DNA from: Haliotis rufescens
Lineage: Eukaryota
Assembly: GCF_023055435.1 (NCBI RefSeq)
Contig: NW_025963835.1
Span: 2,418,001-2,482,000, forward strand
Direction: 5' to 3'
DNA: 64,000 nucleotides
Shown here: one piece after another, positions 1 to 64,000 of the stretch
Layout of the letters: every line of letters begins with the position of its first letter
How positions within the stretch are numbered: the stretch's first letter is position 1
The notes under the pieces: model-generated
Databases searched by the model: none
What the model was told of the DNA's origin: nothing
The model's input: only the letters and a program-made list of their open reading frames with translations
Made by a program: the position numbers and the translations under genes

Positions 1-3000
1 AGTCTGAACATGCTGTAATGGCTATACTAAGACTTATCAACAAGTATCGAGGTATGACGTTATATTTCTTATTTACTTGGTTTACAGTCAAACAACCAGG
101 AATGCAGGAAAAAAATCTAGTGGTGAATGAATTAATTAAAGCCCAGTCTGATAATCAAGCTAATAAATAGGGAATATCGCAAGTTGTTTACCTGACTGAC
201 TGCGACAAGTTCAATGACCCGTTATTGTTTGCTCAAATATTCACAGATTCACGGTTACTTCAATTTGTAAAAATATTAACAATTCTGTAACATTTCACCA
301 CAGTGCCATGCGAAAAATAGTGACTTTGAAATTTGTTTTTATTTCGCATCCTAGTGACCTTATACTTGCTTACAAATCCGAAATATATTAGCTAGTTTTA
401 TTTTGAATTTATTTTTATCCCTATTTCGACCACCGGCCAATGGTTTTAAGAAACAGAAATCCGTAAACCATCTTATAAATAGATAAGTGTTATGGTTTGT
501 TTTTGATTTTGAAGACAAAAATCATTATACTTTGATTCCCAAATAATTAATTTGGTTCTCGAAAATTGAATAATGCAACTTCTGTGATCGTTACGGCATA
601 GGGGAGATAACTCTAATTCCCCTGGGGCCTCTGACCAACATCGCCCTTGCGTTGCGCCTGGATCCAGACCTTGGACAGAAACTAAAGGAGGTGTTTATCA
701 TGGGAGGTAATATTGAAGGTAAGGGACCCAGCATTGGATTTTCGGTATATATTTTTTTGCATTTTGTTGTATTTAAATTTATCTATTAATTGATTTTTTT
801 ATTTTATTTGAGTTTTTTTAAAGGGGGGGGGGGGGGGGGGTGTTTACCATCACACACACGCACACACACAATCTTTCACACACATATTACACACACACAC
901 ACTCTCACACACATATCACACACACACATATCACTCACACACACACTCTCACACACATATCACACACACACTCTCTGACACACATTTCACACACATACAC
1001 ACACTCTCTCTCAAACACTCACTCACATATCACTTACACACTCTCTCACAATCATATGTCACACACACTCTCTCACAAACACATCACACACACACATATC
1101 ACACACACACTCTCTCTCTCACACACACATACACCCACTCTCTCTCACACACATATCACACACACACTCTCACACACATATCACAAACACACACTCTCTC
1201 TCAAACACATATCACACACACTCTCTCACACNNNNNNNNNNNNNNNNNNNNNNNNNNNNNNNNNNNNNNNNNNNNNNNNNNNNNNNNNNNNNNNNNNNNN
1301 NNNNNNNNNNNNNNNNNNNNNNNNNNNNNNNNNNNNNNNNNNNNNNNNNNNNNNNNNNNNNNNNNNNNNNNNNNNNNNNNNNNNNNNNNNNNNNNNNNNN
1401 NNNNNNNNNNNNNNNNNNNNNNNNNNNNNNNNNNNNNNNNNNNNNNNNNNNNNNNNNNNNNNNNNNNACACATATCACAAACACACTCTCTNNNNNNNNN
1501 NNNNNNNNNNNNNNNNNNNNNNNNNNNNNNNNNNNNNNNNNNNNNNNNNNNNNNNNNNNNNNNNNNNNNNNNNNNNNNNNNNNNNNNNNNNNNNNNNNNN
1601 NNNNNNNNNNNNNNNNNNNNNNNNNNNNNNNNNNNNTGTAAGTTAAACGTGTGTGTATCGAAGGATTTAGAGAAAAAGGTAACTTCTCTGACAAAGACTC
1701 TATTATTTTACCAGTATTGATATACATGTATGTACCTGCAATTTCTGACTATATGGTGCGAAACCCAAGTAACTGGCCACAATTTAATTATAAGAATATA
1801 ATCACACTATTTATACGAACTGCTTTGTGTGATTTGTTTCCAGGTAAGGGAAGGCTGAGCACCTCAGCTGAGCACAACTTCTACTGTGACTGTGAGGCAG
1901 CCTTTATTTCACTGAGAGAGCTGAAGAATATAGCTATCCTCCCGTATGAGGTTTGCCTCGATACAAACATCCCCTGGGTAGGTCCTAGGTGTGTAGGATT
2001 AAAGTCCGATAGGTAACCAGGTCAACATGCCCATCGCCCAACGCCCAAAGCCCAACTCATTGGCTCTGGAATTACCACAGCCGTCTGTGTCTGTGTGTGT
2101 GTGTTTGTTTACTGCCGGTGTTATAGTGCTAACTAACTTGGATACCATGCCCTATACTTAATTCTGACACAATACACTGACTCCGAGCTGACCAGTCCTG
2201 TGTCCCCTTAATGCTGAGCGCCAGGCAGGGTAACAACCAGTACCATCTTGCTGGCAGACTAAGGATCACGATCTTCACGTTTCTGGGGTCTAACCTATGA
2301 CCAGCGGGTCCTGTAGGGCTATTGAACGCAACTCGGTTCAGCTAGATGATATTTACCTTTACTATGCCTCAGTGTCTTCATCCATACAGAGATCCAGGAA
2401 GACTGCCAAGTCCCACAATACCATTGTTGTAGATCTCACAGAGACAGATAGGTGAACAATTAGGTACTTCCGAACTGCTTTGTTTTCTTTCAGCTCGTGG
2501 AAACGTCACGGTTTCGTCGGAGTTCAACTTTTATATCGACCCTGAAGCCGCATACATCTGCCTGAGTTCGCTTAAGGCCCCACTGTCTATTATTCCGTGG
2601 GAGGTTTGTCTGGATACACAGAGACAGATACCATGGGTATGGATATGAACTACCTTAATGAATGCTGACGGAGGTTTGCATGCTACTGAGGCGTTGCGTC
2701 GTAAAGCTGACTCAGCACTTTCTCCACAAAGTCACGCGTAATCTCGTGTTCTAAGCCACCGATATACGGATTTTTTCTCCTCGAGTTGCCAGGATCTGCT
2801 GAATGTGGATTATGATCCTCGGTCTGTTATTTGCATTCAGAGCAACCTTCGCTAGCTCGAGACTGTTAGATTTAGGTAGTCAATTCAAGTGATGGGAGTC
2901 GAGTAGTATAGGGAATGGGGGTTCTGGACCACTGCCACCAAGACCCGATTCATACCCTCAAACACTGCTACCACAGAGGTCATTTCCCCCACAGTAACGT

Positions 3001-3836
3001 GTTAGGGTATGAATCTGGTCTAGGCGGCGGTGGTCCAGAACCCCCATTCCCTATACTACTAGTAGTCGTCATAGCCTAGTAGCATTTGAGAGTTATAATT
3101 CTAAGTGCTTTTGAGTTTCTACAAATTGAAAATAAATAGATGGTAAGCATGTTTGTCTCGTTCAAGCAGAAATAGTTACAAACTCTAAGGACTGGTGAAG
3201 TAATGTTCCCATAAGTCTTCTCAGCTACTTTTTAGAACGGAATTCCCAAGGCTGACACAGGTTCCCTTTGTTAGAGTCGACGAATGAGGCTTGAGATGTT
3301 AAGGTGTTACCTGATTAATTGTGTCATGCCCTGGATATTTGCTCATGCTATCTACCAATGATAATGCAGATATCTTGGAATATACGAACTCTTGTAAACG
3401 TCTGAGAGAATCAAATCGTCGTGGTCAAATCATAAAGATATTTTAACTCTCATAAAATCTGCACGTAAAGTACAAACCGTATTCAATTTATTTTCGCACA
3501 TATTTGTAGGCTGTCTACGACAAATGGATCGGCCTAGGCACCCCGAGAGCTAACTTCTTCAAGAAAATCACCGAACATTGGATTGAGAAAGTCAAGAGCA
3601 GACGACAACCAGGTTTCCAGTCATGTGATCTCTTTGCCATGACAACAGTGCTGGACAGGGAAAGCATATTGGACAAGGAGGCTGTTCATGCAACTGTGGA
3701 GCTACACGGACACCTGACCCGAGGTCAAATGGTCGTTGACTGGAAGGATAGAATGGGCAATGAGCCAAATGTGACGATAATTAAGAAAATCTGTGTTGAG
3801 AAGGTGAAGCAGTTTGTACTGGACATGCTTCAATGA
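1..3836 (+). CDS. Inosine-uridine preferring nucleoside hydrolase family gene, 5'-partial. Exons <1-51, 602-718, [1844-1977 OR 2494-2636], 3510-3836
   Basis: Spliced translation SEHAVMAILRLINKYR/GEITLIPLGPLTNIALALRLDPDLGQKLKEVFIMGGNIE/ARGNVTVSSEFNFYIDPEAA...IPW/AVYDKW...SCDLFAM...VELHGHLTRGQMVVDW...stop. It contains the family motifs EHA, GPLTNIA, IMGG, GN..EFN..DPEAA and TRGQ.VVD. All introns are GT-AG with matching phases. Confidence 0.93.
851..1491. repeat. Compound (CA)/(CT)-rich microsatellite with assembly gaps
   Basis: Degenerate cacacacatat/ctctcacac repeats interrupted by N runs. Confidence 0.95.
1844..1977 (+). CDS. Nucleoside hydrolase alternative exon A (divergent active-site exon)
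   Basis: tttccag|GTAAGG...CCCTGG|gtaggt. Encodes GKGRLSTSAEHNFYCDCEAAFISLRELKNIAILPYEVCLDTNIPW. Phase 1 in, phase 0 out, no stops. Confidence 0.8.
2494..2636 (+). CDS. Nucleoside hydrolase alternative exon B (canonical active-site exon)
   Basis: tctttcag|CTCGT...CCATGG|gtatgg. Encodes ARGNVTVSSEFNFYIDPEAAYICLSSLKAPLSIIPWEVCLDTQRQIPW. Same phases as exon A. Confidence 0.88.
2902..3060. mobile_element. Short palindromic MITE-like inverted repeat
   Basis: Arms of about 60 bp: agtagtatagggaatgggggttctggacca... and ...tggtccagaacccccattccctatactact, with a spacer of about 35 bp. Confidence 0.8.
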
Positions 3837-4079
3837 TAATACCGCCTCAGCTATCTTCACCAGGGTATCCTACCCTTTGTAACACACGCATTTTGTCACA
3901 CAGCTCAAATGTGAGATGAAATTGGGTTTGACGTCGCCTCCAAGATAATTGCACTTATTGCACTTATATAGCGACGTGCATGCACATGTGTGTGTATGTG
4001 TATGGCTTTTGTATGTTCACAAATTCTTCACTATTCAGCACTGCATTACGTTACTTCATCATACATATTAATATACATG

Positions 4080-4190
4080 GGTTGAGCGGGTAGTCGAGTG
4101 GTTAAAACGTTTGCTCGCCACACCGAAGACCCGGGTCGGATTGTCAACATGGGTACAATGTGTGAGGCCCATTCTAGTGTTTTTCCCTCA
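4080..4190 (+). mobile_element. tRNA-derived SINE family A, 5' fragment
   Basis: gggtagtcgagtggttaaaacgtttgctcgccacaccgaagacccgggtcggatt...gggtacaatgtgtgaggcccatt matches the full-length copy at 49635-49806 in reverse. Confidence 0.75.
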
Positions 4191-4559
4191 TCCAAGGGTC
4201 TTATTAGACAGTGAGTTTTTTTATAATGAGTTTAATTCTATTGCTTGTATCACAATTTTTTGGATTTATTTTCCAGTTTGTTTTCCAATATAAATAAGTT
4301 ATCTAACCTGTCACTCAGGTTCTCAGCATCTAATTTCACGCAGATCGGCCTAATTATAAGTAAGCTGGACAATTCCATCACAACTGGCAAAATCTGAGTG
4401 CATAACAAATGGTATGTGTAACTTATGGGGGACTTGTCAAAAGTCGGTGTGATCATTACTGTTTTCAGGGAGTGGTGGTGGATATAATGCACACGCGTAT
4501 ATACACAGACGTTATATTAAGGTTGAAGGTTTAAATAAACGATCAAAGTGACCTTCTTC

Positions 4560-4800
4560 ATGTTGTTTGTCGTTGAACGCCGCGCTCAGCAATATTACAG
4601 CTACATGACAACAGTCTGTCAATAATCGAGTCTAGATCAGACAATCCAGTTATTGAATTCATAAGCATTAAACCACACAAATTGGATACGATGACATGCA
4701 TCAACCAGGTCAGCGAGCCTGACTTCAAGATCTAGTTAGTCGTCTCTTACTAAAGGCATAGGTTGTTGAAGACCCTTTTCGCGCCCGCCCGGATCTTCTT
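4560..4800 (-). mobile_element. Interspersed retroposon family C (about 270 bp). Other copies near 5040-5150, 8440-8640, 11005-11200, 18411-18671, 31350-31602, 36103-36375, 56249-56508, 60493-60746
   Basis: Recurrent block aacgccgcactcagcaatatt..cagctatatgacggcggtctgtaaataatcgagtctggaccagacaatcc...gtcgcctcttacgacaagcat...ccggatct. Intact copies have TSDs and an (AAC/AACC)n tail. Confidence 0.8.
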
Positions 4801-5239
4801 TCATGTATGCTTTTAGTGATGAATTGTTTTTATGAGTTTGGTTGAATGAGTAAACGTGTGAAAAGCTAGCTGGTTGCCTCAGTGCTTGTAATCGATCCCA
4901 GGGGAACCACAAGCCTACCCTCGGTCTCCATATTGATACCATTGACTGAAGGTCACTTCTGAGTTTTAGAAAACTTAAGACAACTGAAATGTATTCAAGA
5001 TGTTTGAAGCCATACAGTTACACTATTTACATTATTGTTTGTTTGTTAAACGTCCCAGTCAGCAGTTGTTCCAGCTGTATGGTGGCGGTCTGTAAACAAC
5101 CAACACTGGACACGACAATCCAGGGACTGACATGAGCACAATCCACGCCGGAGTACACTCCTGCTACACTCATTCAAGTGACCCTAATATGAACACAGTT
5201 ATCCATCTACTTAAAAAAATAAAACTTGCAAAACGACAC

Positions 5240-5545
5240 GATAGAGAAATCCATTCTTGACATCCAAGTTAAAGTGTCTGGTTAAAGATTGCAGATTTAG
5301 ATAATCTTAAGGAGAATGTTGTAAGAATCGAATTAGGTATGGAGTCAGTGAGCAGCTTTCAGACAAAGAAAACCTAAGAAGGATATTCAGGCGCTTCAGA
5401 CACAAGTGGGTGAATGCCCAAATGTATCTTTCGTTTCATAGTATATCAAACTCTGCAGATGAAAGAGTATATGGTAGATCAACGCTGCAGATCTGTATGA
5501 GATAACCTAATATTTACTGAGACCAGCGAACCAGACACTGCACAG
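5240..5545 (+). mobile_element. Possible degenerate LINE ORF1 remnant
   Basis: Near 5475-5520 it reads VDQRCRSV*DNLIF, resembling the RSMRDNLIF motif of CR1/L2-type ORF1. Heavily disrupted. Confidence 0.4.
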
Positions 5546-5556
5546 TGACACTATGA

Positions 5557-5718
5557 GTGAGTGAGTATGGTTTTACGCCGCTTTAAGCAATTTTCAAGCA
5601 ATATCACGGCGGGGGACACTAGAAATGGGCTTCACACATTGTACCCATGTCGGGAATTAAACCCGGGTCTTCGGCGTGACGAGCGAAGGCTTTAACCACT
5701 AGACTACCCGACCGCCCC
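5557..5718 (-). mobile_element. Full-length tRNA-derived SINE family A
   Basis: Near-identical to 49635-49806. A/B-box-like head, (ACTC)n tail, and flanking direct repeat gacactatga at 5547-5556 and 5722-5731. Confidence 0.9.
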
Positions 5719-5760
5719 ATAGACACTATGAACGTGAGGGTAAGACATTTAGGCGAGAAG

Positions 5761-5965
5761 TGGCCATCGCCATGGCCACCAATTGTTCCCCAGTTCTTGC
5801 GGATCTGTGTCGGGATGCATATTAATTGAATTTCTGCTCGGATTGGCAAAGTCAAAACAAGGTATTTTGGCCAAGAAGTTTAACTTGTTCAATGTTCAAT
5901 AACCATCAGATAGCCGACTCCCTTTCACCGATTTACCCACCTCTACTAGAAATAAAGGAGACCTG
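5761..5965 (+). mobile_element. Penelope-like element reverse transcriptase remnant
   Basis: Reads VAIAMATNCSPVLADLC, then LAKKFNL and SPIYPPLLEIKET. These resemble the PLE RT motifs GIPMGTNCAPLLADL and IYP.ELEIK.T. Confidence 0.65.
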
Positions 5966-5969
5966 ACCC

Positions 5970-7290
5970 TGGATATCATACCTTCCCCCTAGAAGGTTCA
6001 AGATGCTCAAGTGATGACATGTTCCAGTCTATTGGGAATACTCTTACTGATATATCATCCTACACAGATATTATGATTCTCGACATTTCAAAGCTGGAAT
6101 AAAAACATTTGTCTGATTTTGTCACTCTTGATGAACATATAATTGAGAATCTAGAACTTAATGTTGATGACATGAGGGCAGAGCTTGGAATCACCCAAAA
6201 GGATACTAGTAAACCAAATAATTATGGATTAAGAATGACTGACTTATGCAAAAGTCACAATTTATGCATTTATAATGGCAAATGTGGATAGCTTTCACGG
6301 TAAAACTACTTGTAAAATCGTGGCTCATCAAACTATTTAGCAAAATGGTTAGAATTATATGATTCAGAGTTGAATTGTGTCTTTTCTCAAACTTGCATAA
6401 ATGATATCACAATCGGAAATAGAGACATGTAATTATTTTGTTTTCCTATTCATGTCCTTTCAGCGCTTCTGTAAAAAGGTATTTTCCAAAATTCTTTTTT
6501 ATAAAAGAGAAATTGAGTTATTTTCCCTGCAGAAAGCATGGGCATAAATTGTTGTGTAATTATTATAATTATTTTATATATCCAACGTGAACAGATAATA
6601 ATAATGCAGGTGCATACTGCTACAACTGATAACTCACAACACTGCAACTGCTTCGAAAAGCATACACTTGCTATTCGCGATACTTCACTCGAGTGTTTTC
6701 ATTGACTGTAACACGTCTTAGTTACATTAGCGTGTATCGAGTATGATTAGCCGGGTTCGGCGTAGCACTGCTTACCAAAAGTGGAGAAATGATGTTGCCT
6801 CGAGCTCAAAAGGTCTTTATTATCAATATCTCAAAACGTATCCATTATTTGACGCATATCTATCTTTTCCAAAGCGATTCTATATTCCATTACTAAGATT
6901 TATTACATCTTATCATAATCTACCGATAGAAACTGGCCGCAGAGAGAACTTGCAATCTTTGAAAATGTTTTTCTATTGCTGATGAATTTCATTACATATT
7001 TTACTGTAAAACTCTCTGTGAAGCAAGAAAAATATACTTACCATCTCTCATAACAAAATATCCAAGTATACCAAACTTAGTTAAATTATTTACAACCAAA
7101 GGCGCTAAAGAAATTATTACTCTGTCAAAATACCTCTCGAAGGTATTATCTCTTACAAGAATTTTAACTCAAGCCATCTTGTATAATATCTTGTATTTAT
7201 TTGTTCTGTATTTCATCATTGTGTATTTTCATTTGTCTTTGTATACTGTATATGCTCTTGTACCACCAAACGTGTTTTTTTTAGAATAAA
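5970..7290 (+). mobile_element. Degenerate CR1/L2-group LINE: APE endonuclease piece (about 5970-6320) and ORF2 C-terminus with 3' end (about 6770-7290)
   Basis: NNYGLRMTDLCKSHNLCIYNGK is an APE motif. KWRNDVASSSKGLYYQYLK...LRFITSYHNLPIETGR...DEFHY is a typical ORF2 C-terminus. aataaa near 7285. Confidence 0.75.
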
Positions 7291-9099
7291 TGAACTTGCT
7301 ATCGCCATTGCCGTGAAACGTTGTTTGTCACCGGAAGTAGTAACCTATCACGAAGTCCCGTGACCTACTCACTGACCCTTTTACCTTGTGCAGAAGACTC
7401 GGTGGGCGCCTCGTTAGGATGGCAAGTGCAACGCAACTTCCCCCTGCCAACAACGAGCTCTCAGCTACTGATTTTAAACTATAGAGTGGTGTGTGTTTCT
7501 GCTCGTATCCTGCAGATGTTATTCCATGTATCAGTTTATATCAAAAAGAAGAGCAAACCATATGTTACGACACATTGCCCATTACAATTTATAACTTAAA
7601 AACTTCAGGAACTTTTCTCACTGTTCATAGGGCCCCAGTGGCCGAAGCAATTGCGAATCTCCAGGGAAACGCCATGCAGTGTGTAAGGTTTGAAAATATC
7701 TTAAGACCCGTTTATGCGAAATATATGTATAATATAAAGAATATGCAACTGCGTAGTATATTGAGTAATACCCAAAGGAATATACAAATTCGTGATACAT
7801 TATATTTTGATCAATTGACATACAAATGTAAATAGATAATGCTTATTAAGGAGCTTGTGGTTGGGTAACTGGCAGAAACACTTCCTCCTTGTGGTATCGC
7901 ACGACATTGGACGTTTGAATGGGGTGGCTACAAATCATGAGGTCTCTGCACGTCATGCGCCTCCAAGTACCGAGTGTAACAATAACGGTATTCAAGTTAC
8001 ATTCCAGTATTCTGTGTCCCCTTTAGAATAACAACGTATTTCGCAGCGCGTGGGTGTGAATTGGACAATTACAATTTAAAGGGAAGGCTATTAAAGCACT
8101 GAAGGTAACACCACCATGAATATACCTTATCGCTGTATAAAGAGACGACGTCCTATAGAAATAGTGTGTCACAGGTGTTGACAGGTATGTTATAGTCATG
8201 CTTGGTGACCCTGTTGGAGCGAGTGAATACATCTTTACACAGAAGTCGTCAATGTTCCAGCTTTATCACGGCTGGAGTTTGGCTGTGGTCGATATTGTCA
8301 GCAACTATCCACATTGTCGACGCATGGTTACTGAAAATGAGCTGGGTCAGACATTGTAACCATTCGATCCTAATGTGTCGGACCTAACGATACTGTCTAG
8401 ATACATTCTGTCCCGTTCTGTGTACATCACAGATACTCCTTTAGAATTGGTCCCTAGATGCATACTGGTCGCAAGAGCAGACTTAATGGATCGGGTCCAC
8501 AGGCATGGTTGATTTGTGTCAACGTACCGCGACAGCGATGAACGTTGCTCACGATATCAGTCATTGGTTTGTGTGATCAAAACGCGATTGTTCAAGCCCT
8601 GATATAGCTGGGAGTGTGACGTGGAACAACAAACAAAGAAATATTGCGAAAAGTAATGAGAAAATGAATTGAATAGGTCAAGGGCGTCGTCTACTATGAT
8701 TTATGTATCAACAAGAGGAAACCATTGCTTTTCAGTGGCCCACTCATATAATTTTAAATGGAATCTGTTTCGGATCAAGACTGGTTATGCTCTGGTTATA
8801 CTCTTGAATGTATGCGTGATTCACGAGTGGTTTGAATAATACATGACAGAAGTCAACAACCTACATCTAAATGACGAGCACCAACCACCCACTCAGTAAA
8901 ACCCACACAAACGTGCTGTATTTAAACACGTAGGAGTGAAATCTGATGGTATTTTGATACCCTGTATGAACTTCTGTCACGATATTGGACCCGGGAGCTT
9001 TTGTCACAATATTTGATTCGGGAAAGTACCAATATTCATTGGTGGTTGACTGACAATTATATCCCGTGACGTTCAAGGACATCGAGACTCATCAGGAGA

Positions 9100-9565
9100 G
9101 GTGAGGTGAAATTGGGTTTAACGTCGCGACCAAGATTATTGCACTCATATAGCGACGTGCATGCACGTGTGTNNNNNNNNNNNNNNNNNNNNNNNNNNNN
9201 NNNNNNNNNNNNNNNNNNNNNNNNNNNNNNNNNNNNNNNNNNNNNNNNNNNNNNNNNNNNNNNNNNNNNNNNNNNNNNNNNNNNNNNNNNNNNNNNNNNN
9301 NNNNNNNNNNNNNNNNNNNNNNNNNNNNNNNNNNNNNNNNNNNNNNNNNNACTGAGATACCATGCCCCCCGAATACCCCACTCAGACCCAGTATATTGAC
9401 TCCGAGCCGATCAGTCCTTGTTTTAGCCGCTTAATACCGAGAACCAGGCAGGGTAACAACAAGTACCATCTTTTAACGTGTGTTGGTATAAAGCGGGCGG
9501 TGACCAAACACCGGACCTTCCACTCTACGGGTGGACGCTCTACCACAAGACCAAGGAGGCGGTCA
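9100..9565 (-). mobile_element. Full-length tRNA-derived SINE family B with 15-bp TSD and an internal gap. Fragments also near 2090-2250, 3910-4000, 12105-12245, 15678-15880, 19185-19335, 22540-22690, 41159-41495
   Basis: TSD agactcatcaggaga at 9085-9099 and 9566-9580. Minus-strand head gaccgcctccttggtcttgtggtagagcgtcc...ggtccggtgtttgg. (CCTCA)-type tail. Confidence 0.88.
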
Positions 9566-9765
9566 AGACTCATCAGGAGACACCGAGCTGAATGAATATC
9601 AAAATATTATTTAGGACTGCCCCTTAGCAACATTATGTATACATATACATTATGTTTTTCAGAGCCCGGGTTACAGCTGACGGCGGCCTGAAAATAATTT
9701 GGTCTAACCTGGAATACTCGTGGAATCTATTCAAGTAAATACAGCAGCTAGGGCATTCATCCGAA

Positions 9766-10278
9766 TGTGTGATGTGCGTATGTGGGAGTATGTACTGCGT
9801 ATGTGTGAGTATTTACTGCTTATGCATGAGTGTGTAATGCGTATGTGTGAGTATGTACTGCGTATGTATGAGTATGTTCTGCGTATGCATGAGTGTGTTG
9901 TGTGCATGCATGAGTATGTTTTGCGTATGTGTGTGTTGTGTATATGTGAGTGTGTTGTGTATGTGTGTGTGTGTATTGTGTTATATGTGAGTATGTTCTG
10001 CGTATGTGTTAGTATGTTCTGCGTATGTGTGAGTGTGTTCTGCGTATGTGTGGTTGTTATTTGTATGTATGAGTATGTTATGCGTATGTGTGAGTGTGAT
10101 GTGTGTTTGTGTGAGTATGTTCTGCGTATGTGTGAGTGTGTTCTGCGTATGTGTGAGTATGTTATGCGTATGTGTGTGTGTGTGTATTGTGTTATATGTG
10201 AGTATGTTCTGCGTATGTGTGAGTATGTTCTGCATATGTGTGAGTGTGTTCTGCGTATGTGTGAGTGTGTTGTATGTA
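9766..10278. repeat. Minisatellite of about 21 bp (tgcgtatgtgtgagtatgttc variants), with a second block at 10700-10877
   Basis: Direct tandem repetition. Source of the spurious MCEYVLR and THTQNIL ORFs. Confidence 0.95.
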
Positions 10279-10434
10279 TCCCGCTAGTGACCGGGTTGTT
10301 ATTCAGCCTTGGGACAAGCAATGTTTACAGGTCTCTTCACCCTGTGCACTCAAAAGAACCCACTCGTCCGATGGTGGAAACACGAATACCTACATACACC
10401 CGAAACACAAATGTAAATGTAAATGTAAAATGTG

Positions 10435-10580
10435 AGGTGTCACCCTGGGCAAGTGACTTAGTTCAAATGTGCCTCTGTTCACCTTGCAGGGAATGGGTAC
10501 CCGATATGTGAGATGGATGTAAAAACCTTCTAGCGCCTCTGGGCAGCTTGGGTTACATACTCCCCAGGGAGTTGAGAATC
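10435..10580 (+). mobile_element. CORE-domain-like SINE fragment
   Basis: gtcaccctgggcaagtgacttag...tgtgcctctgttcacc...aatgggtacc resembles the CORE/MIR consensus GTGACCTTGGGCAAGTCACTTAA..TGTGCCTCAGTTTC..AATGGG. Confidence 0.55.
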
Positions 10581-12429
10581 ATAAATGGAATTATACAAAC
10601 GGCTCCCCTTTTGGGGAACAATTAAAAAAACGCATTTGAGCCGTTACTAGTACCCGGATACCGTATACTGTATATAAATGTGTAGTTTGATATTAAAAAT
10701 ATGTGAGTGCTTTGTGCGTATGTGTGAGTATGTTCTGCGTATGTGTGATCATGGTCTGAGTATGTGTGTGTATGTACTGTGTATGTGTGAGTATGTTCTG
10801 TGTATGTGTGAGTGCTTTGTGCGTATATGTGAGTATGTTCTGCGTATGTGTGATCATGGTCTGCGTATCTGTGAGTGATTTTTGTGTCCATCAATGAAGT
10901 ATTCAACATGGTATGGTGTCAATGAATAAAATTGAAGTTCTTGGAGTGTTTATGAACGCCTAGAAATGTTCGTCATGAAACTATGAAACCAAACATGGTT
11001 TTGGCTGTTTGTTGTTTAATGCCGAACTATATGACTATGGTAGGTAAATAATCGAATCTTGACCAGACAAGTCAGAGACTGGCATCATGAGCATCGTTCT
11101 GCACAATTCTCAAGTCAGCGAGCCTGACCAAACGATCCCGATAGTCGCCTCTTACGACGAGCATGGGTTCCTGAAGACCAATTCCAACCGAGATCTTTAC
11201 GACTCCATCGCACTTGTAACAGAGTTTGATGTTGCAGGTGTCTTGATGTCCATCTTCGGAAGATTATAAAGGAATATATAATATCGGTTATATATGAAAA
11301 ATACATGGTTCATAGGACCACATTGTTCGGAGTAATGGAAGCCGAAATGGTTTAACGATTCAAATATACTCTTTGTCAATAAAATATCCGACAACAGCTG
11401 CAAACCAGACGCACCATTGGGTTGGAAACAAACGAGATTAATTTGATCTTGAAGTTTGCAGCTTTTACGTTTGGAATGTACGTTGTGGAAGTTCAGCATC
11501 TCAATATTGTTTTCTCAGTAAACTTCAGATGGTATTTGCTTTTTTATTTGAGTGAGTGAGTGAGTGAGTGAGTGAGTGAGTGGAGGAGTGGAGGGGTGAG
11601 TGAGTGAGTGGGTGAGTGAGTGGTCACCACGTTTCGTGACAAATGCCCAATGGCTCATATGAAATTTATCGTGTGAGATAGTGGCATACTAAGTTTAAAA
11701 CACAAATGTTTTGAAAGAATTGAACTTTGTTCTTTCATCAAACACGTAATGTTGTGAAGCTTAGATATAATGACCGGGACCGATCACATTGCTTCACATT
11801 AACTTATTTCAGGACACCCATCGAACAATAGCTATGGTTTTGGTAAAACCGGATCTATACTATTTCCAGTACTCTCTGGATTATTGTTTTCAATCAATAT
11901 GAGATGCATCGTATGTATGTAAGCTGTATGAACGTGATGATATATGCTATGCTTTTCTTTCTGCAACGTTTGTCCGCTAAAACATGAATCTAGAGCCAGC
12001 CATATATTTAATTTGAATGAACATAGTTTCTCAATTGTCTATTTCCCAAGTCTAATAACAAATTGTAGTTATGAACAGCCGCCTTTCTTATGCTTGACTT
12101 TTCAGGCGGTGAGGTCCAAGATTATTGCACTTATATAGCGACGTGCGTGCATTAGACCGGACTAATGCCGATATATAGCGCTAGCCCACTGACGTACCAT
12201 GCCGCAGTTAAACATGAATACCCCACTCAGACACAGTATACTGACAAGCGCCTGTATATACCAAAGCCTTTGATTCATTCATTGTTAATAGTATTTGCAA
12301 GTATAACACATACACACGGTTCTTAGTGAAGAGATTCATGACGCACCTTCTACAAGGAAGTAGATATACCAATGAAATTTTGTTTAGCTCGTAACTTCCA
12401 CATGGCCTGATCTGTCATATCGAAAGGTG

Positions 12430-12430
<1 letters not shown>

Positions 12431-12506
<76 letters not shown>
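12431..12506. repeat. (TA)n microsatellite, about 38 units
   Basis: Direct reading. The homologous tracts at about 29948 and 54871 have only about 7 units. Confidence 0.97.
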
Positions 12507-12509
<3 letters not shown>

Positions 12510-12621
12510 CTTTAACACCAGAAATGATAATGATGTGCTGTGATTATATTGCGACGAATCAAACGTAACCACGCTCAAACAGCCAAACGGCCACAAACGA
12601 AACTTGCGAAATCCGACGTTT

Positions 12622-12690
12622 TGACCTTGAACAAACTTCCCCCTTGTGGGCTATATAAGTAGTAGCTTCATCAGTCTTGGTATCACAACT
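12622..12690 (+). promoter_or_regulatory. Putative core promoter of VWDE-like copy 1: TGACCTTGA site plus TATATAA. Homologous TATA motifs at 30107-30113 and 55030-55036
   Basis: TATATAAG at 12652-12659 lies about 60 bp upstream of an in-frame ATG and a conserved AG|GTTTGT donor. TGACCTTGA at 12622-12630. All are present in the three copies. Confidence 0.55.
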
Positions 12691-12894
12691 CATGACCGAG
12701 TGACCAAGACTGTGATGGCAACCTTCAAGTGGCAAATAAGGTTTGTCATTATTGTATCCCATAAACATACGTGTAGGTTATCACGAGGCAATTTGATTGT
12801 ATGCTTGAATTGAGGGACTTCATGTAATTCCTTAGGTCTTTTTATGTACCCTTTTCAGATTTTCGTGTGTTTTTGTTCTAGTTATTTAAAGTTT

Positions 12895-13300
12895 ATTTTA
12901 AAAACATCGAAATATTTCTCGTGGATTCGATTATTTTCTCTTTGCTTCGATTATATTTTCGTAATTTCGATTATTTTATCGTAGTTTCGCTTATTTTCTT
13001 GTAATTTTAAGTTTATTTTAAAAACTCGAAATTTCGAGTTTTTTCTCGCACTTCGAATATTTTCTCGGTATCGTTTCAATTAATTCTCTCGAAAATTCGA
13101 GTATTATAAATAAACTTGACATAACAAGAAAATAATGGAAATAATATGAAACAACGAGAAAATAATCGAAATAACAAGAAAATATTCAAAGGAACGAGAA
13201 AAAACTCTTTATTTCTAAAATAAATAAAAATGAAACAACAAGAAAAAAATCGAAGTAATGAGAGAGTACTCGAAATTTCGAGATAAAATTGTAATAACGT
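12895..13300. mobile_element. Foldback-like inverted-repeat element in intron 1. Homologs at about 30345-30670 and 55195-55530
   Basis: Tandem subrepeats of about 20 bp (aatttcgattattttctcg) followed by their reverse complements (cgagaaaataatcgaa). Confidence 0.7.
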
Positions 13301-16300
13301 GAAATTGTGATTTAGAACAAAATACATTAAAGCTACATGTACAAAACTGGCACCATTGGGACTTCGTACATAATAGATCGCGGGCTCGGTTGTAGTTAAC
13401 CATGGTCATACTATAGTCCCCGTTGAACGTTAATCATGTTTAAAATATTTTTTTTCGACGAAATGTAATTTGATTTATCTTTCAACAGGACTCAACGAAA
13501 TATGATGGCATCGAATGTTATTCTCATGGTAACTGCCGTGTTGCATGTGGTGTATGGTCAAACTGGTAGGTAAACGTAATGCTTACATACAGGTTCAACA
13601 GTCTTAATTTCAAATAAGAGGTGGTGGTATACACGTTCAGATGAAACCTTATATTTTAGGAAATGACATGAGTGGTTTATTTTAAAAGTGACAATTAATA
13701 ATTGTTAAATATTAAATGATTCCCATCTGTACAAAGGTATCTTTGAGCATACTCTGTATCAGCCCCATTGGGAATCCAGGACCCACTTGCACAAAGCCAT
13801 CTTAGCGCTAAGATTATCTTAAGCTATGTTGAAGTACATGTACAGGGGATTCCAGGTAAGAAGGTTCCAGCAAATGAGCCAGTCAAATGAATCACGTGGT
13901 CAAACTTTGTGACTTGGTTAATTGCGTGTTTTATAGTCTAGACTCTATTATTTACAGTCTGTCGTCATATAGCGGCGTTAAACATCAAAGAAATAAAAAA
14001 AACCATGAAAAAATAAGATCCATGGATTCCCTACAATATAATGAGATAACTCGGTTATATGCGAACAGGGCCGTGTGTGGATTTCAAAGACATTCCTGAG
14101 GTCGTCAGGCGAAACCCGAACATCGCAACCCAGGTTGGAGGAGCCACAATAAATGACAGAACGCTCCCTGATGGGTGGTACGGCGCCGCTAACTATGCAC
14201 TTGAGGAGAGTGCCCCAGGGTTCCTCCGCTGCGGATCACTGTTCCCGATATGGCGACAAAGTAAGTTTCCTTTCACACACATTGCTTACTTTATAAAGAG
14301 ATTAGTATTCAAATATTTTTCATCCGGGGCGCTCTATAACTCAGCATTTATGTGAATGACAAAGCCCAATGGGTATTTATACTCTGCTCGTCGAAATATA
14401 GTCCAAACAAATTCGTAGAATCCCAAACTCAACTTATGGCGTCTAAAATTCTCAATTTCTTAGGTACTCTAAAGCAAGTAAATGTTGTTCAAATTTTACG
14501 GAAAGACACATTTTGTTTAAAACTCAGCTTTTCATTTGAGGTTTTACCATAAAAGCTCTGGTTAAGTCATTCCAGAAATTTCATAGGAGACATTCAGAGG
14601 AATATAATAATGTAACAGGTCGCTTGTCATCATGATGCGCGATGCTATCCCAAACGATGACATTTACATCGAGTTTTCACACCTCCTTTCTCACTTTTAT
14701 TCACCTTTTGATGACACGTATGTGGGAAGCGGGTCCTTCCCGAAGAGAAGATATTTACCTGGTGACACGATTGATTTCAGTGATCCATCCATGTAATTTC
14801 AACACTAATGTGCCTTTTTCGACGTATTTGATGTTCTTTAGTGCTAAAAGTTCCAAGGTTGGTTATGAGAATCTGATAGAAATTTTAAAACGTTTTACTT
14901 ATGTCTTATACCTCCGTCCTTTAGAGAAAAACATCCAGGTTCTGAAAAGTATACCTATAAGACAGCAATGTTTAATGCAAACGTAAGAATATTAGCCAAA
15001 GACAAAACAAATGATAGCCACTTCAATTAACAATTCAATATTTATTTAATCATAATGTAATAACTCTTTCCTAAAGGTATTTCTGGAACAACAGCAACCA
15101 TGTGTATTCAAGGTCCATCTAACACATGCTCGAATCCGTTTACGGTAAAAGTCGAAGACTGCAATGGCTACACAGTCTACAATCTGAAGGCATCGCCTAT
15201 TCATCAGAGCTCCTACTGTTTCCGTAAGCTTTTAGATGTCTTAGTTTCTCCCTTCAGCTTGTCATTAAAATGGAATGTAAAGAAGTGACAAATCTGAAAT
15301 AGGAATCTTCATTACTAAAGAAATCTTCACCATTGAGGAAAAGGTGGTCCAGTGACCTGTGCAGAGTTGTGCCCCTTTGTACTGCCAGGATTGGCTGATC
15401 GCCATGTTTAGTCTTGTTAAACGTTATGTTAAATCCATTTCAGTCATTTGATTCTTTCTAGTTCATAAAAAAAGATGCTACAGAGGTATCTTACAATTCT
15501 ACCATTCTCGAGCATCTACAGAACAATAATATATTCATGTTAATTATGTTTAAATCGTGAATAACTTTCACTAATTTCATTTTAACAGGTGAGATCACTC
15601 CCAGTGAGTATATATTTCATACACTTTGTTGTATTTTGTAGTATTTAATGTTTTGTTTCTTAACAATTGATAAATGACGACCCGCCTCCGTGCTGTAGTG
15701 AACATAGCGTCTGCTCGGAGAGCAGAAGGTCGGTGGTTCAATCCCTGGCTCCGTCACATCCAAATTCGTTGAAAGATTGTTCTTGTACTTACGCTGCCTG
15801 GTGTTCGGCATTAGGATGATATAGCAATAGCAAGGACTTTTCGAGCTCAGGCGCAGTATAATAGTCTGAATGGGATATCCTTGTAACTGAAAGAAAGAAA
15901 GAAAGATGGACAGACAGGCAGAGATGTACAAGCATGCCACATGAGTAAACTCCCTACACATCACTTCACCTAAAGGTAGCGTGTGGTTAACTAGCCACTT
16001 AATGACAACAGTCTGTCAATAACAGAATAGTAGACACAAAGTATATAAGGCGGTGTAAACTTGTCAAAAGGGAGTTCACCCATATATCAACAATTATTCA
16101 GTATTATGCAATAGTGATGTATTTCTGGATAGATTGCTTGACTTACTTGTTTTCATACCAGACTCGCCAACCTACAGTCCCAAGCCAACTGTCGTCCCTG
16201 ATACTACTGATACAAGTTTCGACAACAGTGACCTCCTTTTCCGCTGTTCTTTTCCCCCTTCGTCCAACCAAAGACTGTTCCACCAAACCACGTGGTATGT

Positions 16301-17875
16301 CAACGACGTCGTTGTACACCAGCACCCACCTATGCTAATGGACACTGCCTACTTTGACAACACAGGGATCACTCAAGCGAAGCTTAGCGCAGAGGGAATA
16401 ACACAAATCGGGTTCAATGTGAGTCACACGCAGCTTTTTATGACGTCTAAACACTTTGATAGTCGGTTATAATACGATTTCTTTGTCTGGAAACAGTAGA
16501 CACTATACAATAGTCACAATATGTACAATACTCGGTGTTATATAAAGCTGAACATTCACCAATCAGACTCAAAATAGACAACCATTCGTATAACAATATC
16601 TTCAGTCAAATCAAGTCAAATAAGATTACAATATTTGTAACTCAAATAGTAAGATTCAGTTTTATAAAAAAAAGGTGCTTTTGGAGTTAGGTGTGTGTTT
16701 TATATGTCGATGAATCTTAAGCGTGGGTCAATTACTGGCACAATATCATACTTACTTTACCTCTGTATTTTCATGCCAATGAAGTATTCTTTACATAACT
16801 AATGATTTCCATTTGTAGATAACATGTGAGGTTCGAGCTATGTACGGTGTCAGTATGCCTCCAGGTCCCACAGCTAGTTCCGATCCTTTTTATGTCGGAT
16901 TTGAGGTAAGATGACATAGTTCTTTTCGTATCTTATCCCATCTTATTTCATTGCAGAGAGTTTTACGTTTCATAACACCCTGTATTGGTATTTCAAATCA
17001 TTCCAATTTCGGGATATCAACACTATCATTAGAAATCTAATGACACCATGATGATTCAGAGGTATAGTTTAAGGTAGTATTACTTTTACTAATCTGGTCA
17101 GTTTCATGTGTTGTTAATGTATATACGCTGCTACGTTTGTCTTCCGCCTTGCTGTTGCTGGAATGTTGCTAAAAGCTGCGTAAGACCCCACTTACTGCTT
17201 TTATTTAATCAGTGCTAAAAGCTGAGGTAATAGAGGCCTAAACCTACATTCCTACTTAATGAACTAATAACGTCGAACCACCAGAGAATAACTAGAAATA
17301 TCTGCCGAAACAGAGTGAGTGAGTTAAAATGTAACTGATATCTAGGTTGTAAAAGGTAAAATAGTAATACACATTTTATGAATGCAGACTGAATATCAGT
17401 GATGACGCCACGTGGTTACATATTTTAAAACATTCGTTTTACACAGATCCTAACCAAAGAAATAACGATCAAGCAAGGTGAGACGGGACAGGTTCGAGTG
17501 CGAGCCACGGCGCCTTTCCGTTGCGGAAACCTGTCCGAGACGTTTTCATCTTTTTGTTCCATGCCAATAGAGATACCAACTGCTGACTCAACAAAAGGGT
17601 TTTCCCAGGAAGATTGCGCCATTTCCATACCTTATACACAGTGGAACCAACCTGTATCTGTTACTGTACATGGAACTATAACACCAGAATATGGCAGAGG
17701 ACGACTGGATTCTCTACTAGTTCTGAGGACCCCTGCAGCAAGCCTGCTATTTCCCTATTGGGCCAACCATACTATTGGAACAGTAAAGGTAAGATAGTTT
17801 TAGACACCAACCACAAAGAGTCGTAATCGTTAGATTACACTTTCAACATCTTCAGTTGAATCTATTATATAAATA

Positions 17876-18008
17876 GGGGCGGTGGGGTAGCCTAGTGGTT
17901 AAAGCGTTCGCTCGTCTATTGACATGGTTACGTGTGAGGCAGATCGATTGTGTCTTCCCTCGAGATTTTGCTGGATGATTGCTAAAAGTGGCGCAAAGTC
18001 ATACTCAT
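17876..18008 (+). mobile_element. SINE family A, internally deleted. Homologs at about 35086 and 59958
   Basis: ggggcggtggggtagcctagtggttaaagcgttcgctcgtc...ttgctaaaagtggcg..atactca. Confidence 0.8.
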
Positions 18009-21000
18009 GGTTATCTAAATCAGTTTCAAATGTCTTGTTGAGTAACTATGATTACCTTTCCTTTCAGGTTACAGTATTAAAAGATACAGCTCTGGTTAGA
18101 AGCAAATCATGCTCCTCCAATAACGACCCATATGTATGGCAATTTGATAGGATGTGAGTGCACAAGGTTATTCAGACTTCCAATCTCCAGTTGGAGAGTT
18201 CATTATTGGCTTTAAGATTTTGGAACATTTCAGATAAATTCAAGATATTTTATATGTCATGCCTATAGTTGTCACTACCTGGGCATAACACATATCTTAG
18301 CTGTTACTTGTTTATATGATTGTAGATTTGGTTCTTTAAAGACCCCCATGAAATACCACTACAATCGCTGGCTACAATATAAAATACAATACAGTATTCA
18401 CTTTCTGAAGGGTTTGCTTGTTTTTTGTTTAACGTCGCACTCAGCAATATTGCAGCTATATGACGGCGGTCTGTAAATAATCGAGTCTGGACCAGACAAT
18501 CCAATAATTGACATCATGAGCATCGATCTACGCAATTTGGGATACCATAACATGCATCAACGAAGTTAAGGAACCTGACCACCGATCCCGTTAGGCGCCC
18601 CTTACGACAAGCATATTCGCCTTTTACGGCAAGCATGGGATGCTGAAGACCTATTCTACCCGGATCTTCACAAGTCAAGTACAAACAGGGCCCCATTCCC
18701 ATAACGACCATCCCATTCTCAGAGGCTTTGTCGAACGGAACTCTTTTTATACAGTGTGATGCTGACAATATTCCTTTAAAGAGCTGTAAATAATTAAAAC
18801 ATATGTGTAAAAAATTTATCAATTTGATTGACAAAACGTAACGTGATAATTCATTGTATCTCACAAAACGTATGTTTGACCTTTTGCAGAAAGCTGACTC
18901 TACAGATGGAGGGACGTTTTACATTATATAAACTGGCTAGTCAATTAATAGAGGTAATAATATATATCTTCTTTTCTCTATATAGATATAAAAACGATCA
19001 TTTATTCTCCATGACTGCATGACATGTATGTGTTGAAGCAGAAGTATGGTCACTATATCCATTATGCACAGGGAGAATAATGATGATGTTTACTCCCCTG
19101 CTCCAGAAACCAATCAACCAATACAACTACCTACCGCACCCCCAACAGACTTGTTAACATGCGCACGGTATTGAGGGGATAGAACGGAGACTTCCGGGCC
19201 GGAGTCAGTATACCGTGACTGAGTTGGGTATCCATGTTAAACTGCGGCATGGTATCACAGTAGGCTAGCACTATGAAACCTGCTAGTCCTGACTAGTATA
19301 GACAGCCACACATACACGTAAATGCGTGTCGCTATTTGGGAAAACAATCCTGAACCCAAAACCAACCCTCAACAATCAATCTTATATCACTAACAATTTA
19401 AATATTGCCTGTATCATCAATATGGTAATGTGCATTTACAGATACAGATCGATGTACAGAAATGTACCAGGAGAACTGGATACTGTAATTGTGGAGTAGC
19501 TGTTCAATCCGGGAAGACGGTGTTCTCCATCAATAGCTGCGATACCAGGTCATGGAGAATACAGCATCACGGCTGTGACGACTCTGACAACGCCATGGAA
19601 ATAAAAAAGAGATACAGTATTTATGATGTGCGTATAAATATAGTTGCATGTGTAGATAAATCATCATTTATGAAACTACAAACTGATATCACGGAATGTT
19701 GATATAAGCCTTTTTCACAATTAGCTATCATAATATGTATCTTTAAAATGAACATTGGGGCATACGGGATTCCTTCTAATAAAAGTCATTCCTAATTCTA
19801 GATTTCTAATTGTTACGAATCCATCACATATGACAGGATATCGTAGTTCTGACATTTGAACGTCACCGTTTGTCAAGTACACTGATATGTTGTCATTGTA
19901 GATATATTTGCCCACGGGGGCACGAGTACAAGTCCATACCTTCTCCATTGGGAACGGAAAGAACGCCTTAAATGTTTATCTTCCTGGCACGATCCTTGAT
20001 ACGTTGGCAAGTCGTGGTTTGTGCGGCCAGCTTTCTAACACACGCAGTGACGACTTAATCATGAGAGATGAGACACGGAGTAGCAACAGAAATACGTTCT
20101 TCAATTCCTGGAGGTAAGGTTCCTTCAATGCATGTCATGTTTTAACAATGGAAATATCTGAACAAAACGCGTAGTGTCCAACGTTGTTATCTTTGTCGAA
20201 TATGCGCATTTGACACATATATGCTACCATTTTTCAGAGTAGGGACGCACGACCTGTTTAACACCGATTATGTGAGGACACTTACAACGTTGCAACAGTC
20301 CCCAAAGTACTGCTCCTGTGAAGGCGGCAGAAACGTCACATGTTCTCTTGCGACGATGACCACTGTGGTCAGGCCAAATCATTACAAGGACGTTCCCTGT
20401 GCCATACACGGCAACAGGAAGAAGCGAATGGTGCCGAACAGGAACATCGGCCACCGATACAAAAGGGTATTCATTATATTTTTGTTTGTTTTTTATTCTA
20501 AGTTGAGGATCCCCCCAAATGCATATTATAAATGTTCATTACTTTGTTCCCTGAAGACAATTCTGCAAACACACGCAAGTTTCTGCAAACAATTAATTGT
20601 GATTTAAATTATTTAAACGGTTTGATTCACAATTTTTGCTATATGATTCAAATATAATCTCCTTTTGTCATTCCAGCAAACTTCAACAGAAGTGTGGAAC
20701 AACCAGACAGCGGCTGAATTCTGCAACAACCTGTTCGCAGCGTCCACGACCGTCCAGCTGTGCAGCAACGTCCCAGGAGTCGACATCAACAGCAGCCGCG
20801 ACGACTGCATCAGTGACATTATGGTAAATTATAATACTTTATCGAAGGGCCAAACATATAACAGTCTTTGGCAATACTAATGATAATGATGATAATAATA
20901 ATATGTCTCGTTGTTTAGGTGACCTTAATAATTAAAATTCAGAGTATTTCTTTCCTTACGCTAATAATGTCTGTGATCAAGTTCTGAATATATGACAATA

Positions 21001-21452
21001 CCATAACATTATGTGCATGTTTATAATGTTTGCAGCTCTCTGGCACAACTGACTTTCAAATGATGTCTATCGGCTCAGTGCGTACTTCCTGTGAGACGGA
21101 AGTATTTCTCAACCCCGATCTTTGGGTAACTGACCCCAACAACCCAGGGGCCCCTACTGTGTTAGACACGATCACCAACAACGTCTGTCCCAACGACTGT
21201 AGCAACAGAGGCACCTGCAACAAAGGTATATCTCACCACGCGTAAACTCAAGGGAGTTTATTGTTGAAATCATTTAATTTTATACACTATTGATGCCGTT
21301 GCGATGTTGTTGTTGTTGTTGTTGTGGTTGCAGTAGATTCCGAGCCAAGAATTCACTGGATATTGGCGCAACTATAGGTCATTATGTAAAGCTATTTTAC
21401 GACAAACCTCTTACTTAATCTAATACCAGTGAATAAACATTAGACTAAATAA

Positions 21453-21938
21453 AGCTGAAAGGATCGTTGTTGACACAGGTACTATAGAAATGTACCCTTG
21501 CCAAAATCAAAATACAGAAACGTAACTGGTTCCCTTAACGGTAGACGAGTCCATATTCCCCAACCCGAAACCGACACTGGTTCATGTTGTAGATCCGGTT
21601 CGTCTGATTACGGGTGCATGCGTGCATCGCGGAACATTAGACTATCGTTCGAACGTCACTATATGATACGCTGGAATGCAGCTTAAGAATATAATCGAAA
21701 AGTTCGTCCTGACGAACGCCCACTTCCATGATGAATTTAACCGCTGTTTGGCATACAGGAAGTGACGAATATCTAATGAACCGGTTACGCGCATTGCACC
21801 CTGCGGCCCTGCGGCGGAATGGACTCACGCTAGGGCACGTTTCTGTACTTTGAATTTGGCTAGAGTACATTTCTGTATACAGAAACGTACCTCGGGTACA
21901 TTTGTGTTGTAAATGTGCCGAGAACGGCCCCTTCAGCC
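21453..21938. mobile_element. Long-TIR MITE in intron 15, possibly Kolobok-like. Homologs at 38571-39048 and 63582 to beyond 64000
   Basis: Termini gctgaaggggtcgttgtcgacaca (copy 2) and tgtgccgagaacggccccttcagcc. Inverted arms exceed 100 bp and carry gtacgtttctgtatacagaaa subrepeats. The right end abuts TTAA. Confidence 0.75.
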
Positions 21939-24900
21939 TTAATAAACATGTATTAATAAATAGAGTAAGGTAAGTGAGCACAATAAGGATGATATGGATC
22001 CAACATTTTCAGGACTGTGCATCTGCAGTGCCGGATTTGGCAGTGCTGACTGTTCAGTGGACTTGACCCAACCACCTGTTCTGGACGAGGCCGAGGACAA
22101 CGGTCACTGCGACCTGGCTACCAGGAACTGCCAGATGTTGACAGTGTTTGGATTGACTTAATATCTCTTGAACTGCTTACTTAGGCTGAGCAGAGTATTC
22201 AACTTTTAATAATGATATTGCTAGTGGGCATGTAAACGTAGGTGATAGTTTGTAGTACCATTGAATAAGAATATGCCTGTCAATAGTTAAGCAGTTGAGC
22301 GGTCTGAAGGCTACAGCTTTTGACAATCGCTACAGATAAGTAAAGGTGTATTAAGCACTTCAGCAAGTGATCCAGCTGGATTAACGCCGCCTTTCCAGTA
22401 ATGTACTACCCGAAAGAAGTTGAATAAGACCGGATTTATTCAATGACAATTAATAATATGTCAGATCATGGCAAATTAACTATTCTATGAAATAATCGTG
22501 TGTTCTGGTAGTCCGGACTGATGCTGGTTTTATATTTTTTACATGGCTGTAGGCTCAGAGACATTATACTGGATAGTCCTTGTCCCCTTAATTCCGAGTG
22601 GGTAACAACAAGTACCACCTTTGGGTATGGTTTGGGATCGAAACACCGACCTGTCGCTCTCCGGGTAGATGCCCTACCCACCAGCCACGGACACGATCCA
22701 CACGGGAATACTTGTACATGTTTTATACGTTCTTGTAGGTGGGCAATGGTGGATCCCTTAATGAGCCGGATACCCAGGTATCAGATGGTACTGAGCGGAG
22801 CTTGAGTGAAGTGGGATGCCCTGTAAGGGTGGACGCACCCAGGGGCATTGTCACAGCCTACAACATCTCCGTGGCCAACATTGACAACATCTACAGCGAG
22901 AGTGTCGAAGTTCTGGTATATGATAGCACGTGTGTGACTGTTGATCACGAGTCCAAAATCTGGATCGTAAGGGTAAGCCATAGACTATGTAGACTTTTCA
23001 AATTAACGCTTTTATTATTATTCAGTAAATATAATGCCGAGGTATAACCACGAATGCGCCAATCGTTCTGTCGATCTCTTTGAATTTCTCCTTTAATCTC
23101 TTCTAAAATTAATTTACACTGATAAATACAAAATAACAAGTCAACTAGAACACAATTCTGGTAAGACCGGGGGCAAAATTATATTTTTCCGGTACTTTTA
23201 TATCTAATTATTTCGTCCACGAATTATACCTCCATCCCCTAACCCCATATTAACATAAAAGCCTTTATTATTTGATCAAACAAATGAATATAGAGATTAC
23301 CTCAACCCTGACACAAACCGCGAAGGTCAACTTGAAGTGAGTGATTGAGTGGGTGAAGGAGTGAGTTTCCCTCCGCTTTTAGCAATGTTCCAGCAATATT
23401 CACACATTGTACCCATGTCGGGAATCGAACCCGGATCTTTGGAATTATTTGATCAGACAAATGAGTGTAGAGATTACCTCAACCCCGACGCTAACCCCGA
23501 AAGCCAACTAGAAGTTCAACATAATCAGTCAGTTCGGAAGAACAGATTAAACCCCAAAATGAAAGGATTAATATTCAGGACATTTAGATTACATTGTTTG
23601 CATTGGTAACTGTTCAGTACATTACCATACTACGAATTATGTTCTTGTCAGCGATCAATAAACTGAAAGTGTGCATTTTATGTATCAACAGAATGGATAC
23701 ACAGTGCAAAACGGCGTGTGCATCAGTAGAGACAGCTCAAGTAAGTGTCTTCAGATATCTTGGTCACAAAATGTTGCCATCAGCTGCAATTTCGTCCATT
23801 AGCAGAATCTATATTAACTGAAAGTCTTAGTCCAGTTCAATCAGAGGGATGCGTTAGTGAGATTTAAGATGTAAATTGCGTCCAAACATAACTTATTCCA
23901 CTGTGATCTCACATGAGCATCATATTTTAAGCCCCATTACTGACGCTTTGTATGAGTGAGGTTTACTAGTGAGGTTTATGAAAAGTTAATCCGGAATAAG
24001 GATTATCAATAACATGTTATTTTGGGAAAGAAAATTTGGACCACTATTGAGAGTGATTCGGTTCCATTGATTTATATACTGTTTACTTGGTAATAATATT
24101 TGTTTACCTTTATTACAAAATGTTACTTCCCTTTCACAGTCGAACATCTCTAATAAACGTTTTCCACACACAGGCGGCCCTGACGACACTACCACAACCC
24201 GATCGACGCCGACATCAAAACCGATCATAGACGTAACTGATTCAGTTGTGATACCAAATAGCACAGGCGCCAACTGCAAAATCACCATGTCCTATGTGAC
24301 ACTCCTTGCCTCCCTTATTTCTGGTGTCCTCTCACTGGCTTTGCGTGACTTCTGAACTCCCCCATTTCCCCTATGCGCTCAATGCTTTTTCTGAGTATAT
24401 GATAGGCTTCAGCTGGACTTGTATAACAAAAGCACCCATACAACTTCGCAATCTTCAAGCTCATTGTTCACCGGTCTATATAGGAGTTGCACTTGGGAGA
24501 GATATGGTTTATTCAGTGCAATGAAGAACACAATTATGAAGCACAGATTAATACTAAGTAGTAAAATATTAAAGATATAATTTGACAGTTTGTCAATTTT
24601 GAAGCACAGATTGATATCAATAAGTAAAGAATTAAAGATAAATATAACAGTTTGTCTAAAGTGGCTGCATTGCTTGAAGTCTCAAGACTATTGACATATT
24701 TATACATGGGTGCATTACGTAGACTTCTGAACCTATCCAGGGACCTTATACAGTCGATCTATATCCGAGTAGGCGATAGGCTAAATACTAAGCTTGAACT
24801 AGACTCGTTTAAGACAAGTATCTATACAACCTGCAGGCCAATCTTTACAATCTCATTCTTCGCGGATGATATTTGTTTGTTGACATTTGAATTGGACAAA

Positions 24901-26822
24901 CGTCGCATGTCCTCACATTTAAGACAAAAATAATGACACTCATATTTGGTCAAATATATATATATTCTAGTTTACAGCGTCAAGCATTTCTGTCATCACT
25001 GATTTTCAGTGATCCATTCTTATATTTTTCACCGCTATTTTGCCTTTTACACCCAATGGAATGAGTTCGTTGAATAATAGAGATTGGATATTCTCTGGTT
25101 TTGAAGTTTTATATGTCCATTATTACCAATTTCAAAATATGAATAGCAAGAAGAGTTACAAAGGTCTTTTCTTTGCTGCTCACATAGGTCAAAACCTAAT
25201 TAAACTTAATAAATGAAACACATATACATATAAACTGCAAACGTACCAATGCGCTTCTGAATAGGTTTCACGATTGAAACCAGATGACGATGCCTGTGGT
25301 GAAATCATAGAAAATACGTAATTAGAGTATAGGAAAATATATAAGTTGTATATGAAATTTTCTCACATGCAAATTGGGTGTTATTTCATTTATGGGATTG
25401 GTGGGGAAGTCTAGCAGTTAAAGCGCTTGCTTGACATGCAGTCTGTCCGGGTTTGAATCCCCACATAGACAGCAATGTGTGAAGCCATGCTAGTGCTGAA
25501 ATGTGTCCCCTGTTTTCCAATTCCATGTTTTGACACTGTACGATGCTTTTCTTCATTTTCCATCCGGAAAATCGTAAATGTCTAAATATCGATGTTTTTG
25601 TACAAAATATCCCCTAACTAACTGTTGAAAAGTGTTGCTATGGAAGTACTTATTGTTGGTATGGTTGATCACAGATTCTTGAATGCTTGTCACAAAATGC
25701 TTCAAAATAAAAGAATGGCTAATTCACACTTTGTTCTGTTTTTGTGTTTGTTTATCAAAAGGATTCAGAAATGAGCTTCATGTTTGGTGAGAGATGTATT
25801 GGGTGAGTGTGCATGCCGCTGAGAAGAATATTTCAGTTATATCAGGGTAAGTCAGCTTGATGTTAGAGACAAGGCCGAGGCGCTGCATGTCTTATATGTT
25901 TACCTCATTGCGGGTTTGTGCTGACAAACAGAGAAACGTAATATAGTCGCACCTGGGATCCGAACACACGATAGTAGGTTTCTGGCACTCGCAATGGACG
26001 CATCACTCCACGGCGAATGTTTGAAGCGTGTCGTCTTAAGACGAGGTATATAAATTGTGGGTAGTTGTGAACTAAAACAACTATTCAAAGGTGAAAAACA
26101 AAGAAATAATCAAAGGGGATTAAAAAGGAACAGTCGACAATACGTTACGACTGCAACATTGTTATTCGGCGTCAAATTGAAATAATAATTTTGCTGCTAA
26201 AGCGGACATTGAAACGAGGATCGAGATGCTGTTTCTGGTAAAATATGTGTTCATTTCTATTGTATTCTTCGACGAATTTACCACAAACTACGCATTTTAC
26301 AGTTACTGGCTTCTGCCTCAAGATTTTATTTTTAGAATGCATGAGTGAATGGATTGAGTTTTACATTGCGTTCAGCAACAATCCAGCAATATCACGGCTA
26401 GGGCATCAGCAATGGGCTTCACACATTGTATGTTGGGAATCAAACAAGGGACTTTCGCGTGACGTGCAAGCGCTTTAACCACAGGCTTTCCCACCACCCA
26501 TATGTAGGCATTTAACACCGACGTTAACTGCGCCATATCTGCATTGGTGGCGTCAATACATTCACACTGTTCGTCATTCCTTGATTAAGCCAGTCGCTAC
26601 AATTGATCTTCCTTTTTATACTCTTTTGTGTCATAAAGACGCTGTTTCAAATATGACAACACACCGCAAAAATATTTTTGGGCATACTGAAACATATATT
26701 CCACAATTATGATGTTAATATAAGTTGAAACGCGAAGTTTAACTGTGTGAAATTGATATGTAGAGAACTAATATGTGAAGTCATTAAATAACCACACACG
26801 ATCAATGAATAATAAACAAATT

Positions 26823-26997
26823 CAGTAAAGAACGGTTATAACGAACTCAAAGGGACTACTAATTTTAGTTCGTTTAACCGTAGTTCGTTATAAGCATATA
26901 TACAGCTAAACTACAGCAAAGAGTCGGGACCAAAAAAGTAAGTTCGTTATATCTGTCAGTTCGTTATACGCGTGTTCGTTATAACCGTAGTTTACTG
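26823..26997. mobile_element. Tc1/mariner (pogo/Tigger-like) MITE, present only in duplication unit 1
   Basis: TIRs cagtaaagaacggttataacgaac and gttcgttataaccgtagtttactg, followed by TA. The empty site aaacaaactatattgaaac is at about 44272-44290. Confidence 0.85.
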
Positions 26998-28284
26998 TAT
27001 ATTGAAACACACAGGCTCAGGTTTACAATGATAACAGGCAATACAATGTGTCCAACATGTGGCAGCAGCAATATACAATAGGCCCTATTACATCAGTCGG
27101 TGCACTCACGAATGTCCAGAATGTGTCACAATTGAATATCTTGAACAAGCACGTGTTCCGTTCTTGAATCCAGGAAATCGCTTTGGAAGCAGGAGGAGCG
27201 TCGATGTTTCCCCATGGGTGTCCCGTTCACTCATTGCAAGTAGATAAATCACAGGTCAGGTCGTAGAAAGAGGCCTAGTATCACCCTCGTTATGTTGGTT
27301 CCGCCATACTTCTAGAAACTACTAGCGTCAAGCGTCTCGAAACATGGAGGATCGACAACTGTAACCAAGGTCATCACAACGGTGCTCTCTATATCTGTAT
27401 AGTAACGAAGGTGTCAAGCACTAGGATGGAGTTTGGAATATAAACAAGTTAAAAAACCACAGCTCCAAACTACTAGCTGTCAAAATCACTACTTAAGCTT
27501 GATATTTTGTACGAGCGCCTCAATCAATGTGATTTATAATCACTTACAATCATCAGAAATAAAGTTACAGTAAATATATGAAATCATAGGTTTCATGCGA
27601 AGCATTGTGGTTGTAGAGGAGATGAAGGAAATAACGACGAACGGGTCTATCCAATTCCTGGGTGCACGTGATTTTGACTTTTCAGATCACTCACGTCACT
27701 AAACAGCGATAGGAAATCGTCTGCATGCTCGGCGACCATGCTCATGCACCGCTGTCAACAAATAGACAGAAGAAGAATACGAGGACAAGATTCCCTCAAA
27801 CTGTCATTGGGAGATCAATTCGGAGCATGCCACGCCATGAAAACAGCAAAGTCCAACGGGTATTAACATCTCTGACACATAGAGTGCTGACAGTCACACA
27901 GAAATTAAAGAATGTATTGCAATCTTAATCGATGTATGAAGACGCAAAGACTATCTAAAGTATATTACACGTTCTATTTATATAAACAGTGTGAGAGTAC
28001 ACTTCGGTGATTCAGTTTGAGCCACGTTCCTGATCCAATCACAGAATTGAGCAATGATGTCGACTCGAGAGGGCCAAGGTGAGGGAAAGCAAGTCAACGC
28101 AAGTGCAGAGAATACAGAACTGTGAGCGAAAAACGGAAAGTATCAGGATCACCACCAGGTGTGATGAAGAATACAAAGTCATACTTTTTAAAATGTGTTT
28201 TTCAAATGAAAAATGCCGAGCGAATGGATGAAGACAAGTATCAAACCTATCCCGAAATCATCATGTGTTTATAAATATGTACCT

Positions 28285-28729
28285 TTATCCTACAGAGGTA
28301 TATATCACTTACTAACTCGAGCAATAAACGTTATTGTTCTGTGTTAAATTAGAGAATGTGTAAGTATGCTGAGAACGATAACTTTTTATCTGACGAATAA
28401 GGAAAAGGAAAGGTCGACAGAGGAACACATTTCATCTTTAACATCTATAGTGGAATCGAGGAAATCGCTCAAGTAATCAGCTTATTTAACCTTTATTGGC
28501 TTCAAAGGGCTTAATATACTATTGAAGGGCTATTCTTTGAAAGAAGTTATCAAACCTTGAGATATGTGGACGGATGTATGAGGCTATTATATCTTCATAT
28601 ACGAGTGTTAAATGTTGTGAGGGGATTTTACTCAGTTGTTCGATGTGAGATGGGATTTGCAGCAAGGATGCTTACTTTCCCCTTTGTTGTTCAACATATA
28701 CATAAACGATCTCATTACTACATTAAATG
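28285..28729 (+). mobile_element. Degenerate LINE reverse transcriptase remnant, unit 1 copy, ending in a gap
   Basis: YRGI.., STEEHISSLTSIVESRK, DLQQGCLLSPLLFNIYINDL. Confidence 0.8.
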
Positions 28730-28891
28730 NNNNNNNNNNNNNNNNNNNNNNNNNNNNNNNNNNNNNNNNNNNNNNNNNNNNNNNNNNNNNNNNNNNNNNN
28801 NNNNNNNNNNNNNNNNNNNNNNNNNNNNNNNNNNNNNNNNNNNNNNNNNNNNNNNNNNNNNNNNNNNNNNNNNNNNNNNNNNNNNNNNNNN

Positions 28892-29038
28892 TGAGTATGT
28901 ACTGTGTATGTGTGAGTATGTACTGTGTATGTGTAAGTACTGTGTGTGTAAGTATGTACTGTGTATGTGTAAGTACTGTATGTGTGAGTATGTACTGTGT
29001 ATGTGTAAGTACTGTGTGTGTGAGTATGTACTGTGTAC
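28892..29038. repeat. Minisatellite, same family as 9766-10278
   Basis: tgagtatgtactgtgtatgtg repeats immediately before duplication unit 2. Confidence 0.95.
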
Positions 29039-30169
29039 ATTGAGGAAGTTCAGCATCTCAATATTGTTTTCTCACTAAACTTCTGATGGTATTTGCTTTT
29101 TTTATTTTTGTGAGTGGGTGACTGAGTGAGTGAGTGAGTAGGTGGGTAGGTGTTTGTGTGAGCGAAATCTAAGATGTATCTATATATGGTCACCACGTTT
29201 CGGGATAAATGCCCAATGGATCATATGAAATGTATCGTGTGAGATAGTGGTATACTTAGTTTAAAACACAAATGTTTTGAAAGAATTGAACTTTGTATGT
29301 ATGTAAGCTATATGAACATGATGATATATGCTATGCTTTTCTATCTGCAACGTTTGTCGGCTAAAACATGAATCTATAGCAAGCTATATATTTAACTTGA
29401 GTGAAATAATTTGCGCAGTCTACCAATAAAACTTTCGCTGAAAACCATGAGAAAAAACGCCATTCTTCATCTCCAACTGAAGAACAGAGAGTTATTTATA
29501 CACAGCTCATTTAAAAGGTCCAGTTCGTGTGAGGTTTCGCCTTTCTTATGCTTGATTTTTCAGGCGGTGAGGTCCACGATTATTGCACTTATGTAGCGAC
29601 GTGCGTGTGTGCGTGTGGGCGTGTGCGTGTGCGTGCGCTCGCGCGCGCGTGTGTGTGTGTCTGCTTATACTAGACCGGACTGATGCCGATTTATAGTGCT
29701 AGCCCGCTGAGATACCATACCACAGTTTAACATGAATACCCAACTCAGACTACAGTATACAAGCGCCTGTATATACCAAAGCCTATGATTCATTCATTGT
29801 TAATAGTATTTGCAAGTATAACACATACACACCGTTCTTAGCGAAGATATTCATGACGCACCTTCTACAAGGAAGTAGATATACCAATGAAATTTTGTTT
29901 ACCTCGTAACTTCCAGTAACATGGCCTGATCTGTCATATCGAAAGGTTATATATATATATATTCCTTTAGCACCAGCAATGATAATGATGTGGTGTGATT
30001 ATATTGCGACGAATCAAACGTGACCACGCTCAAACAGCCAAACGGCCACAAACGAAACTTGCGAAATCCGACGTTTTGACCTTGAACAAACTTCCCCCTT
30101 GTGGGCTATATAAGTGGTAGCTTCATCAGTCTTGGTATCACATCTCATGACCGAGTGACCAAGACTGTG

Positions 30170-33100
30170 ATGGCAACCTTCAAGTGGCAAATAAGGTTTG
30201 TCATTATTGTATACCATAAACATACGTGTAGGTTATCACGAGGCAAATTGATTGTATGCTTGTATTGAGGGACTTCATGTAATTCCTTAGGTCTTTTTAT
30301 GCACCCTTTTCAGATTTCCGTGTTTTTTCTAGTTATTAAAAGTTTATTTTAAAAACATCGAAATATTTCTCGTTTTTTCGATTATTTTTTCGTAATTTCG
30401 ATTATTTTCACGCAATTTCGATTATTTTCTCGAAATTTCGATTATTTTCTGGTTATTTTAAGTTGATTTAAATAATTCGAGTTGTTTATCGTTTCTACGA
30501 ATATTTTCTCGTCACTTCAATTAATTCTCTCGAAACTTCTTGACATAACAAAACAAAAATTGAAATTAGGAGAAAGTGATCCAAATAACGAGAAAATAAT
30601 CGAAGCAACGAGAAACAATTCGAAATGCCGATTTTTAAAAGAAAAACTTGAAATAACGAGAAAAAGTTCTTTATTTTGAATTATCTTTCGACAGGAATCA
30701 CCGAATAATGATGGCATGGAATGTTATTCTCATGGCAACTGCCGTTTTGCATGTTGTGGATGGTCAAACTGGTAGGTAAACGTAGTTTCTGCATACATGT
30801 TCAACAGTCTCAATTTCAAATGAGAGGTGGTGGTATACGTTCTGATGAAACCCTATGTTATCGGAAATGACATGAGGGGTTTATTTGCAAGTGACAATCA
30901 ATAATTGTTAAATATTAAATGATTCCCATCTGTACAAAGGTATCTTTAAGCATACAATGTTTCAACACCATGGGGAATCCAGGACCGACTTACACAAATC
31001 TTAAGCTATGTTGATGTATAGGCGTTACGATCATCTTAGCAATAAGATCGCTTTGTTCAAGTAGGCCCTGGTAAAAATGGATCACTTTGTCACCTCGCTT
31101 TTATGTCCGCAGAGCCGTGTGTGGATTTCAAAGACATTCCTGAGGTCGCTAGACGAAACCCGAACATCGCAACCCAGGTTGGAGGAGCCACAATAAATGA
31201 CAGAACGCTCCCTGATGGGTGGTACGGCGCCGCTAACTATGCACTTGAGGAGAGTGCCCCTGGGTTCCTCCGCTGCGGATCACTGTACCCGATATGGCGA
31301 CAAAGTGAGTTTCCTTTCACACACATTGCTCACTTTATTAAGAGATTGATTTTATTGGTTTTTCGTTTTACGCTGCACTCAGCAATATTCCAGCTATATG
31401 ACGGCGGTCTGTAAATATTAGAGACTGGACCAGACAATCTAGTGGTCGACATCATGAGCATCGATCCACGCAATTGGGATCGATGACGTGCTTCAACCAA
31501 GTCATGGAGGCTGACCACCTGATCCCGTTAATCGCCTCTTATGACAAGCATAGTCACCTTTTACGGGCATGGGTTGCTGAAGACCTATTTTATCCCGCAT
31601 CTGAGATTGGTATTCCATTCTTGTCATGTGATATAGTCCAAAGAAATTCGTAGAACCCCAAACTCAACTTATGACGTCTACATTTCCCTATTTCTCAGGT
31701 GCTTTTCAAATTATTCACATATTTTGTATACAACTTAGCTTTTCATTCACGCTTTTACCCAAAACGTTTTGGCCAAGTCATTCCAGAAATTTCACAGGAG
31801 ACATTCAGAGGAACATAATAATATTACAGGTCGCATTTCATCATGATGCGCGATGCTATCCAAAATGATGACATTTACATTTCACACCTCTTTTCTCACT
31901 TTCATTCTCCCTTTGATGACACTTATGTGGGAAGCGGGTCCTTCCCGAAGAGAAGATATTTACCTGGTGACACGATTCATTTCAGTGATCCATCCATGTG
32001 ATTTCATCACTAATGTGCCCTTTTCGACGTATTTGATGTTGTTTAGTGCGCAAAGTTCAACTGTTGGTCATATGAATCTGATAGCAATTTTAAAACATTT
32101 TCCTTATGTCTTAAACCTCCGTCCTTTTGGGAAAAAACATCCAGGTTCTGAAAAATATACCTAAAAGACAGCAATGTTTAAAGCAAACGTAACAATATTA
32201 TAAATACAAAACAAATGGTAGTTACTTCAATTAACAAATCAATATTTATTATATTGTAATGTAATAACTCTTTCCTTCAGGTATTTCTGGAAAAACAGCA
32301 ACCATGTGTATTCAAGATACATCTAACACATGCTCGAATCAGTTTACCGTACAAGTTGAGGACTGCAACGGTTACACAGTCTACAATCTGAAGGCATCGC
32401 CTATTCATCAGAGCTCCTACTGTTTCCGTAAGCTTTTGGATGTCTTAGTTTACTTGCTTCTCCTCTCAACTTGTCATTAAAATGGAATGTAATTAGAAGT
32501 GTCAAAGAGGAAATAGGAATCTTGATTACTAAAGAAATCTTCACCATTGAGGAGAAGGTGGTCCAGTGACCTTTGCAGATTTGAGCCCCTTTGTACTGCA
32601 AGGGTAGGCTGATCGCCATGTTTAGCCTTGTTCGAAGTTATGTTAAATCCATTTCAGCCATTTGATTCTTTCTAATTCATAAAAAAAGATGTTACAGAGG
32701 TATCTAACAATTCTACCATTCTCGAGCATCTAAAGGACAATAATATATAAATTCATGTTAATGATGTTTCTATTTTGAATAACTTTCACTACTATCATCT
32801 TTACAGGTGAGATCACTCCGAGTAAGTATTTTATACACTTTGTTGTATTTTATAGTATTTAATGTTTTGTTTCTTAACAATTGATAAATAGCGACCCGCC
32901 TCCGTGCTGTTGAAAACATTGTGTCTGCTCGGAGAGCGGAAGGCCGGTGGTTCAATGCCCTGGCTCCGTCACATACAAATTCGTTGAAAGATGGTTCTTG
33001 TACTTACGCTGCCTGGCGCTCGGCATTAGGATGATAAAGCAATAACAAGGATGTGCCAGCTCAGGCGCAGTATAATAGTCTGAATGGGATATCTTTGCAA

Positions 33101-36100
33101 CTGAAAAAAAGAAAGAAAGATGGACAGACAGGCAGAGATGTGCAAGCATGCCACATGAGTAAACTAATCGTGAACCGATGCTAAACTCCCTACACATCAC
33201 TTCACCTAAAGATAGCGTGTGGTTAACTAGCCACTTAATGGCAACAGTCTGTCAATAACAGAATAGTAGACACAAAGTATAAGGCGGTGTAAACTTGTCA
33301 AAAGGGAGTTCACCGATATATCAACAATTATTCAGATGTATTTCTGGATAGATTCCTTGACTTACTTGTTTTCATACCAGACTCGCCAACCTACAGTCCC
33401 AAGCCAACTGTCGTCCCTGATACTACTGATACAAGTATCGAAAAAAGTGACCTTCTTTTCCGCTGTACGTTTCCCCCTTCGTCCAACCAAAGACTGTTCC
33501 ACCAGACCACGTGGTATGTCAACGACGTCGTTGTACACCAGCACCAACCTATGCTAATGGACACTGCCTACTTTGACAACACAGGGATCACTCAAGCGAA
33601 GCTTAGCGCAGAGGGAATAACACGAATCGGTTTCAATGTAAGTCACACGCAGCTTTTTATGACGTCTAAACACTTGGATAGTCGGTTTTAATACGATTTC
33701 TTTGTCTAGAAACAGTAGACACTATACAATAGTCACAACATGAACAATACTCGGTGTTATAAAAAGCTGAACGTTCACCAATCAGACTCAAAATAGACAA
33801 CCATTCGTGTAACAATATCTTTAGTCAAATCAAGTCAAATAAGATTACAATATTTGTAACTCAAATAGTAAGATTCAGTTTTATAAAAAGGGTGCTTTTG
33901 AAGTTAGATGTGTGTTTTTATATTGAGTCAATTACTGGCACAATATCATACTTGTTTTAACTCTGTATTTTCATGTCAATGAAGTATTCTTTGCACAACT
34001 GATGCTAAAAATAGAATTTCCATTTGTAGATAACATGTGAGGTTCGAGCTATGTACGGTGTCAGTATGCCTCCAGGTCCCACAGCTAGTTCCGATCCTTT
34101 TTATGTCGGATTTGAGGTAAGATGACATAGTTCTTTTCGTATCTTATCCCATCTTATTCCATTGCAGATAGTTTACTTTTCATAACACCCTGTATTGGTA
34201 TTTCAAATCATTCCAATTTCGTGATATCAACTTTAGCATTAGGAATCTAATGACACCATGATGATTAACAGGTATAGTTTAGGGCAGTATTACTTTTACT
34301 AATCTGGTTAGTTTCATGTGTTGTAAATGTATATACGCTGTTACGTTTGTCTCCCGCTTTGCTGTAGCTGTAATATTGCTAAAAGCTGCGTAAGACCTCA
34401 CTAACTGCTTTTATTTGATCAGTGCTAAAAGCTAAGGTAATAGGGGCCTAAACCTAAATTCCTCCTTAATGAATTAAAAACGTCGAACCACCAGAGAATA
34501 ACTAGAAATATCTGCCGAAACAGAGTGAGTGAGTTAAAATGTAACTGATATCTAGGTTGTAAAAGGTAAAATAGTGATACACATTTTATGAATGCAAACT
34601 GAATATCAGTAATGACACCACGTGGTTACATATTTTATAGCATTTGTTTTACACAGATCCTAACCAAAGAAATAACGATCAAGCAAGGTGAGACGGGACA
34701 GGTTCGAGTGCGAGCCACGGCGCCTTTCCGTTGCGGAAACCTGTCCGAGTCGTTTCCATCTTTTTGTTCCATGCGAATCGAGATACAAACTGCTGACTCA
34801 ACAAAAGGCTTTTCCCAGGCAGATTGCGCCATTTCCATACCTTATACACAGTGGAACCAACCCGTATCTGTTACTGTACATGGAACTATAACACCAACAT
34901 ATGGCAGAGGACGACTGGATTCTCTACTAGTTCTGAGGACTCCTGAAGCAAGCCTGCTATTTCCCTATTGGGCCAACCATGCTATTGGAACAGTAACGGT
35001 AAGATAGTTTTAGACACAAACGACAAAGAGCTGTAATCGTTAGATTACACATGCCACATTTTTAGTTGAATCTATTATATAAATAGGGGCGGTGGGGTAG
35101 CCTTTGAAGCGTTCGCACGTCGCACCAAAGACCTTGGTTCTATTGACATGGTTACATGTGAGGCAGATCGATTGTGTTTTCCTTCCAGATTTTGCTGGAT
35201 GATTGCTAAAAGTGGCGCCAAATCCCACCATGGTTATCTAAATCAGTTTCAAATGTCTTGTTGAGTAACTATGATTTCCTTTCCTTTCAGGTTACAGTAT
35301 TAAAAGATACAGCTCTGGTTAAAAGGAAATACTGCTCCTCCCAGAATGACCCATATGTACGGCAATTTGATAGGAAGTAAGTGCACAAGGTTATTCAGAC
35401 TTCCAATCTCCGGTTGGAGTTTTCATTATTGGCGTTAAGATTTTGGAACATTTTAGAGAAGTTCAATATGTATGCCTATAGGTCTACAAGTTATCACTAC
35501 CTGGGCAAAACATATATCCTTGCTGTTAAGTGTCTGTATGATTGTACATAACAACTCAAATGAATAACTAACAACGACTAGTTCTTCTCCTGTAGGCTAT
35601 ACCCTGTATCAGGTAATACCCCTACAGTCGCTGGCTGCAGCATAAAGTACAATACAGAATTCACTTACTGAAGGAGACGTAGTACAAGTCGATATGTACA
35701 AACAGGACCCCATTTCTCATTACGACCATCCCATTCTCAGACTTAGATCTTCATTCTGAAAGATCACTTTGAGGAACAGAGCTCCTTTAATGAACTGTGC
35801 TTAATCAAAACATATGTGTAATTAAAACGTATCAAATTGATCGAGAAAATATAAGTGTGATAATTCATTGTTTCTAACACAACGTATGTTTGACTTTTTG
35901 CAGACGTCTAACACTACAAATGAAGGGACGTTTTACATTATATAAACTGGCTAGTCGATTAATGGAGGTAATATATAACTTCTTTTTTTCTATATAGATA
36001 TAAAAACTACCATTTTTTCTGTTGCAAAAAAAAGACGCAAATGTGTCTCCACGACTGATGTGTTGACATGGAAGTATTGTCACTATATTCATTATGCTCA

Positions 36101-38439
36101 GGACCCGTGTAGATCCGGGGTGGAATAATTCTTCAGCAGCCAATTCTTGCCGTGAAAGGCGACTATGCTTGTCGAAAAGGCGACTGACGGGATCGGCTGG
36201 TCAGGCTCGCTGACTTGGTTGATGCATGTCATCCATCCCAATTGTGTGGATCGATGCTCACAATATCAATCACTGTATTGTCTGGTCCAGACTCGATTAT
36301 TTACAGACCGCCGTCATATAGCTGGAAAATTGCTGAGACGGCGCTAAACAACAAACCAACAAACCAACCAACCAATCATTATGATCAGGGAGATGCTGAT
36401 GATGCTTACTCCCCTACTCCAAACACCATCTAACAAATACAAGTACCAATCCTGAATCCCAAACCAACCCTCAACAATCAATTTTTTTCACTCACAATTT
36501 TATTATTGCGTGTATCATCAACATGGTAATGTGCATTTACAGATACAGATCGATGTAAGGAAATGTACTAAAGGTACTGGATACTGTAATTGTGGGGTAG
36601 CTGTTCAATCCGGGAAGACGGTGTTCTCCATAAATAGCTGCGATACCAACTCATGGAGAATACAACATCACGGCTGTGACGAATCAGACAACGCCATGGA
36701 AATAAGAAAGAGATTCAACGCTTATCAGGTAGGTATAAATGAAGTTGCATGTGTAGATAAATCATTATTTACTTCAAACTGCCTTTGACGGATATTAAAA
36801 GTTGGTGTCAATATGTAATTTTAAACTGAAAATTGTGACATAAGTAATTCCTTGTCATTCCTGTATCTAGATTAGATTGTTAAGAATATAAGACTGGGCA
36901 TGGTAGTTATCTGTATCATTGACATATGAACGCCTTAGTTTATCAAATGCACTGATATGTAGTCTTTTGGTTTTATTCAATTAGATAAACTTGCCAACCG
37001 GGGCACTAGTATCCGTCCATACCTACAGCATTCCTGGAACCGGGAAGAATGTCTTAAATGTTTGGGTTACTGGCACGGTCCTTGATACCTTGGCGAGTCG
37101 TGGTTTGTGCGGCCAGCTCTCTAACACACAGAGTGATGACTTAATCATGAGAGATGAGACATGGAGCAGCAACAGAAATACGTTCATCAATTCCTGGAGG
37201 TAAGGTTCCTTGAATGCATGTTATATTTTAACTATAGAAAGTTCAGAACGAAACACATGATCTAAGGGAATGCGTATTGTCTAGCGTAGTTATTTTTGTC
37301 GAATATGCGCACTTGACACATATATGCTACCATTTTTCAGAGTAGGGACGCACGACCTGTTTAACACCGATTATGTGAGAACACTTACAACGTTGCAACA
37401 GCCCCCAAAGTACTGCTTCTGCGAAGGCGGGAGTAACGTGAAATGTTCTTCTCTTTCGACGATGACCACTGTGGTCAGGCCAAAGCATTACAAGGACGTT
37501 CCCTGTGCCATACACGGCAACAGGAAGAAGCGAATGGTGCGGAACAGGAACATCGGCCACCGATACAAAAGGGTATTCATTATATTTTTGTTTTGATATT
37601 GAGGATCATCCCAAATGTATATTATAAATGTTCATTACTTTGTTCCCAGAAGACAATTCTGTATTCAACCCATATAAACATAAGTAAAAGTTTCTGCATA
37701 TAATTAATCGTGATTTAAATTATGTAACAGGGTTTGATTCGCATATATTGAATATACAATTTTTGCAAACATGTTTCAGTTGAAATCTCATTTTGTCATT
37801 CCAGCAAACTTCAGCAGAAGTGTGGAACAACCAGACAGCGGCTGAATTCTGCAACAATCTGTTCGCAGCGTCCACGACCGTCCAGCTGTGCAGCAACGTC
37901 CCAGGAGTCGACATCAACCGCAGCCGCGACGACTGCATCAGTGACATTATGGTAAATTATAAGTATAATACTTTATCGAAGGGCCAAACATATAACAATC
38001 TTTGGCAATACTAATGATAATGATGATAATAATAATATGGCTCGTTGTTTAGGTGACCTTAATAATTAAAATTCAGAGTATTTCTTTGCTTACGCTAATA
38101 ATGTCAATGATCAAGTTCTGAATATGACAATTCCATAACATTATGTGCATATTTACCATATTTGCAGCTCTCTGGCACAACTGACTTTCAAATGATGTCT
38201 ATCGGCACAGTTCGTACTTCCTGTGAGATGGAAGTATTTCTCAACCCCGATCTTTGGGTAACTGACCCCAACAACCCAGGGGCCCCTACTGTGTTTGACG
38301 CGATCACCAACAACGTCTGTCCCAACGACTGTAGCAACAGAGGCACCTGCAACAAAGGTATATATCACCACAAGTAAACTCAAGAGAGTTTATTGTTGAA
38401 ATCATTTAATTTTATACACTAATATTGGTGCCGTCACGA

Positions 38440-38473
<34 letters not shown>

Positions 38474-41400
38474 GCAGTAGACTCCAAGCCAAGAATTCAC
38501 TGAATATTGATAAAACTGGCGCAACTATAGGTCATTATGTAAAGCCATTTTACGACAAACCTCTTACTGAGCTGAAGGGGTCGTTGTCGACACAGGTACT
38601 AAAGAAATGTATTCCAGGTACGTTTCTGTATACAGAAATATACCCTTGCAAAAATCAAAATACAGAAACGTAACTGGTACCCTTAACGGTAGACGAGTCC
38701 ATATTCCCCAACCCGAAACCGACACTGGTTCATGTTGTAGTTCCGGTTCGCTTGATTACGGGTGCATGCGTGCATCGCGGAATATTAGACTAACGTTCGA
38801 ACGTCACTTTATGATACACTGGAATTTAGGTTAAGAAGATAATCGAAAAGTTCCTCCTGACGAACGCCTACTTCCATGATGAATTTAACCGCAGTTTGGC
38901 ATACAGGAAGTGACGAATATCTAATGAACCGGTTACGCGCATTGCACCCTGCGGCCCTGCGGCGGAATGGACTCACGCTAGGGTACGTTTCTGTACTTTG
39001 AATTTGGCTAGAGTACATTTCTGTATACAGAGAACGGCCCCTTCAGCCTTAATAATCATGTATTAATAAATAGAGTATGGTAAGTGAGCACAATAAGAAT
39101 GATATTGATCCAACACTTTCAGGACTGTGCATCTGCAGTGCCGGATTTGGCAGTGCTGACTGTTCAGTGGACTTGACCCAACCACCTGTTCTGGACGAGG
39201 TCGAGGACAACGGTCACTGTGACCTGGCTACCAGGAACTGCCAGATGTTGACAGTGTTTGGATTGACCTTTCTGGAAGATGCAGCAATCAAATGTCGAGC
39301 CACTAAATTCACGGTAGGTTGAAATAAGGCTAGTATGTTGTCCATCTGACAAAATCATCTTTTCAGGAAATAAAATGACTTAATATCTCTTGAACTGCTT
39401 ACCCAGGCTGAGCAGAGTATTCAACTTTTAATAATGATATTGCTAGTGGGCATGTAAACATAGGTGATAGTTTGTAGTACCATTGAATAAGAATATCCCT
39501 GTCAATAGTTAAGCAGTTGAGCGGTCTGAAGACTACTGTTTTTGACAATCGTTACAGATAAGTACAGGTGTATTAAGCACTTCAGCAAGTGATCCAGCTG
39601 GATTAACGCCGCCTTTCCAGTAATGTACTACCAAAAAGAATTTAGATAAGACCGGATTTATTCAATGACAATAGTTAATATGTCAGATCATGGCAAATTA
39701 ACTATTCTATGAAATAATCGTGTGTTCTGGTACGAGTCCGGACTAATGATGGTTTTACCATTTGACATGGCTGTAGGCTCTGAGACATTATACTGGACAG
39801 TCCTTGTCCCCTTAATTCCGAGTGGGTAACAACAAGTACCACCTTTGGGTATGGTTTGGGATCGAAACACCGACCTGTCGCTCTCCGGGTAGATGCCCTA
39901 TCCACCAGCCACGGACACGATCCACATGGGAATACTTGTACATGTTTTATACGTTCTTGTAGGTGGGCAATGGTGGATCCCTTAATGAGCCGGATACCCA
40001 GGTATCAGATGGTACTGAGCGGAGCTTGAGTGAAGTGGGGTGCCCTGTAAGGGTAGATTCACCCAGGGACATTGTCACAGCCTACAACATCTCCGTGGCC
40101 AACATTGACAACATCTACAGCGAGAGTGTCGAGGTTCTGGTATATGATGGCACGTGTGTGACTGTTGATCACGTGTCCAAAATCTGGACCGTAAAGGTAA
40201 GCCACAGACAATGAAGACTTAATAAATAAACGCTTTTATTATTCCTAAGAAAATATAATGCCGAGGTATAACCACGAATGCGCCAATCGTTCTGTCGACC
40301 TGTTTGAATCTCTTCTAAAATTAATTTACACTGATATAAACAAAATAACAAGAACATAACAGAGGTAGGACTGGGAGCAAAATTATATTTTTCCGGTACT
40401 TTTATATCTAATTATTTCGTCCACGAATTATACCTCCATCCCCTAACCCCATATTAACATAAAAGACTTTATTATTTGATCAAACAAATGAATATAGAGA
40501 TTACCTCAACCCTGACACAAACCGCGAAGGTCAACTTGAAGTGGGTGAGTGAGTATCCGCTTTTAGCAATGTTCCAGCAATATCACGGCGGGGGACACCA
40601 GAAATTGGCTTTACACATTGTACCGGGATCTTCGGCATGATTTGATCAAACAAATGAGTGTAGAGATTACCCCAACCCTGACGCTAACCCCGAAAGCCAA
40701 CTAGACGTTCGACAGATTTAACCCCAAAACGAAAGGATTAATATCTAGGACATTAAGATTACATTGTTTGCATTGGTAACTTTTCAGTACATTACCATAC
40801 TACATATTATGTTCTTGTCAGCGATCAATAAACTGAAAGTGTGCATTTTATGTATCAACAGAATGGATACACAGTGCAAAACGGCGTGTGCATCAGTAGA
40901 GACAGCTCAAGTAAGTGTCTTCAGATATCTTGGTCACAAAATGTTGCCATCAGCTGCAATTTCGTGTATCAGCAGAATCTATATTAACTGAAAGTCTTAG
41001 TCCAGTTTAAACCGAGGGATGGGTTAGTGAGATTTAAGCAGAAATGTAAATTGCGTCCTAACATAACTACTTCCACTGTGACCTCACATGAGCATCAGAT
41101 TTAATAAAGGTTTCAAATGTTAACACGATTGTTAAGGCAACACCCGTCACAAAAAAAGACCGCCTGCCTGGCCTAGTGGTAGAGCGACGGCCCGGAGAGC
41201 GGAAGATGAAGGTTTTATCCTCGGCCGCGTCACACCAAAAGACGTCTAAACATGGTATTTGATGTTACCCTGCAAAGGAATCGACATTAAGGGGCTAATG
41301 CAAGGACAGGTCGGCTCGGAATCAGTATACTCTATCTGCGTGGGATATTCGTGTTAAGCAGCTGCATGGTTTCTCAGTGGGATAGCACCATAAAATTGTT

Positions 41401-41898
41401 CCGGACAAGTACAAGCAGCCACACATACACACACACGCACACACACATACACACGCACGCATGCACGCACACACATATATTTATACACATACACACAAAA
41501 AGTTAATCCGGATTAAGCATTATCAATAACATGTTATATCGGGAAAGAAAATTTGGAGCACTTTTGAGAGTGATTCGGTTACATGGATTTATATATTGTT
41601 TACTTGGTAATGATATTTGTTTACCATATTACGAAATGTTACCTCCCTTTCACAGTCAAACATCTCTAATAAACGTTTTCCACTCACAGGCGGCCCCGAC
41701 GACACCACCACAACCCGATCGACGCCGACATCAACACCGACATCAACAACGACTTCGACGCCGACATCAACACCGATCAAAGACGTAACTGAATCAGTTA
41801 CTACCACAAACGCCAACTACAAAATCACCATGTCCTATGTTACACTCCTTGCCTCCCTTATATCTGGCGTCCTCTCACTGGCTTTGCGTGACTTATGA
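30170..41898 (+). CDS. VWDE: VWDE-like gene copy 2, intact, about 980 aa, predicted GPI-anchored surface glycoprotein. Exons 30170-30195, 30695-30771, 31113-31304, 32281-32427, 32807-32821, 33381-33637, 34030-34116, 34657-34998, 35291-35376, 35904-35967, 36543-36728, 36985-37199, 37341-37572, 37805-37951, 38168-38357, 39123-39313, 39963-40196, 40862-40910, 41690-41898
   Basis: All junctions are GT-AG and phase-compatible. Same domain order as copy 1, plus a complete exon 16 (..FGLTFLEDAAIKCRATKFT), a Thr-rich stalk and the hydrophobic C-terminus ITMSYVTLLASLISGVLSLALRDL*. The start could alternatively be the ATG at 30708. Confidence 0.88.
36103..36375 (+). mobile_element. Full-length family C retroposon specific to copy 2
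   Basis: Flanked by near-perfect TSD tcattatgctcagg / tcattatgatcagg, with an (AACC)n tail. Empty site at about 19060 and 61168. Confidence 0.85.
41159..41495 (+). mobile_element. SINE family B in intron 18 of copy 2, absent from copy 1
   Basis: gaccgcctgcctggcctagtggtagagcg... head, body matching 9351-9565, and a (CA)n tract. Confidence 0.8.
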
Positions 41899-44800
41899 AC
41901 TCCTCCTGTGACCCTCCTGTTGATCTCGGACATGATACAAGCCTCAAACGTTTCCGAGAACTTGTTCCATAAAAGGAATAACTCATGAATATTAATGACC
42001 CCACGACCTTGTTTGTCGACGTTCGTAGAAGTGAGTTCTGCTGTATTGCCATCGCATTTGTAATTTTAATCCAATTATAAGTGATAATACTTATTTTAAA
42101 TAGACAAAATAGCAGTTCTTAATGCGAGTTTGTTTACGTCGTACATATTCTCAACAACAAGTGCGTTTAGTTTCGAATGTGGGCCCACCTCGAACTTTCG
42201 ATTAGGCAAACGGAGTTAGCTCCCTTCTCGAACCACCGATAATGCGGTTTCGCCCTCAGGTTCATAGAACACAATTATGAAGTACGGATATTTGCAATCA
42301 TCACAACACACTGCAGTAAGAAGGTATGAAACATTAGCTACGTGTATACAGTATGTATGAATACGTGAATATTTAGATGTTCTATAAAAAAAATTCGAGG
42401 CAGTAGAACATAAAAGATATAGTTTGACAGTTTGCATATACTAATTATATTGCTGGAATTCCTAATAAAATGGTCAACATTGATGCTTTACACAGACATT
42501 TGAATTGGACAAACGACGCATGTCCTAACATTTAGGACATAAATAATGACACCTCATATTTGGTAAAATGTATATATTCTAATTTACAGAAAATACAGTG
42601 TCAAGCATTTCAGTCATCACTGATTTTCAGTGATTCATTCTTATAGTTCTCGTCGCGGTTTTGCGCCAAATGGAATCTGTTCGTTGGATAATCGAGATTG
42701 GATAATCTCTGGCGTTGAAGTTTTATATGGCCCATCCTACCAATTTCAAAATCTGAATAGCAAGAATAGTTACAAAGGTCTTTCCTTTGCTGTTCACATG
42801 CATCAATACCTGATTAAACTTAATAAATAAAACATATATATGGTGGGGTAGTCTAGCAGTTAAAGCGTTTGCTTGACATGCAGTCTGGTCGGGTTTAAAT
42901 CCCCACATAGACAGCAATGTGTGAAACCTTGATAGTCCTGAAATGGGTCCCCTTTGGTCTCTCATGTCTGTTTCCCAATTCCATATTTTGACACTTTATG
43001 ATACTTTTCTTCATTTTCAATCCGGAAAAAAACGTGTATGCCTAAATATCGAAGTTTTTTTTGGTACAAAATAGCACCTAACCACTCACTGATGAAGAGT
43101 TTTGCTATGGAAGTCCTTATTGTCGGTATGGTTGATGACAGATTCTTGAATGCTTGTCACAAAATGCTTCAAAATAAACGGATGGCTTTGTTCTGTTTTT
43201 GTGTTTGTTTATGAAAAGGATTCATAAATGAGCTTCATGTTTGGTGAGAGATGTTTTGAGTGAGTGAGAATGCCGCTGAGAACAATCTTTCAGCTTTATC
43301 AAGGCGTGTTAGCTTGATGTTGCAGAAAAGCCCGAGGTGCTGCATGTCTTAGATGTTTACCTCATTGCAGGTTTGTGCTGACAAACAAAGAAACGTAATC
43401 TGGTCGTATTTGGGACCCGAACTCACGATCGTAGGTTTCTGGCACTCGCAATGGACGCATCTTTCCACAGCCAATGTTTGAAGCGTGTCGTGTTAAGAAA
43501 GGATATATTAATTGTGGCTAGTTGTGAACTAAAACAACTATTCAAAGGTGAAAAACAAAACAATAATCAAAGGAGATTAAAAAGGAACAGTCGACAATAC
43601 GTTACGACTGCAACATTGGTATTCGGCGTTAAATTGCAGTGGGTAATACTTTTGCTGCTAAAGGGAACATTGAAACGAGGATCGAGATGCTGTTTCTGGT
43701 AATATATGTGTTCATTTCTATTGTATTCTTCGACGAATTTACAACAAACTACGCATTTTACAGTAACTGGCTTCTGCCTCAAGATTGTATATTTAGAATG
43801 CATGAGTGAGTGGATTGCGTTTGACATTGCGTTCAGCAACATTCCAGCAATATCACGGCTAGGGCATCAGAAATGGCCTTCCCACATTGTATGTTTGGAA
43901 TCAAACCAGAGACTTTCGCGTGACGTGCAAACGCTTTAACCACAGGCTTTCCCACCACCCATATGTAGGCATTTAACACCGACGTTAACTGCGCCATATC
44001 TGCATTGGTGGCGACAATACATTCACACTGTTCGTAATTCCTTGATTAAACCAGTCGCTATAATTGATCTTCCTTTTTATACTCTTTTGTGTCATAAAGA
44101 CGCTGTTTCAAATATGACAACACACCGCAAAAATATTATTGGGCATACTGAAACATATATTCCATAATTATATAATGTTAATATAAGTTGAAACGCGAAG
44201 TTTAACCCAGAAATTGATGTGTAGAGAACTAACTGAAGTCAGTAAATAACCACACATGATCAATGAATAATAAACAAACTATATTGAAACTTACAGGACC
44301 AGGTTTACAGTTCATAACAGGCAATACAATGTGTCCAACATGTGGCAGCAGCAATATACAATAGGCCCTATTACATCAGTCGGTGCACTCACGAATGTCC
44401 AGAATGTGTCAAAATTGAATATCTTGAACAAGCACGTGTTCCGTTCTTGAAACCAGGAAATCGCTTTGGAAGCAGGAGGAGCGTCGATGTTTCCTGATAG
44501 GTATCCCGTTCACTCATGGCAAGTAGATAAATCACAGGTCAGGTCGTAGGAAGAGGCCTAGAAACACCCTCGTTATCTTGGTTCCGCAATATACTTCAAG
44601 AAACTACTAGCGCCAAGCGTCTCGAATCATGGAGGATCGACAACTGTAACCAAGGACATCACAACGGTGTTCTCTATATCTGTATAGTAACGAAGGTGTC
44701 AAGCACTAGGATGGAGTTTGGAATATAAACAAGTTAAAAAACCACAGCTCCAAACTACTAGCTGTCAAAATCACTACTTAAGCTTGATATTTTGTTCAAG

Positions 44801-45704
44801 CACCTCAATCAATGTGCTTTCACTTAAAATCATCAGAAATAAAGTTACAGTAAATATCTGAAATCATAGGTTCCATAGGAAGCATTGTGGTTGTAGAGGA
44901 GATGAAGGAAATAACGACGAACGGATCCAATGTGTTTAAACATACTCTCCTAAAAAGTAATGGGTATGGAAAATATATGTTATGATCGGTCGTTAGACGA
45001 AATAACAGCTTTGAAAAATGACTGCCAGAGAACCATCCAACGCCCAAACACACCGGAAACATTGAACGCGGACTATCCAATTCCTCCGTGCACGTGATTT
45101 TGACTTTTCAGAACACGCACATCACTAAACAGCGATATGAAATCGTCTGTATGCTCGGCGACCATGCTCATGCACCGCTGTCAACAAATAGACAGAAGAA
45201 GAATACGAGGACAAGACTCCCTCAAACTGTCATTGGGAGATCAATTCGGAGCATGCAACGCCATGAAAACAGCAAAGCCCAACGGGTATTAGAATCTGCT
45301 AAAAAGTGCTAACAGTCACACAGAAATTAAAGAATGTATTGCAATTAGAATTGATATATGAAGTCCCAAAGACGATCTGAAGTATATTACACGTTCTATT
45401 TCTATAAACAGTGTGAGAGTACACTTCGGTGATTCAGTGTGAGCCACGTTCCTGATCCAATCACAGATTTGAGCAATGATGTCGACTCGAGAGGGCCAAG
45501 GGATGGGGAAAGCAAGTCAATACAAGTGCAGAGAATACAGAACTATGAGCGCAAACGGAAAGTATCAGGATCACCACCAGGTGTGATGAAGAATACAAAG
45601 TCAACTTTTTTCAAATGTGTTTTTCAAATGGAAAATGCCGAGCGAATGGATGAAGACCAGTATCAAACCTATCCCGAAATCATCATGTGTTTATAAATAT
45701 GAAC

Positions 45705-48690
45705 CTTTATCCTACAGAGGTATATATCACTTACTAACTCGAGCAATAAACGTTATTGTTCTGTGTTAAATTAGAGACTGTGTAAGTATGCTGAGAACGA
45801 TAACTTTTTATCTGACGAATAAGGAAAGGAAAGGTCGACAGTGGAACACATTTCATCTTTAACATCTATAGTGGAATCGAGGAAATCGCTCAAGAAATCA
45901 ACTTATTTAACCTATATTGACTTCAAAGGGCTTGATATACTATTGAAGGGCTATTCTTTGAAAGAAGTTATGAAACCTTGAGATATGTGGACGGATGTAT
46001 GAGGCTATTATATATTCATATACGAGTGTTAAATGTTGTGAGGGGATTTTACTCAGTTGTTCGATGTGAGATGGGATCTGACGCAAGGATGCTTACTTTC
46101 CCCTTTGTTGTTCAACATATACATAAACGATCTCATTACTACATTAAATGTATTGAATACAGGTGAGAGGATCGACGGTACATAAACGATCTCATTACTA
46201 CATTAAATAGATTGGATATAGGTGAGAGGATCGACGGTACATAAACGATCTCATTACTACATTAAATGGATTGGATATAGGTGAGAGGATCGATGGTACA
46301 TAAACGATCTCATTACTACATTAAATGGATTGGATATAGGCGAGAGGATCGACGATACATGAACGATCTCATAACTACATTAAATGGATTGTATATAGGT
46401 GAGAGGATCGATGGTACATAAACGATCTCATAACTACATAAAATGGATTGTATATAGGTGAGAGGATCGACGGTACATAAACGATCTCATTACTACATTA
46501 AATGGAATGGATATAGGTGACAGGATCGACGATACATGAACGATCTCATTACTACATTAAATGGATTGGATATAGGTGACAGGATCGACGGTACATGAAC
46601 GATCTCATAACTACATAAAATGGATTGGATACAGGTGAGAGGATCGACGGTACATAAACGATCTCATTACTGAATTTAATGGATTGGATACAGGTAAGAG
46701 GATCGACGGTACATAAACGCTCTCATTACTACATTAAATGGATTGGATATAGGTGATAGGATCGACGGTACATAAACGATCTCATTACTACATTAAATGG
46801 ATTGGATATAGGTGAGAGGATCGGCGGTACATAAACGATCTCATTACTACATTAAATGGATTGGATATAGGTGAGAGGATCGACGGTACATAAACGATAT
46901 CATTGCTACATTAAATGGATTCATTTTGTATATATGTGGAAGGATTGACGGTACATAAACGATCTCATTACTACATTAAATGGATTGGATACAGGTGAGA
47001 GGATCGACGGTACATAAACGATCTCATTACTACATTAAATAGATTGGATATGGGTGAGAGGATCGACGGTACATAAACGATCTCATTACTACATTAAATG
47101 GATTAGATACAGGTGAGAGGATCGACGGTACATAAACGATCTCACTACTACATTAAATGGATTGGATAAAGGTGGAGAGGATCGACGGTACATAAACGAT
47201 CTCATTACTACATTAAATGGATTCATTTTGTATATATGTGAAAGATTGACGGTGCATAAACGATCTCATTACTACATTAAATGGATTGGATACAGTTCAG
47301 AGGATCGACCGTACATAAACGATCTCATTACTACATTAAATGGATTGGATATAGGTGAGAAGATCGATGGTACATAATCGATCTCATTACTACATTAAAT
47401 GGATTGGATACAGATGAGAGGATCGACGGTACATAAACGATTTCATTACTACATTTAATGGATTAGATATAGGTGAGAAGATCGATGGTACATAAACGAT
47501 CTCATTACTACATTAAATGGATTGGAAATAGGTGAGAGGATCGACGGTACATGAACGATCTCATTACTACATTAAATAGATTGGATATAGGTGAGAGGAT
47601 CGACGGTACATAAACGATCTCATTACTACATTAAATGGATTGGATATAGGTGAGAGGATCGACGGTACATGAACGATCTCATTACTACATTAAATGGATT
47701 GGAAATAGGTGAGAGGATCGACGGTACATGAACGATCTCATTACTACATTAAATAGATTGGATATAGGTGAGAGGATCGACAGTACATGAACGATCTCAT
47801 AACTACATTAAATGGATTGGATATAGGTGAGAGGATCGATGGTACATAAACGATCTCATTACTACATTAAATAGATTGGATATAGGTGAGAGGATCGACG
47901 GGACATGAACGATCTCATTACTACATTAAATAGATTGGATATAGGTGAGAGGATCGACGATACATGAACGATCTCATTACTATATTAAATGGATTTGAAA
48001 TAGGTGAGAGGATCGACGGTACATGAACGATCTCATTACTACATTAAATAGATTGGATATAGGCGAGAGGATCGACGGTACATAAACGCTCTCATTACTA
48101 CATTAAATAGATTGGATATAGGTGAGAGGATCGACGGTACATGAACGATCTCATTACTACATTAAACAGATTGGATATAGGTGAGAGGATCGACGGTACA
48201 TGAACGATCTCATTACTACATTAAATAGATTGGATATAGGTGAGAGGATCGACGGTACATGAACGATCTCATTACTACATTAAATAGATTGGAAATAGGT
48301 GAGAGGATCGACGGTACATGAACGATCTCATTACTACATTAAATAGATTGGATATAGGTGAGAGGATCGACGGTGAGACCCTCTGTGTATTGGCCTATGC
48401 AGACGACTTAGTACTGCCAGCGGAAAATGAAGCGGACCTAAATGCGCTCTTAGAATGGCTATCACTTCAAAGTCAACAAACAATTCTTCACTGTAGACGT
48501 ATGGCAACACCAAGAACAAACTGTGTTTTAAAATGTGAAAATATACCTCTTGAGATTGCTGACAGTTACGCTATAAACCTCCCTGAAGTGTTTCATGCTT
48601 CCAACGGACTCGGTATTAAAAATTATTTATCTACTGTACAGAACGTCATTTTCAAGAAATATAAAGAAGATTTAACGAGACAATAATGTG
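45705..48690 (+). mobile_element. Degenerate LINE reverse transcriptase remnant interrupted by a tandem array
   Basis: QGCLLSPLLFNIYINDL before the array and NDLITTLNRLDIGERIDGETLCVLAYADDLVLPAENEADL after it. Confidence 0.88.
46121..48374 (+). repeat. Tandem array of 38 units of 59 bp: acataaacgatctcattactacattaaatggattggatataggtgagaggatcgacggt
   Basis: Units start at 46121, 46180 and so on. 38x59 plus 12 nt from three longer variants equals 2254 bp. Confidence 0.97.
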
Positions 48691-48829
48691 TACTCAAAGC
48701 AGAAAGGGTAGCCCCTGTACCTGTAGAAACAGTCCGGGACTGCAATACCTCAATATGTATATTTTAATATGTTCCGTATGCAATGTTTTTTTGAGGCAGG
48801 ATAGAATAAATTATATGGCTGTCTGTCTT

Positions 48830-51120
48830 TATTTCTCGTACCCCTATTGTTAATACGGCTCGCAGGGGACAAAGAACTTAATTCAGGCCCATTGATTGGT
48901 GATATAACTAGTCATGACCACTCATTGTCGATCGTCCCATTAAATACCAGAAGTGTACGTAATAGGCAAAGGTATCTAACAGAATATTTGTCTGAATACG
49001 ATATAGTTTGTTGTCGATTTATCTGTAGATAATGAAACTTTACATTGGCAATCATTTAATAATCCAGTAAGGAAGGACAGAAATGCTTTTGGGGGAGGGA
49101 TTATGGTATATATCACGAAGTGCTTAACATACAAGAGAATGTACGAACCGGAAAATGTTACCGATGAAAGGCTATGGATAAAGATATCTGGCTTTATTAT
49201 ACTGTGTTTTTTACAGTTTTGGTGTCGTTTAGATAATTGTAAATTTGACACACGTTTCTATCCAATCATTGTTAGTGAAGATGTTGATGTAGAAGACAGT
49301 GGTGTGATCGACTTTGACAGTACAATATCTGATCACAGAGGTACCTATATAGAAATTGATACACACCTTTGCACCAAGAAAGCGTATTAACGGAAAGTTG
49401 TGTGTTGTGACGAAGGATACTTTTTTTAAATTGAATTAACTCAAAAACATGACCAATTTGTTTGTATTATTTAATGAATGTACAAATGGTGACAATATGT
49501 GTATGGGTTGAGTGAAAGATTGAATGATGTATTCCATCCCAAACTGTCACTATTCGACCAAATTGCAAACAATTGTTTGATTCACATTCAAGAAAGGAGT
49601 GTAGGGTACGCAATAGGTTACGAAAGAAAACAAGTGAGTGAGTGAGTGAGTGAGTATGGTTTTACGCCGCTTTTAGCAATATTCCAGCAATATCACGGCG
49701 GGGGACACCAGAAATGGGCTTCACACATTGTACCCATGTCGGGAATCGAACCCGGGTCTTCGGCGTGACGAGCGAACGCTTTAACCACTAGGCTACCCGA
49801 CCGCCCCGAAAGAAAACAAGAAGAAGTAATATAGACTATAGAAAACAACGCAATAAAGTCAACAGCATGAAAAGTTGTGCTGAAGAAAATTTCTTTTATA
49901 ACATCTATGAATTTCTTTCGGAACTACATACAGTAAATAAACAATCATATTGCCAAATAGTATGGATCATCTCCGTGCATACCCCCATTAAAGAAAACAG
50001 ATACGGATGATAATCCCTCTATATTTTCAGATTTAGAAACATCAGACACATTAAATGAATACCTGCCGTAATTAAAGGGCGCAAAGAATTACCATATTTT
50101 AAAAAAACATACTAAGAGGTACTCTCGCAGAAAATGAAATATCTGATGTAATAAAATGCCTACAAATGAATAAAGCATCTGCCCCAGACAGAATAAGAAA
50201 TAACATATTAAAGAAAACAGTGAACAGCTTTTGTATTGTTTTATGTTTGCTGTTCAATCACTGATGGACTTACAATGCTTATCCATATCAGAATGGAAAA
50301 GAGAGAAAGGAAATAATTAAGTAGTATCATTAGTTGTATTGGTCAAGTGTTTGAGAGAGTTATATTTAAGCATCGACATAACTATTTTTATGATCATAAA
50401 TTGTTATACAAATACCAGTCAGGCCTTCAAGAGGACCATTCTACTGTCAATCAATTAATAAAATTATATAATCAAATTTGTATATCTCTCGATTATAAAC
50501 AAAATTTATTTAATATATGGCATGTTTTTTGTTACGTGTCAAAAGCATTTAATCTCGTCTCGCGTAGAGGGCTCGTGCAAAAATTGGAAATAAATGGTAT
50601 TAAAGGGAATCTACTTCATAGGTTGTCAAGTTACATTTATAAGCAATCGTACTCAATTAAAACATTCTTTCTTCAATCAACTGTAACGTTATTGAATACT
50701 ATTCCTGTAGCAGGTAGTAATTGTACATATATATCCAAGTTCAAGTCATACATTCACTAAGATCAGTTTATTGCACCTTCATATTTTTCCTATAGTGTGA
50801 GAACGTTAAATAATTATCATACTCGGTAAAGATATATGAAAAGCAAGTTAAATTATGACTCATACGGAATAGAGATAAAATCTGATCCAATATGTCAATG
50901 TGGTAATCCTTGTGAAAACTCATTTAATTACTTATCAAAGTGTCCATGGTATAACCACCAAAGAGAATATGTTCATAATTATTCGGGACATTATACAGAA
51001 CGCCGGGAACAACAATGCTAAATTCGATTTAAGTTTGATGTTAAACGGAAATGAATGTTTGTTCGTTATTGAAAATCAACATATCGTTAAGGCAGTGCAA
51101 ATGACGGTAACTTATGAATG
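48830..51120 (+). mobile_element. Degenerate CR1-group LINE ORF2: 2A-like leader, APE, RT and C-terminal Cys motif
   Basis: RLAGDKELNSGP; LNTRSVRN; RKDRNAFGGGIMVYI; NKASAPD; FERVIFKH..YKYQSG..HSTVNQL..FCYVSKAFN..LE.NGIKGNLL; CQCGNPCENSFNYLSKC. Many stops and frameshifts. Confidence 0.85.
49635..49806 (-). mobile_element. Young full-length tRNA-derived SINE family A with a perfect 14-bp TSD
   Basis: TSD cgaaagaaaacaag at 49621-49634 and 49807-49820. Minus strand carries A box TAGCCTAGTGG and B box GGTTCGATTCC, and an (ACTC)n tail. Confidence 0.95.
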
Positions 51121-53017
51121 TAAAATACTTCTTCTTTTGTACATTCCTTCTATATCTAAACACTTATCTTCTTTTCTGTTTTTATTGTAGATGCTTTAGT
51201 GTACAAGCTTTTGAAAATACCATGGAGAGAGGGTCCTAAGTTGGATAACTTGTTCCAAATCCATTTCAATCTGAACCAAACCAAAAATATAACCCTGACG
51301 CAGAAGCGAGGAATTTTCAAATCAGTAATTTCCTTCAGCGAATTCGTCGAGGAATACATTAGAACAGAAAAACATGTAACAAAACGCAAAATAAAAAGAC
51401 AATCCTTAATTTGATATCTACTTTGCCATCCACATAACATCTGGATCTATATCTCGATCCTACCTTAGCAGCAAAATTATTAAAGAAGGTATGCATGGGC
51501 ACTTTGGCATGATGTAATCATAACGTGTGGTCGACTGTTCCTATTATATTACTCTCTTCATTTCTTCTTTGTAATAATAAGCTGACAAGTACATTACAAC
51601 TACATCTGACATTACACTCTCCCTTCAGAGTTGCTTCACTTGCCAATGCCAGAAAGCTATGATCATGAGTTCGGATCCCAGATGTGACCAGATAATATGT
51701 CTTGGTTTGTTAGCACCATGTCCACTGTCTAAAGTGGTACACATATTAGACCTGCAGCACTTGGGGCTTTTCTCTGATATCAAGCTAACCCGCCTTCATA
51801 TAACTGAAATAATACTTCTTTTCGCCATTAAACCAAACTCACTAACTCACTCGAACATATTTTGCGTGAGCAAACATTTTGACCACAAAGCTACCCCACA
51901 ACTCTCATAAGGGATATTTCGCTATATGGATGAAATAATGCCGATGAGACGTTAAATTTTAACTCACTCACTCATAAGGGAAATGTCATGTCATGTCATA
52001 CAAGAGAACCGGGTGAAAATGCATGCATGTCCATAATCGATGGTTTGAACATCAGCAGTTTAAATGTGGATTTTGGGAATGACCGACACTTACATATACA
52101 GCTAATCTATACTCATATGTTCTAATTATTCCCTTTTGCCATGATTTCACTGCAGGGCATCGTCATAAGATTTCAAGCTTAAAACAAATTCAGCATGAAT
52201 GCAGTTTGTATCTGTTTGTATCATATATTTAGTTTAATGGGGTTTTTTAATGTTAGGTATTGGAGAATGCGAATAGCCAAGAAAAGCCTTAGTAACTGTT
52301 CCTGCTAGTTTTTATTGTGAAATGTCGACGAATATTAAGACATATTACATGGTGTTCTGCCTGTAAAATGGAAAATATACACTTTACCGAAGATTATCAT
52401 TATTCATGTCCTTAAAATGAGGACACTAGGAATTTATTTGATTCCCATGTCAATGTTATGCAAGTATGTTGATGTGATGTTTATTCATATCGTATTAGAA
52501 TTCCTGCAATATAACTAGTTTGGGCAAACTATCAAAATATATCTATAATGCGAGTTATACTGAATAAACCATGTCTCTCCCAGATGCAACTCTACACAGA
52601 TCCGGGATTCCGAGAAATGAAAAGTTTGAGCGATCTGCGTGGAGCGAATTTGCATATATGTGTTATACTAAGTAAAAGTTTAATAGCCACTATACTTGTC
52701 ATTATATTTAAATGAAAATAACATAATTTTAACTGGAATAAATTTCAGCTTATTTTTGCTATATTACACATGGAAATTGAACAATTTTTAAAGACATTTA
52801 TTGACCTTTCTGTTGCAGTACAAAAATGACTCTCGACGCGGATTGCAAAATCGCGATTTTGAGGGTACCTCCATGATGAAAACAGGAAGTGCATCCCTAT
52901 ATTTTTAATGTTAACATCTGATTTCATGTTCAGGACATACTAATTTTTCAGAAAAAGTAGATTTTGTTGGGAGGTGGGGGGAATGCACGGTGGACCTAAG
53001 TAGCCCATGGCCTATAT

Positions 53018-53930
53018 TTGAGTGCTTTGTGCGTATGTATGAGTACTGTGTATGTGTGAGTATGTACTGCGTATGTGTGAGTATGTTCTGTGTATGTGTG
53101 AATACTGTGTATGTGTGAGTACTGTGTATGTGTGAGTATGTACTGTGTATGTGTGAGTATGTACTGTGTATGTAAGAGTACTGTGTATGTGTGAGTATGT
53201 TCTGTGTATGTGTAAGTACTGTGTATGTGTGAGTATGTACTGTGTATATGTAAGTATGTTCTGTGTATGTGTAAGTACTGTGTATGCGTGAGTATGAACT
53301 GTGTATGTGGGAGTATGTACTGTGTATGTGTGAGTATGTACTGTGTATGTGAGAGTACTCTGTATGTGTGAGTATGTTCTGTGTATGTGTAAGTACTGTG
53401 TATGTGTGAGTATGAACTGTGTATGTGTAAGTACTGTGTATGCGTGAGTATGAACTGTGTATGTGTGAGTATGTTCTGTACGGTGTAAGTACTGTGTTTG
53501 TGTGAGTATGTACTGTGTATATGTGAGTATGTTCTGTGTATGTGTGAATACTGAGTATGTGTGAGTACTGTGTATGTGTGAGTATGTACTGTGTTTGTGT
53601 GAGCATGTACTGTGTATGTGTGAGTATGTTCTGCGTATGTGTATGTGTGAGTATGTTCTGCGTATGTGTATGTGTGAGTATGTCCTGTGTATATGTGAGT
53701 ATGTTCTGTGTATGTGTGAATACTGTGTATGTGTGAGTACTGTGTATGTGTGAGTATGTGTGAGTGTGTACTGTGTATGTGTGAGTATGTACTGGGTATG
53801 TGAGAGTACTGTGTATGTGTGAGTATGGTCTGTGTATGTGCAAGTACTGTGTGTGTGTGAGTATGTTCTGTGTATGTGTAAGTACTGTGTATGCGTGAGT
53901 ATGTACTGTGTATGTGTGAGTATGTACCGT
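53018..53930. repeat. Minisatellite of 17/21-bp units (tgtgtatgtgtgagtatgtac)
   Basis: About 900 bp of tandem repeat directly upstream of duplication unit 3. Confidence 0.96.
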
Positions 53931-54003
53931 GTTCGTTTTGGAAGTTCAGCATCTCAATATTGTTTTCTCACTAAACTTCAGATGGTATTTGATTTTTTAT
54001 TTT

Positions 54004-54097
54004 AGTGAGTGGGTGAATCAGTGAGTGAGTGAGTGAGTGAGTGAATCAGTGAGTGAGTGAGTGAGTGAGTGAGTGAGTGAGTGAGTGAGTGAATGAG
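54004..54097. repeat. (GAGT)n microsatellite. Homologs at about 11549-11621 and 29111-29140
   Basis: Direct reading. Confidence 0.95.
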
Positions 54098-55113
54098 CCG
54101 GTGGGTGGGTGTTTGAGTGAGCGAGACCTAAGATATATCTATGGTCTTCACGTTTCGTGACAAATGCCCAATGGATCATATGACATTCATCGTGTGATAT
54201 ATAGTTGTATACTAAGTTTAAAACACAAATGTTTTGAAAGAATTGAACTTTGTATGTATGTAAGCTATATGAACATGATGATATATGCTATGCTTTTCTT
54301 TCTGCAACGTTTGTCCGCTAAAACATGAATCTATAGCAAGCTATATATTTAATTTGAGTGAAATAATTTGCGCAGGCTACCAATAAAACTTTCGCTGAAA
54401 ACCATGAGAAAAAACGCCATTCTTCATCTCCAACTGAAGAACAGAGAGTTATTTAAACACAGCTCATTTAAAAGGTCCAGTTCGTGTTAGGTTTCGCCTT
54501 TCTAATGCTTGACTTTTCAGGCGGTGAGGTCCAAGATTATTGCACTTATATAGCGACATCTGCGTGTGCGTGTGCGTGTGCGTGCGCTCACGCGCGCGTG
54601 TGTGTGTGTCTGCTTGTACTAGACCGAACTGATGCCGATTTATAGTGCTAGCCCACTGAGATACCATGCCACAGTTTAACATGAATACCCAATTCAGACT
54701 ACAGTATACAAGCGCCTGTATATACCAAAGCCTATGATTCATTCATTGTTAATAGTGTTCTTAGTGAAGAGATTCATGACGCACCTTCTACAAGGAAGTA
54801 GATATACCAATGAAATTTTGTTTACCTCGTAACTTCCAGTAACATGGTCTGATCTGTCATATCGAAAGGTTATATATATATATATTCCTTTAGCACCAGC
54901 AATGATAATGATGTGGTGTGATTATATTGCGACGAATCAAACGTGGCCACGCTCAAACAGCCAAACGGCCACAAACGAAACTTGCGAAATCCGCTTATTT
55001 GACCTTGAACAAACTTCCCCCTTGTGAGCTATATAAGTAGTAGCTTCATCAGTCTTGGTATCACAACTCATGACCGAGTGACCAAGACTGTGCTGGCAAC
55101 CTTCAAGTGGCAA

Positions 55114-58100
55114 ATGAGGTTTGTCATTATTGTATCCCATAAACATACGTGTAGGTTATCACGAGGCAAATTGATTATATACTTGAATGGAGGGACTATT
55201 TCTCGTTTATGCGATTATTTTCTCGTTGTTCGATTATTGTTTCGTAATTTCGATTATTTTCTCGCAATTTCGATTATTTTCTCGTAATTTCGATTATTTT
55301 CTTGTTATTTTAAGTATATTTCAAAAACTCGAAATTTCGAGTTTTTTCACGTTTCTACGAATATTTTCTCGTCACTTCAATTAATTCTCTCGAAATTCTT
55401 GACATAAAAAAATAATTGAAATTACGTTAAAATAATCAAAATAACGAGAAAATATTCGAAGCAACCAGAAACATTTCGAAATGCCGATTTTTAAAAGAAA
55501 AACTTGAAATAACGAGAAAATTATTTCTAGAAAATGATATGAGAAATTTATTTTGAATTATCTTTCGACAGGAATCACCGAATAATGATGGCATGGAATG
55601 TTATACTCATGGCAACTGCCGTTTTGCATGTGGTGTGTTTTCAAACTGGTAGGTAAACGTAGTTTCTGCATACATGTTCAACAGTCTCAATATCAAATGA
55701 GAGGTGGTGGCATACGTTCTGATGAAACCCTATATTATCGGAAATGACATGAGTGGTTTATTTGCAAGTGACAATTAATAATTGTTAAATATTAAATGAT
55801 TCCCATCTGTACAAAGGTATCTTTAAGCATACAGTGTATCAACACCATGGGGAATCCAGGACCCACTTGCACAAAGCCATCTTAGCGGTAAGATTATCTT
55901 AAGCTATGTTGATGTATAGGCGTTACTATCATCTTAGCAATAAGATCGCTTTGTACAAGTAGGCCCTGGTAAGAATGGATCACTTTGTCACCTCGCTTTT
56001 TATGTCAGGAGAGCAGTGTGTGGATTTTCAAGACATTCCTGAGGTCGCTAGACGAAACCCGAACATCGCAACCCAGGTTGGAGGAGCCACAATAAATGAC
56101 AGAAGGCTCCCTCAAGGGTGGTACGGCGCCGGTAACTATGTACTTGAGGATAGTGCCCCTGGGTTCCTCCGCTGCGGATCACTGTACCCGATATGGCGAA
56201 AAAGTGAGTTTACTTTCACACACATTGCTCACTTTATTAAGAGATTGGTTTTATTGGTTTGTCGTTTTACGCTGCACTCAGCAATATTCCAGCTATATGA
56301 CGGCGGTCTGTAAATATTAGAGACTGGACCAGACAATCCAGTGGTCGACATCATGGGCATCGATCCATGTAATTGGGATCGATGACGTGCTTCAAACCAA
56401 GTCATCGAGCCTGATCATGACCACCTGATCCCGTTAGTCGCCTCTTACGACAAGCATAGTCGCCTTTTACGGGCATGGGTTGCTTGAGACCTAGTCTATC
56501 CCGCATCTGAGATTGGTATTCCATTCTTGTCACGTGATATAGTCAAAAGAAATTCGTAGAATCCCAAACTCAACTTATAACGTCTACATTTCCCAATTTC
56601 TTAGGTGCTTTTCAAATTATTCACACATTTTGTATACAACTTAGTTTTTCTTCGCTTTTCATTCACGTTTTTACCCAAAACGCTTTGGTAAAGTCATTCC
56701 AGAAATGTCACAGGAGACATTCAGATGAATATAATAATATTACAGGTCGCATTTCTTCATGATGCGCGATGCTATCTTATATGATGACATTTACATTTCA
56801 CACCTTTTTTTCTCACTTTCATTCTCCCTTTGATGACACTTATGTGGGAAGCGGGTCCTTCCCGAAGAGAAGATATTTACCTGGTGACACGATTCATTTC
56901 AGTGATCCATCCATGTAATTCCATCACTAATGTGCCCTTTTCGACGTATTTGATGTTGTTTAGTGCGCAAAGTTCAACTGTTGGTCATATGAATCTGATA
57001 GCAATTTTAAAACATTTTCCTTATGTCTTAAACCTCCGTCCTTTGGGGAAAAAACATCCAGGTTCTGAAAAATATACCTAAAAGACAGCAATGTTAAAAG
57101 CAAACGTAATAATATTAGCCAAAGACAAAACAAATGATAGTTACTTCAATTAACAAATCAATATTTATTATATTGTAATGTAGTAACTTTTCTTACAGGT
57201 ATTTCTGGAACAACAGCAACCATGTGTATTCAAGATACATCTAACACATGTTCGAATCAGTTTACCGTACAAGTTGAGGACTGCAACGGCTACACAGTCT
57301 ACTATCTGATAGCATCACCTATTCATCAGAGCTCCTACTGTTTCCGTAAGCTTTTGGATGTCTTATTTTACTTGCTTCTCCTCTCAACTTGTCATTAAAA
57401 TGGAATGTAAAGAAGTGTCAAAGAGGAAATAGGAATCTTGATTACTAAAGAAATCTTCACCATAGGGGAGAAGGTGGTCCAGTGACCTGTGCAGAGTTGT
57501 GCCCCTTTGTACTGCCAGGATTGGCTGATCGCCATGTTTAGCCTTGTTCGAAGTTATGTTAAATCCATTTCAGTCATTTGATTCTTTCTAATTCATAAAA
57601 AAGATGTTACAGATGTATCTTACAATTCTACCTAGCATCTAAAGAACAATGATATATTCATGTTAATTATGTTTCTATTGTGAATAACTTTCACTAATTT
57701 CATTTTTACAGGTGAGATCACTCCCAGTGAGTATATATTTCATACACTTTGGTGTATTTTATAGTATTTAATGTTTTGTTTCAGTTAATAAATAACGACC
57801 CGCCTCCGTGCTTTAGTGAATATAGCGTCTGCTCGGAGAGCGGAAGGCCGGTGGTTCAATGCCCTGGCTCCGTCACATCCAATTCGTTGAAAGATGGTTC
57901 TTGTACTTACGCTGCCTGGCGCTCGGCATTAGGATGATATAGCAATAGCAAGGACTTGCCAGCTCAGGCGCAGTATATGGTCTGAATGGGAAATCCTTGT
58001 AACTGAAAGAAAGAAAGATGCACAGACAGGCAGAGATGTGCACGCATGCTACATGAGTAAACTAATCGTGAACCGATGCTGAACTCTCCTTCACCCCACT

Positions 58101-61100
58101 TCAGAATAGTAGACACAAATTTAAAGTATAAGGCGGTATAAACCTCAATGTCAAAGGGAGTTCACCGATATATCAACAATTATTCAGTATTATGCAATAG
58201 TGATGTATTTCAGGATAGATTGCTTGACTTACTTGTTTTCATACCAGACTCGCCAACCTACAGTCCCAAGCCAACTGTCGTCCCTGATATTACTGATACA
58301 AGTATCGACAAAAGTGACCTACTTTTCCGCTGTACGTTTCCCCTTTCGTCCGACCAAAGACTGTTCCACCAGACCACGTGGTATGTCAACGGCGTCGTTG
58401 TACACCAGCACCAACCTATGATAATGTTCAATGCCTACATTGACAACACAGAGATCACTCAAGCGAAGCTTAGCGCAGAGGGAATAACACAAATCGGGTT
58501 CAATGTAAGTCACACGCAGCTTTTCATGACGTCTAAACACTTTGATAGTCGGTTATAATACGATTTCTTTGTCTAGAAAGAGTAGACACTATACAATAGT
58601 CACAGCATGTACAATACTCGGTGTTATAAAAAGCTGAACATTCACAAATCAGACTCAAAATAGACAACCATTCCTGTAACAATATCTTTAGTCAAATCAA
58701 GTCAAATAAGATTACAATATTTGTAACTCAAATAGTAAGATTAAGTTTTATATAAAAAGGTGCTTTTGAAGTTAGATGTGTGTTTTTATATGTCGATATA
58801 TCTTAAGTGTAGGTCAATTACTGGCACAATATCATACTTTTCATGTCAGTGAAGTATTCTTTACATAACTAATGCTAAAAATAGAATTTCCATTTGTAGA
58901 TAACATGTGAGGTTCGATCTATGTACGGTGCAAGTTTGCCCTCAGGTCCAACAGCTAGTTCCGATCCTTTTTATGTCGGATTTGAGGTAAGATGACATAA
59001 ATCTTTTCGTATCTAATCCCATCTTATTCCATTGCAGATAGTTTACGTTTCATAACACCCTGTATTGGTATTTCAAATCATTCCAATTTCGGGATATCAA
59101 CACTATCATTAGGAATCTAATGACACCATGATAATTCACAGGTAAAGTTTAAGGTAGTATTACTTTTACTAATCTGATCAGTTTCATGTGTTGTTAATGT
59201 ATATACGCTGTTACGTTTGTCTCCCGCCTTGCTGTTGCTGGAATGTTGCTAAAGGCTGCGTAAGACCTCACTTACTACTTTTATTTAATCAGTGCTAAAA
59301 GCTGAGGTAATAGAGGCCTAAACCTAAATTCCTACTTAATGAACTAATAACGTCGAACCACCAGAGAATAACTAGAAATATCTGCCGAAACAGAGTGAGT
59401 GACTTAAAATATAACTGATATCATATAGGTTGTAAAAGGTAAAATAGTGATAAACATTTTATGAATGCAACACAATATCAGTGATGACACCACGTGGTTA
59501 CATATTTTATAACATATGTTTTACGTAGATCCTAACCAAAGAAATAACGATCAAGCAAGGTGAGACGGGACAGGTTCGAGTGCGAGCCACGGCGCCTTTC
59601 CGATGCGGAAACCTGTCCGAGACGTTCTCATCTTTTTGTTCCATGCCAATAGAGATACCAACTGCTAACTCAAAAAACGGGTTTTCCCAGGACGATTGCG
59701 CCATTTCCATACCTTATACACAGTGGAACCAACCAGTATTTGTTACTGTACATGGAACTATAACACCAGAATATGGCAGAGGACGACTGGATTCTCTACT
59801 AGTTCTGAGGACCCCTGCAGCAAGCCTGCTATTTCCCTATTGGGCCAACCATACTATTGGAACAGTAAAGGTAAGATAGTTTTAGACACCAACCACAAAG
59901 AGTCGTAATCGTTAGATTACACTTGCAACATCTTTAGTTGAATCTATTATATAAATAGGGGCGGTGGGGTAGCCTAGTGCTTAAATCGTTCGCTCGTCTA
60001 TTGACATGGTTACGTGTGAGGCAGATCGATTGTGTCTTCCCTCGATATTTTGCTGGATGATTGCTAAAAGTGGCGTAAAATCATACTCATGGTTATCTAA
60101 ATCAGTTTCAAATGTCTTGTTAAGTAACTATGATTTCCTTTCCTTTCAGGTTACAGTATTAAAAGATACAGCTCTGGTTAGAAGCAAATCATGCTCCTCC
60201 AATAACGACCCATATGTACGTCAATTTGATAGGATGTGAGTGCACAAGGTTATTCAGACTTCCAATCTCCAGTTGGAGAGTTCATTATTGGCTTTAAGAT
60301 TTTGGAACATTTCAGAGAAATTCAAGATATTTTATATGTCATGCGTATAGTTGTCACTACCTGGGCATAACACATATCTTAGCTGTTACTTGTTTATATG
60401 ATTGTAGATTATAGTCTTTACAGACCCCCATGAAATACCACTACAATCGCTGGCTACAGTATAAAATACAATACAGTATTCACTTTCTAAAGGGTTTGTT
60501 TGTACGTCGCACTCAGCAATATTGCAGCTATATGACGGCGGTCTGTAAATAATCGAGTGTGGACCAGACAATCCAATAATTGACATCATTAGCAGCGATC
60601 TACGCAATTTTGGATACCATAACATGCATCAACGAAGTTAAGGAACCTGACCACCCGATCCCGTTAGTCGCCTCTTACGACAAGCATAGTCACCTTTTAC
60701 GGCAAGCATGGGATGCTGAAGACCTATTCTACCCGGATCTTCACGGGCCACTTACTGAAGGAGACGTAGCGACAAGTCATCAAGTACAAACAGGGCCCCA
60801 TTCCCATAACGACCATCCCATTCTCAGAGGCTTTGTCGAACGGAACTCTTTTTATACAGTGTGATGCTGACAATATTTCTTTAAAGAGCTGTAAATAATT
60901 AAAACATATGTTTAATTAAAACTTATCAATTTGATTGACAAAACGTAACGTGATAATTCATTGTATCTCACAAAACGTATGTTTGACCTTTTTGCAGAAA
61001 GCTGACTCTACAGATGGAGGGACGTTTTACATTATATAAACTGGCTAGTCAATTAATAGAGGTAACAATATATATCTTCTTTTCTCTATATAGATATAAA

Positions 61101-63333
61101 AACGATCATTTATTCTCCATGAATCAATGACATGTATGTGTTGAAGCAGAAGTATGGTCACTATATCCATTATGCACAGGGAGAATAATGATGATGTTTA
61201 CTCCCCTGCTCCAGAAACCAATCAACCCATACAACTACCAACCGCACCCCCAACAGACTTGTGAACATGCGCACGGTATTGAGGGGATAGAACGGAGACT
61301 TCCGGGCCGGAGTCAGTATACCGTGACTGAGTTGGGTATCCATGTTAAACTGCGGCATGGTATCACAGTAGGCTAGCACTATAAACCCTGCTAGTCCTGA
61401 CTAGTACAGACAGCGACACATACACGTAAATGCGTGTCGCTGTTTGGGAAAACAATCCTGAACCCAAAACCAACCCTCAACAATCAATCTTATATCACTA
61501 ACAATTTAAATATTGCCTGTATCATCAATATGGTAATGTGCATTTACAGATACAGATCGATGTACAGAAATGTACCAGGAGAACTGGATACTGTAATTGT
61601 GGGGTAGCTGTTCAATCCGGGAAGACGGTGTTCTCCATCAATAGCTGCGATACCAGGTCATGGAGAATACAGCATCACGGCTGTGACGACTCTGACAACG
61701 CCATGGAAATAAAAAAGAGATACAGTATTTATGATGTGCGTATAAATATAGTTGCATGTGTAGATAAATCATCATTTATGAAACTACAAACTGATATCAC
61801 GGAATGTTGATATAAGCCTTTTTCACAATTAGCTATCATAATATGTATCTTTAAAATGAACATTGGGGCATACGGGATTCCTTCTAATAAAAGTCATTCC
61901 TAAATCTAGATTTCTAATTGTTACGAATCCATCACATATGACAGGATATCGTAGTTCTGACATTTGAACGTCACCGTTTGTCAAGTACACTGATATGTTG
62001 TCATTGTAGATATATTTGCCCACGGGGGCACGAGTACAAGTCCATACCTTCTCCATTGGGAACGGAAAGAACGCCTTAAATGTTTATCTTCCTGGCACGA
62101 TCCTTGATACGTTGGCAAGTCGTGGTTTGTGCGGCCAGCTCTCTAACACACGCAGTGACGACTTAATCATGAGAGATGAGACATGGAGCAGCAACAGAAA
62201 TACGTTCATCAATTCCTGGAGGTAAGGTTCCTTGAATGCATTTTATGTTTTAACTATGGAAATTTCTGAACAAAACGCGTATTGTCCAACGTGGTTATCT
62301 TTGTCGAATATGCGCATTTGACACATATATGCTACCATTTTTCAGAGTAGGGACGCACGACCTGTTTAACACCGATTATGTGAGGACACTTACAACGTTG
62401 CAACAGTCCCCAAAGTACTGCTCCTGTGAAGGCGGCAGAAACGTCACATGTTCTCTTTCGACGATGACCACTGTGGTCAGGCCAAATCATTACAAGGACG
62501 TTCCCTGTGCTATACACGGCAACAGGAAGAAGCGAATGGTGCCGAACAGGAACATCGGCCACCGATACAAAAGGGTATTCATTATATTTTTGTTTGTTTT
62601 TTATTCTAAGTTGAGGATCCCCCCAAATGCATATTATAAATGTTCATTACTTTGTTCCCTGAAGACAATTCTGCAAACACACGCAAGTTTCTGCATACAA
62701 TTAATTGTGATTTAAATTATTTAAACGGTTTGATTCACAATTTTTGCTATATGATTCAAATATAATCTCCTTTTGTAATTCCAGCAAACTTCAACAGAAG
62801 TGTGGAACAACCAGACAGCGGCTGAATTCTGCAACAACCTGTTCGCAGCGTCCACGACCGTCCAGCTGTGCAGCAACGTCACAGGAGTCGACATCAACAG
62901 CAGCCGCGACGACTGCATCAGTGACATTATGGTAAATTATAATACTTTATCGAAGGGCCAAACATATAACAGTCTTTGGCAATACTAATCATAATGATGA
63001 TAATAATAATATGGCTCGTTGTTTAGGTGACCTTAATAATTAAAATTCAGAGTATTTCTTTCCTTACGCTAATAATGTCTGTGATCAAGTTCTGAATATA
63101 TGACAATACCATAACATTATGTGCATATTTATAATGTTTGCAGCTCTCTGGCACAACTGACTTTCAAATGATGTCTATCGGCTCAGTGCGTACTTCCTGT
63201 GAGACGGAAGTATTTCTCAACCCCGATCTTTGGGTAACTGACCCCAACAACCCAGGGGCCCCTACTGTGTTAGACACGATCACCAACAACGTCTGTCCCA
63301 ACGACTGTAGCAACAGAGGCACCTGCAACAAAG
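55114..63333 (+). CDS. VWDE: VWDE-like gene copy 3, 3'-partial and continuing beyond the window. Exons 55114-55118, 55572-55648, 56009-56203, 57199-57345, 57712-57726, 58248-58504, 58900-58986, 59529-59870, 60150-60235, 60998-61061, 61550-61735, 62010-62221, 62346-62574, 62785-62931, 63144-63333
   Basis: Exon-for-exon homology with copies 1 and 2. Frame is open and splice sites are intact through the first half of the EGF domain. The start could alternatively be the ATG at 55585. Confidence 0.85.
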
Positions 63334-63412
63334 GTATATCTCACCACGCGTAAACTCAAGGGAGTTTATTGTTGAAATCATTTAATTTTATACACTATTG
63401 ATGCCGTTGCGA

Positions 63413-63413
<1 letters not shown>

Positions 63414-63458
<45 letters not shown>

Positions 63459-63459
63459 G
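63414..63459. repeat. (GTT)n microsatellite. Homologs at about 21305 and 38441
   Basis: Direct reading. Length varies among the copies. Confidence 0.95.
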
Positions 63460-64000
63460 CAGTAGATTCCGAGCCAAGAATTCACTGGATATTGGCGCAA
63501 CTATAGGTCATTATGTAAAGCTATTTTACGACAAACCTCTTACTTAATCTAATACCAGTGAATAAACATTAGACTAAATAAAGCTGAAAGGATCGTTGTT
63601 GACACAGGTACTATAGAAATGTACCCCGGGTACGTTTCTGTATACAGAAATGTACCCTTGCCAAAATCAAAATACAGAAACGTAACTGGTTCCCTTAACG
63701 GTAGACGAGTCCATATTCCCCAACCCGAAACCGACACTGGTTCATGTTGTAGATCCGGTTCGTCTGATTACGCGTGCATGCGTGCATCGCGGAAAATTAG
63801 ACTAACGTTCGTACGTCACTATATGATACGCTGGAATGCAGCTTAAGAAGATAATCGAAAAGTTCCTCCTGACGAACGCCTACTTCCATGATGAATTTAA
63901 CCGCTGTTTGGCACACAGGAAGTGACGAATATCTAATGAACCGGTTACGCGCATTGCACCCTGCGGCCCTGCGGCGGAATGGATTCACGTTAGGGCACGT

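Follow-up and report, generated by a model that had tools for sequence, protein, structure and literature searches.

The donor of exon E3 in an abalone (Haliotis rufescens) nucleoside hydrolase gene recurs exactly at the start of exon A, the first of two homologous exons that follow E3. AG/GTAAGGGA stands at 717-726 and again at 1842-1851 (a slash marks the splice boundary), so that splicing of E3 to A rebuilds a working donor. By its sequence, exon A is a putative recursive-splicing exon (RS-exon). With confidence slightly above even, we nevertheless favor an ordinary choice between exons A and B coupled to nonsense-mediated decay, in which the donor-like start is a likely by-product of Gly-Lys-Gly codons. 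The window referred to below is the whole 64,000-nt stretch of DNA that was analysed.

Gene structure and predicted products

Judged by its profile match, the gene encodes an inosine-uridine preferring nucleoside hydrolase (IUNH, PF01156). The exon-A isoform scores 284 bits and the exon-B isoform 306, and both exceed the curated cut-off of 34.2. RefSeq names an isoform X1 (311 aa, exon B) and an isoform X2 (308 aa, exon A) for H. rufescens, and the A/B isoform pair is already known from annotation. The full exon-A isoform is named in RefSeq for both H. rufescens gene copies and for H. cracherodii, in which the A and B forms are both present and the exon A peptide is identical to that of H. rufescens. 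A word-index search, which is weak evidence, found exon A protein in these two close Haliotis species and in no H. rubra or H. asinina entry. Exons and splicing signals are located in Table 1.

Table 1. Exons, introns and splicing signals of the gene, in window coordinates
Feature	Position	Strand	Remarks
Constitutive exon E3	602..718	+	Ends in phase 1 (…GGNIE + G); joints in contigs, RefSeq-named proteins P0001/P0015
E3 donor AAG/GTAAGGGA	716..726	+	U1 duplex -10.0 kcal/mol
13-mer CGAACTGCTTTGT upstream of the A acceptor	1816..1828	+	Identical copy at 2471-2483 upstream of B
Overlapping acceptor/donor CAG/GTAAGGGA, putative recursive 5' splice site	1841..1851	+	Codes Gly-Lys-Gly
Mutually exclusive exon A	1844..1977	+	134 nt, phase 1 to 0; isoform X2, 308 aa
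Exon A own donor TGG/GTAGGTCC	1975..1985	+	U1 duplex -10.0 kcal/mol
A-B intron	1978..2493	+	516 nt; 1,110 nt in the tandem copy
Mutually exclusive exon B	2494..2636	+	143 nt, phase 1 to 0; isoform X1, 311 aa
Last coding exon E5, to the stop codon	3510..3836	+	B-to-E5 joint in runs X1, X3 and X8

The E3-A intron is 1,125 nt long. Exons A and B are adjacent and homologous (tblastn E about 1e-11 to 1e-13 between them), have equal phases and, when their 44 and 47 codons are aligned, agree at 25 residues. Different codons are used at 13 of these 25 shared residues, and 6 of 11 four-fold sites differ. By these comparisons, the two mutually exclusive exons are an old tandem duplication.

The reading frames distinguish the possible products. 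A alone and B alone are predicted to give the two named isoforms of 308 and 311 aa, respectively. Inclusion of both would give 223 aa, with the stop codon located 71 nt before the final junction, so nonsense-mediated decay is predicted for this form. With neither exon, the predicted product has 169 aa and its stop falls in the last exon, so that the form would escape decay. When exon A is followed by a retained A-B intron, an in-frame stop at 2014-2016 leads to a predicted product of 212 aa. A frameshift combined with nonsense-mediated decay is a known basis of mutual exclusion (PMC6071210).

Exon A carries Arg and His at the positions of Asn160 and Phe167 of the solved Leishmania IUNH 1ezr, and exon B keeps both residues, i.e., the GN..EFN family motif, in the same comparison. 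We take Asn160 and Phe167 of IUNHs to line the ribose site. A literature search on the terms Asn160/Glu166/Asn168 found no paper. Mytilus proteins likewise do without the Asn. Variants in exon A are synonymous in five of seven cases against 22% expected (P=0.007), which suggests that the full A isoform is translated somewhere, and exon A looks constrained as a protein. The last exon (3510-3836) has S-C-D where the Leishmania enzyme has V-H-D and the C. elegans-type 5mj7 has Y-C-D; a cysteine-type subgroup exists among nucleoside hydrolases. Exon B of H. cracherodii (P0014/P0016) opens with Gly-Arg-Gly, compared with Ala-Arg-Gly in H. rufescens, and it may therefore start G-N there, possibly GT.

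The duplicated donor at the start of exon A

E3 ends in AATATTGAAG at 718 and the intron then opens with GTAAGGGACC. The acceptor of exon A is TTTCCAG at 1843, and the exon opens with GTAAGGGAAG. The two donor copies match over two bases on the left (AG) and eight on the right, which makes a 10-nt direct repeat. This 10-mer, AGGTAAGGGA, occurs in the window at positions 717 and 1842 only, with no copy on the minus strand. The initial annotation had proposed that the E3 donor is copied exactly at the exon A start and that E3-to-A splicing regenerates a functional donor. Both statements hold, the E3-A junction being identical to the E3 donor through +8, which is the reconstituted usable 5' splice site that characterizes RS-exons. 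No change is listed at the exon A start in the tandem gene copy or in runs X3, X13, and X15 (all >90% identical), and the DNA-like run X15 (>90% identical) has no listed change at either donor copy.

U1 duplex energies, computed with the 5' end of this genome's U1, provide a rough measure of donor strength. The donor rebuilt after E3-to-A splicing reaches -10.0 kcal/mol, equal to exon A's own donor (-10.0), and the exon B donor is weaker than the rebuilt one at -5.9 kcal/mol. The rebuilt donors of four paralogs (-2.6, -6.2, -6.9, and -7.0 kcal/mol) are all weaker than the -10.0 of exon A. Across the unspliced A acceptor, CAG/GTAAGG pairs at -11.5 kcal/mol, above every donor of the gene. The U1 snRNA itself has at least 42 identically scoring matches, which form a tandem array at G000:C46:11179277-11242436, many of them 592 nt apart.

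Contribution of coding constraint and chance

The Gly-Lys-Gly encoded at the start of exon A lies inside the [G/A][K/R]G consensus of the family. Among 13 outgroup proteins, several of which are close kin, positions one and two hold [G/A][K/R] in 11, with Lys in 8 and Gly-Lys in 2; the third residue, Gly, is invariant in all 19 rows (again with several close kin). All four single-exon paralogs in the genome have the intron at the same position and an exon start with GT after AG (GTCTTG, GTATAG, GTGAAG, and GTGAAG), so AG/GT needs no exon B. A recent intron gain via AG/GT duplication was considered and rejected, as the intron position is common to the four divergent paralogs.

Local codon usage was then counted: AAG makes up 39 of 74 Lys codons, and GGT accounts for 17 of 84 Gly codons overall and for 6 of the 10 exon starts with a split Gly in IUNH paralogs. 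Given Gly-Lys, these local counts yield a GTAAG start with a probability of about 0.11-0.32, so nothing is unusual about a donor-like start in this protein. Gly-Lys-Gly codons at an old AG/GT intron position thus appear to determine most of the exon A start.

Of 42 other AGGTAAG sites in 295 kb, repeated and non-splice sites included, one is followed by GGA, and the position-wise estimate is 1.2%. G at +6 and GA at +7/+8 are unpaired with this genome's U1 in the duplex; no splicing function therefore requires those bases, and the identity from +6 to +8 (about 1%) is treated as a coincidence picked after the fact. The full 8-nt identity is rare, with a rough estimate of 1e-3 to 1e-4 per junction under an assumed donor frequency, but the case was chosen post hoc from a very large scan. 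In human, 3.6% of exons reconstitute a donor, 93.8% of these exons being constitutive, and in Drosophila the proportion is about half as high (PMC6224609).

Splice joints in RNA-like contigs

Contigs of 6 of 16 candidate RNA runs and of 1 of 5 unlabelled runs (X15) were aligned to the tandem gene copy, L021. No run is on record as RNA, and the runs were judged RNA-like by their GT..AG joints; X15 covers introns like DNA, and three miRNA raw-read libraries were left out. The contigs are graph paths rather than molecules and drop rare variants, and depths were not used for ranking forms. They are not assignable to one gene copy, as 18 of 39 checked variants match the window allele (40 variants were listed, with 155 more).

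The E3-to-A joint is present in four of the six RNA-like runs, with 117 letters on the short side in X1 and 26-28 in X3, X8, and X13, and the E3-to-B joint in five of six, in line with the earlier proposal of A and B as alternatives following E3. B is joined to E5 in three of the four runs covering the site (X1, X3, and X8). E3 is joined directly to E5 in one of four (X4; 27 letters on the short side); on the tandem copy this joint is L021 2484>5431 (window 718>3510), and the contig omits both A and B. E3-B-E5 is seen in contigs, and A-to-E5 is taken from the RefSeq isoform X2 names; no A-to-E5 joint is among the 15 joints listed out of 37, which is not read as absence because contigs drop rare variants. 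Template switching over the 10-nt repeat, which might imitate an E3-to-A joint, was judged unlikely in view of the canonical ends and the pyrimidine-rich acceptor that precedes them.

An 800-nt contig of run X3 contains the E3-to-A joint (28 letters on the E3 side) and then continues unbroken for about 600 nt into the A-B intron. The upstream intron may go first, as the initial annotation had also supposed. Further X3 contigs lead from the A-B intron into B and join B to E5. These contigs suggest an RNA with the structure E3-A-(intron)-B-E5, provided that they derive from single molecules, as we infer; they fit plain intron retention as well as a part-spliced intermediate of recursive splicing. 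The X1 contig with the E3-to-A joint extends 19 aligned letters beyond A's donor, and the X13 contig ends at A's donor with 2 letters unplaced. No loose end at A's donor was found in runs X3, X13, and X14, in contigs that drop rare variants. The B-E5 intron (window 2637-3509; L021 4551-5432) is also covered by contigs of runs X1 and X4, which may mean that splicing is slow across the alternative region as a whole.

Ordinary exon choice as the favored explanation

Because the exon A start is largely explained by the protein code, exon choice likely proceeds by ordinary splicing, through exon definition. The observed anatomy, joints, and reading frames can be connected as follows. After E3-to-A splicing, an exon junction complex (EJC) would mask the rebuilt donor, and exon A's own donor would then have to bypass B to reach E5. 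If B had already been joined to E5, the RNA would stall before removal of the A-B intron, a state suggested by the X3 contig. Alternatively, A would be spliced to B, and the stop 71 nt before the last junction would presumably lead to decay. E3-A RNA would then form a pool that is held up at the next intron, and re-splicing from 1844 would be a minor salvage route at most.

The EJC is reported to suppress regenerated donors in mammals (PMC6224609) and flies (PMC8184009), although in Drosophila cells the former study saw no influence of the EJC on exons of this kind. Regenerated fly sites in short introns are called evolutionarily fortuitous, and canonical fly recursive sites lie in introns with a mean of about 50 kb, compared with about 1 kb here (PMC8184009). 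Inclusion is also seen for some exons whose rebuilt donor is the stronger one (PMC8605326).

Several observations speak against ordinary choice. By construction, the rebuilt donor equals a working donor. The X3 contig, and briefly that of X1, suggests an upstream-first order that has been linked to recursive splicing; such an order was found at EJC-sensitive RS-exons (PMC6224609). In addition, the X4 contig skips both exons, and the identity from +6 to +8 is left as chance.

Four mechanisms are listed for mutually exclusive exons in PMC6071210: steric, U2/U12, nonsense-mediated decay, and RNA structure. Steric exclusion of A and B was rejected, the A-B intron being 516 nt long. With donors GTAGGT and GTATGG set against the U12 consensus, U12 incompatibility is unlikely. 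The folding of RNA from 1780-2060 is unremarkable (z -0.39), and none of six inverted-repeat pairs in 1640-3520 is convincing except a hairpin with 62-nt arms at 2902-3060 in the B-E5 intron.

In the other 65 pairs of acceptors examined, matches reach 9 nt at most, shorter than the 13-mer upstream of both exons. The 13-mer is broken by two changes in the tandem copy and is likely a relic of the duplicated branch-point region. A docking/selector role was rejected, as the best partner (-14.5 kcal/mol) lies inside the last coding exon and 11 of 60 shuffles are as good. The partner search skipped masked parts of the window intron, and the intron of the tandem copy gave no better partner.

Possible recursive splicing and other alternative explanations

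A tentative alternative, which we consider rather doubtful, is that exon A is an expressed recursive-splicing exon. E3 would be spliced to 1844 first, and the rebuilt donor would compete with the donor at 1977. Re-splicing to B (or E5) would supply a material part of isoform B and rescue RNAs having both the E3-to-A and B-to-E5 joints; for an E3-A-(intron)-B-E5 RNA, splicing from the rebuilt donor to B would be the only in-frame exit. The identity of the rebuilt donor with that of E3 fits this explanation, as does its U1 pairing, which equals that of A's donor and exceeds that of the paralogs' rebuilt sites. So do E3-to-A joints in four of six runs, an X3 contig that enters the A-B intron while B-to-E5 is spliced in the same run, and the X4 contig skipping A and B. 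Precedents are the Ubx microexons and fly expressed RS-exons, which were validated by donor mutation (PMC8605326), and physiological recursive splicing of human alternative exons (PMC6224609). However, a re-spliced mRNA is the same as a directly spliced E3-B mRNA, and contigs cannot reveal lariats. A blocked donor accounts for the observed retained-intron RNA at least as readily as an active donor does, the exon start is largely explained by codons, the introns are short, and the contigs are graph paths aligned on the tandem copy.

That re-splicing would go further and enforce mutual exclusion is unlikely in our estimate. Exon A would then serve as a stepping stone, and the rebuilt donor would excise A in frame if B were committed to E5. 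The spliceosome would in this way repair double inclusion, and the strength of the exon junction complex would set the ratio of A and B enzymes.

It is improbable that entry into exon A is mainly unproductive and sets the enzyme level in most tissues, with the full A isoform made in some tissue only. E3-A RNA would keep the next intron (212 aa) or be spliced to B and would be degraded, leaving less enzyme. The X3 contig that is unbroken through A's donor, the X13 contig that stops there, and the computed premature stops are consistent with such a role. Exon A is also off-motif at Asn160/Phe167 and has the lower PF01156 score (284 vs. 306 bits), but Mytilus proteins lack the Asn as well, exon A variants are mostly synonymous (5/7), and RefSeq has the full A isoform in both H. 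rufescens copies and in H. cracherodii.

Very improbable is an action before splicing, in which U1 on CAG/GTAAGG blocks the A acceptor, or 1844 is joined to B first and 718 then to the rebuilt acceptor, as at a dual-specificity or intrasplicing site: the unspliced site pairs best with U1 in the gene (-11.5 kcal/mol) and dual-specificity sites are noted between adjacent mutually exclusive exons in PMC10156609, but no RNA-like contig joins the intron upstream of A to B (contigs drop rare forms) and E3-to-A splicing evidently proceeds.

If ordinary choice applies, exon A is of little consequence, adding one donor-like exon start, as in 2-4% of animal exons, within an annotated isoform pair. Were re-splicing real, the gene would provide a small test system of 3 kb, from neither fly nor mammal, in which recursive splicing chooses between duplicated exons and swaps active-site residues of an enzyme. 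If re-splicing enforces exclusion, it would add a mechanism, in a mollusc, to the four listed in PMC6071210.

Comparison with known systems

The expressed RS-exons of Drosophila include Ubx mI/mII and those of smooth, msi, heph, and pasilla (Hatton 1998 as cited in PMC8605326 and PMC3245913). As in these, the first bases of coding exon A rebuild a strong donor able to compete with its own. The Drosophila exons are cassette exons, and those of Ubx lie in a 73-kb intron, have ultraconserved wobble positions and undergo re-splicing that was shown by mutation. In contrast, exon A is one of a duplicated either-or pair, its introns measure 0.5-1.1 kb, and its re-splicing is putative. A canonical intronic ratchet point was rejected as a description, since the introns are 1,125 and 516 nt long and exon A is coding and annotated.

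Exon A resembles the EJC-repressed putative RS-exons of PMC6224609 and PMC8184009 in that a donor is reconstituted at the exon-exon junction, and the contigs suggest an upstream-first order. Those exons are mostly constitutive, whereas exon A is alternative. With FGFR2 IIIb/IIIc (cited in PMC6071210), the abalone gene shares homologous adjacent exons, equal phases, and a premature stop after double inclusion. It differs from this type in that its skip-both stop lies in the last exon and its first exon bears the donor-like start.

The 13-mer common to the upstream regions of both abalone exons is reminiscent of the docking/selector clusters of Dscam and 14-3-3zeta (PMC6071210). Unlike in those genes, the 13-mer has no significant complementary partner and is broken in the tandem copy. 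Both abalone isoforms are above the Pfam cut-off and match solved IUNHs, like nucleoside hydrolases of this family; exon A differs in altering two GN..EFN positions, and the four other paralog loci examined have one exon at this place. Among the titles and abstract openings returned by literature searches with little coverage of subscription papers, neither re-splicing as a selector between tandem-duplicated exons nor this abalone gene was found. The closest mention is that of dual-specificity sites located between adjacent mutually exclusive exons (PMC10156609). RS-exon lists in supplements might include mutually exclusive exons, which would bear on novelty.

Tandem copy, paralogs and other features of the window

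The tandem gene copy (L021, G000:C57:2366760-2371260) lies 50 kb upstream and has the same two exons and the same 10-nt repeat. Its exons are 98-99% and its introns 91-96% identical to those of the window gene, and its A-B intron contains an extra segment of 586 nt that is also present in other runs. L021 is either a recent duplication or an uncollapsed haplotype.

The acceptors of the homologous exon are unusual at two other loci, with GAG after an ATT repeat in L023 (G000:C57 near 11139400) and AAG in L026 (G000:C594 near 6637300). L023 is divergent and may be decaying.

From about 13800 to 62300 on the + strand, the window contains repeated exon blocks with near-identical donors at 16904/34115/58985, 17787/59869, and 20112/37198/62220. 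One exon of these blocks has a weak VWD match below the cut-off (E 0.034), and the blocks probably represent a VWD-containing gene present in several tandem copies. Near 46100-48400 lies an approximately 59-nt tandem repeat.

Follow-up and report, generated by a model that had tools for sequence, protein, structure and literature searches.

We describe a nucleoside hydrolase gene of the abalone Haliotis rufescens with two homologous exons, A and B, in the place of one active-site exon. The explanation that we favour, and regard as probable, is an ancient tandem-duplicated alternative exon pair with mutually exclusive use, in which we infer an A-only product in abalone. Exon B encodes the canonical active-site loop of the family (GN-type); exon A encodes a rare variant (GR-type) that also occurs in hemichordates, a nemertean and a land snail.

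The window (the whole stretch of 64,000 nt that was analysed) opens within this gene, which has five exon slots and lies on the + strand. Immediately before the window lie coding exons 1 and 2, both intact. The first of them reads MKVIVDVDTGIDD... and carries the calcium/ribose motif DXDXXXDD, as MKVIVDVDTGIDDATA (DVDTGIDD) in both copies of the gene (the second copy is described below). The features of the gene inside the window are as follows.

1-51, + strand: 3′ end of coding exon 2 (e0), ...SEHAVMAILRLINKYR, ending in phase 1; the window starts inside this exon
602-718, + strand: coding exon 3 (e1), EITLIPLGPLTNIALALRLDPDLGQKLKEVFIMGGNIE, ending ...KEVFIMGGNIE in phase 1, with donor AAG/gtaaggga (AAG/GTAAGGGA)
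1816-1835, + strand: intron element CGAACTGCTTTGTGTGATTT before exon A, repeat family D2
1844-1977, + strand: exon A, GR-type, 134 nt, phase 1 to 0, ttccag/GT...TGG/gtaggt
2471-2490, + strand: second copy of the intron element, before exon B
2494-2636, + strand: exon B, canonical GN-type, 143 nt, phase 1 to 0, tttcag/CT...TGG/gtatgg
3510-3836, + strand: last coding exon, 108 aa and a TGA stop

All of these exons have AG/GT borders, and the gene is otherwise intact; the e1-A intron contains masked (N) stretches at 1232-1467 and 1492-1636 and a microsatellite. Exons A and B each have a single open frame, the one that continues e1, and encode the peptides (G)KGRLSTSAEHNFYCDCEAAFISLRELKNIAILPYEVCLDTNIPW and (A)RGNVTVSSEFNFYIDPEAAYICLSSLKAPLSIIPWEVCLDTQRQIPW, respectively. 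Both lengths are 2 mod 3, so that a productive mRNA needs exactly one of the two exons. If both are included, B is read out of frame and a stop follows after 23 codons; with both left out, translation of the last exon meets a stop 13 codons in; retention of the A-B intron brings a stop 12 codons on.

The A and B peptides are identical at 25 of 47 positions (53%, E=5e-16), and the indels between the two exons are in frame. The similarity extends ~28 nt into the upstream introns, where CGAACTGCTTTG is common to the upstream side of both acceptors; this duplicated element is probably the branch point and pyrimidine tract, copied along with the exon. A and B are adjacent homologous exons of equal phase with splice sites, as is expected of a mutually exclusive pair. 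An initial annotation of this DNA had proposed two paralogous exons between the exon encoding IMGG (e1) and the last exon, both of phase 1 to 0, open and with good splice sites, and had argued that using both or neither would shift the frame. The alignment, the AG/GT borders and the stops given above bear out each of these points.

The Pfam family PF01156 (IU_nuc_hydro) was scored exon by exon with a cut-off of 34.2 bits. The gene covers the profile over its whole length in this exon-wise manner: positions 1-65 (62.7 bits) and 53-117 (37.8 bits), then 108-154 in e1 (51-53 bits), 152-202 in exon B (40-43 bits) and 199-296 in the last exon (45-51.1 bits). In the window gene itself, e1 has 53 bits, exon B 43 bits (profile positions ~153-192) and the last exon 51.1 bits (positions 200-296). 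Exon A alone scores 21.9 bits, under the cut-off, at profile positions ~153-192. In a word-based protein search whose length window excludes full-length proteins, exon A alone had no match, and the last exon had one distant 179-aa JGI match and none from Haliotis.

RNA pairing of the docking/selector kind was looked for in the introns, and no inverted repeat was found to connect them save a MITE-like hairpin. A pairing of the intron element with positions 3805-3817 of the last exon (12-13 of 13 positions, G-U pairs included) was rejected as evidence, since chance would supply ~0.2 such sites in 3.5 kb. The high-depth repeats were also scanned for tRNAs, with a negative result.

The residues that differ between the two exons lie in the active site. 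The G-N...E-F-N of exon B aligns with Escherichia coli RihA (chain 3g5i_A), in which Asn158 and Glu164 form hydrogen bonds to the ribose 5′-OH, the base mimic is in van der Waals contact with Phe165, and the nucleophilic water is held by Asn166 (PMC2898832). In exon A, the positions of RihA Asn158 and Phe165 are occupied by Arg and His, respectively, and the Glu and the second Asn are retained; it also has DCEAA for DPEAA and Tyr for the Trp of PWE. The contrast drawn earlier between a canonical GN...EFN in exon B and GR...EHN in exon A, with the swapped residues placed in the ribose and base pocket, agrees with this alignment (PMC2898832).

The ribose-binding loop Asn...Glu-x-Asn is present in exon B as GN...EFN, and its first position is Asn in all solved relatives listed. 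With Arg in place of this Asn, the A isoform would fail to show the ribose-binding Asn feature. The Arg and the Tyr are not peculiar to abalone; they are marks common to the whole class of GR-type exons. Judging by these residues, the A isoform may have another substrate range or a changed activity. We know of no GR-type enzyme that has been assayed or whose structure has been solved, and a literature search on the residues Asn160/Asn168 found nothing.

When exon A was compared by phmmer with 1.84 billion representative proteins, 14 matches were obtained, including isoform X2 of the Ptychodera flava protein, a protein of the land snail Candidula unifasciata and short ORFs of genomic contigs. 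The matches named here have G-R for the G-N of the family and P-Y-E-V for its (P/T)-W-E; together with exon A they form the rare GR-type exon class (GN to GR, PWE to PYE). A word search with isoform X2 of Ptychodera flava led to three RefSeq isoform pairs, each from a single gene:

Ptychodera flava: X1 XP_070561551.1, X2 XP_070561552.1; the GR-type is X2
Glandiceps talaboti: X1 XP_077993336.1, X2 XP_077993337.1; the GR-type is X2
Lineus longissimus: X1 XP_064619028.1, X2 XP_064619029.1; the GR-type is X1

Accession numbers are consecutive inside each pair. In global alignments, the two members of a pair are identical except for one block of ~46-49 columns, GN-type in one member and GR-type in the other, and the borders of this block are those of the abalone exons A and B. 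The GR-type exon of Lineus starts with GKGRVTPCAEHNFFCD, compared with GKGRLSTSAEHNFYCD in abalone. The GN/GR swap is already listed by RefSeq as isoforms in these three species.

A maximum-likelihood tree was built from 50 exon peptides over 47 columns. In it a single branch (support 99/97) separates the GR-type exons, abalone A among them, from abalone B and from the GN-type exons that the same hemichordate and nemertean genes carry. In AU tests, a topology with abalone A and B as sisters was rejected (p=0.006), as was one with the four hemichordate exons as a single clade (p=0.027); a topology with the Lineus pair as sisters, i.e. a duplication in Lineus only, was not rejected (p=0.17). A recent duplication specific to abalone is rejected by the exon tree and the AU test. 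With no more than 47 columns, convergence may account for part of the grouping of GR-type exons. The simplest reading of the tree would be one tandem exon duplication before the protostome-deuterostome split, followed by losses. Matches from vertebrates, cnidarians and bivalves were of the GN-type only.

The abalone genome has six nucleoside hydrolase loci. In four of these the slot of A and B is filled by one canonical exon, and the A-type exon is confined to the window gene and to a tandem copy of it located 50 kb upstream, which has the same e1-A-B-last order. The window gene spans contig positions 2,417,190-2,421,836 and the copy 2,366,772-2,371,231. Between the two copies, introns are 84-96% identical (4-16% different) and the start of the 3′ UTR is 83% identical. 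Exon A differs at two of 134 nt (window positions 1854 and 1863), both of them third-position and synonymous, vs ~11 changes expected at an intron rate of ~8.5%. Exon B differs at two of 143 nt, both changes synonymous, and the last exon at four of 327 nt, with one replacement. No difference between the copies falls in the splice sites or in the eight bases with which exon A starts.

These comparisons argue for old and continuing constraint on exon A, the part of it since the gene duplication resting on two substitutions. The suggestion made earlier, that exon A has stayed open under selection, gains support from three sides: the tree position of the GR-type exons, the AU test and the synonymous-only changes between the copies.

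An A-type isoform would carry the letters KGRLSTSAEHNF. Words of exon A were found in 14 data sets (44-118 million contig letters each; seven studies; several organisms), which are probably RNA. Contigs of four probable RNA runs from four studies (X1, X5, X11 and X12) were compared with window positions 1637-4400. Having GT..AG joints and mostly empty introns, the contigs of these four runs behave as RNA.

The joint 2636>3510, from exon B to the last exon, is present in all four runs (depths 33, 101, 64 and 4.7), and one contig of X1 follows the B-only path, e1 (28 nt)>B>last. The B form predominates in abalone RNA. All four runs also cover exon A. In X1, X5 and X12, a contig starts at 1842 and is preceded by at least 26-28 foreign letters; the last AG of e1 matches 1842-1843, which makes a k-1 overlap from e1. 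Over the 200 nt before exon A, depth is 0 in these three runs and ~1-2 in X11. The overlap from e1 and the empty upstream intron together indicate that the e1>A splice is used. In the RNA contigs e1 has two successors, A and B; use of the A acceptor is seen in at least three runs, which come from three studies. The depth of e1>A in X1 and X5 is very roughly one-fifth of that of e1>B, depth being a poor measure.

Downstream of exon A, contigs of X1, X5 and X11 read past the A donor (1977) into the A-B intron, which other contigs connect to B. In X12, a single contig of 287 nt reads e0(5)-e1-A-B(30), with a GT..AG joint 1977>2494; in this run the sole successor of e1 seen is A, and the sole successor of A is B. 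Every A-containing contig leads either into the A-B intron (X1, X5 and X11) or to B (X12), out of frame and to an early stop, and A-containing RNA in these samples is mostly unable to encode the full enzyme. The joint 1977>3510, from A to the last exon, was not found among the contigs of the four runs. Contigs lose minor branches, rare variants among them, so that this result does not prove the absence of the A-only form.

The initial annotation had named two pairs of junctions as signatures of the two isoforms. The pair for B, 718>2494 with 2636>3510, was recovered by the X1 contig, and its second joint by all four runs. For the A pair, 718>1844 with 1977>3510, the outcome was divided: the e1>A splice is used, and the joint to the last exon is missing from the contigs of the four runs. 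The claim that each mRNA can use only one of the exons stands for productive mRNA but not for splicing products, given the A>B joint of X12 and the intron retained in X1, X5 and X11. Double inclusion was seen in its non-productive kind only (X12), and the A>B joint of that run implies that exclusion is not mechanical. The idea of an exon swap, too, holds in part: GN/GR isoforms are annotated in three other animals, but the abalone joint from A to the last exon is absent from the contigs of all four runs.

Under the explanation that we favour, events would have run as follows. The exon for the loop of the ribose 5′-OH and base pocket (G-N...E-F-N...DPEAA...PWE) would have been duplicated in tandem before the protostome-deuterostome split. 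One copy would have been kept canonical (GN-type, exon B), and the other would have become the GR-type (exon A), with Arg for the 5′-OH-binding Asn, His for the base-contacting Phe and Tyr for the Trp. One gene would then make two enzymes, the same except for ~45 active-site residues. In the runs seen, about one in 5-10 e1 donors would pick exon A; the A isoform would be minor, or limited to certain tissues or stages, and premature stops would clear the A+B and intron-retained RNAs, which would arise as by-products. An A-only mRNA and protein in abalone, and a difference in substrate between the two enzymes, are parts of this scheme that we infer. The class marks of exon A and its synonymous-only change are hard to explain without in-frame translation, which makes mutually exclusive use the most likely reading; and in-frame translation of A requires that A be spliced directly to the last exon, past B.

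The main rival, which we consider less likely, is that exon A in abalone is now mainly regulatory or unproductive, a poison exon or recursive-splice (RS) exon from which no A-only protein is made. The donor rebuilt at the junction of e1 and A would be reused, so that A is removed and e1 joined to B; if the own donor of A were used instead, A+B or intron-retained RNA with premature stops would result, and less enzyme. In both gene copies exon A opens with GTAAGGGA, the 8 nt that follow e1; starting as the intron after e1 starts, it rebuilds the e1 donor exactly at the e1/A junction. The site ccag/GTAAGGGA in exon A is AG/GTRAGT-like, as an RS site should be, and matches GAAG/gtaaggga. RS-exons of this build are known (PMC6224609).

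The abalone contigs resemble an RS intermediate in that e1 and A are joined, A is contiguous with the intron and B, the upstream intron is near-empty and the A>last joint is absent; one run (X12) adds the A>B joint. However, a purely regulatory exon would have no reason to keep protein hallmarks shared with hemichordates, a nemertean and a land snail, nor to change only synonymously. The GT at the start of exon A is ancestral, since AG/GT with a split Gly codon also opens the paralogous exons; once G-K-G is encoded, a codon choice of only ~1 in 32 is enough to match the donor. The intron is also short, so that recursive splicing is unneeded. Mutually exclusive use and a recursive or unproductive use of exon A are compatible with each other.

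A scheme in which both are combined seems to us improbable in its full form: the GR-type exon would have provided a second enzyme since the bilaterian ancestor, shifted by its Arg at the 5′-OH-binding Asn and its altered base-pocket Phe towards other ribosides (e.g. 5′-substituted or 5′-phosphorylated ones), and exon choice would proceed via the donor rebuilt at the e1/A junction as a recursive-splice switch.

A very improbable reading, by now largely refuted, makes exon A a young lineage-specific duplicate that decays to a pseudo-exon and owes its open frame to luck. The sub-threshold Pfam score of 21.9 bits, the loss of the conserved Asn and of the Pro of DPEAA and the single exon in the slot of the four other nucleoside hydrolase genes would fit such decay. 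Against this, exon A groups with the GR-type exons of other phyla, its sisterhood with B is rejected, its indels relative to B are in frame, its two copies differ only synonymously vs 4-16% in introns, and at least three runs, of three studies, splice into its acceptor. An assembly artefact, i.e. an exon of another copy or haplotype misplaced beside the N stretches and microsatellite of the e1-A intron, has a negligible chance of being right and is rejected on account of the same e1-A-B-last order in the second gene copy, a locus without N, and of RNA contigs that contain each of the connections e1-A, A-intron, intron-B and A-B.

The preferred reading, ancient exons in mutually exclusive use, can be set beside several known systems. 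Solved IU-type nucleoside hydrolases (the Caenorhabditis elegans-type 5MJ7, E. coli RihA 3G5I/1YOE and Crithidia fasciculata 1MAS) resemble the abalone gene in the PF01156 fold, in DXDXXXDD and in the G-N...E-F-N that exon B has; they differ from exon A in having Asn where it has Arg. The physiological role of animal nucleoside hydrolases is unsettled (PMC10526354). The A/B pair singles out residues for testing: if a pair that swaps a 5′-OH ligand together with a base-pocket residue has been kept since before the protostome-deuterostome split, two activities would long have been needed from one gene.

Known RS-exons (PMC6224609, PMC8605326) are like exon A in the strong donor at the exon start (AG/GTAAGG) and in the rebuilt 5′ splice site, which equals that of e1. 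They are unlike it in that the abalone intron is short and exon A is coding and conserved as such; the abalone observations come from contigs.

Mutually exclusive exons that arose by tandem exon duplication are a well-known kind (PMC9013439, PMC9741552, PMC5740500), and a literature search found no paper linking nucleoside hydrolases with such exons. Like A and B, these exons are homologous neighbours of the same phase and similar length, ancient, and swap a functional segment, and frame incompatibility eliminates the double-inclusion and double-skip products, as it does for A and B. The abalone pair departs from them in that neither competing RNA structures nor a steric mechanism were found at A/B and in that co-inclusion was observed. 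Splicing of the abalone gene, with the A acceptor used, the A-B intron retained or A joined to B, and the e1 donor rebuilt, offers a small natural case on how exclusivity is enforced.

Closest to the abalone pair are the isoform pairs of the orthologous gene in Ptychodera, Glandiceps and Lineus. The swapped block occupies the same slot as in abalone, after GGNI[ET] and before the D/E-[KW]-[FW] of the last exon, and one isoform has GN...EFNF...WE where the other has GR...AE[TH]NF...YEV. These pairs are gene models, compared as proteins. In abalone the whole gene is present in two tandem copies. The age of the pair, its position at the active site of an enzyme family and its untidy splicing in abalone are the points of interest in this case.

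A second, complete copy of the nucleoside hydrolase gene lies upstream of the copy in the window, with the same layout of exon e1, the alternative active-site exons A (GR-type) and B (canonical GN-type), and the last exon. Its position and the repeats found in and around the window's gene are as follows (forward strand; positions are those of the window except for the first entry).

G000:C57:2366772-2371231 (locus L029), complete second copy of the window's gene, 50 kb upstream of it
820-1231, long degenerate (CA)n/(CT)n microsatellite preceded by a poly-G run, intron between e1 and A
2163-2250 and 4087-4214, two short stretches where contig depth reaches thousands and loose ends are many, in all four probable RNA runs
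2437-2450 and 2617-2630, exact 14-nt direct repeat, CACAGAGACAGATA
2902-3060, MITE-like inverted repeat (62 nt, 90% complementary, 35-nt loop), intron between B and the last exon

Exons of the two gene copies are 98.5-100% identical and introns 84-96%; the A-B intron of the upstream copy carries an additional insertion of ∼590 nt. Variants of this copy are present in several RNA contigs (e.g. 3560T, 3611T, 3619G and 3632T in run X1).

One copy of the 14-nt direct repeat is intronic, 44 nt ahead of exon B; the second makes up the 3′ end of this exon and codes for the stretch TQRQI, which contains extra residues absent from exon A (gapped as QR in the A/B alignment). About 0.007 such 14-nt repeats would be expected by chance in the stretch.

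In RNA contigs of runs X5 and X12 nine different letters stand in place of 2935-2999 of the inverted repeat, which is thus either polymorphic or different between species. The two high-depth stretches look like abundant dispersed repeats of a SINE-like kind; ARAGORN found no tRNA in them. The poly-G/microsatellite tract directly adjoins the N stretches of the window (1232-1467 and 1492-1636), positions that carry letters in genomic locus L030 (G000:C57:2414000-2422500), which spans the same gene.

Nucleoside hydrolase isoforms of venerid clams were also compared: X1 and X2 of Ruditapes philippinarum (P0043 and P0031) and those of Mercenaria mercenaria (P0023 and P0032). The isoforms are the same up to and including the GN-type exon, after which the whole last-exon part (∼110 aa, homologous) diverges; this pattern suggests a duplicated last exon used alternatively, not an exchange of GR-type for GN-type exon.

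What the first reader, a model, noticed from the sequence alone, without database searches (positions are those of the whole stretch)
12715..64000. Young tandem family of compact, probably GPI-anchored D8C-VWD-EGF surface proteins
Seen: at least three head-to-tail 19-exon genes encoding signal peptide, D8C-like, Ig-like, VWD, a single EGF, Thr-rich stalk and a terminal hydrophobic tail with no cytoplasmic domain. Known: vertebrate VWDE is secreted with many C-terminal EGF repeats, and the D8C/D10C module of uromodulin and GP2 acts as a decoy for bacterial adhesins. Inference: a lineage-specific, rapidly varying cell-surface recognition or decoy family (mucosal defence, gamete recognition or matrix). 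It combines copy-number change, mosaic recombination, anchored and anchorless forms, and processing sites.
Basis: partly seen in the sequence, partly recalled or inferred. Interest (0 to 1): 0.7.

Follow-up and report, generated by a model that had tools for sequence, protein, structure and literature searches.

The report
Abalone GPI-type VWDE-like tandem gene array
This is a run of four look-alike abalone genes (three intact, one broken) for a surface protein of a large, little-studied mollusc family; it is likely lipid-anchored and likely cut in two, and although mostly ordinary, its copies differ mainly on one predicted face of one domain, which could set what each copy binds.

Summary
The array is real. 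It holds four head-to-tail 19-exon genes, three starting in the window and one beyond it. Copies B, C and D are intact (about 960-980 aa). Copy A has a 112-nt deletion that stops it at 801 aa. RefSeq records name the host as red abalone and the black-abalone orthologues as VWDE-like.

The protein is a six-cysteine D10C fold (GP2 match, Z 16.4), two Ig-like domains, VWD, two furin-type sites, a helical domain, one EGF, another beta domain, a Ser/Thr stalk and a GPI-type tail. The last splice is seen in RNA contigs.

This compact, one-EGF, furin-site layout is the norm among mollusc relatives (71 of 131 are transmembrane). Only the GPI-type tail marks an abalone subclade.

The decoy glycan sites of GP2/UMOD are absent, dN/dS is 0.35-0.59, two VWD types predate the species split, and the anchorless form was seen in none of 4 laid runs. 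Mosaic exchange is confirmed.

One lead remains: differences between the two VWD types cluster on one predicted sheet face (17 of 33 positions versus 14 of 149).

The parts
12715..24355 (+). Copy A. Exons: 12715-12740, 13489-13565, 14069-14260, 15077-15223, 15589-15603, 16162-16418, 16819-16905, 17447-17788, 18068-18153, 18890-18953, 19442-19627, 19902-20113, 20238-20466, 20677-20823, 21036-21225, 22013-(22161 stop). Orphaned exons 22739-22972, 23692-23740 and 24174-24355 are still open. Truncated at 801 aa; VWD type X.
   Evidence: identical to P0001 / XP_048251910.1
22154..22161 (+). Junction of a 112-nt deletion in copy A (4-nt microhomology). It removes the last 46 nt of exon 16 and its splice donor, giving a stop at 22159-22161.
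   Evidence: contigs of 2 DNA-type and 2 RNA-type runs carry the undeleted form
30170..41898 (+). Copy B, intact, 981 aa from the first ATG, VWD type Y. Exons: 30170-30195, 30695-30771, 31113-31304, 32281-32427, 32807-32821, 33381-33637, 34030-34116, 34657-34998, 35291-35376, 35904-35967, 36543-36728, 36985-37199, 37341-37572, 37805-37951, 38168-38357, 39123-39313, 39963-40196, 40862-40910, 41690-41898.
   Evidence: splices 12-13, 14-15-16-17 and 18-19 seen in RNA-type contigs. RefSeq splits B into two partial models, P0005 and P0006.
31113..32427 (+). Exons 3-4 of B: six-cysteine D10C-fold domain with no N-glycosylation sequon
35291..37199 (+). Exons 9-12 of B: the VWD domain, an island of old divergence between types X (A, C) and Y (B, D). 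The types differ at 30-33 aa, and introns 9-11 are only 78-85% alike.
37341..37572 (+). Exon 13 of B: Cys-rich linker with two furin-type sites (RKKR and RYKR) 13 residues apart
   Evidence: a like site is present in 82 of 100 aligned relatives
41690..43178 (+). Last exon of B: Ser/Thr stalk, candidate omega site 29 residues from the end, 17-residue hydrophobic tail, stop at 41896-41898, and a likely 1.3-kb 3' UTR ending near AATAAA at 43173
55093..64000 (+). Copy C, exons 1-15. It continues beyond the window to extended position 66482 (contig C57 = window + 2,418,000). First ATG changed to CTG, later in-frame ATGs kept; intact with tail; VWD type X; 5' part closer to B/D than to A. Copy D (intact, 972 aa, VWD type Y) follows outside the window at extended 72437-83739.
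46120..48374 (+). 59-bp satellite (38 copies) that ends unit B. The same satellite begins at about 28700 after A and lies at extended 88519-88814 after D.
53010..53932 (+). 21-bp minisatellite that precedes unit C. Related arrays precede A (9767-10881), B (28892-29037) and D (extended 71099-71304).
48375..52423 (+). Decayed retroelement-like spacer after B, repeated at 90-94% after D (extended 88815-92724). The array is therefore a two-gene block present twice.
   Evidence: the LINE-like reading is my recall from ORF fragments, and Pfam gave no hit

Best explanation
These are four tandem abalone genes of the mollusc VWDE-like family whose intact copies encode a likely GPI-anchored, likely furin-cut two-chain surface glycoprotein that most likely serves as an epithelial coat or adhesion protein binding other proteins, rather than as a sugar decoy. 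SHOWN: the gene structure, splicing in related RNA contigs, the domain folds, the hydrophobic end without a cytoplasmic part, two dibasic sites, and mosaic exchange between copies under net purifying selection. INFERRED: (1) The signal peptide in exon 2 sends the chain to the ER, where the tail is swapped for GPI about 29 residues from the end. (2) A furin-type protease cuts twice after the VWD linker and drops a 13-residue peptide. (3) The outer chain (D10C-Ig-Ig-VWD, 22 Cys) is predicted to stay docked on the anchored chain (helical-EGF-beta-stalk, 16 Cys) by VWD/helical packing like a VWD-C8 assembly, probably without a disulfide, so it could be shed. (4) The array grew by unequal crossing-over: an old X/Y gene pair was doubled as a block and keeps being scrambled by gene conversion, except in the VWD exons. 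Copy A is a decaying by-product.
For: Gene models. RefSeq identity and orthologues. Splices and last exon. D10C: profile E 2.5e-25 to GP2 7p6r; VIA-align Z 16.4, rmsd 2.2 A over 115 residues, next row 6.1. VWD and the following region match mucin/VWF D assemblies (Foldseek E 5e-12). Model pLDDT is 84, with the furin linker (612-633) and stalk (904-947) disordered. Chain docking: score 0.82 against a best control of 0.01, runs agreeing in at least 81% of contacts, partner pLDDT at least 78. That mark was reached by 51 of 78 solved and 2 of 108 mismatched microbial pairs; VWD-C8 assemblies are solved, so the pass may reflect likeness. Tail; four older paralogues at 35-40% identity keep a similar terminal tail. 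Family context. Selection and mosaicism. Bivalve VWDE-like genes are reported in mantle, gill ciliary cells and hepatopancreas among adhesion/matrix genes (passages).
Against: No GPI or signal-peptide predictor could be run; the omega+2 residue is Asn, which by my recall is less usual than Ala/Gly/Ser. No tissue, ligand or localisation data exist for these genes. The RNA evidence comes from contigs with several percent substitutions (likely another abalone or paralogue), and the runs are only guessed to be RNA. The adhesion/coat role rests on family analogy. The one-face clustering of VWD differences is not explained by a plain structural role.
Confidence: 0.55

Rival explanations
1. The paralogues are specificity variants of a recognition protein (microbe, self/non-self or gamete). 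Selection keeps different VWD faces apart against gene conversion, and furin cleavage could expose or release that face.
For: B and C differ at 17 of 33 VWD positions in the predicted contact face against 14 of 149 elsewhere. The excess holds among equally variable family columns (17/28 vs 12/77, p 1e-5), and 0 of 181 mask shifts reach it. The partner helix changes at only 2 of 29 contact positions. Types X and Y predate the species split (B differs from black-abalone P0004 at 7 VWD residues and from neighbour C at 30), and P0002 is a third type. Precedent for a tandem GPI D10C cluster in defence: zebrafish omcins (PMC11415648 passages).
Against: dN/dS in that face is 0.55, and pN there (0.28) does not exceed VWD-wide pS (0.20; p 0.3). 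Synonymous sites and introns 9-11 are equally diverged, which insertion-blocked conversion would also give. The face is variable family-wide (entropy 3.0 vs 2.4). The test was made after seeing the model, and the face is a prediction. D10C of B and D is identical.
Confidence: 0.2
2. It works as a GP2/uromodulin-type decoy that presents a high-mannose glycan on D10C to bacterial lectins.
For: D10C fold and a GPI-type tail, as in the omcins.
Against: No N-x-S/T sequon lies in the D10C domain of any of the 4 copies. The GP2 N65 position holds Asp, and the UMOD N275-equivalent Asn is followed by Leu-Lys (Tyr in C). Among relatives the sequons occur in 1 of 71 and 0 of 71 rows. There is no room for the hairpin that shields the glycan, and no ZP polymer module. 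Glycan dependence is from PMC8930769 (passages).
Confidence: 0.05
3. The tail is a short type I transmembrane anchor, not a GPI signal.
For: 71 of 131 relatives have a transmembrane helix plus cytoplasmic tail, and the model draws the end as a helix.
Against: The best 19-residue hydropathy is only 1.8-1.9, with 3 residues after it and no basic stop-transfer cluster. Small-residue omega candidates sit at -29 in all 4 sequences tested from the array and its orthologue.
Confidence: 0.12
4. The four copies are really two genes: blocks A-B and C-D are two haplotypes wrongly placed in tandem by the assembly. This concerns copy number only.
For: A/C and B/D differ by only 0.5-3% over long middle stretches, and the whole block including the spacer is repeated. 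The black abalone cluster shows two models.
Against: A and C differ by 8-17% over their first ~3 kb, B and D by 5-12% at their 3' ends, and the spacers by 6-10%. D's 3' end follows C rather than B. No N lies between B and D.
Confidence: 0.15
5. Truncated copy A is a functional secreted (anchorless) isoform.
For: RefSeq models it as a coding gene, and it keeps all domains through the EGF.
Against: The stop cuts the post-EGF beta domain and leaves part of its cysteines unpaired. It lies upstream of two further splice junctions with no AATAAA before 23657, so decay of the mRNA is likely (inference). None of 4 laid runs has a contig with the deletion junction.
Confidence: 0.07

Closest known systems
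Mollusc VWDE-like proteins (Pfam D8C_UMOD PF23283, Ig_VWDE PF25776, VWD PF00094, Vwde PF26129), including RefSeq XP_071092648.1 and XP_071093244.1
   Same: Same order of domains, six-Cys N domain (six columns at 91-99% Cys in 71 rows), furin-type site (82 of 100), one EGF, membrane anchor; other tandem clusters lie in the same genome.
   Different: Most have a transmembrane helix and cytoplasmic tail (71 of 131) and DPH in the VWD (76 rows vs 11 DPY). This clade has a GPI-type end and DPY.
Vertebrate VWDE (blastema factor; PMC7390686, PMC9117669)
   Same: D10C (listed for VWDE in PMC8930769), VWD and EGF in one extracellular protein.
   Different: Described as secreted with EGF repeats of variable number. 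Here there is one EGF, a stalk and an anchor signal; orthology was not tested.
GP2 / uromodulin decoy module and zebrafish omcin cluster (PMC8930769, PMC11415648)
   Same: D10C fold; omcin5 is predicted GPI-anchored and sits in a young 15-gene cluster.
   Different: No ZP module, no hairpin, 6 instead of 10 Cys, and no glycan site at either FimH-binding position.
Mucin / VWF / FCGBP D assemblies (VWD-C8)
   Same: VWD fold followed by a helical module predicted to pack on it.
   Different: A single assembly, split by two furin-type sites, with NDPY instead of the GDPH seen in FCGBP (its self-cleavage role is recalled) and no TIL/E modules.
RGM / hemojuvelin (recalled)
   Same: GPI-anchored, VWD-type fold, protease-released soluble forms.
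   Different: Only a marginal sequence match (RGMB E 0.22) and a different architecture; an analogy, not kinship.

Membership tests
VWDE-like family (mollusc type) | VWD domain | tested here: met
   Pfam VWD 23.6-25.3 bits against a cut-off of 22.9; Foldseek to MUC2/VWF E 5e-12
VWDE-like family (mollusc type) | EGF domain after the VWD/helical region | tested here: met
   EGF_Teneurin 26.7 bits against a cut-off of 24.3 in P0004
VWDE-like family (mollusc type) | N-terminal D8C/D10C domain | tested here: met
   Fold and profile match to GP2/UMOD; local Pfam D8C_UMOD gave no hit on the single proteins
VWDE-like family (mollusc type) | Ig_VWDE and Vwde helical domains | tested here: inconclusive
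   Ig_VWDE only at E 0.02, below cut-off; PF26129 appears in precomputed hits and Atlas neighbours but not in my Pfam scans; the model shows the helical domain
VWDE-like family (mollusc type) | Full-length homology to named members | tested here: met
   553 representatives at E <= 1e-10; named relatives in Haliotis, Patella, Lottia and Dreissena
Vertebrate VWDE orthogroup | Secreted, multiple EGF repeats | tested here: not met
   One EGF and a terminal anchor signal
Vertebrate VWDE orthogroup | Orthology by tree | not tested
   No named vertebrate VWDE was placed in the tree
GP2/UMOD decoy module | D10C fold | tested here: met
   Z 16.4, rmsd 2.2 A, 115 residues to 7p6r_A
GP2/UMOD decoy module | Five D10C disulfides | tested here: not met
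   C2, C3, C9 and one of C6/C7 are replaced; six Cys remain, fitting loss of pairs C2-C9 and C3-C6 (pairing from PMC8930769)
GP2/UMOD decoy module | High-mannose site at the GP2 N65 or UMOD N275 position, plus the beta-hairpin | tested here: not met
   No sequon in the domain in 4 of 4 copies; the first Cys follows the signal peptide by about 5 residues
GP2/UMOD/omcin proteins | ZP module | tested here: not met
   The 964-aa model is accounted for by other domains, and Pfam finds no ZP at E <= 5
GPI-anchored proteins | Terminal hydrophobic stretch with no cytoplasmic tail, and a small-residue omega site upstream | tested here: met
   Rule-of-thumb scan only; last exon spliced in 4 of 4 runs
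GPI-anchored proteins | Predictor call or PI-PLC release | not testable with these tools
   No NetGPI/SignalP or bench data
Diversifying recognition families | omega above 1 on a binding surface | tested here: inconclusive
   Gene-wide 0.35-0.59; 0.55 in the clustered face, on few sequences

The most novel reading that the evidence does not exclude
Abalones have turned a transmembrane VWDE-like protein into a GPI-anchored, furin-split two-chain receptor whose paralogues carry alternative VWD faces, kept distinct across species against gene conversion: an undescribed variable recognition system in which cleavage lets the outer chain undock and expose or shed the variable face.
Probability: 0.17. 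Interest if true: 0.68.

Novelty: new variant of a known kind. Interest (0 to 1): 0.33.

Why it matters
Mollusc genomes hold many VWDE-like genes that appear in infection and tissue data sets with no mechanism attached. This work gives the family a concrete anatomy: a six-Cys D10C, a furin-split VWD/helical assembly and a transmembrane or GPI-type anchor. It shows that the decoy analogy fails at the glycan level. It also names a small test set, two VWD types differing on one predicted face, with which specificity can be tested directly. If the face is selected, this would be a new variable surface-recognition family in a farmed mollusc. If not, it is ordinary birth-and-death evolution.

Tried and rejected
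- No run was on record as RNA among the holders. The small-share runs were laid instead; they give no tissue or expression level.
- Exon-by-exon Pfam scans gave only sub-threshold hits. Single-sequence PDB searches missed D10C; family profiles found it.
- A whole-protein word search gave only 5 hits; the HMMER library search reached the family.
- The mixture-model tree did not finish, so FastTree was used. Its GPI label is a crude hydropathy rule; P0070 and P0124 are probably cut-off transmembrane proteins and P0017 is borderline.
- An apparent in-frame TGA in B exon 8 is out of frame.
- Gene-wide positive selection was rejected.
- No contig bridging copy A's deletion was seen, which is not proof of absence.
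- tblastn found no further copy in 20 kb upstream or 38 kb downstream, except an inverted exon-19 relic.
- Earlier scan notes: none by place or by words.
- Paper searches for a description of GPI-anchored or furin-cut VWDE-like proteins, or of these abalone genes, found none: (0 papers). The library lacks most subscription papers. Supplements were not opened; Supplementary Data 2 of PMC9117669 lists invertebrate VWDE architectures and could bear on novelty.


Full report
OBSERVATION. Self-comparison shows three long direct repeats of 85-94% identity in the window. Exon mapping gives copy B 19 exons with 18 GT-AG introns and an open frame of 981 aa. Copy A has the same exons, but a 112-nt deletion removes the end of exon 16 and its donor and gives a stop after 801 aa. 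Copy C runs off the window after exon 15. The window is G000:C57:2418001-2482000. Neighbouring stretches complete C and reveal a fourth intact copy D at extended positions 72437-83739. Searches of the genome with exons 8 and 15 give exactly four near-identical hits here, plus 7 and 14 more distant hits, several of them in clusters. My model of A is letter for letter RefSeq XP_048251910.1 of Haliotis rufescens. Its 90% cluster also holds two H. cracherodii proteins named VWDE-like (964 and 870 aa, both with the tail) and partial models of B, C and D.

EXPRESSION AND 3' END. Four runs guessed to be RNA (3 studies) were laid on B. All 4 show the joint 40910 to 41690 (GT..AG). Single contigs join exons 12-13 and 14-15-16-17. 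In 3 of the 4 runs the listed contigs continue past the stop to 43174-43179, next to an AATAAA at 43173; a contig end is only a weak hint of a transcript end. The contigs differ from B by several percent, so they probably come from a related abalone or a paralogue. On copy A, two DNA-type and two RNA-type runs all carry the undeleted exon 16, and no listed contig bridges the deletion.

ANATOMY. AlphaFold2 on P0004 with 76 sequences gives mean pLDDT 84, with residues 612-633 and 904-947 disordered. A family profile hits GP2 7p6r at E 2.5e-25 and the VWDs of FCGBP, VWF and mucins. The model of the N-terminal part matches 7p6r_A at Z 16.4 (rmsd 2.2 A, 115 residues; next row Z 6.1), and its second domain matches Ig/FN3 folds at Z about 6. 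In the alignment to GP2, C1, C4, C5, one of C6/C7, C8 and C10 are kept, while C2, C3 and C9 are replaced. That fits loss of the pairs C2-C9 and C3-C6 listed in PMC8930769 (passages). The same paper shows that FimH capture needs a high-mannose glycan at GP2 N65 or UMOD N275. None of the 4 copies has a sequon in this domain. Among relatives, the first site occurs in 1 of 71 rows and the second in 0 of 71. Two furin-type sites follow the VWD linker, with 22 Cys before and 16 after them. Folded as two chains, the VWD part and the helical+EGF part dock with score 0.82 against a best control of 0.01 (runs agree in at least 81% of contacts; partner pLDDT at least 78). That mark was reached by 51 of 78 solved and 2 of 108 mismatched microbial pairs, and likeness to solved VWD-C8 assemblies may explain the pass. 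The tail has a 17-residue hydrophobic run, three further residues and a small-residue omega candidate at -29. No GPI predictor was available.

FAMILY. HMMER finds 553 representatives at E <= 1e-10, and the listed Atlas neighbours by features are all VWDE-like, mostly mollusc where taxa are recorded (top score 0.88, a lead only). I examined the 160 proteins held and dropped 6 tenascin/teneurin-like rows. Of the 131 that align to query position 850 or beyond, a hydropathy rule transmembrane plus cytoplasmic tail, 48 unanchored or incomplete, and 12 GPI-like; four of the 12 are array members or orthologues and at least one is probably a cut-off helix. The six-Cys N domain and a furin-type site (82 of 100 rows) are family-wide. 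In a FastTree tree of 88 rows the array lies in a 7-row clade (support 98) of 6 GPI-like proteins and one fragment, all named Haliotis. Two Dreissena proteins with GPI-like ends lie elsewhere, so the switch seems to have happened more than once (inference).

ARRAY HISTORY. Each unit starts after a 21-bp minisatellite; A, B and D end in a 59-bp satellite. A 4-kb spacer after B recurs after D at 90-94%, so a two-gene block is present twice. Of 650 informative sites, 620 group A with C and B with D, but the remainder is clumped: 29 switches against a minimum of 49 in 10,000 permutations. A and C differ by 8-17% at the 5' end and about 1-3% in the middle; B and D differ by 0-1% at the 5' end and 5-12% at the 3' end. 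dN/dS over codons 14-818 is 0.35-0.59 for all 6 pairs. VWD exons 9-12 are an island of old divergence: X (A, C) and Y (B, D) differ at 30-33 residues, while B differs from black-abalone P0004 at 7. Synonymous sites and introns 9-11 are diverged as well. The X/Y pair therefore predates the species split, and only the last doubling is young. A false haplotype duplication is not excluded (about 15%), but at least two real paralogues remain.

THE ONE ODD POINT. After seeing the docking model, I asked where the X/Y differences fall. Seventeen of 33 VWD contact positions differ, against 14 of 149 others, and the partner differs at 2 of 29. The excess survives matching for family-wide variability (17/28 vs 12/77), and 0 of 181 circular shifts of the mask reach it. 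Alternating strand positions (488, 490, 494, 503, 507, 509) point to one sheet face. Against selection: dS is also raised there (dN/dS 0.55), pN does not significantly exceed domain-wide pS (p 0.3), and the face is variable across the family. This is a lead, not a result.

LITERATURE. I saw passages only. PMC8930769 lists VWDE among D10C proteins. PMC7390686 and PMC9117669 treat VWDE as an extracellular or secreted EGF-repeat protein of blastemas. PMC11415648 describes zebrafish omcins, a young cluster of D10C-ZP proteins with a predicted GPI anchor, linked to bacterial resistance. Bivalve studies mention VWDE genes in mantle (PMC4581086, PMC9641012), in gill ciliary and hepatopancreas cells during viral infection (10.64898/2026.05.15.723513), and as nine genes detected in the expression study of a parasitised oyster (PMC9679248); a shrimp study reports one in immature haemocytes. 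Nine searches showed no paper on these abalone genes or on GPI-type VWDE-like proteins. Furin consensus, GPI rules, GDPH self-cleavage and RGM biology are recalled, not taken from a call.

VERDICT. This is a real, mosaic tandem array of an abalone GPI-type subfamily of the known mollusc VWDE-like proteins. It works like an anchored, protease-split surface or matrix protein; it is not a member of the GP2/UMOD decoy class. Interest 0.33. The variable-face recognition reading has probability about 0.17 and would deserve about 0.68.

Noticed in passing
window 601-3776 (+): The 3' part of an inosine-uridine nucleoside hydrolase gene has two tandem look-alike exons (1844-1977, 134 nt; 2494-2636, 143 nt) of the same phase. 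Both match Pfam PF01156 positions about 153-192, so they are candidate mutually exclusive exons; the second fits the profile much better (43 vs 22 bits).
   Followed up: partly
extended 72437-83739 (G000:C57:2490437-2501739; loci L002-L003), + strand: Copy D, the fourth gene of the array, outside the window: intact, 972 aa, nearly identical to B in its 5' half and to C at its 3' end.
   Followed up: yes
extended 93121-93434 (G000:C57:2511121-2511434), - strand: Inverted, decayed relic of intron 18 and exon 19 (about 75% identity, with an in-frame stop), the trace of an older fifth copy.
   Followed up: partly
G000 C57:13.66-13.85 Mb (5 hits), C609:0.71-1.07 Mb (4 hits), C57:31.8 Mb (2 hits), C57:27.96 Mb, C523, C1: Further clusters of more distant paralogues of this family in the same genome.
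   Followed up: no
window 32807-32821 (and 15589-15603, 57712-57726): A 15-nt micro-exon between the D10C and first Ig domain, kept in all four copies.
   Followed up: no
window 55093-55095 and 56009-56012: Copy C has lost the exon-1 ATG (CTG) but keeps in-frame ATGs, and its exon-3 acceptor is shifted by 3 nt. RefSeq models only a 233-aa fragment here, and splits B and truncates D, so this locus is mis-annotated.
   Followed up: partly
window 33384-34997: RNA-type contigs retain introns 6 and 7 in several runs: pre-mRNA, intron retention or DNA carry-over.
   Followed up: no
window 41700-41800: The stalk length varies between copies through a 12-bp Thr/Pro/Ser repeat (46 aa in B, 37 aa in C and D).
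   Followed up: partly
P0012 (H. cracherodii, 3003 aa), P0022, P0024, P0040: Relatives with several family units in one predicted protein: either fused gene models of tandem arrays or true multi-unit forms.
   Followed up: no
window 4561-4761, 18418-18667, 31351-31602, 36107-36365, 49643-49807, 56245-56508, 60494-60740: Short interspersed repeats; those within copy B draw very high summed depth in the RNA-type runs, and their insertions differ between copies in introns 3, 9, 10 and 18.
   Followed up: no
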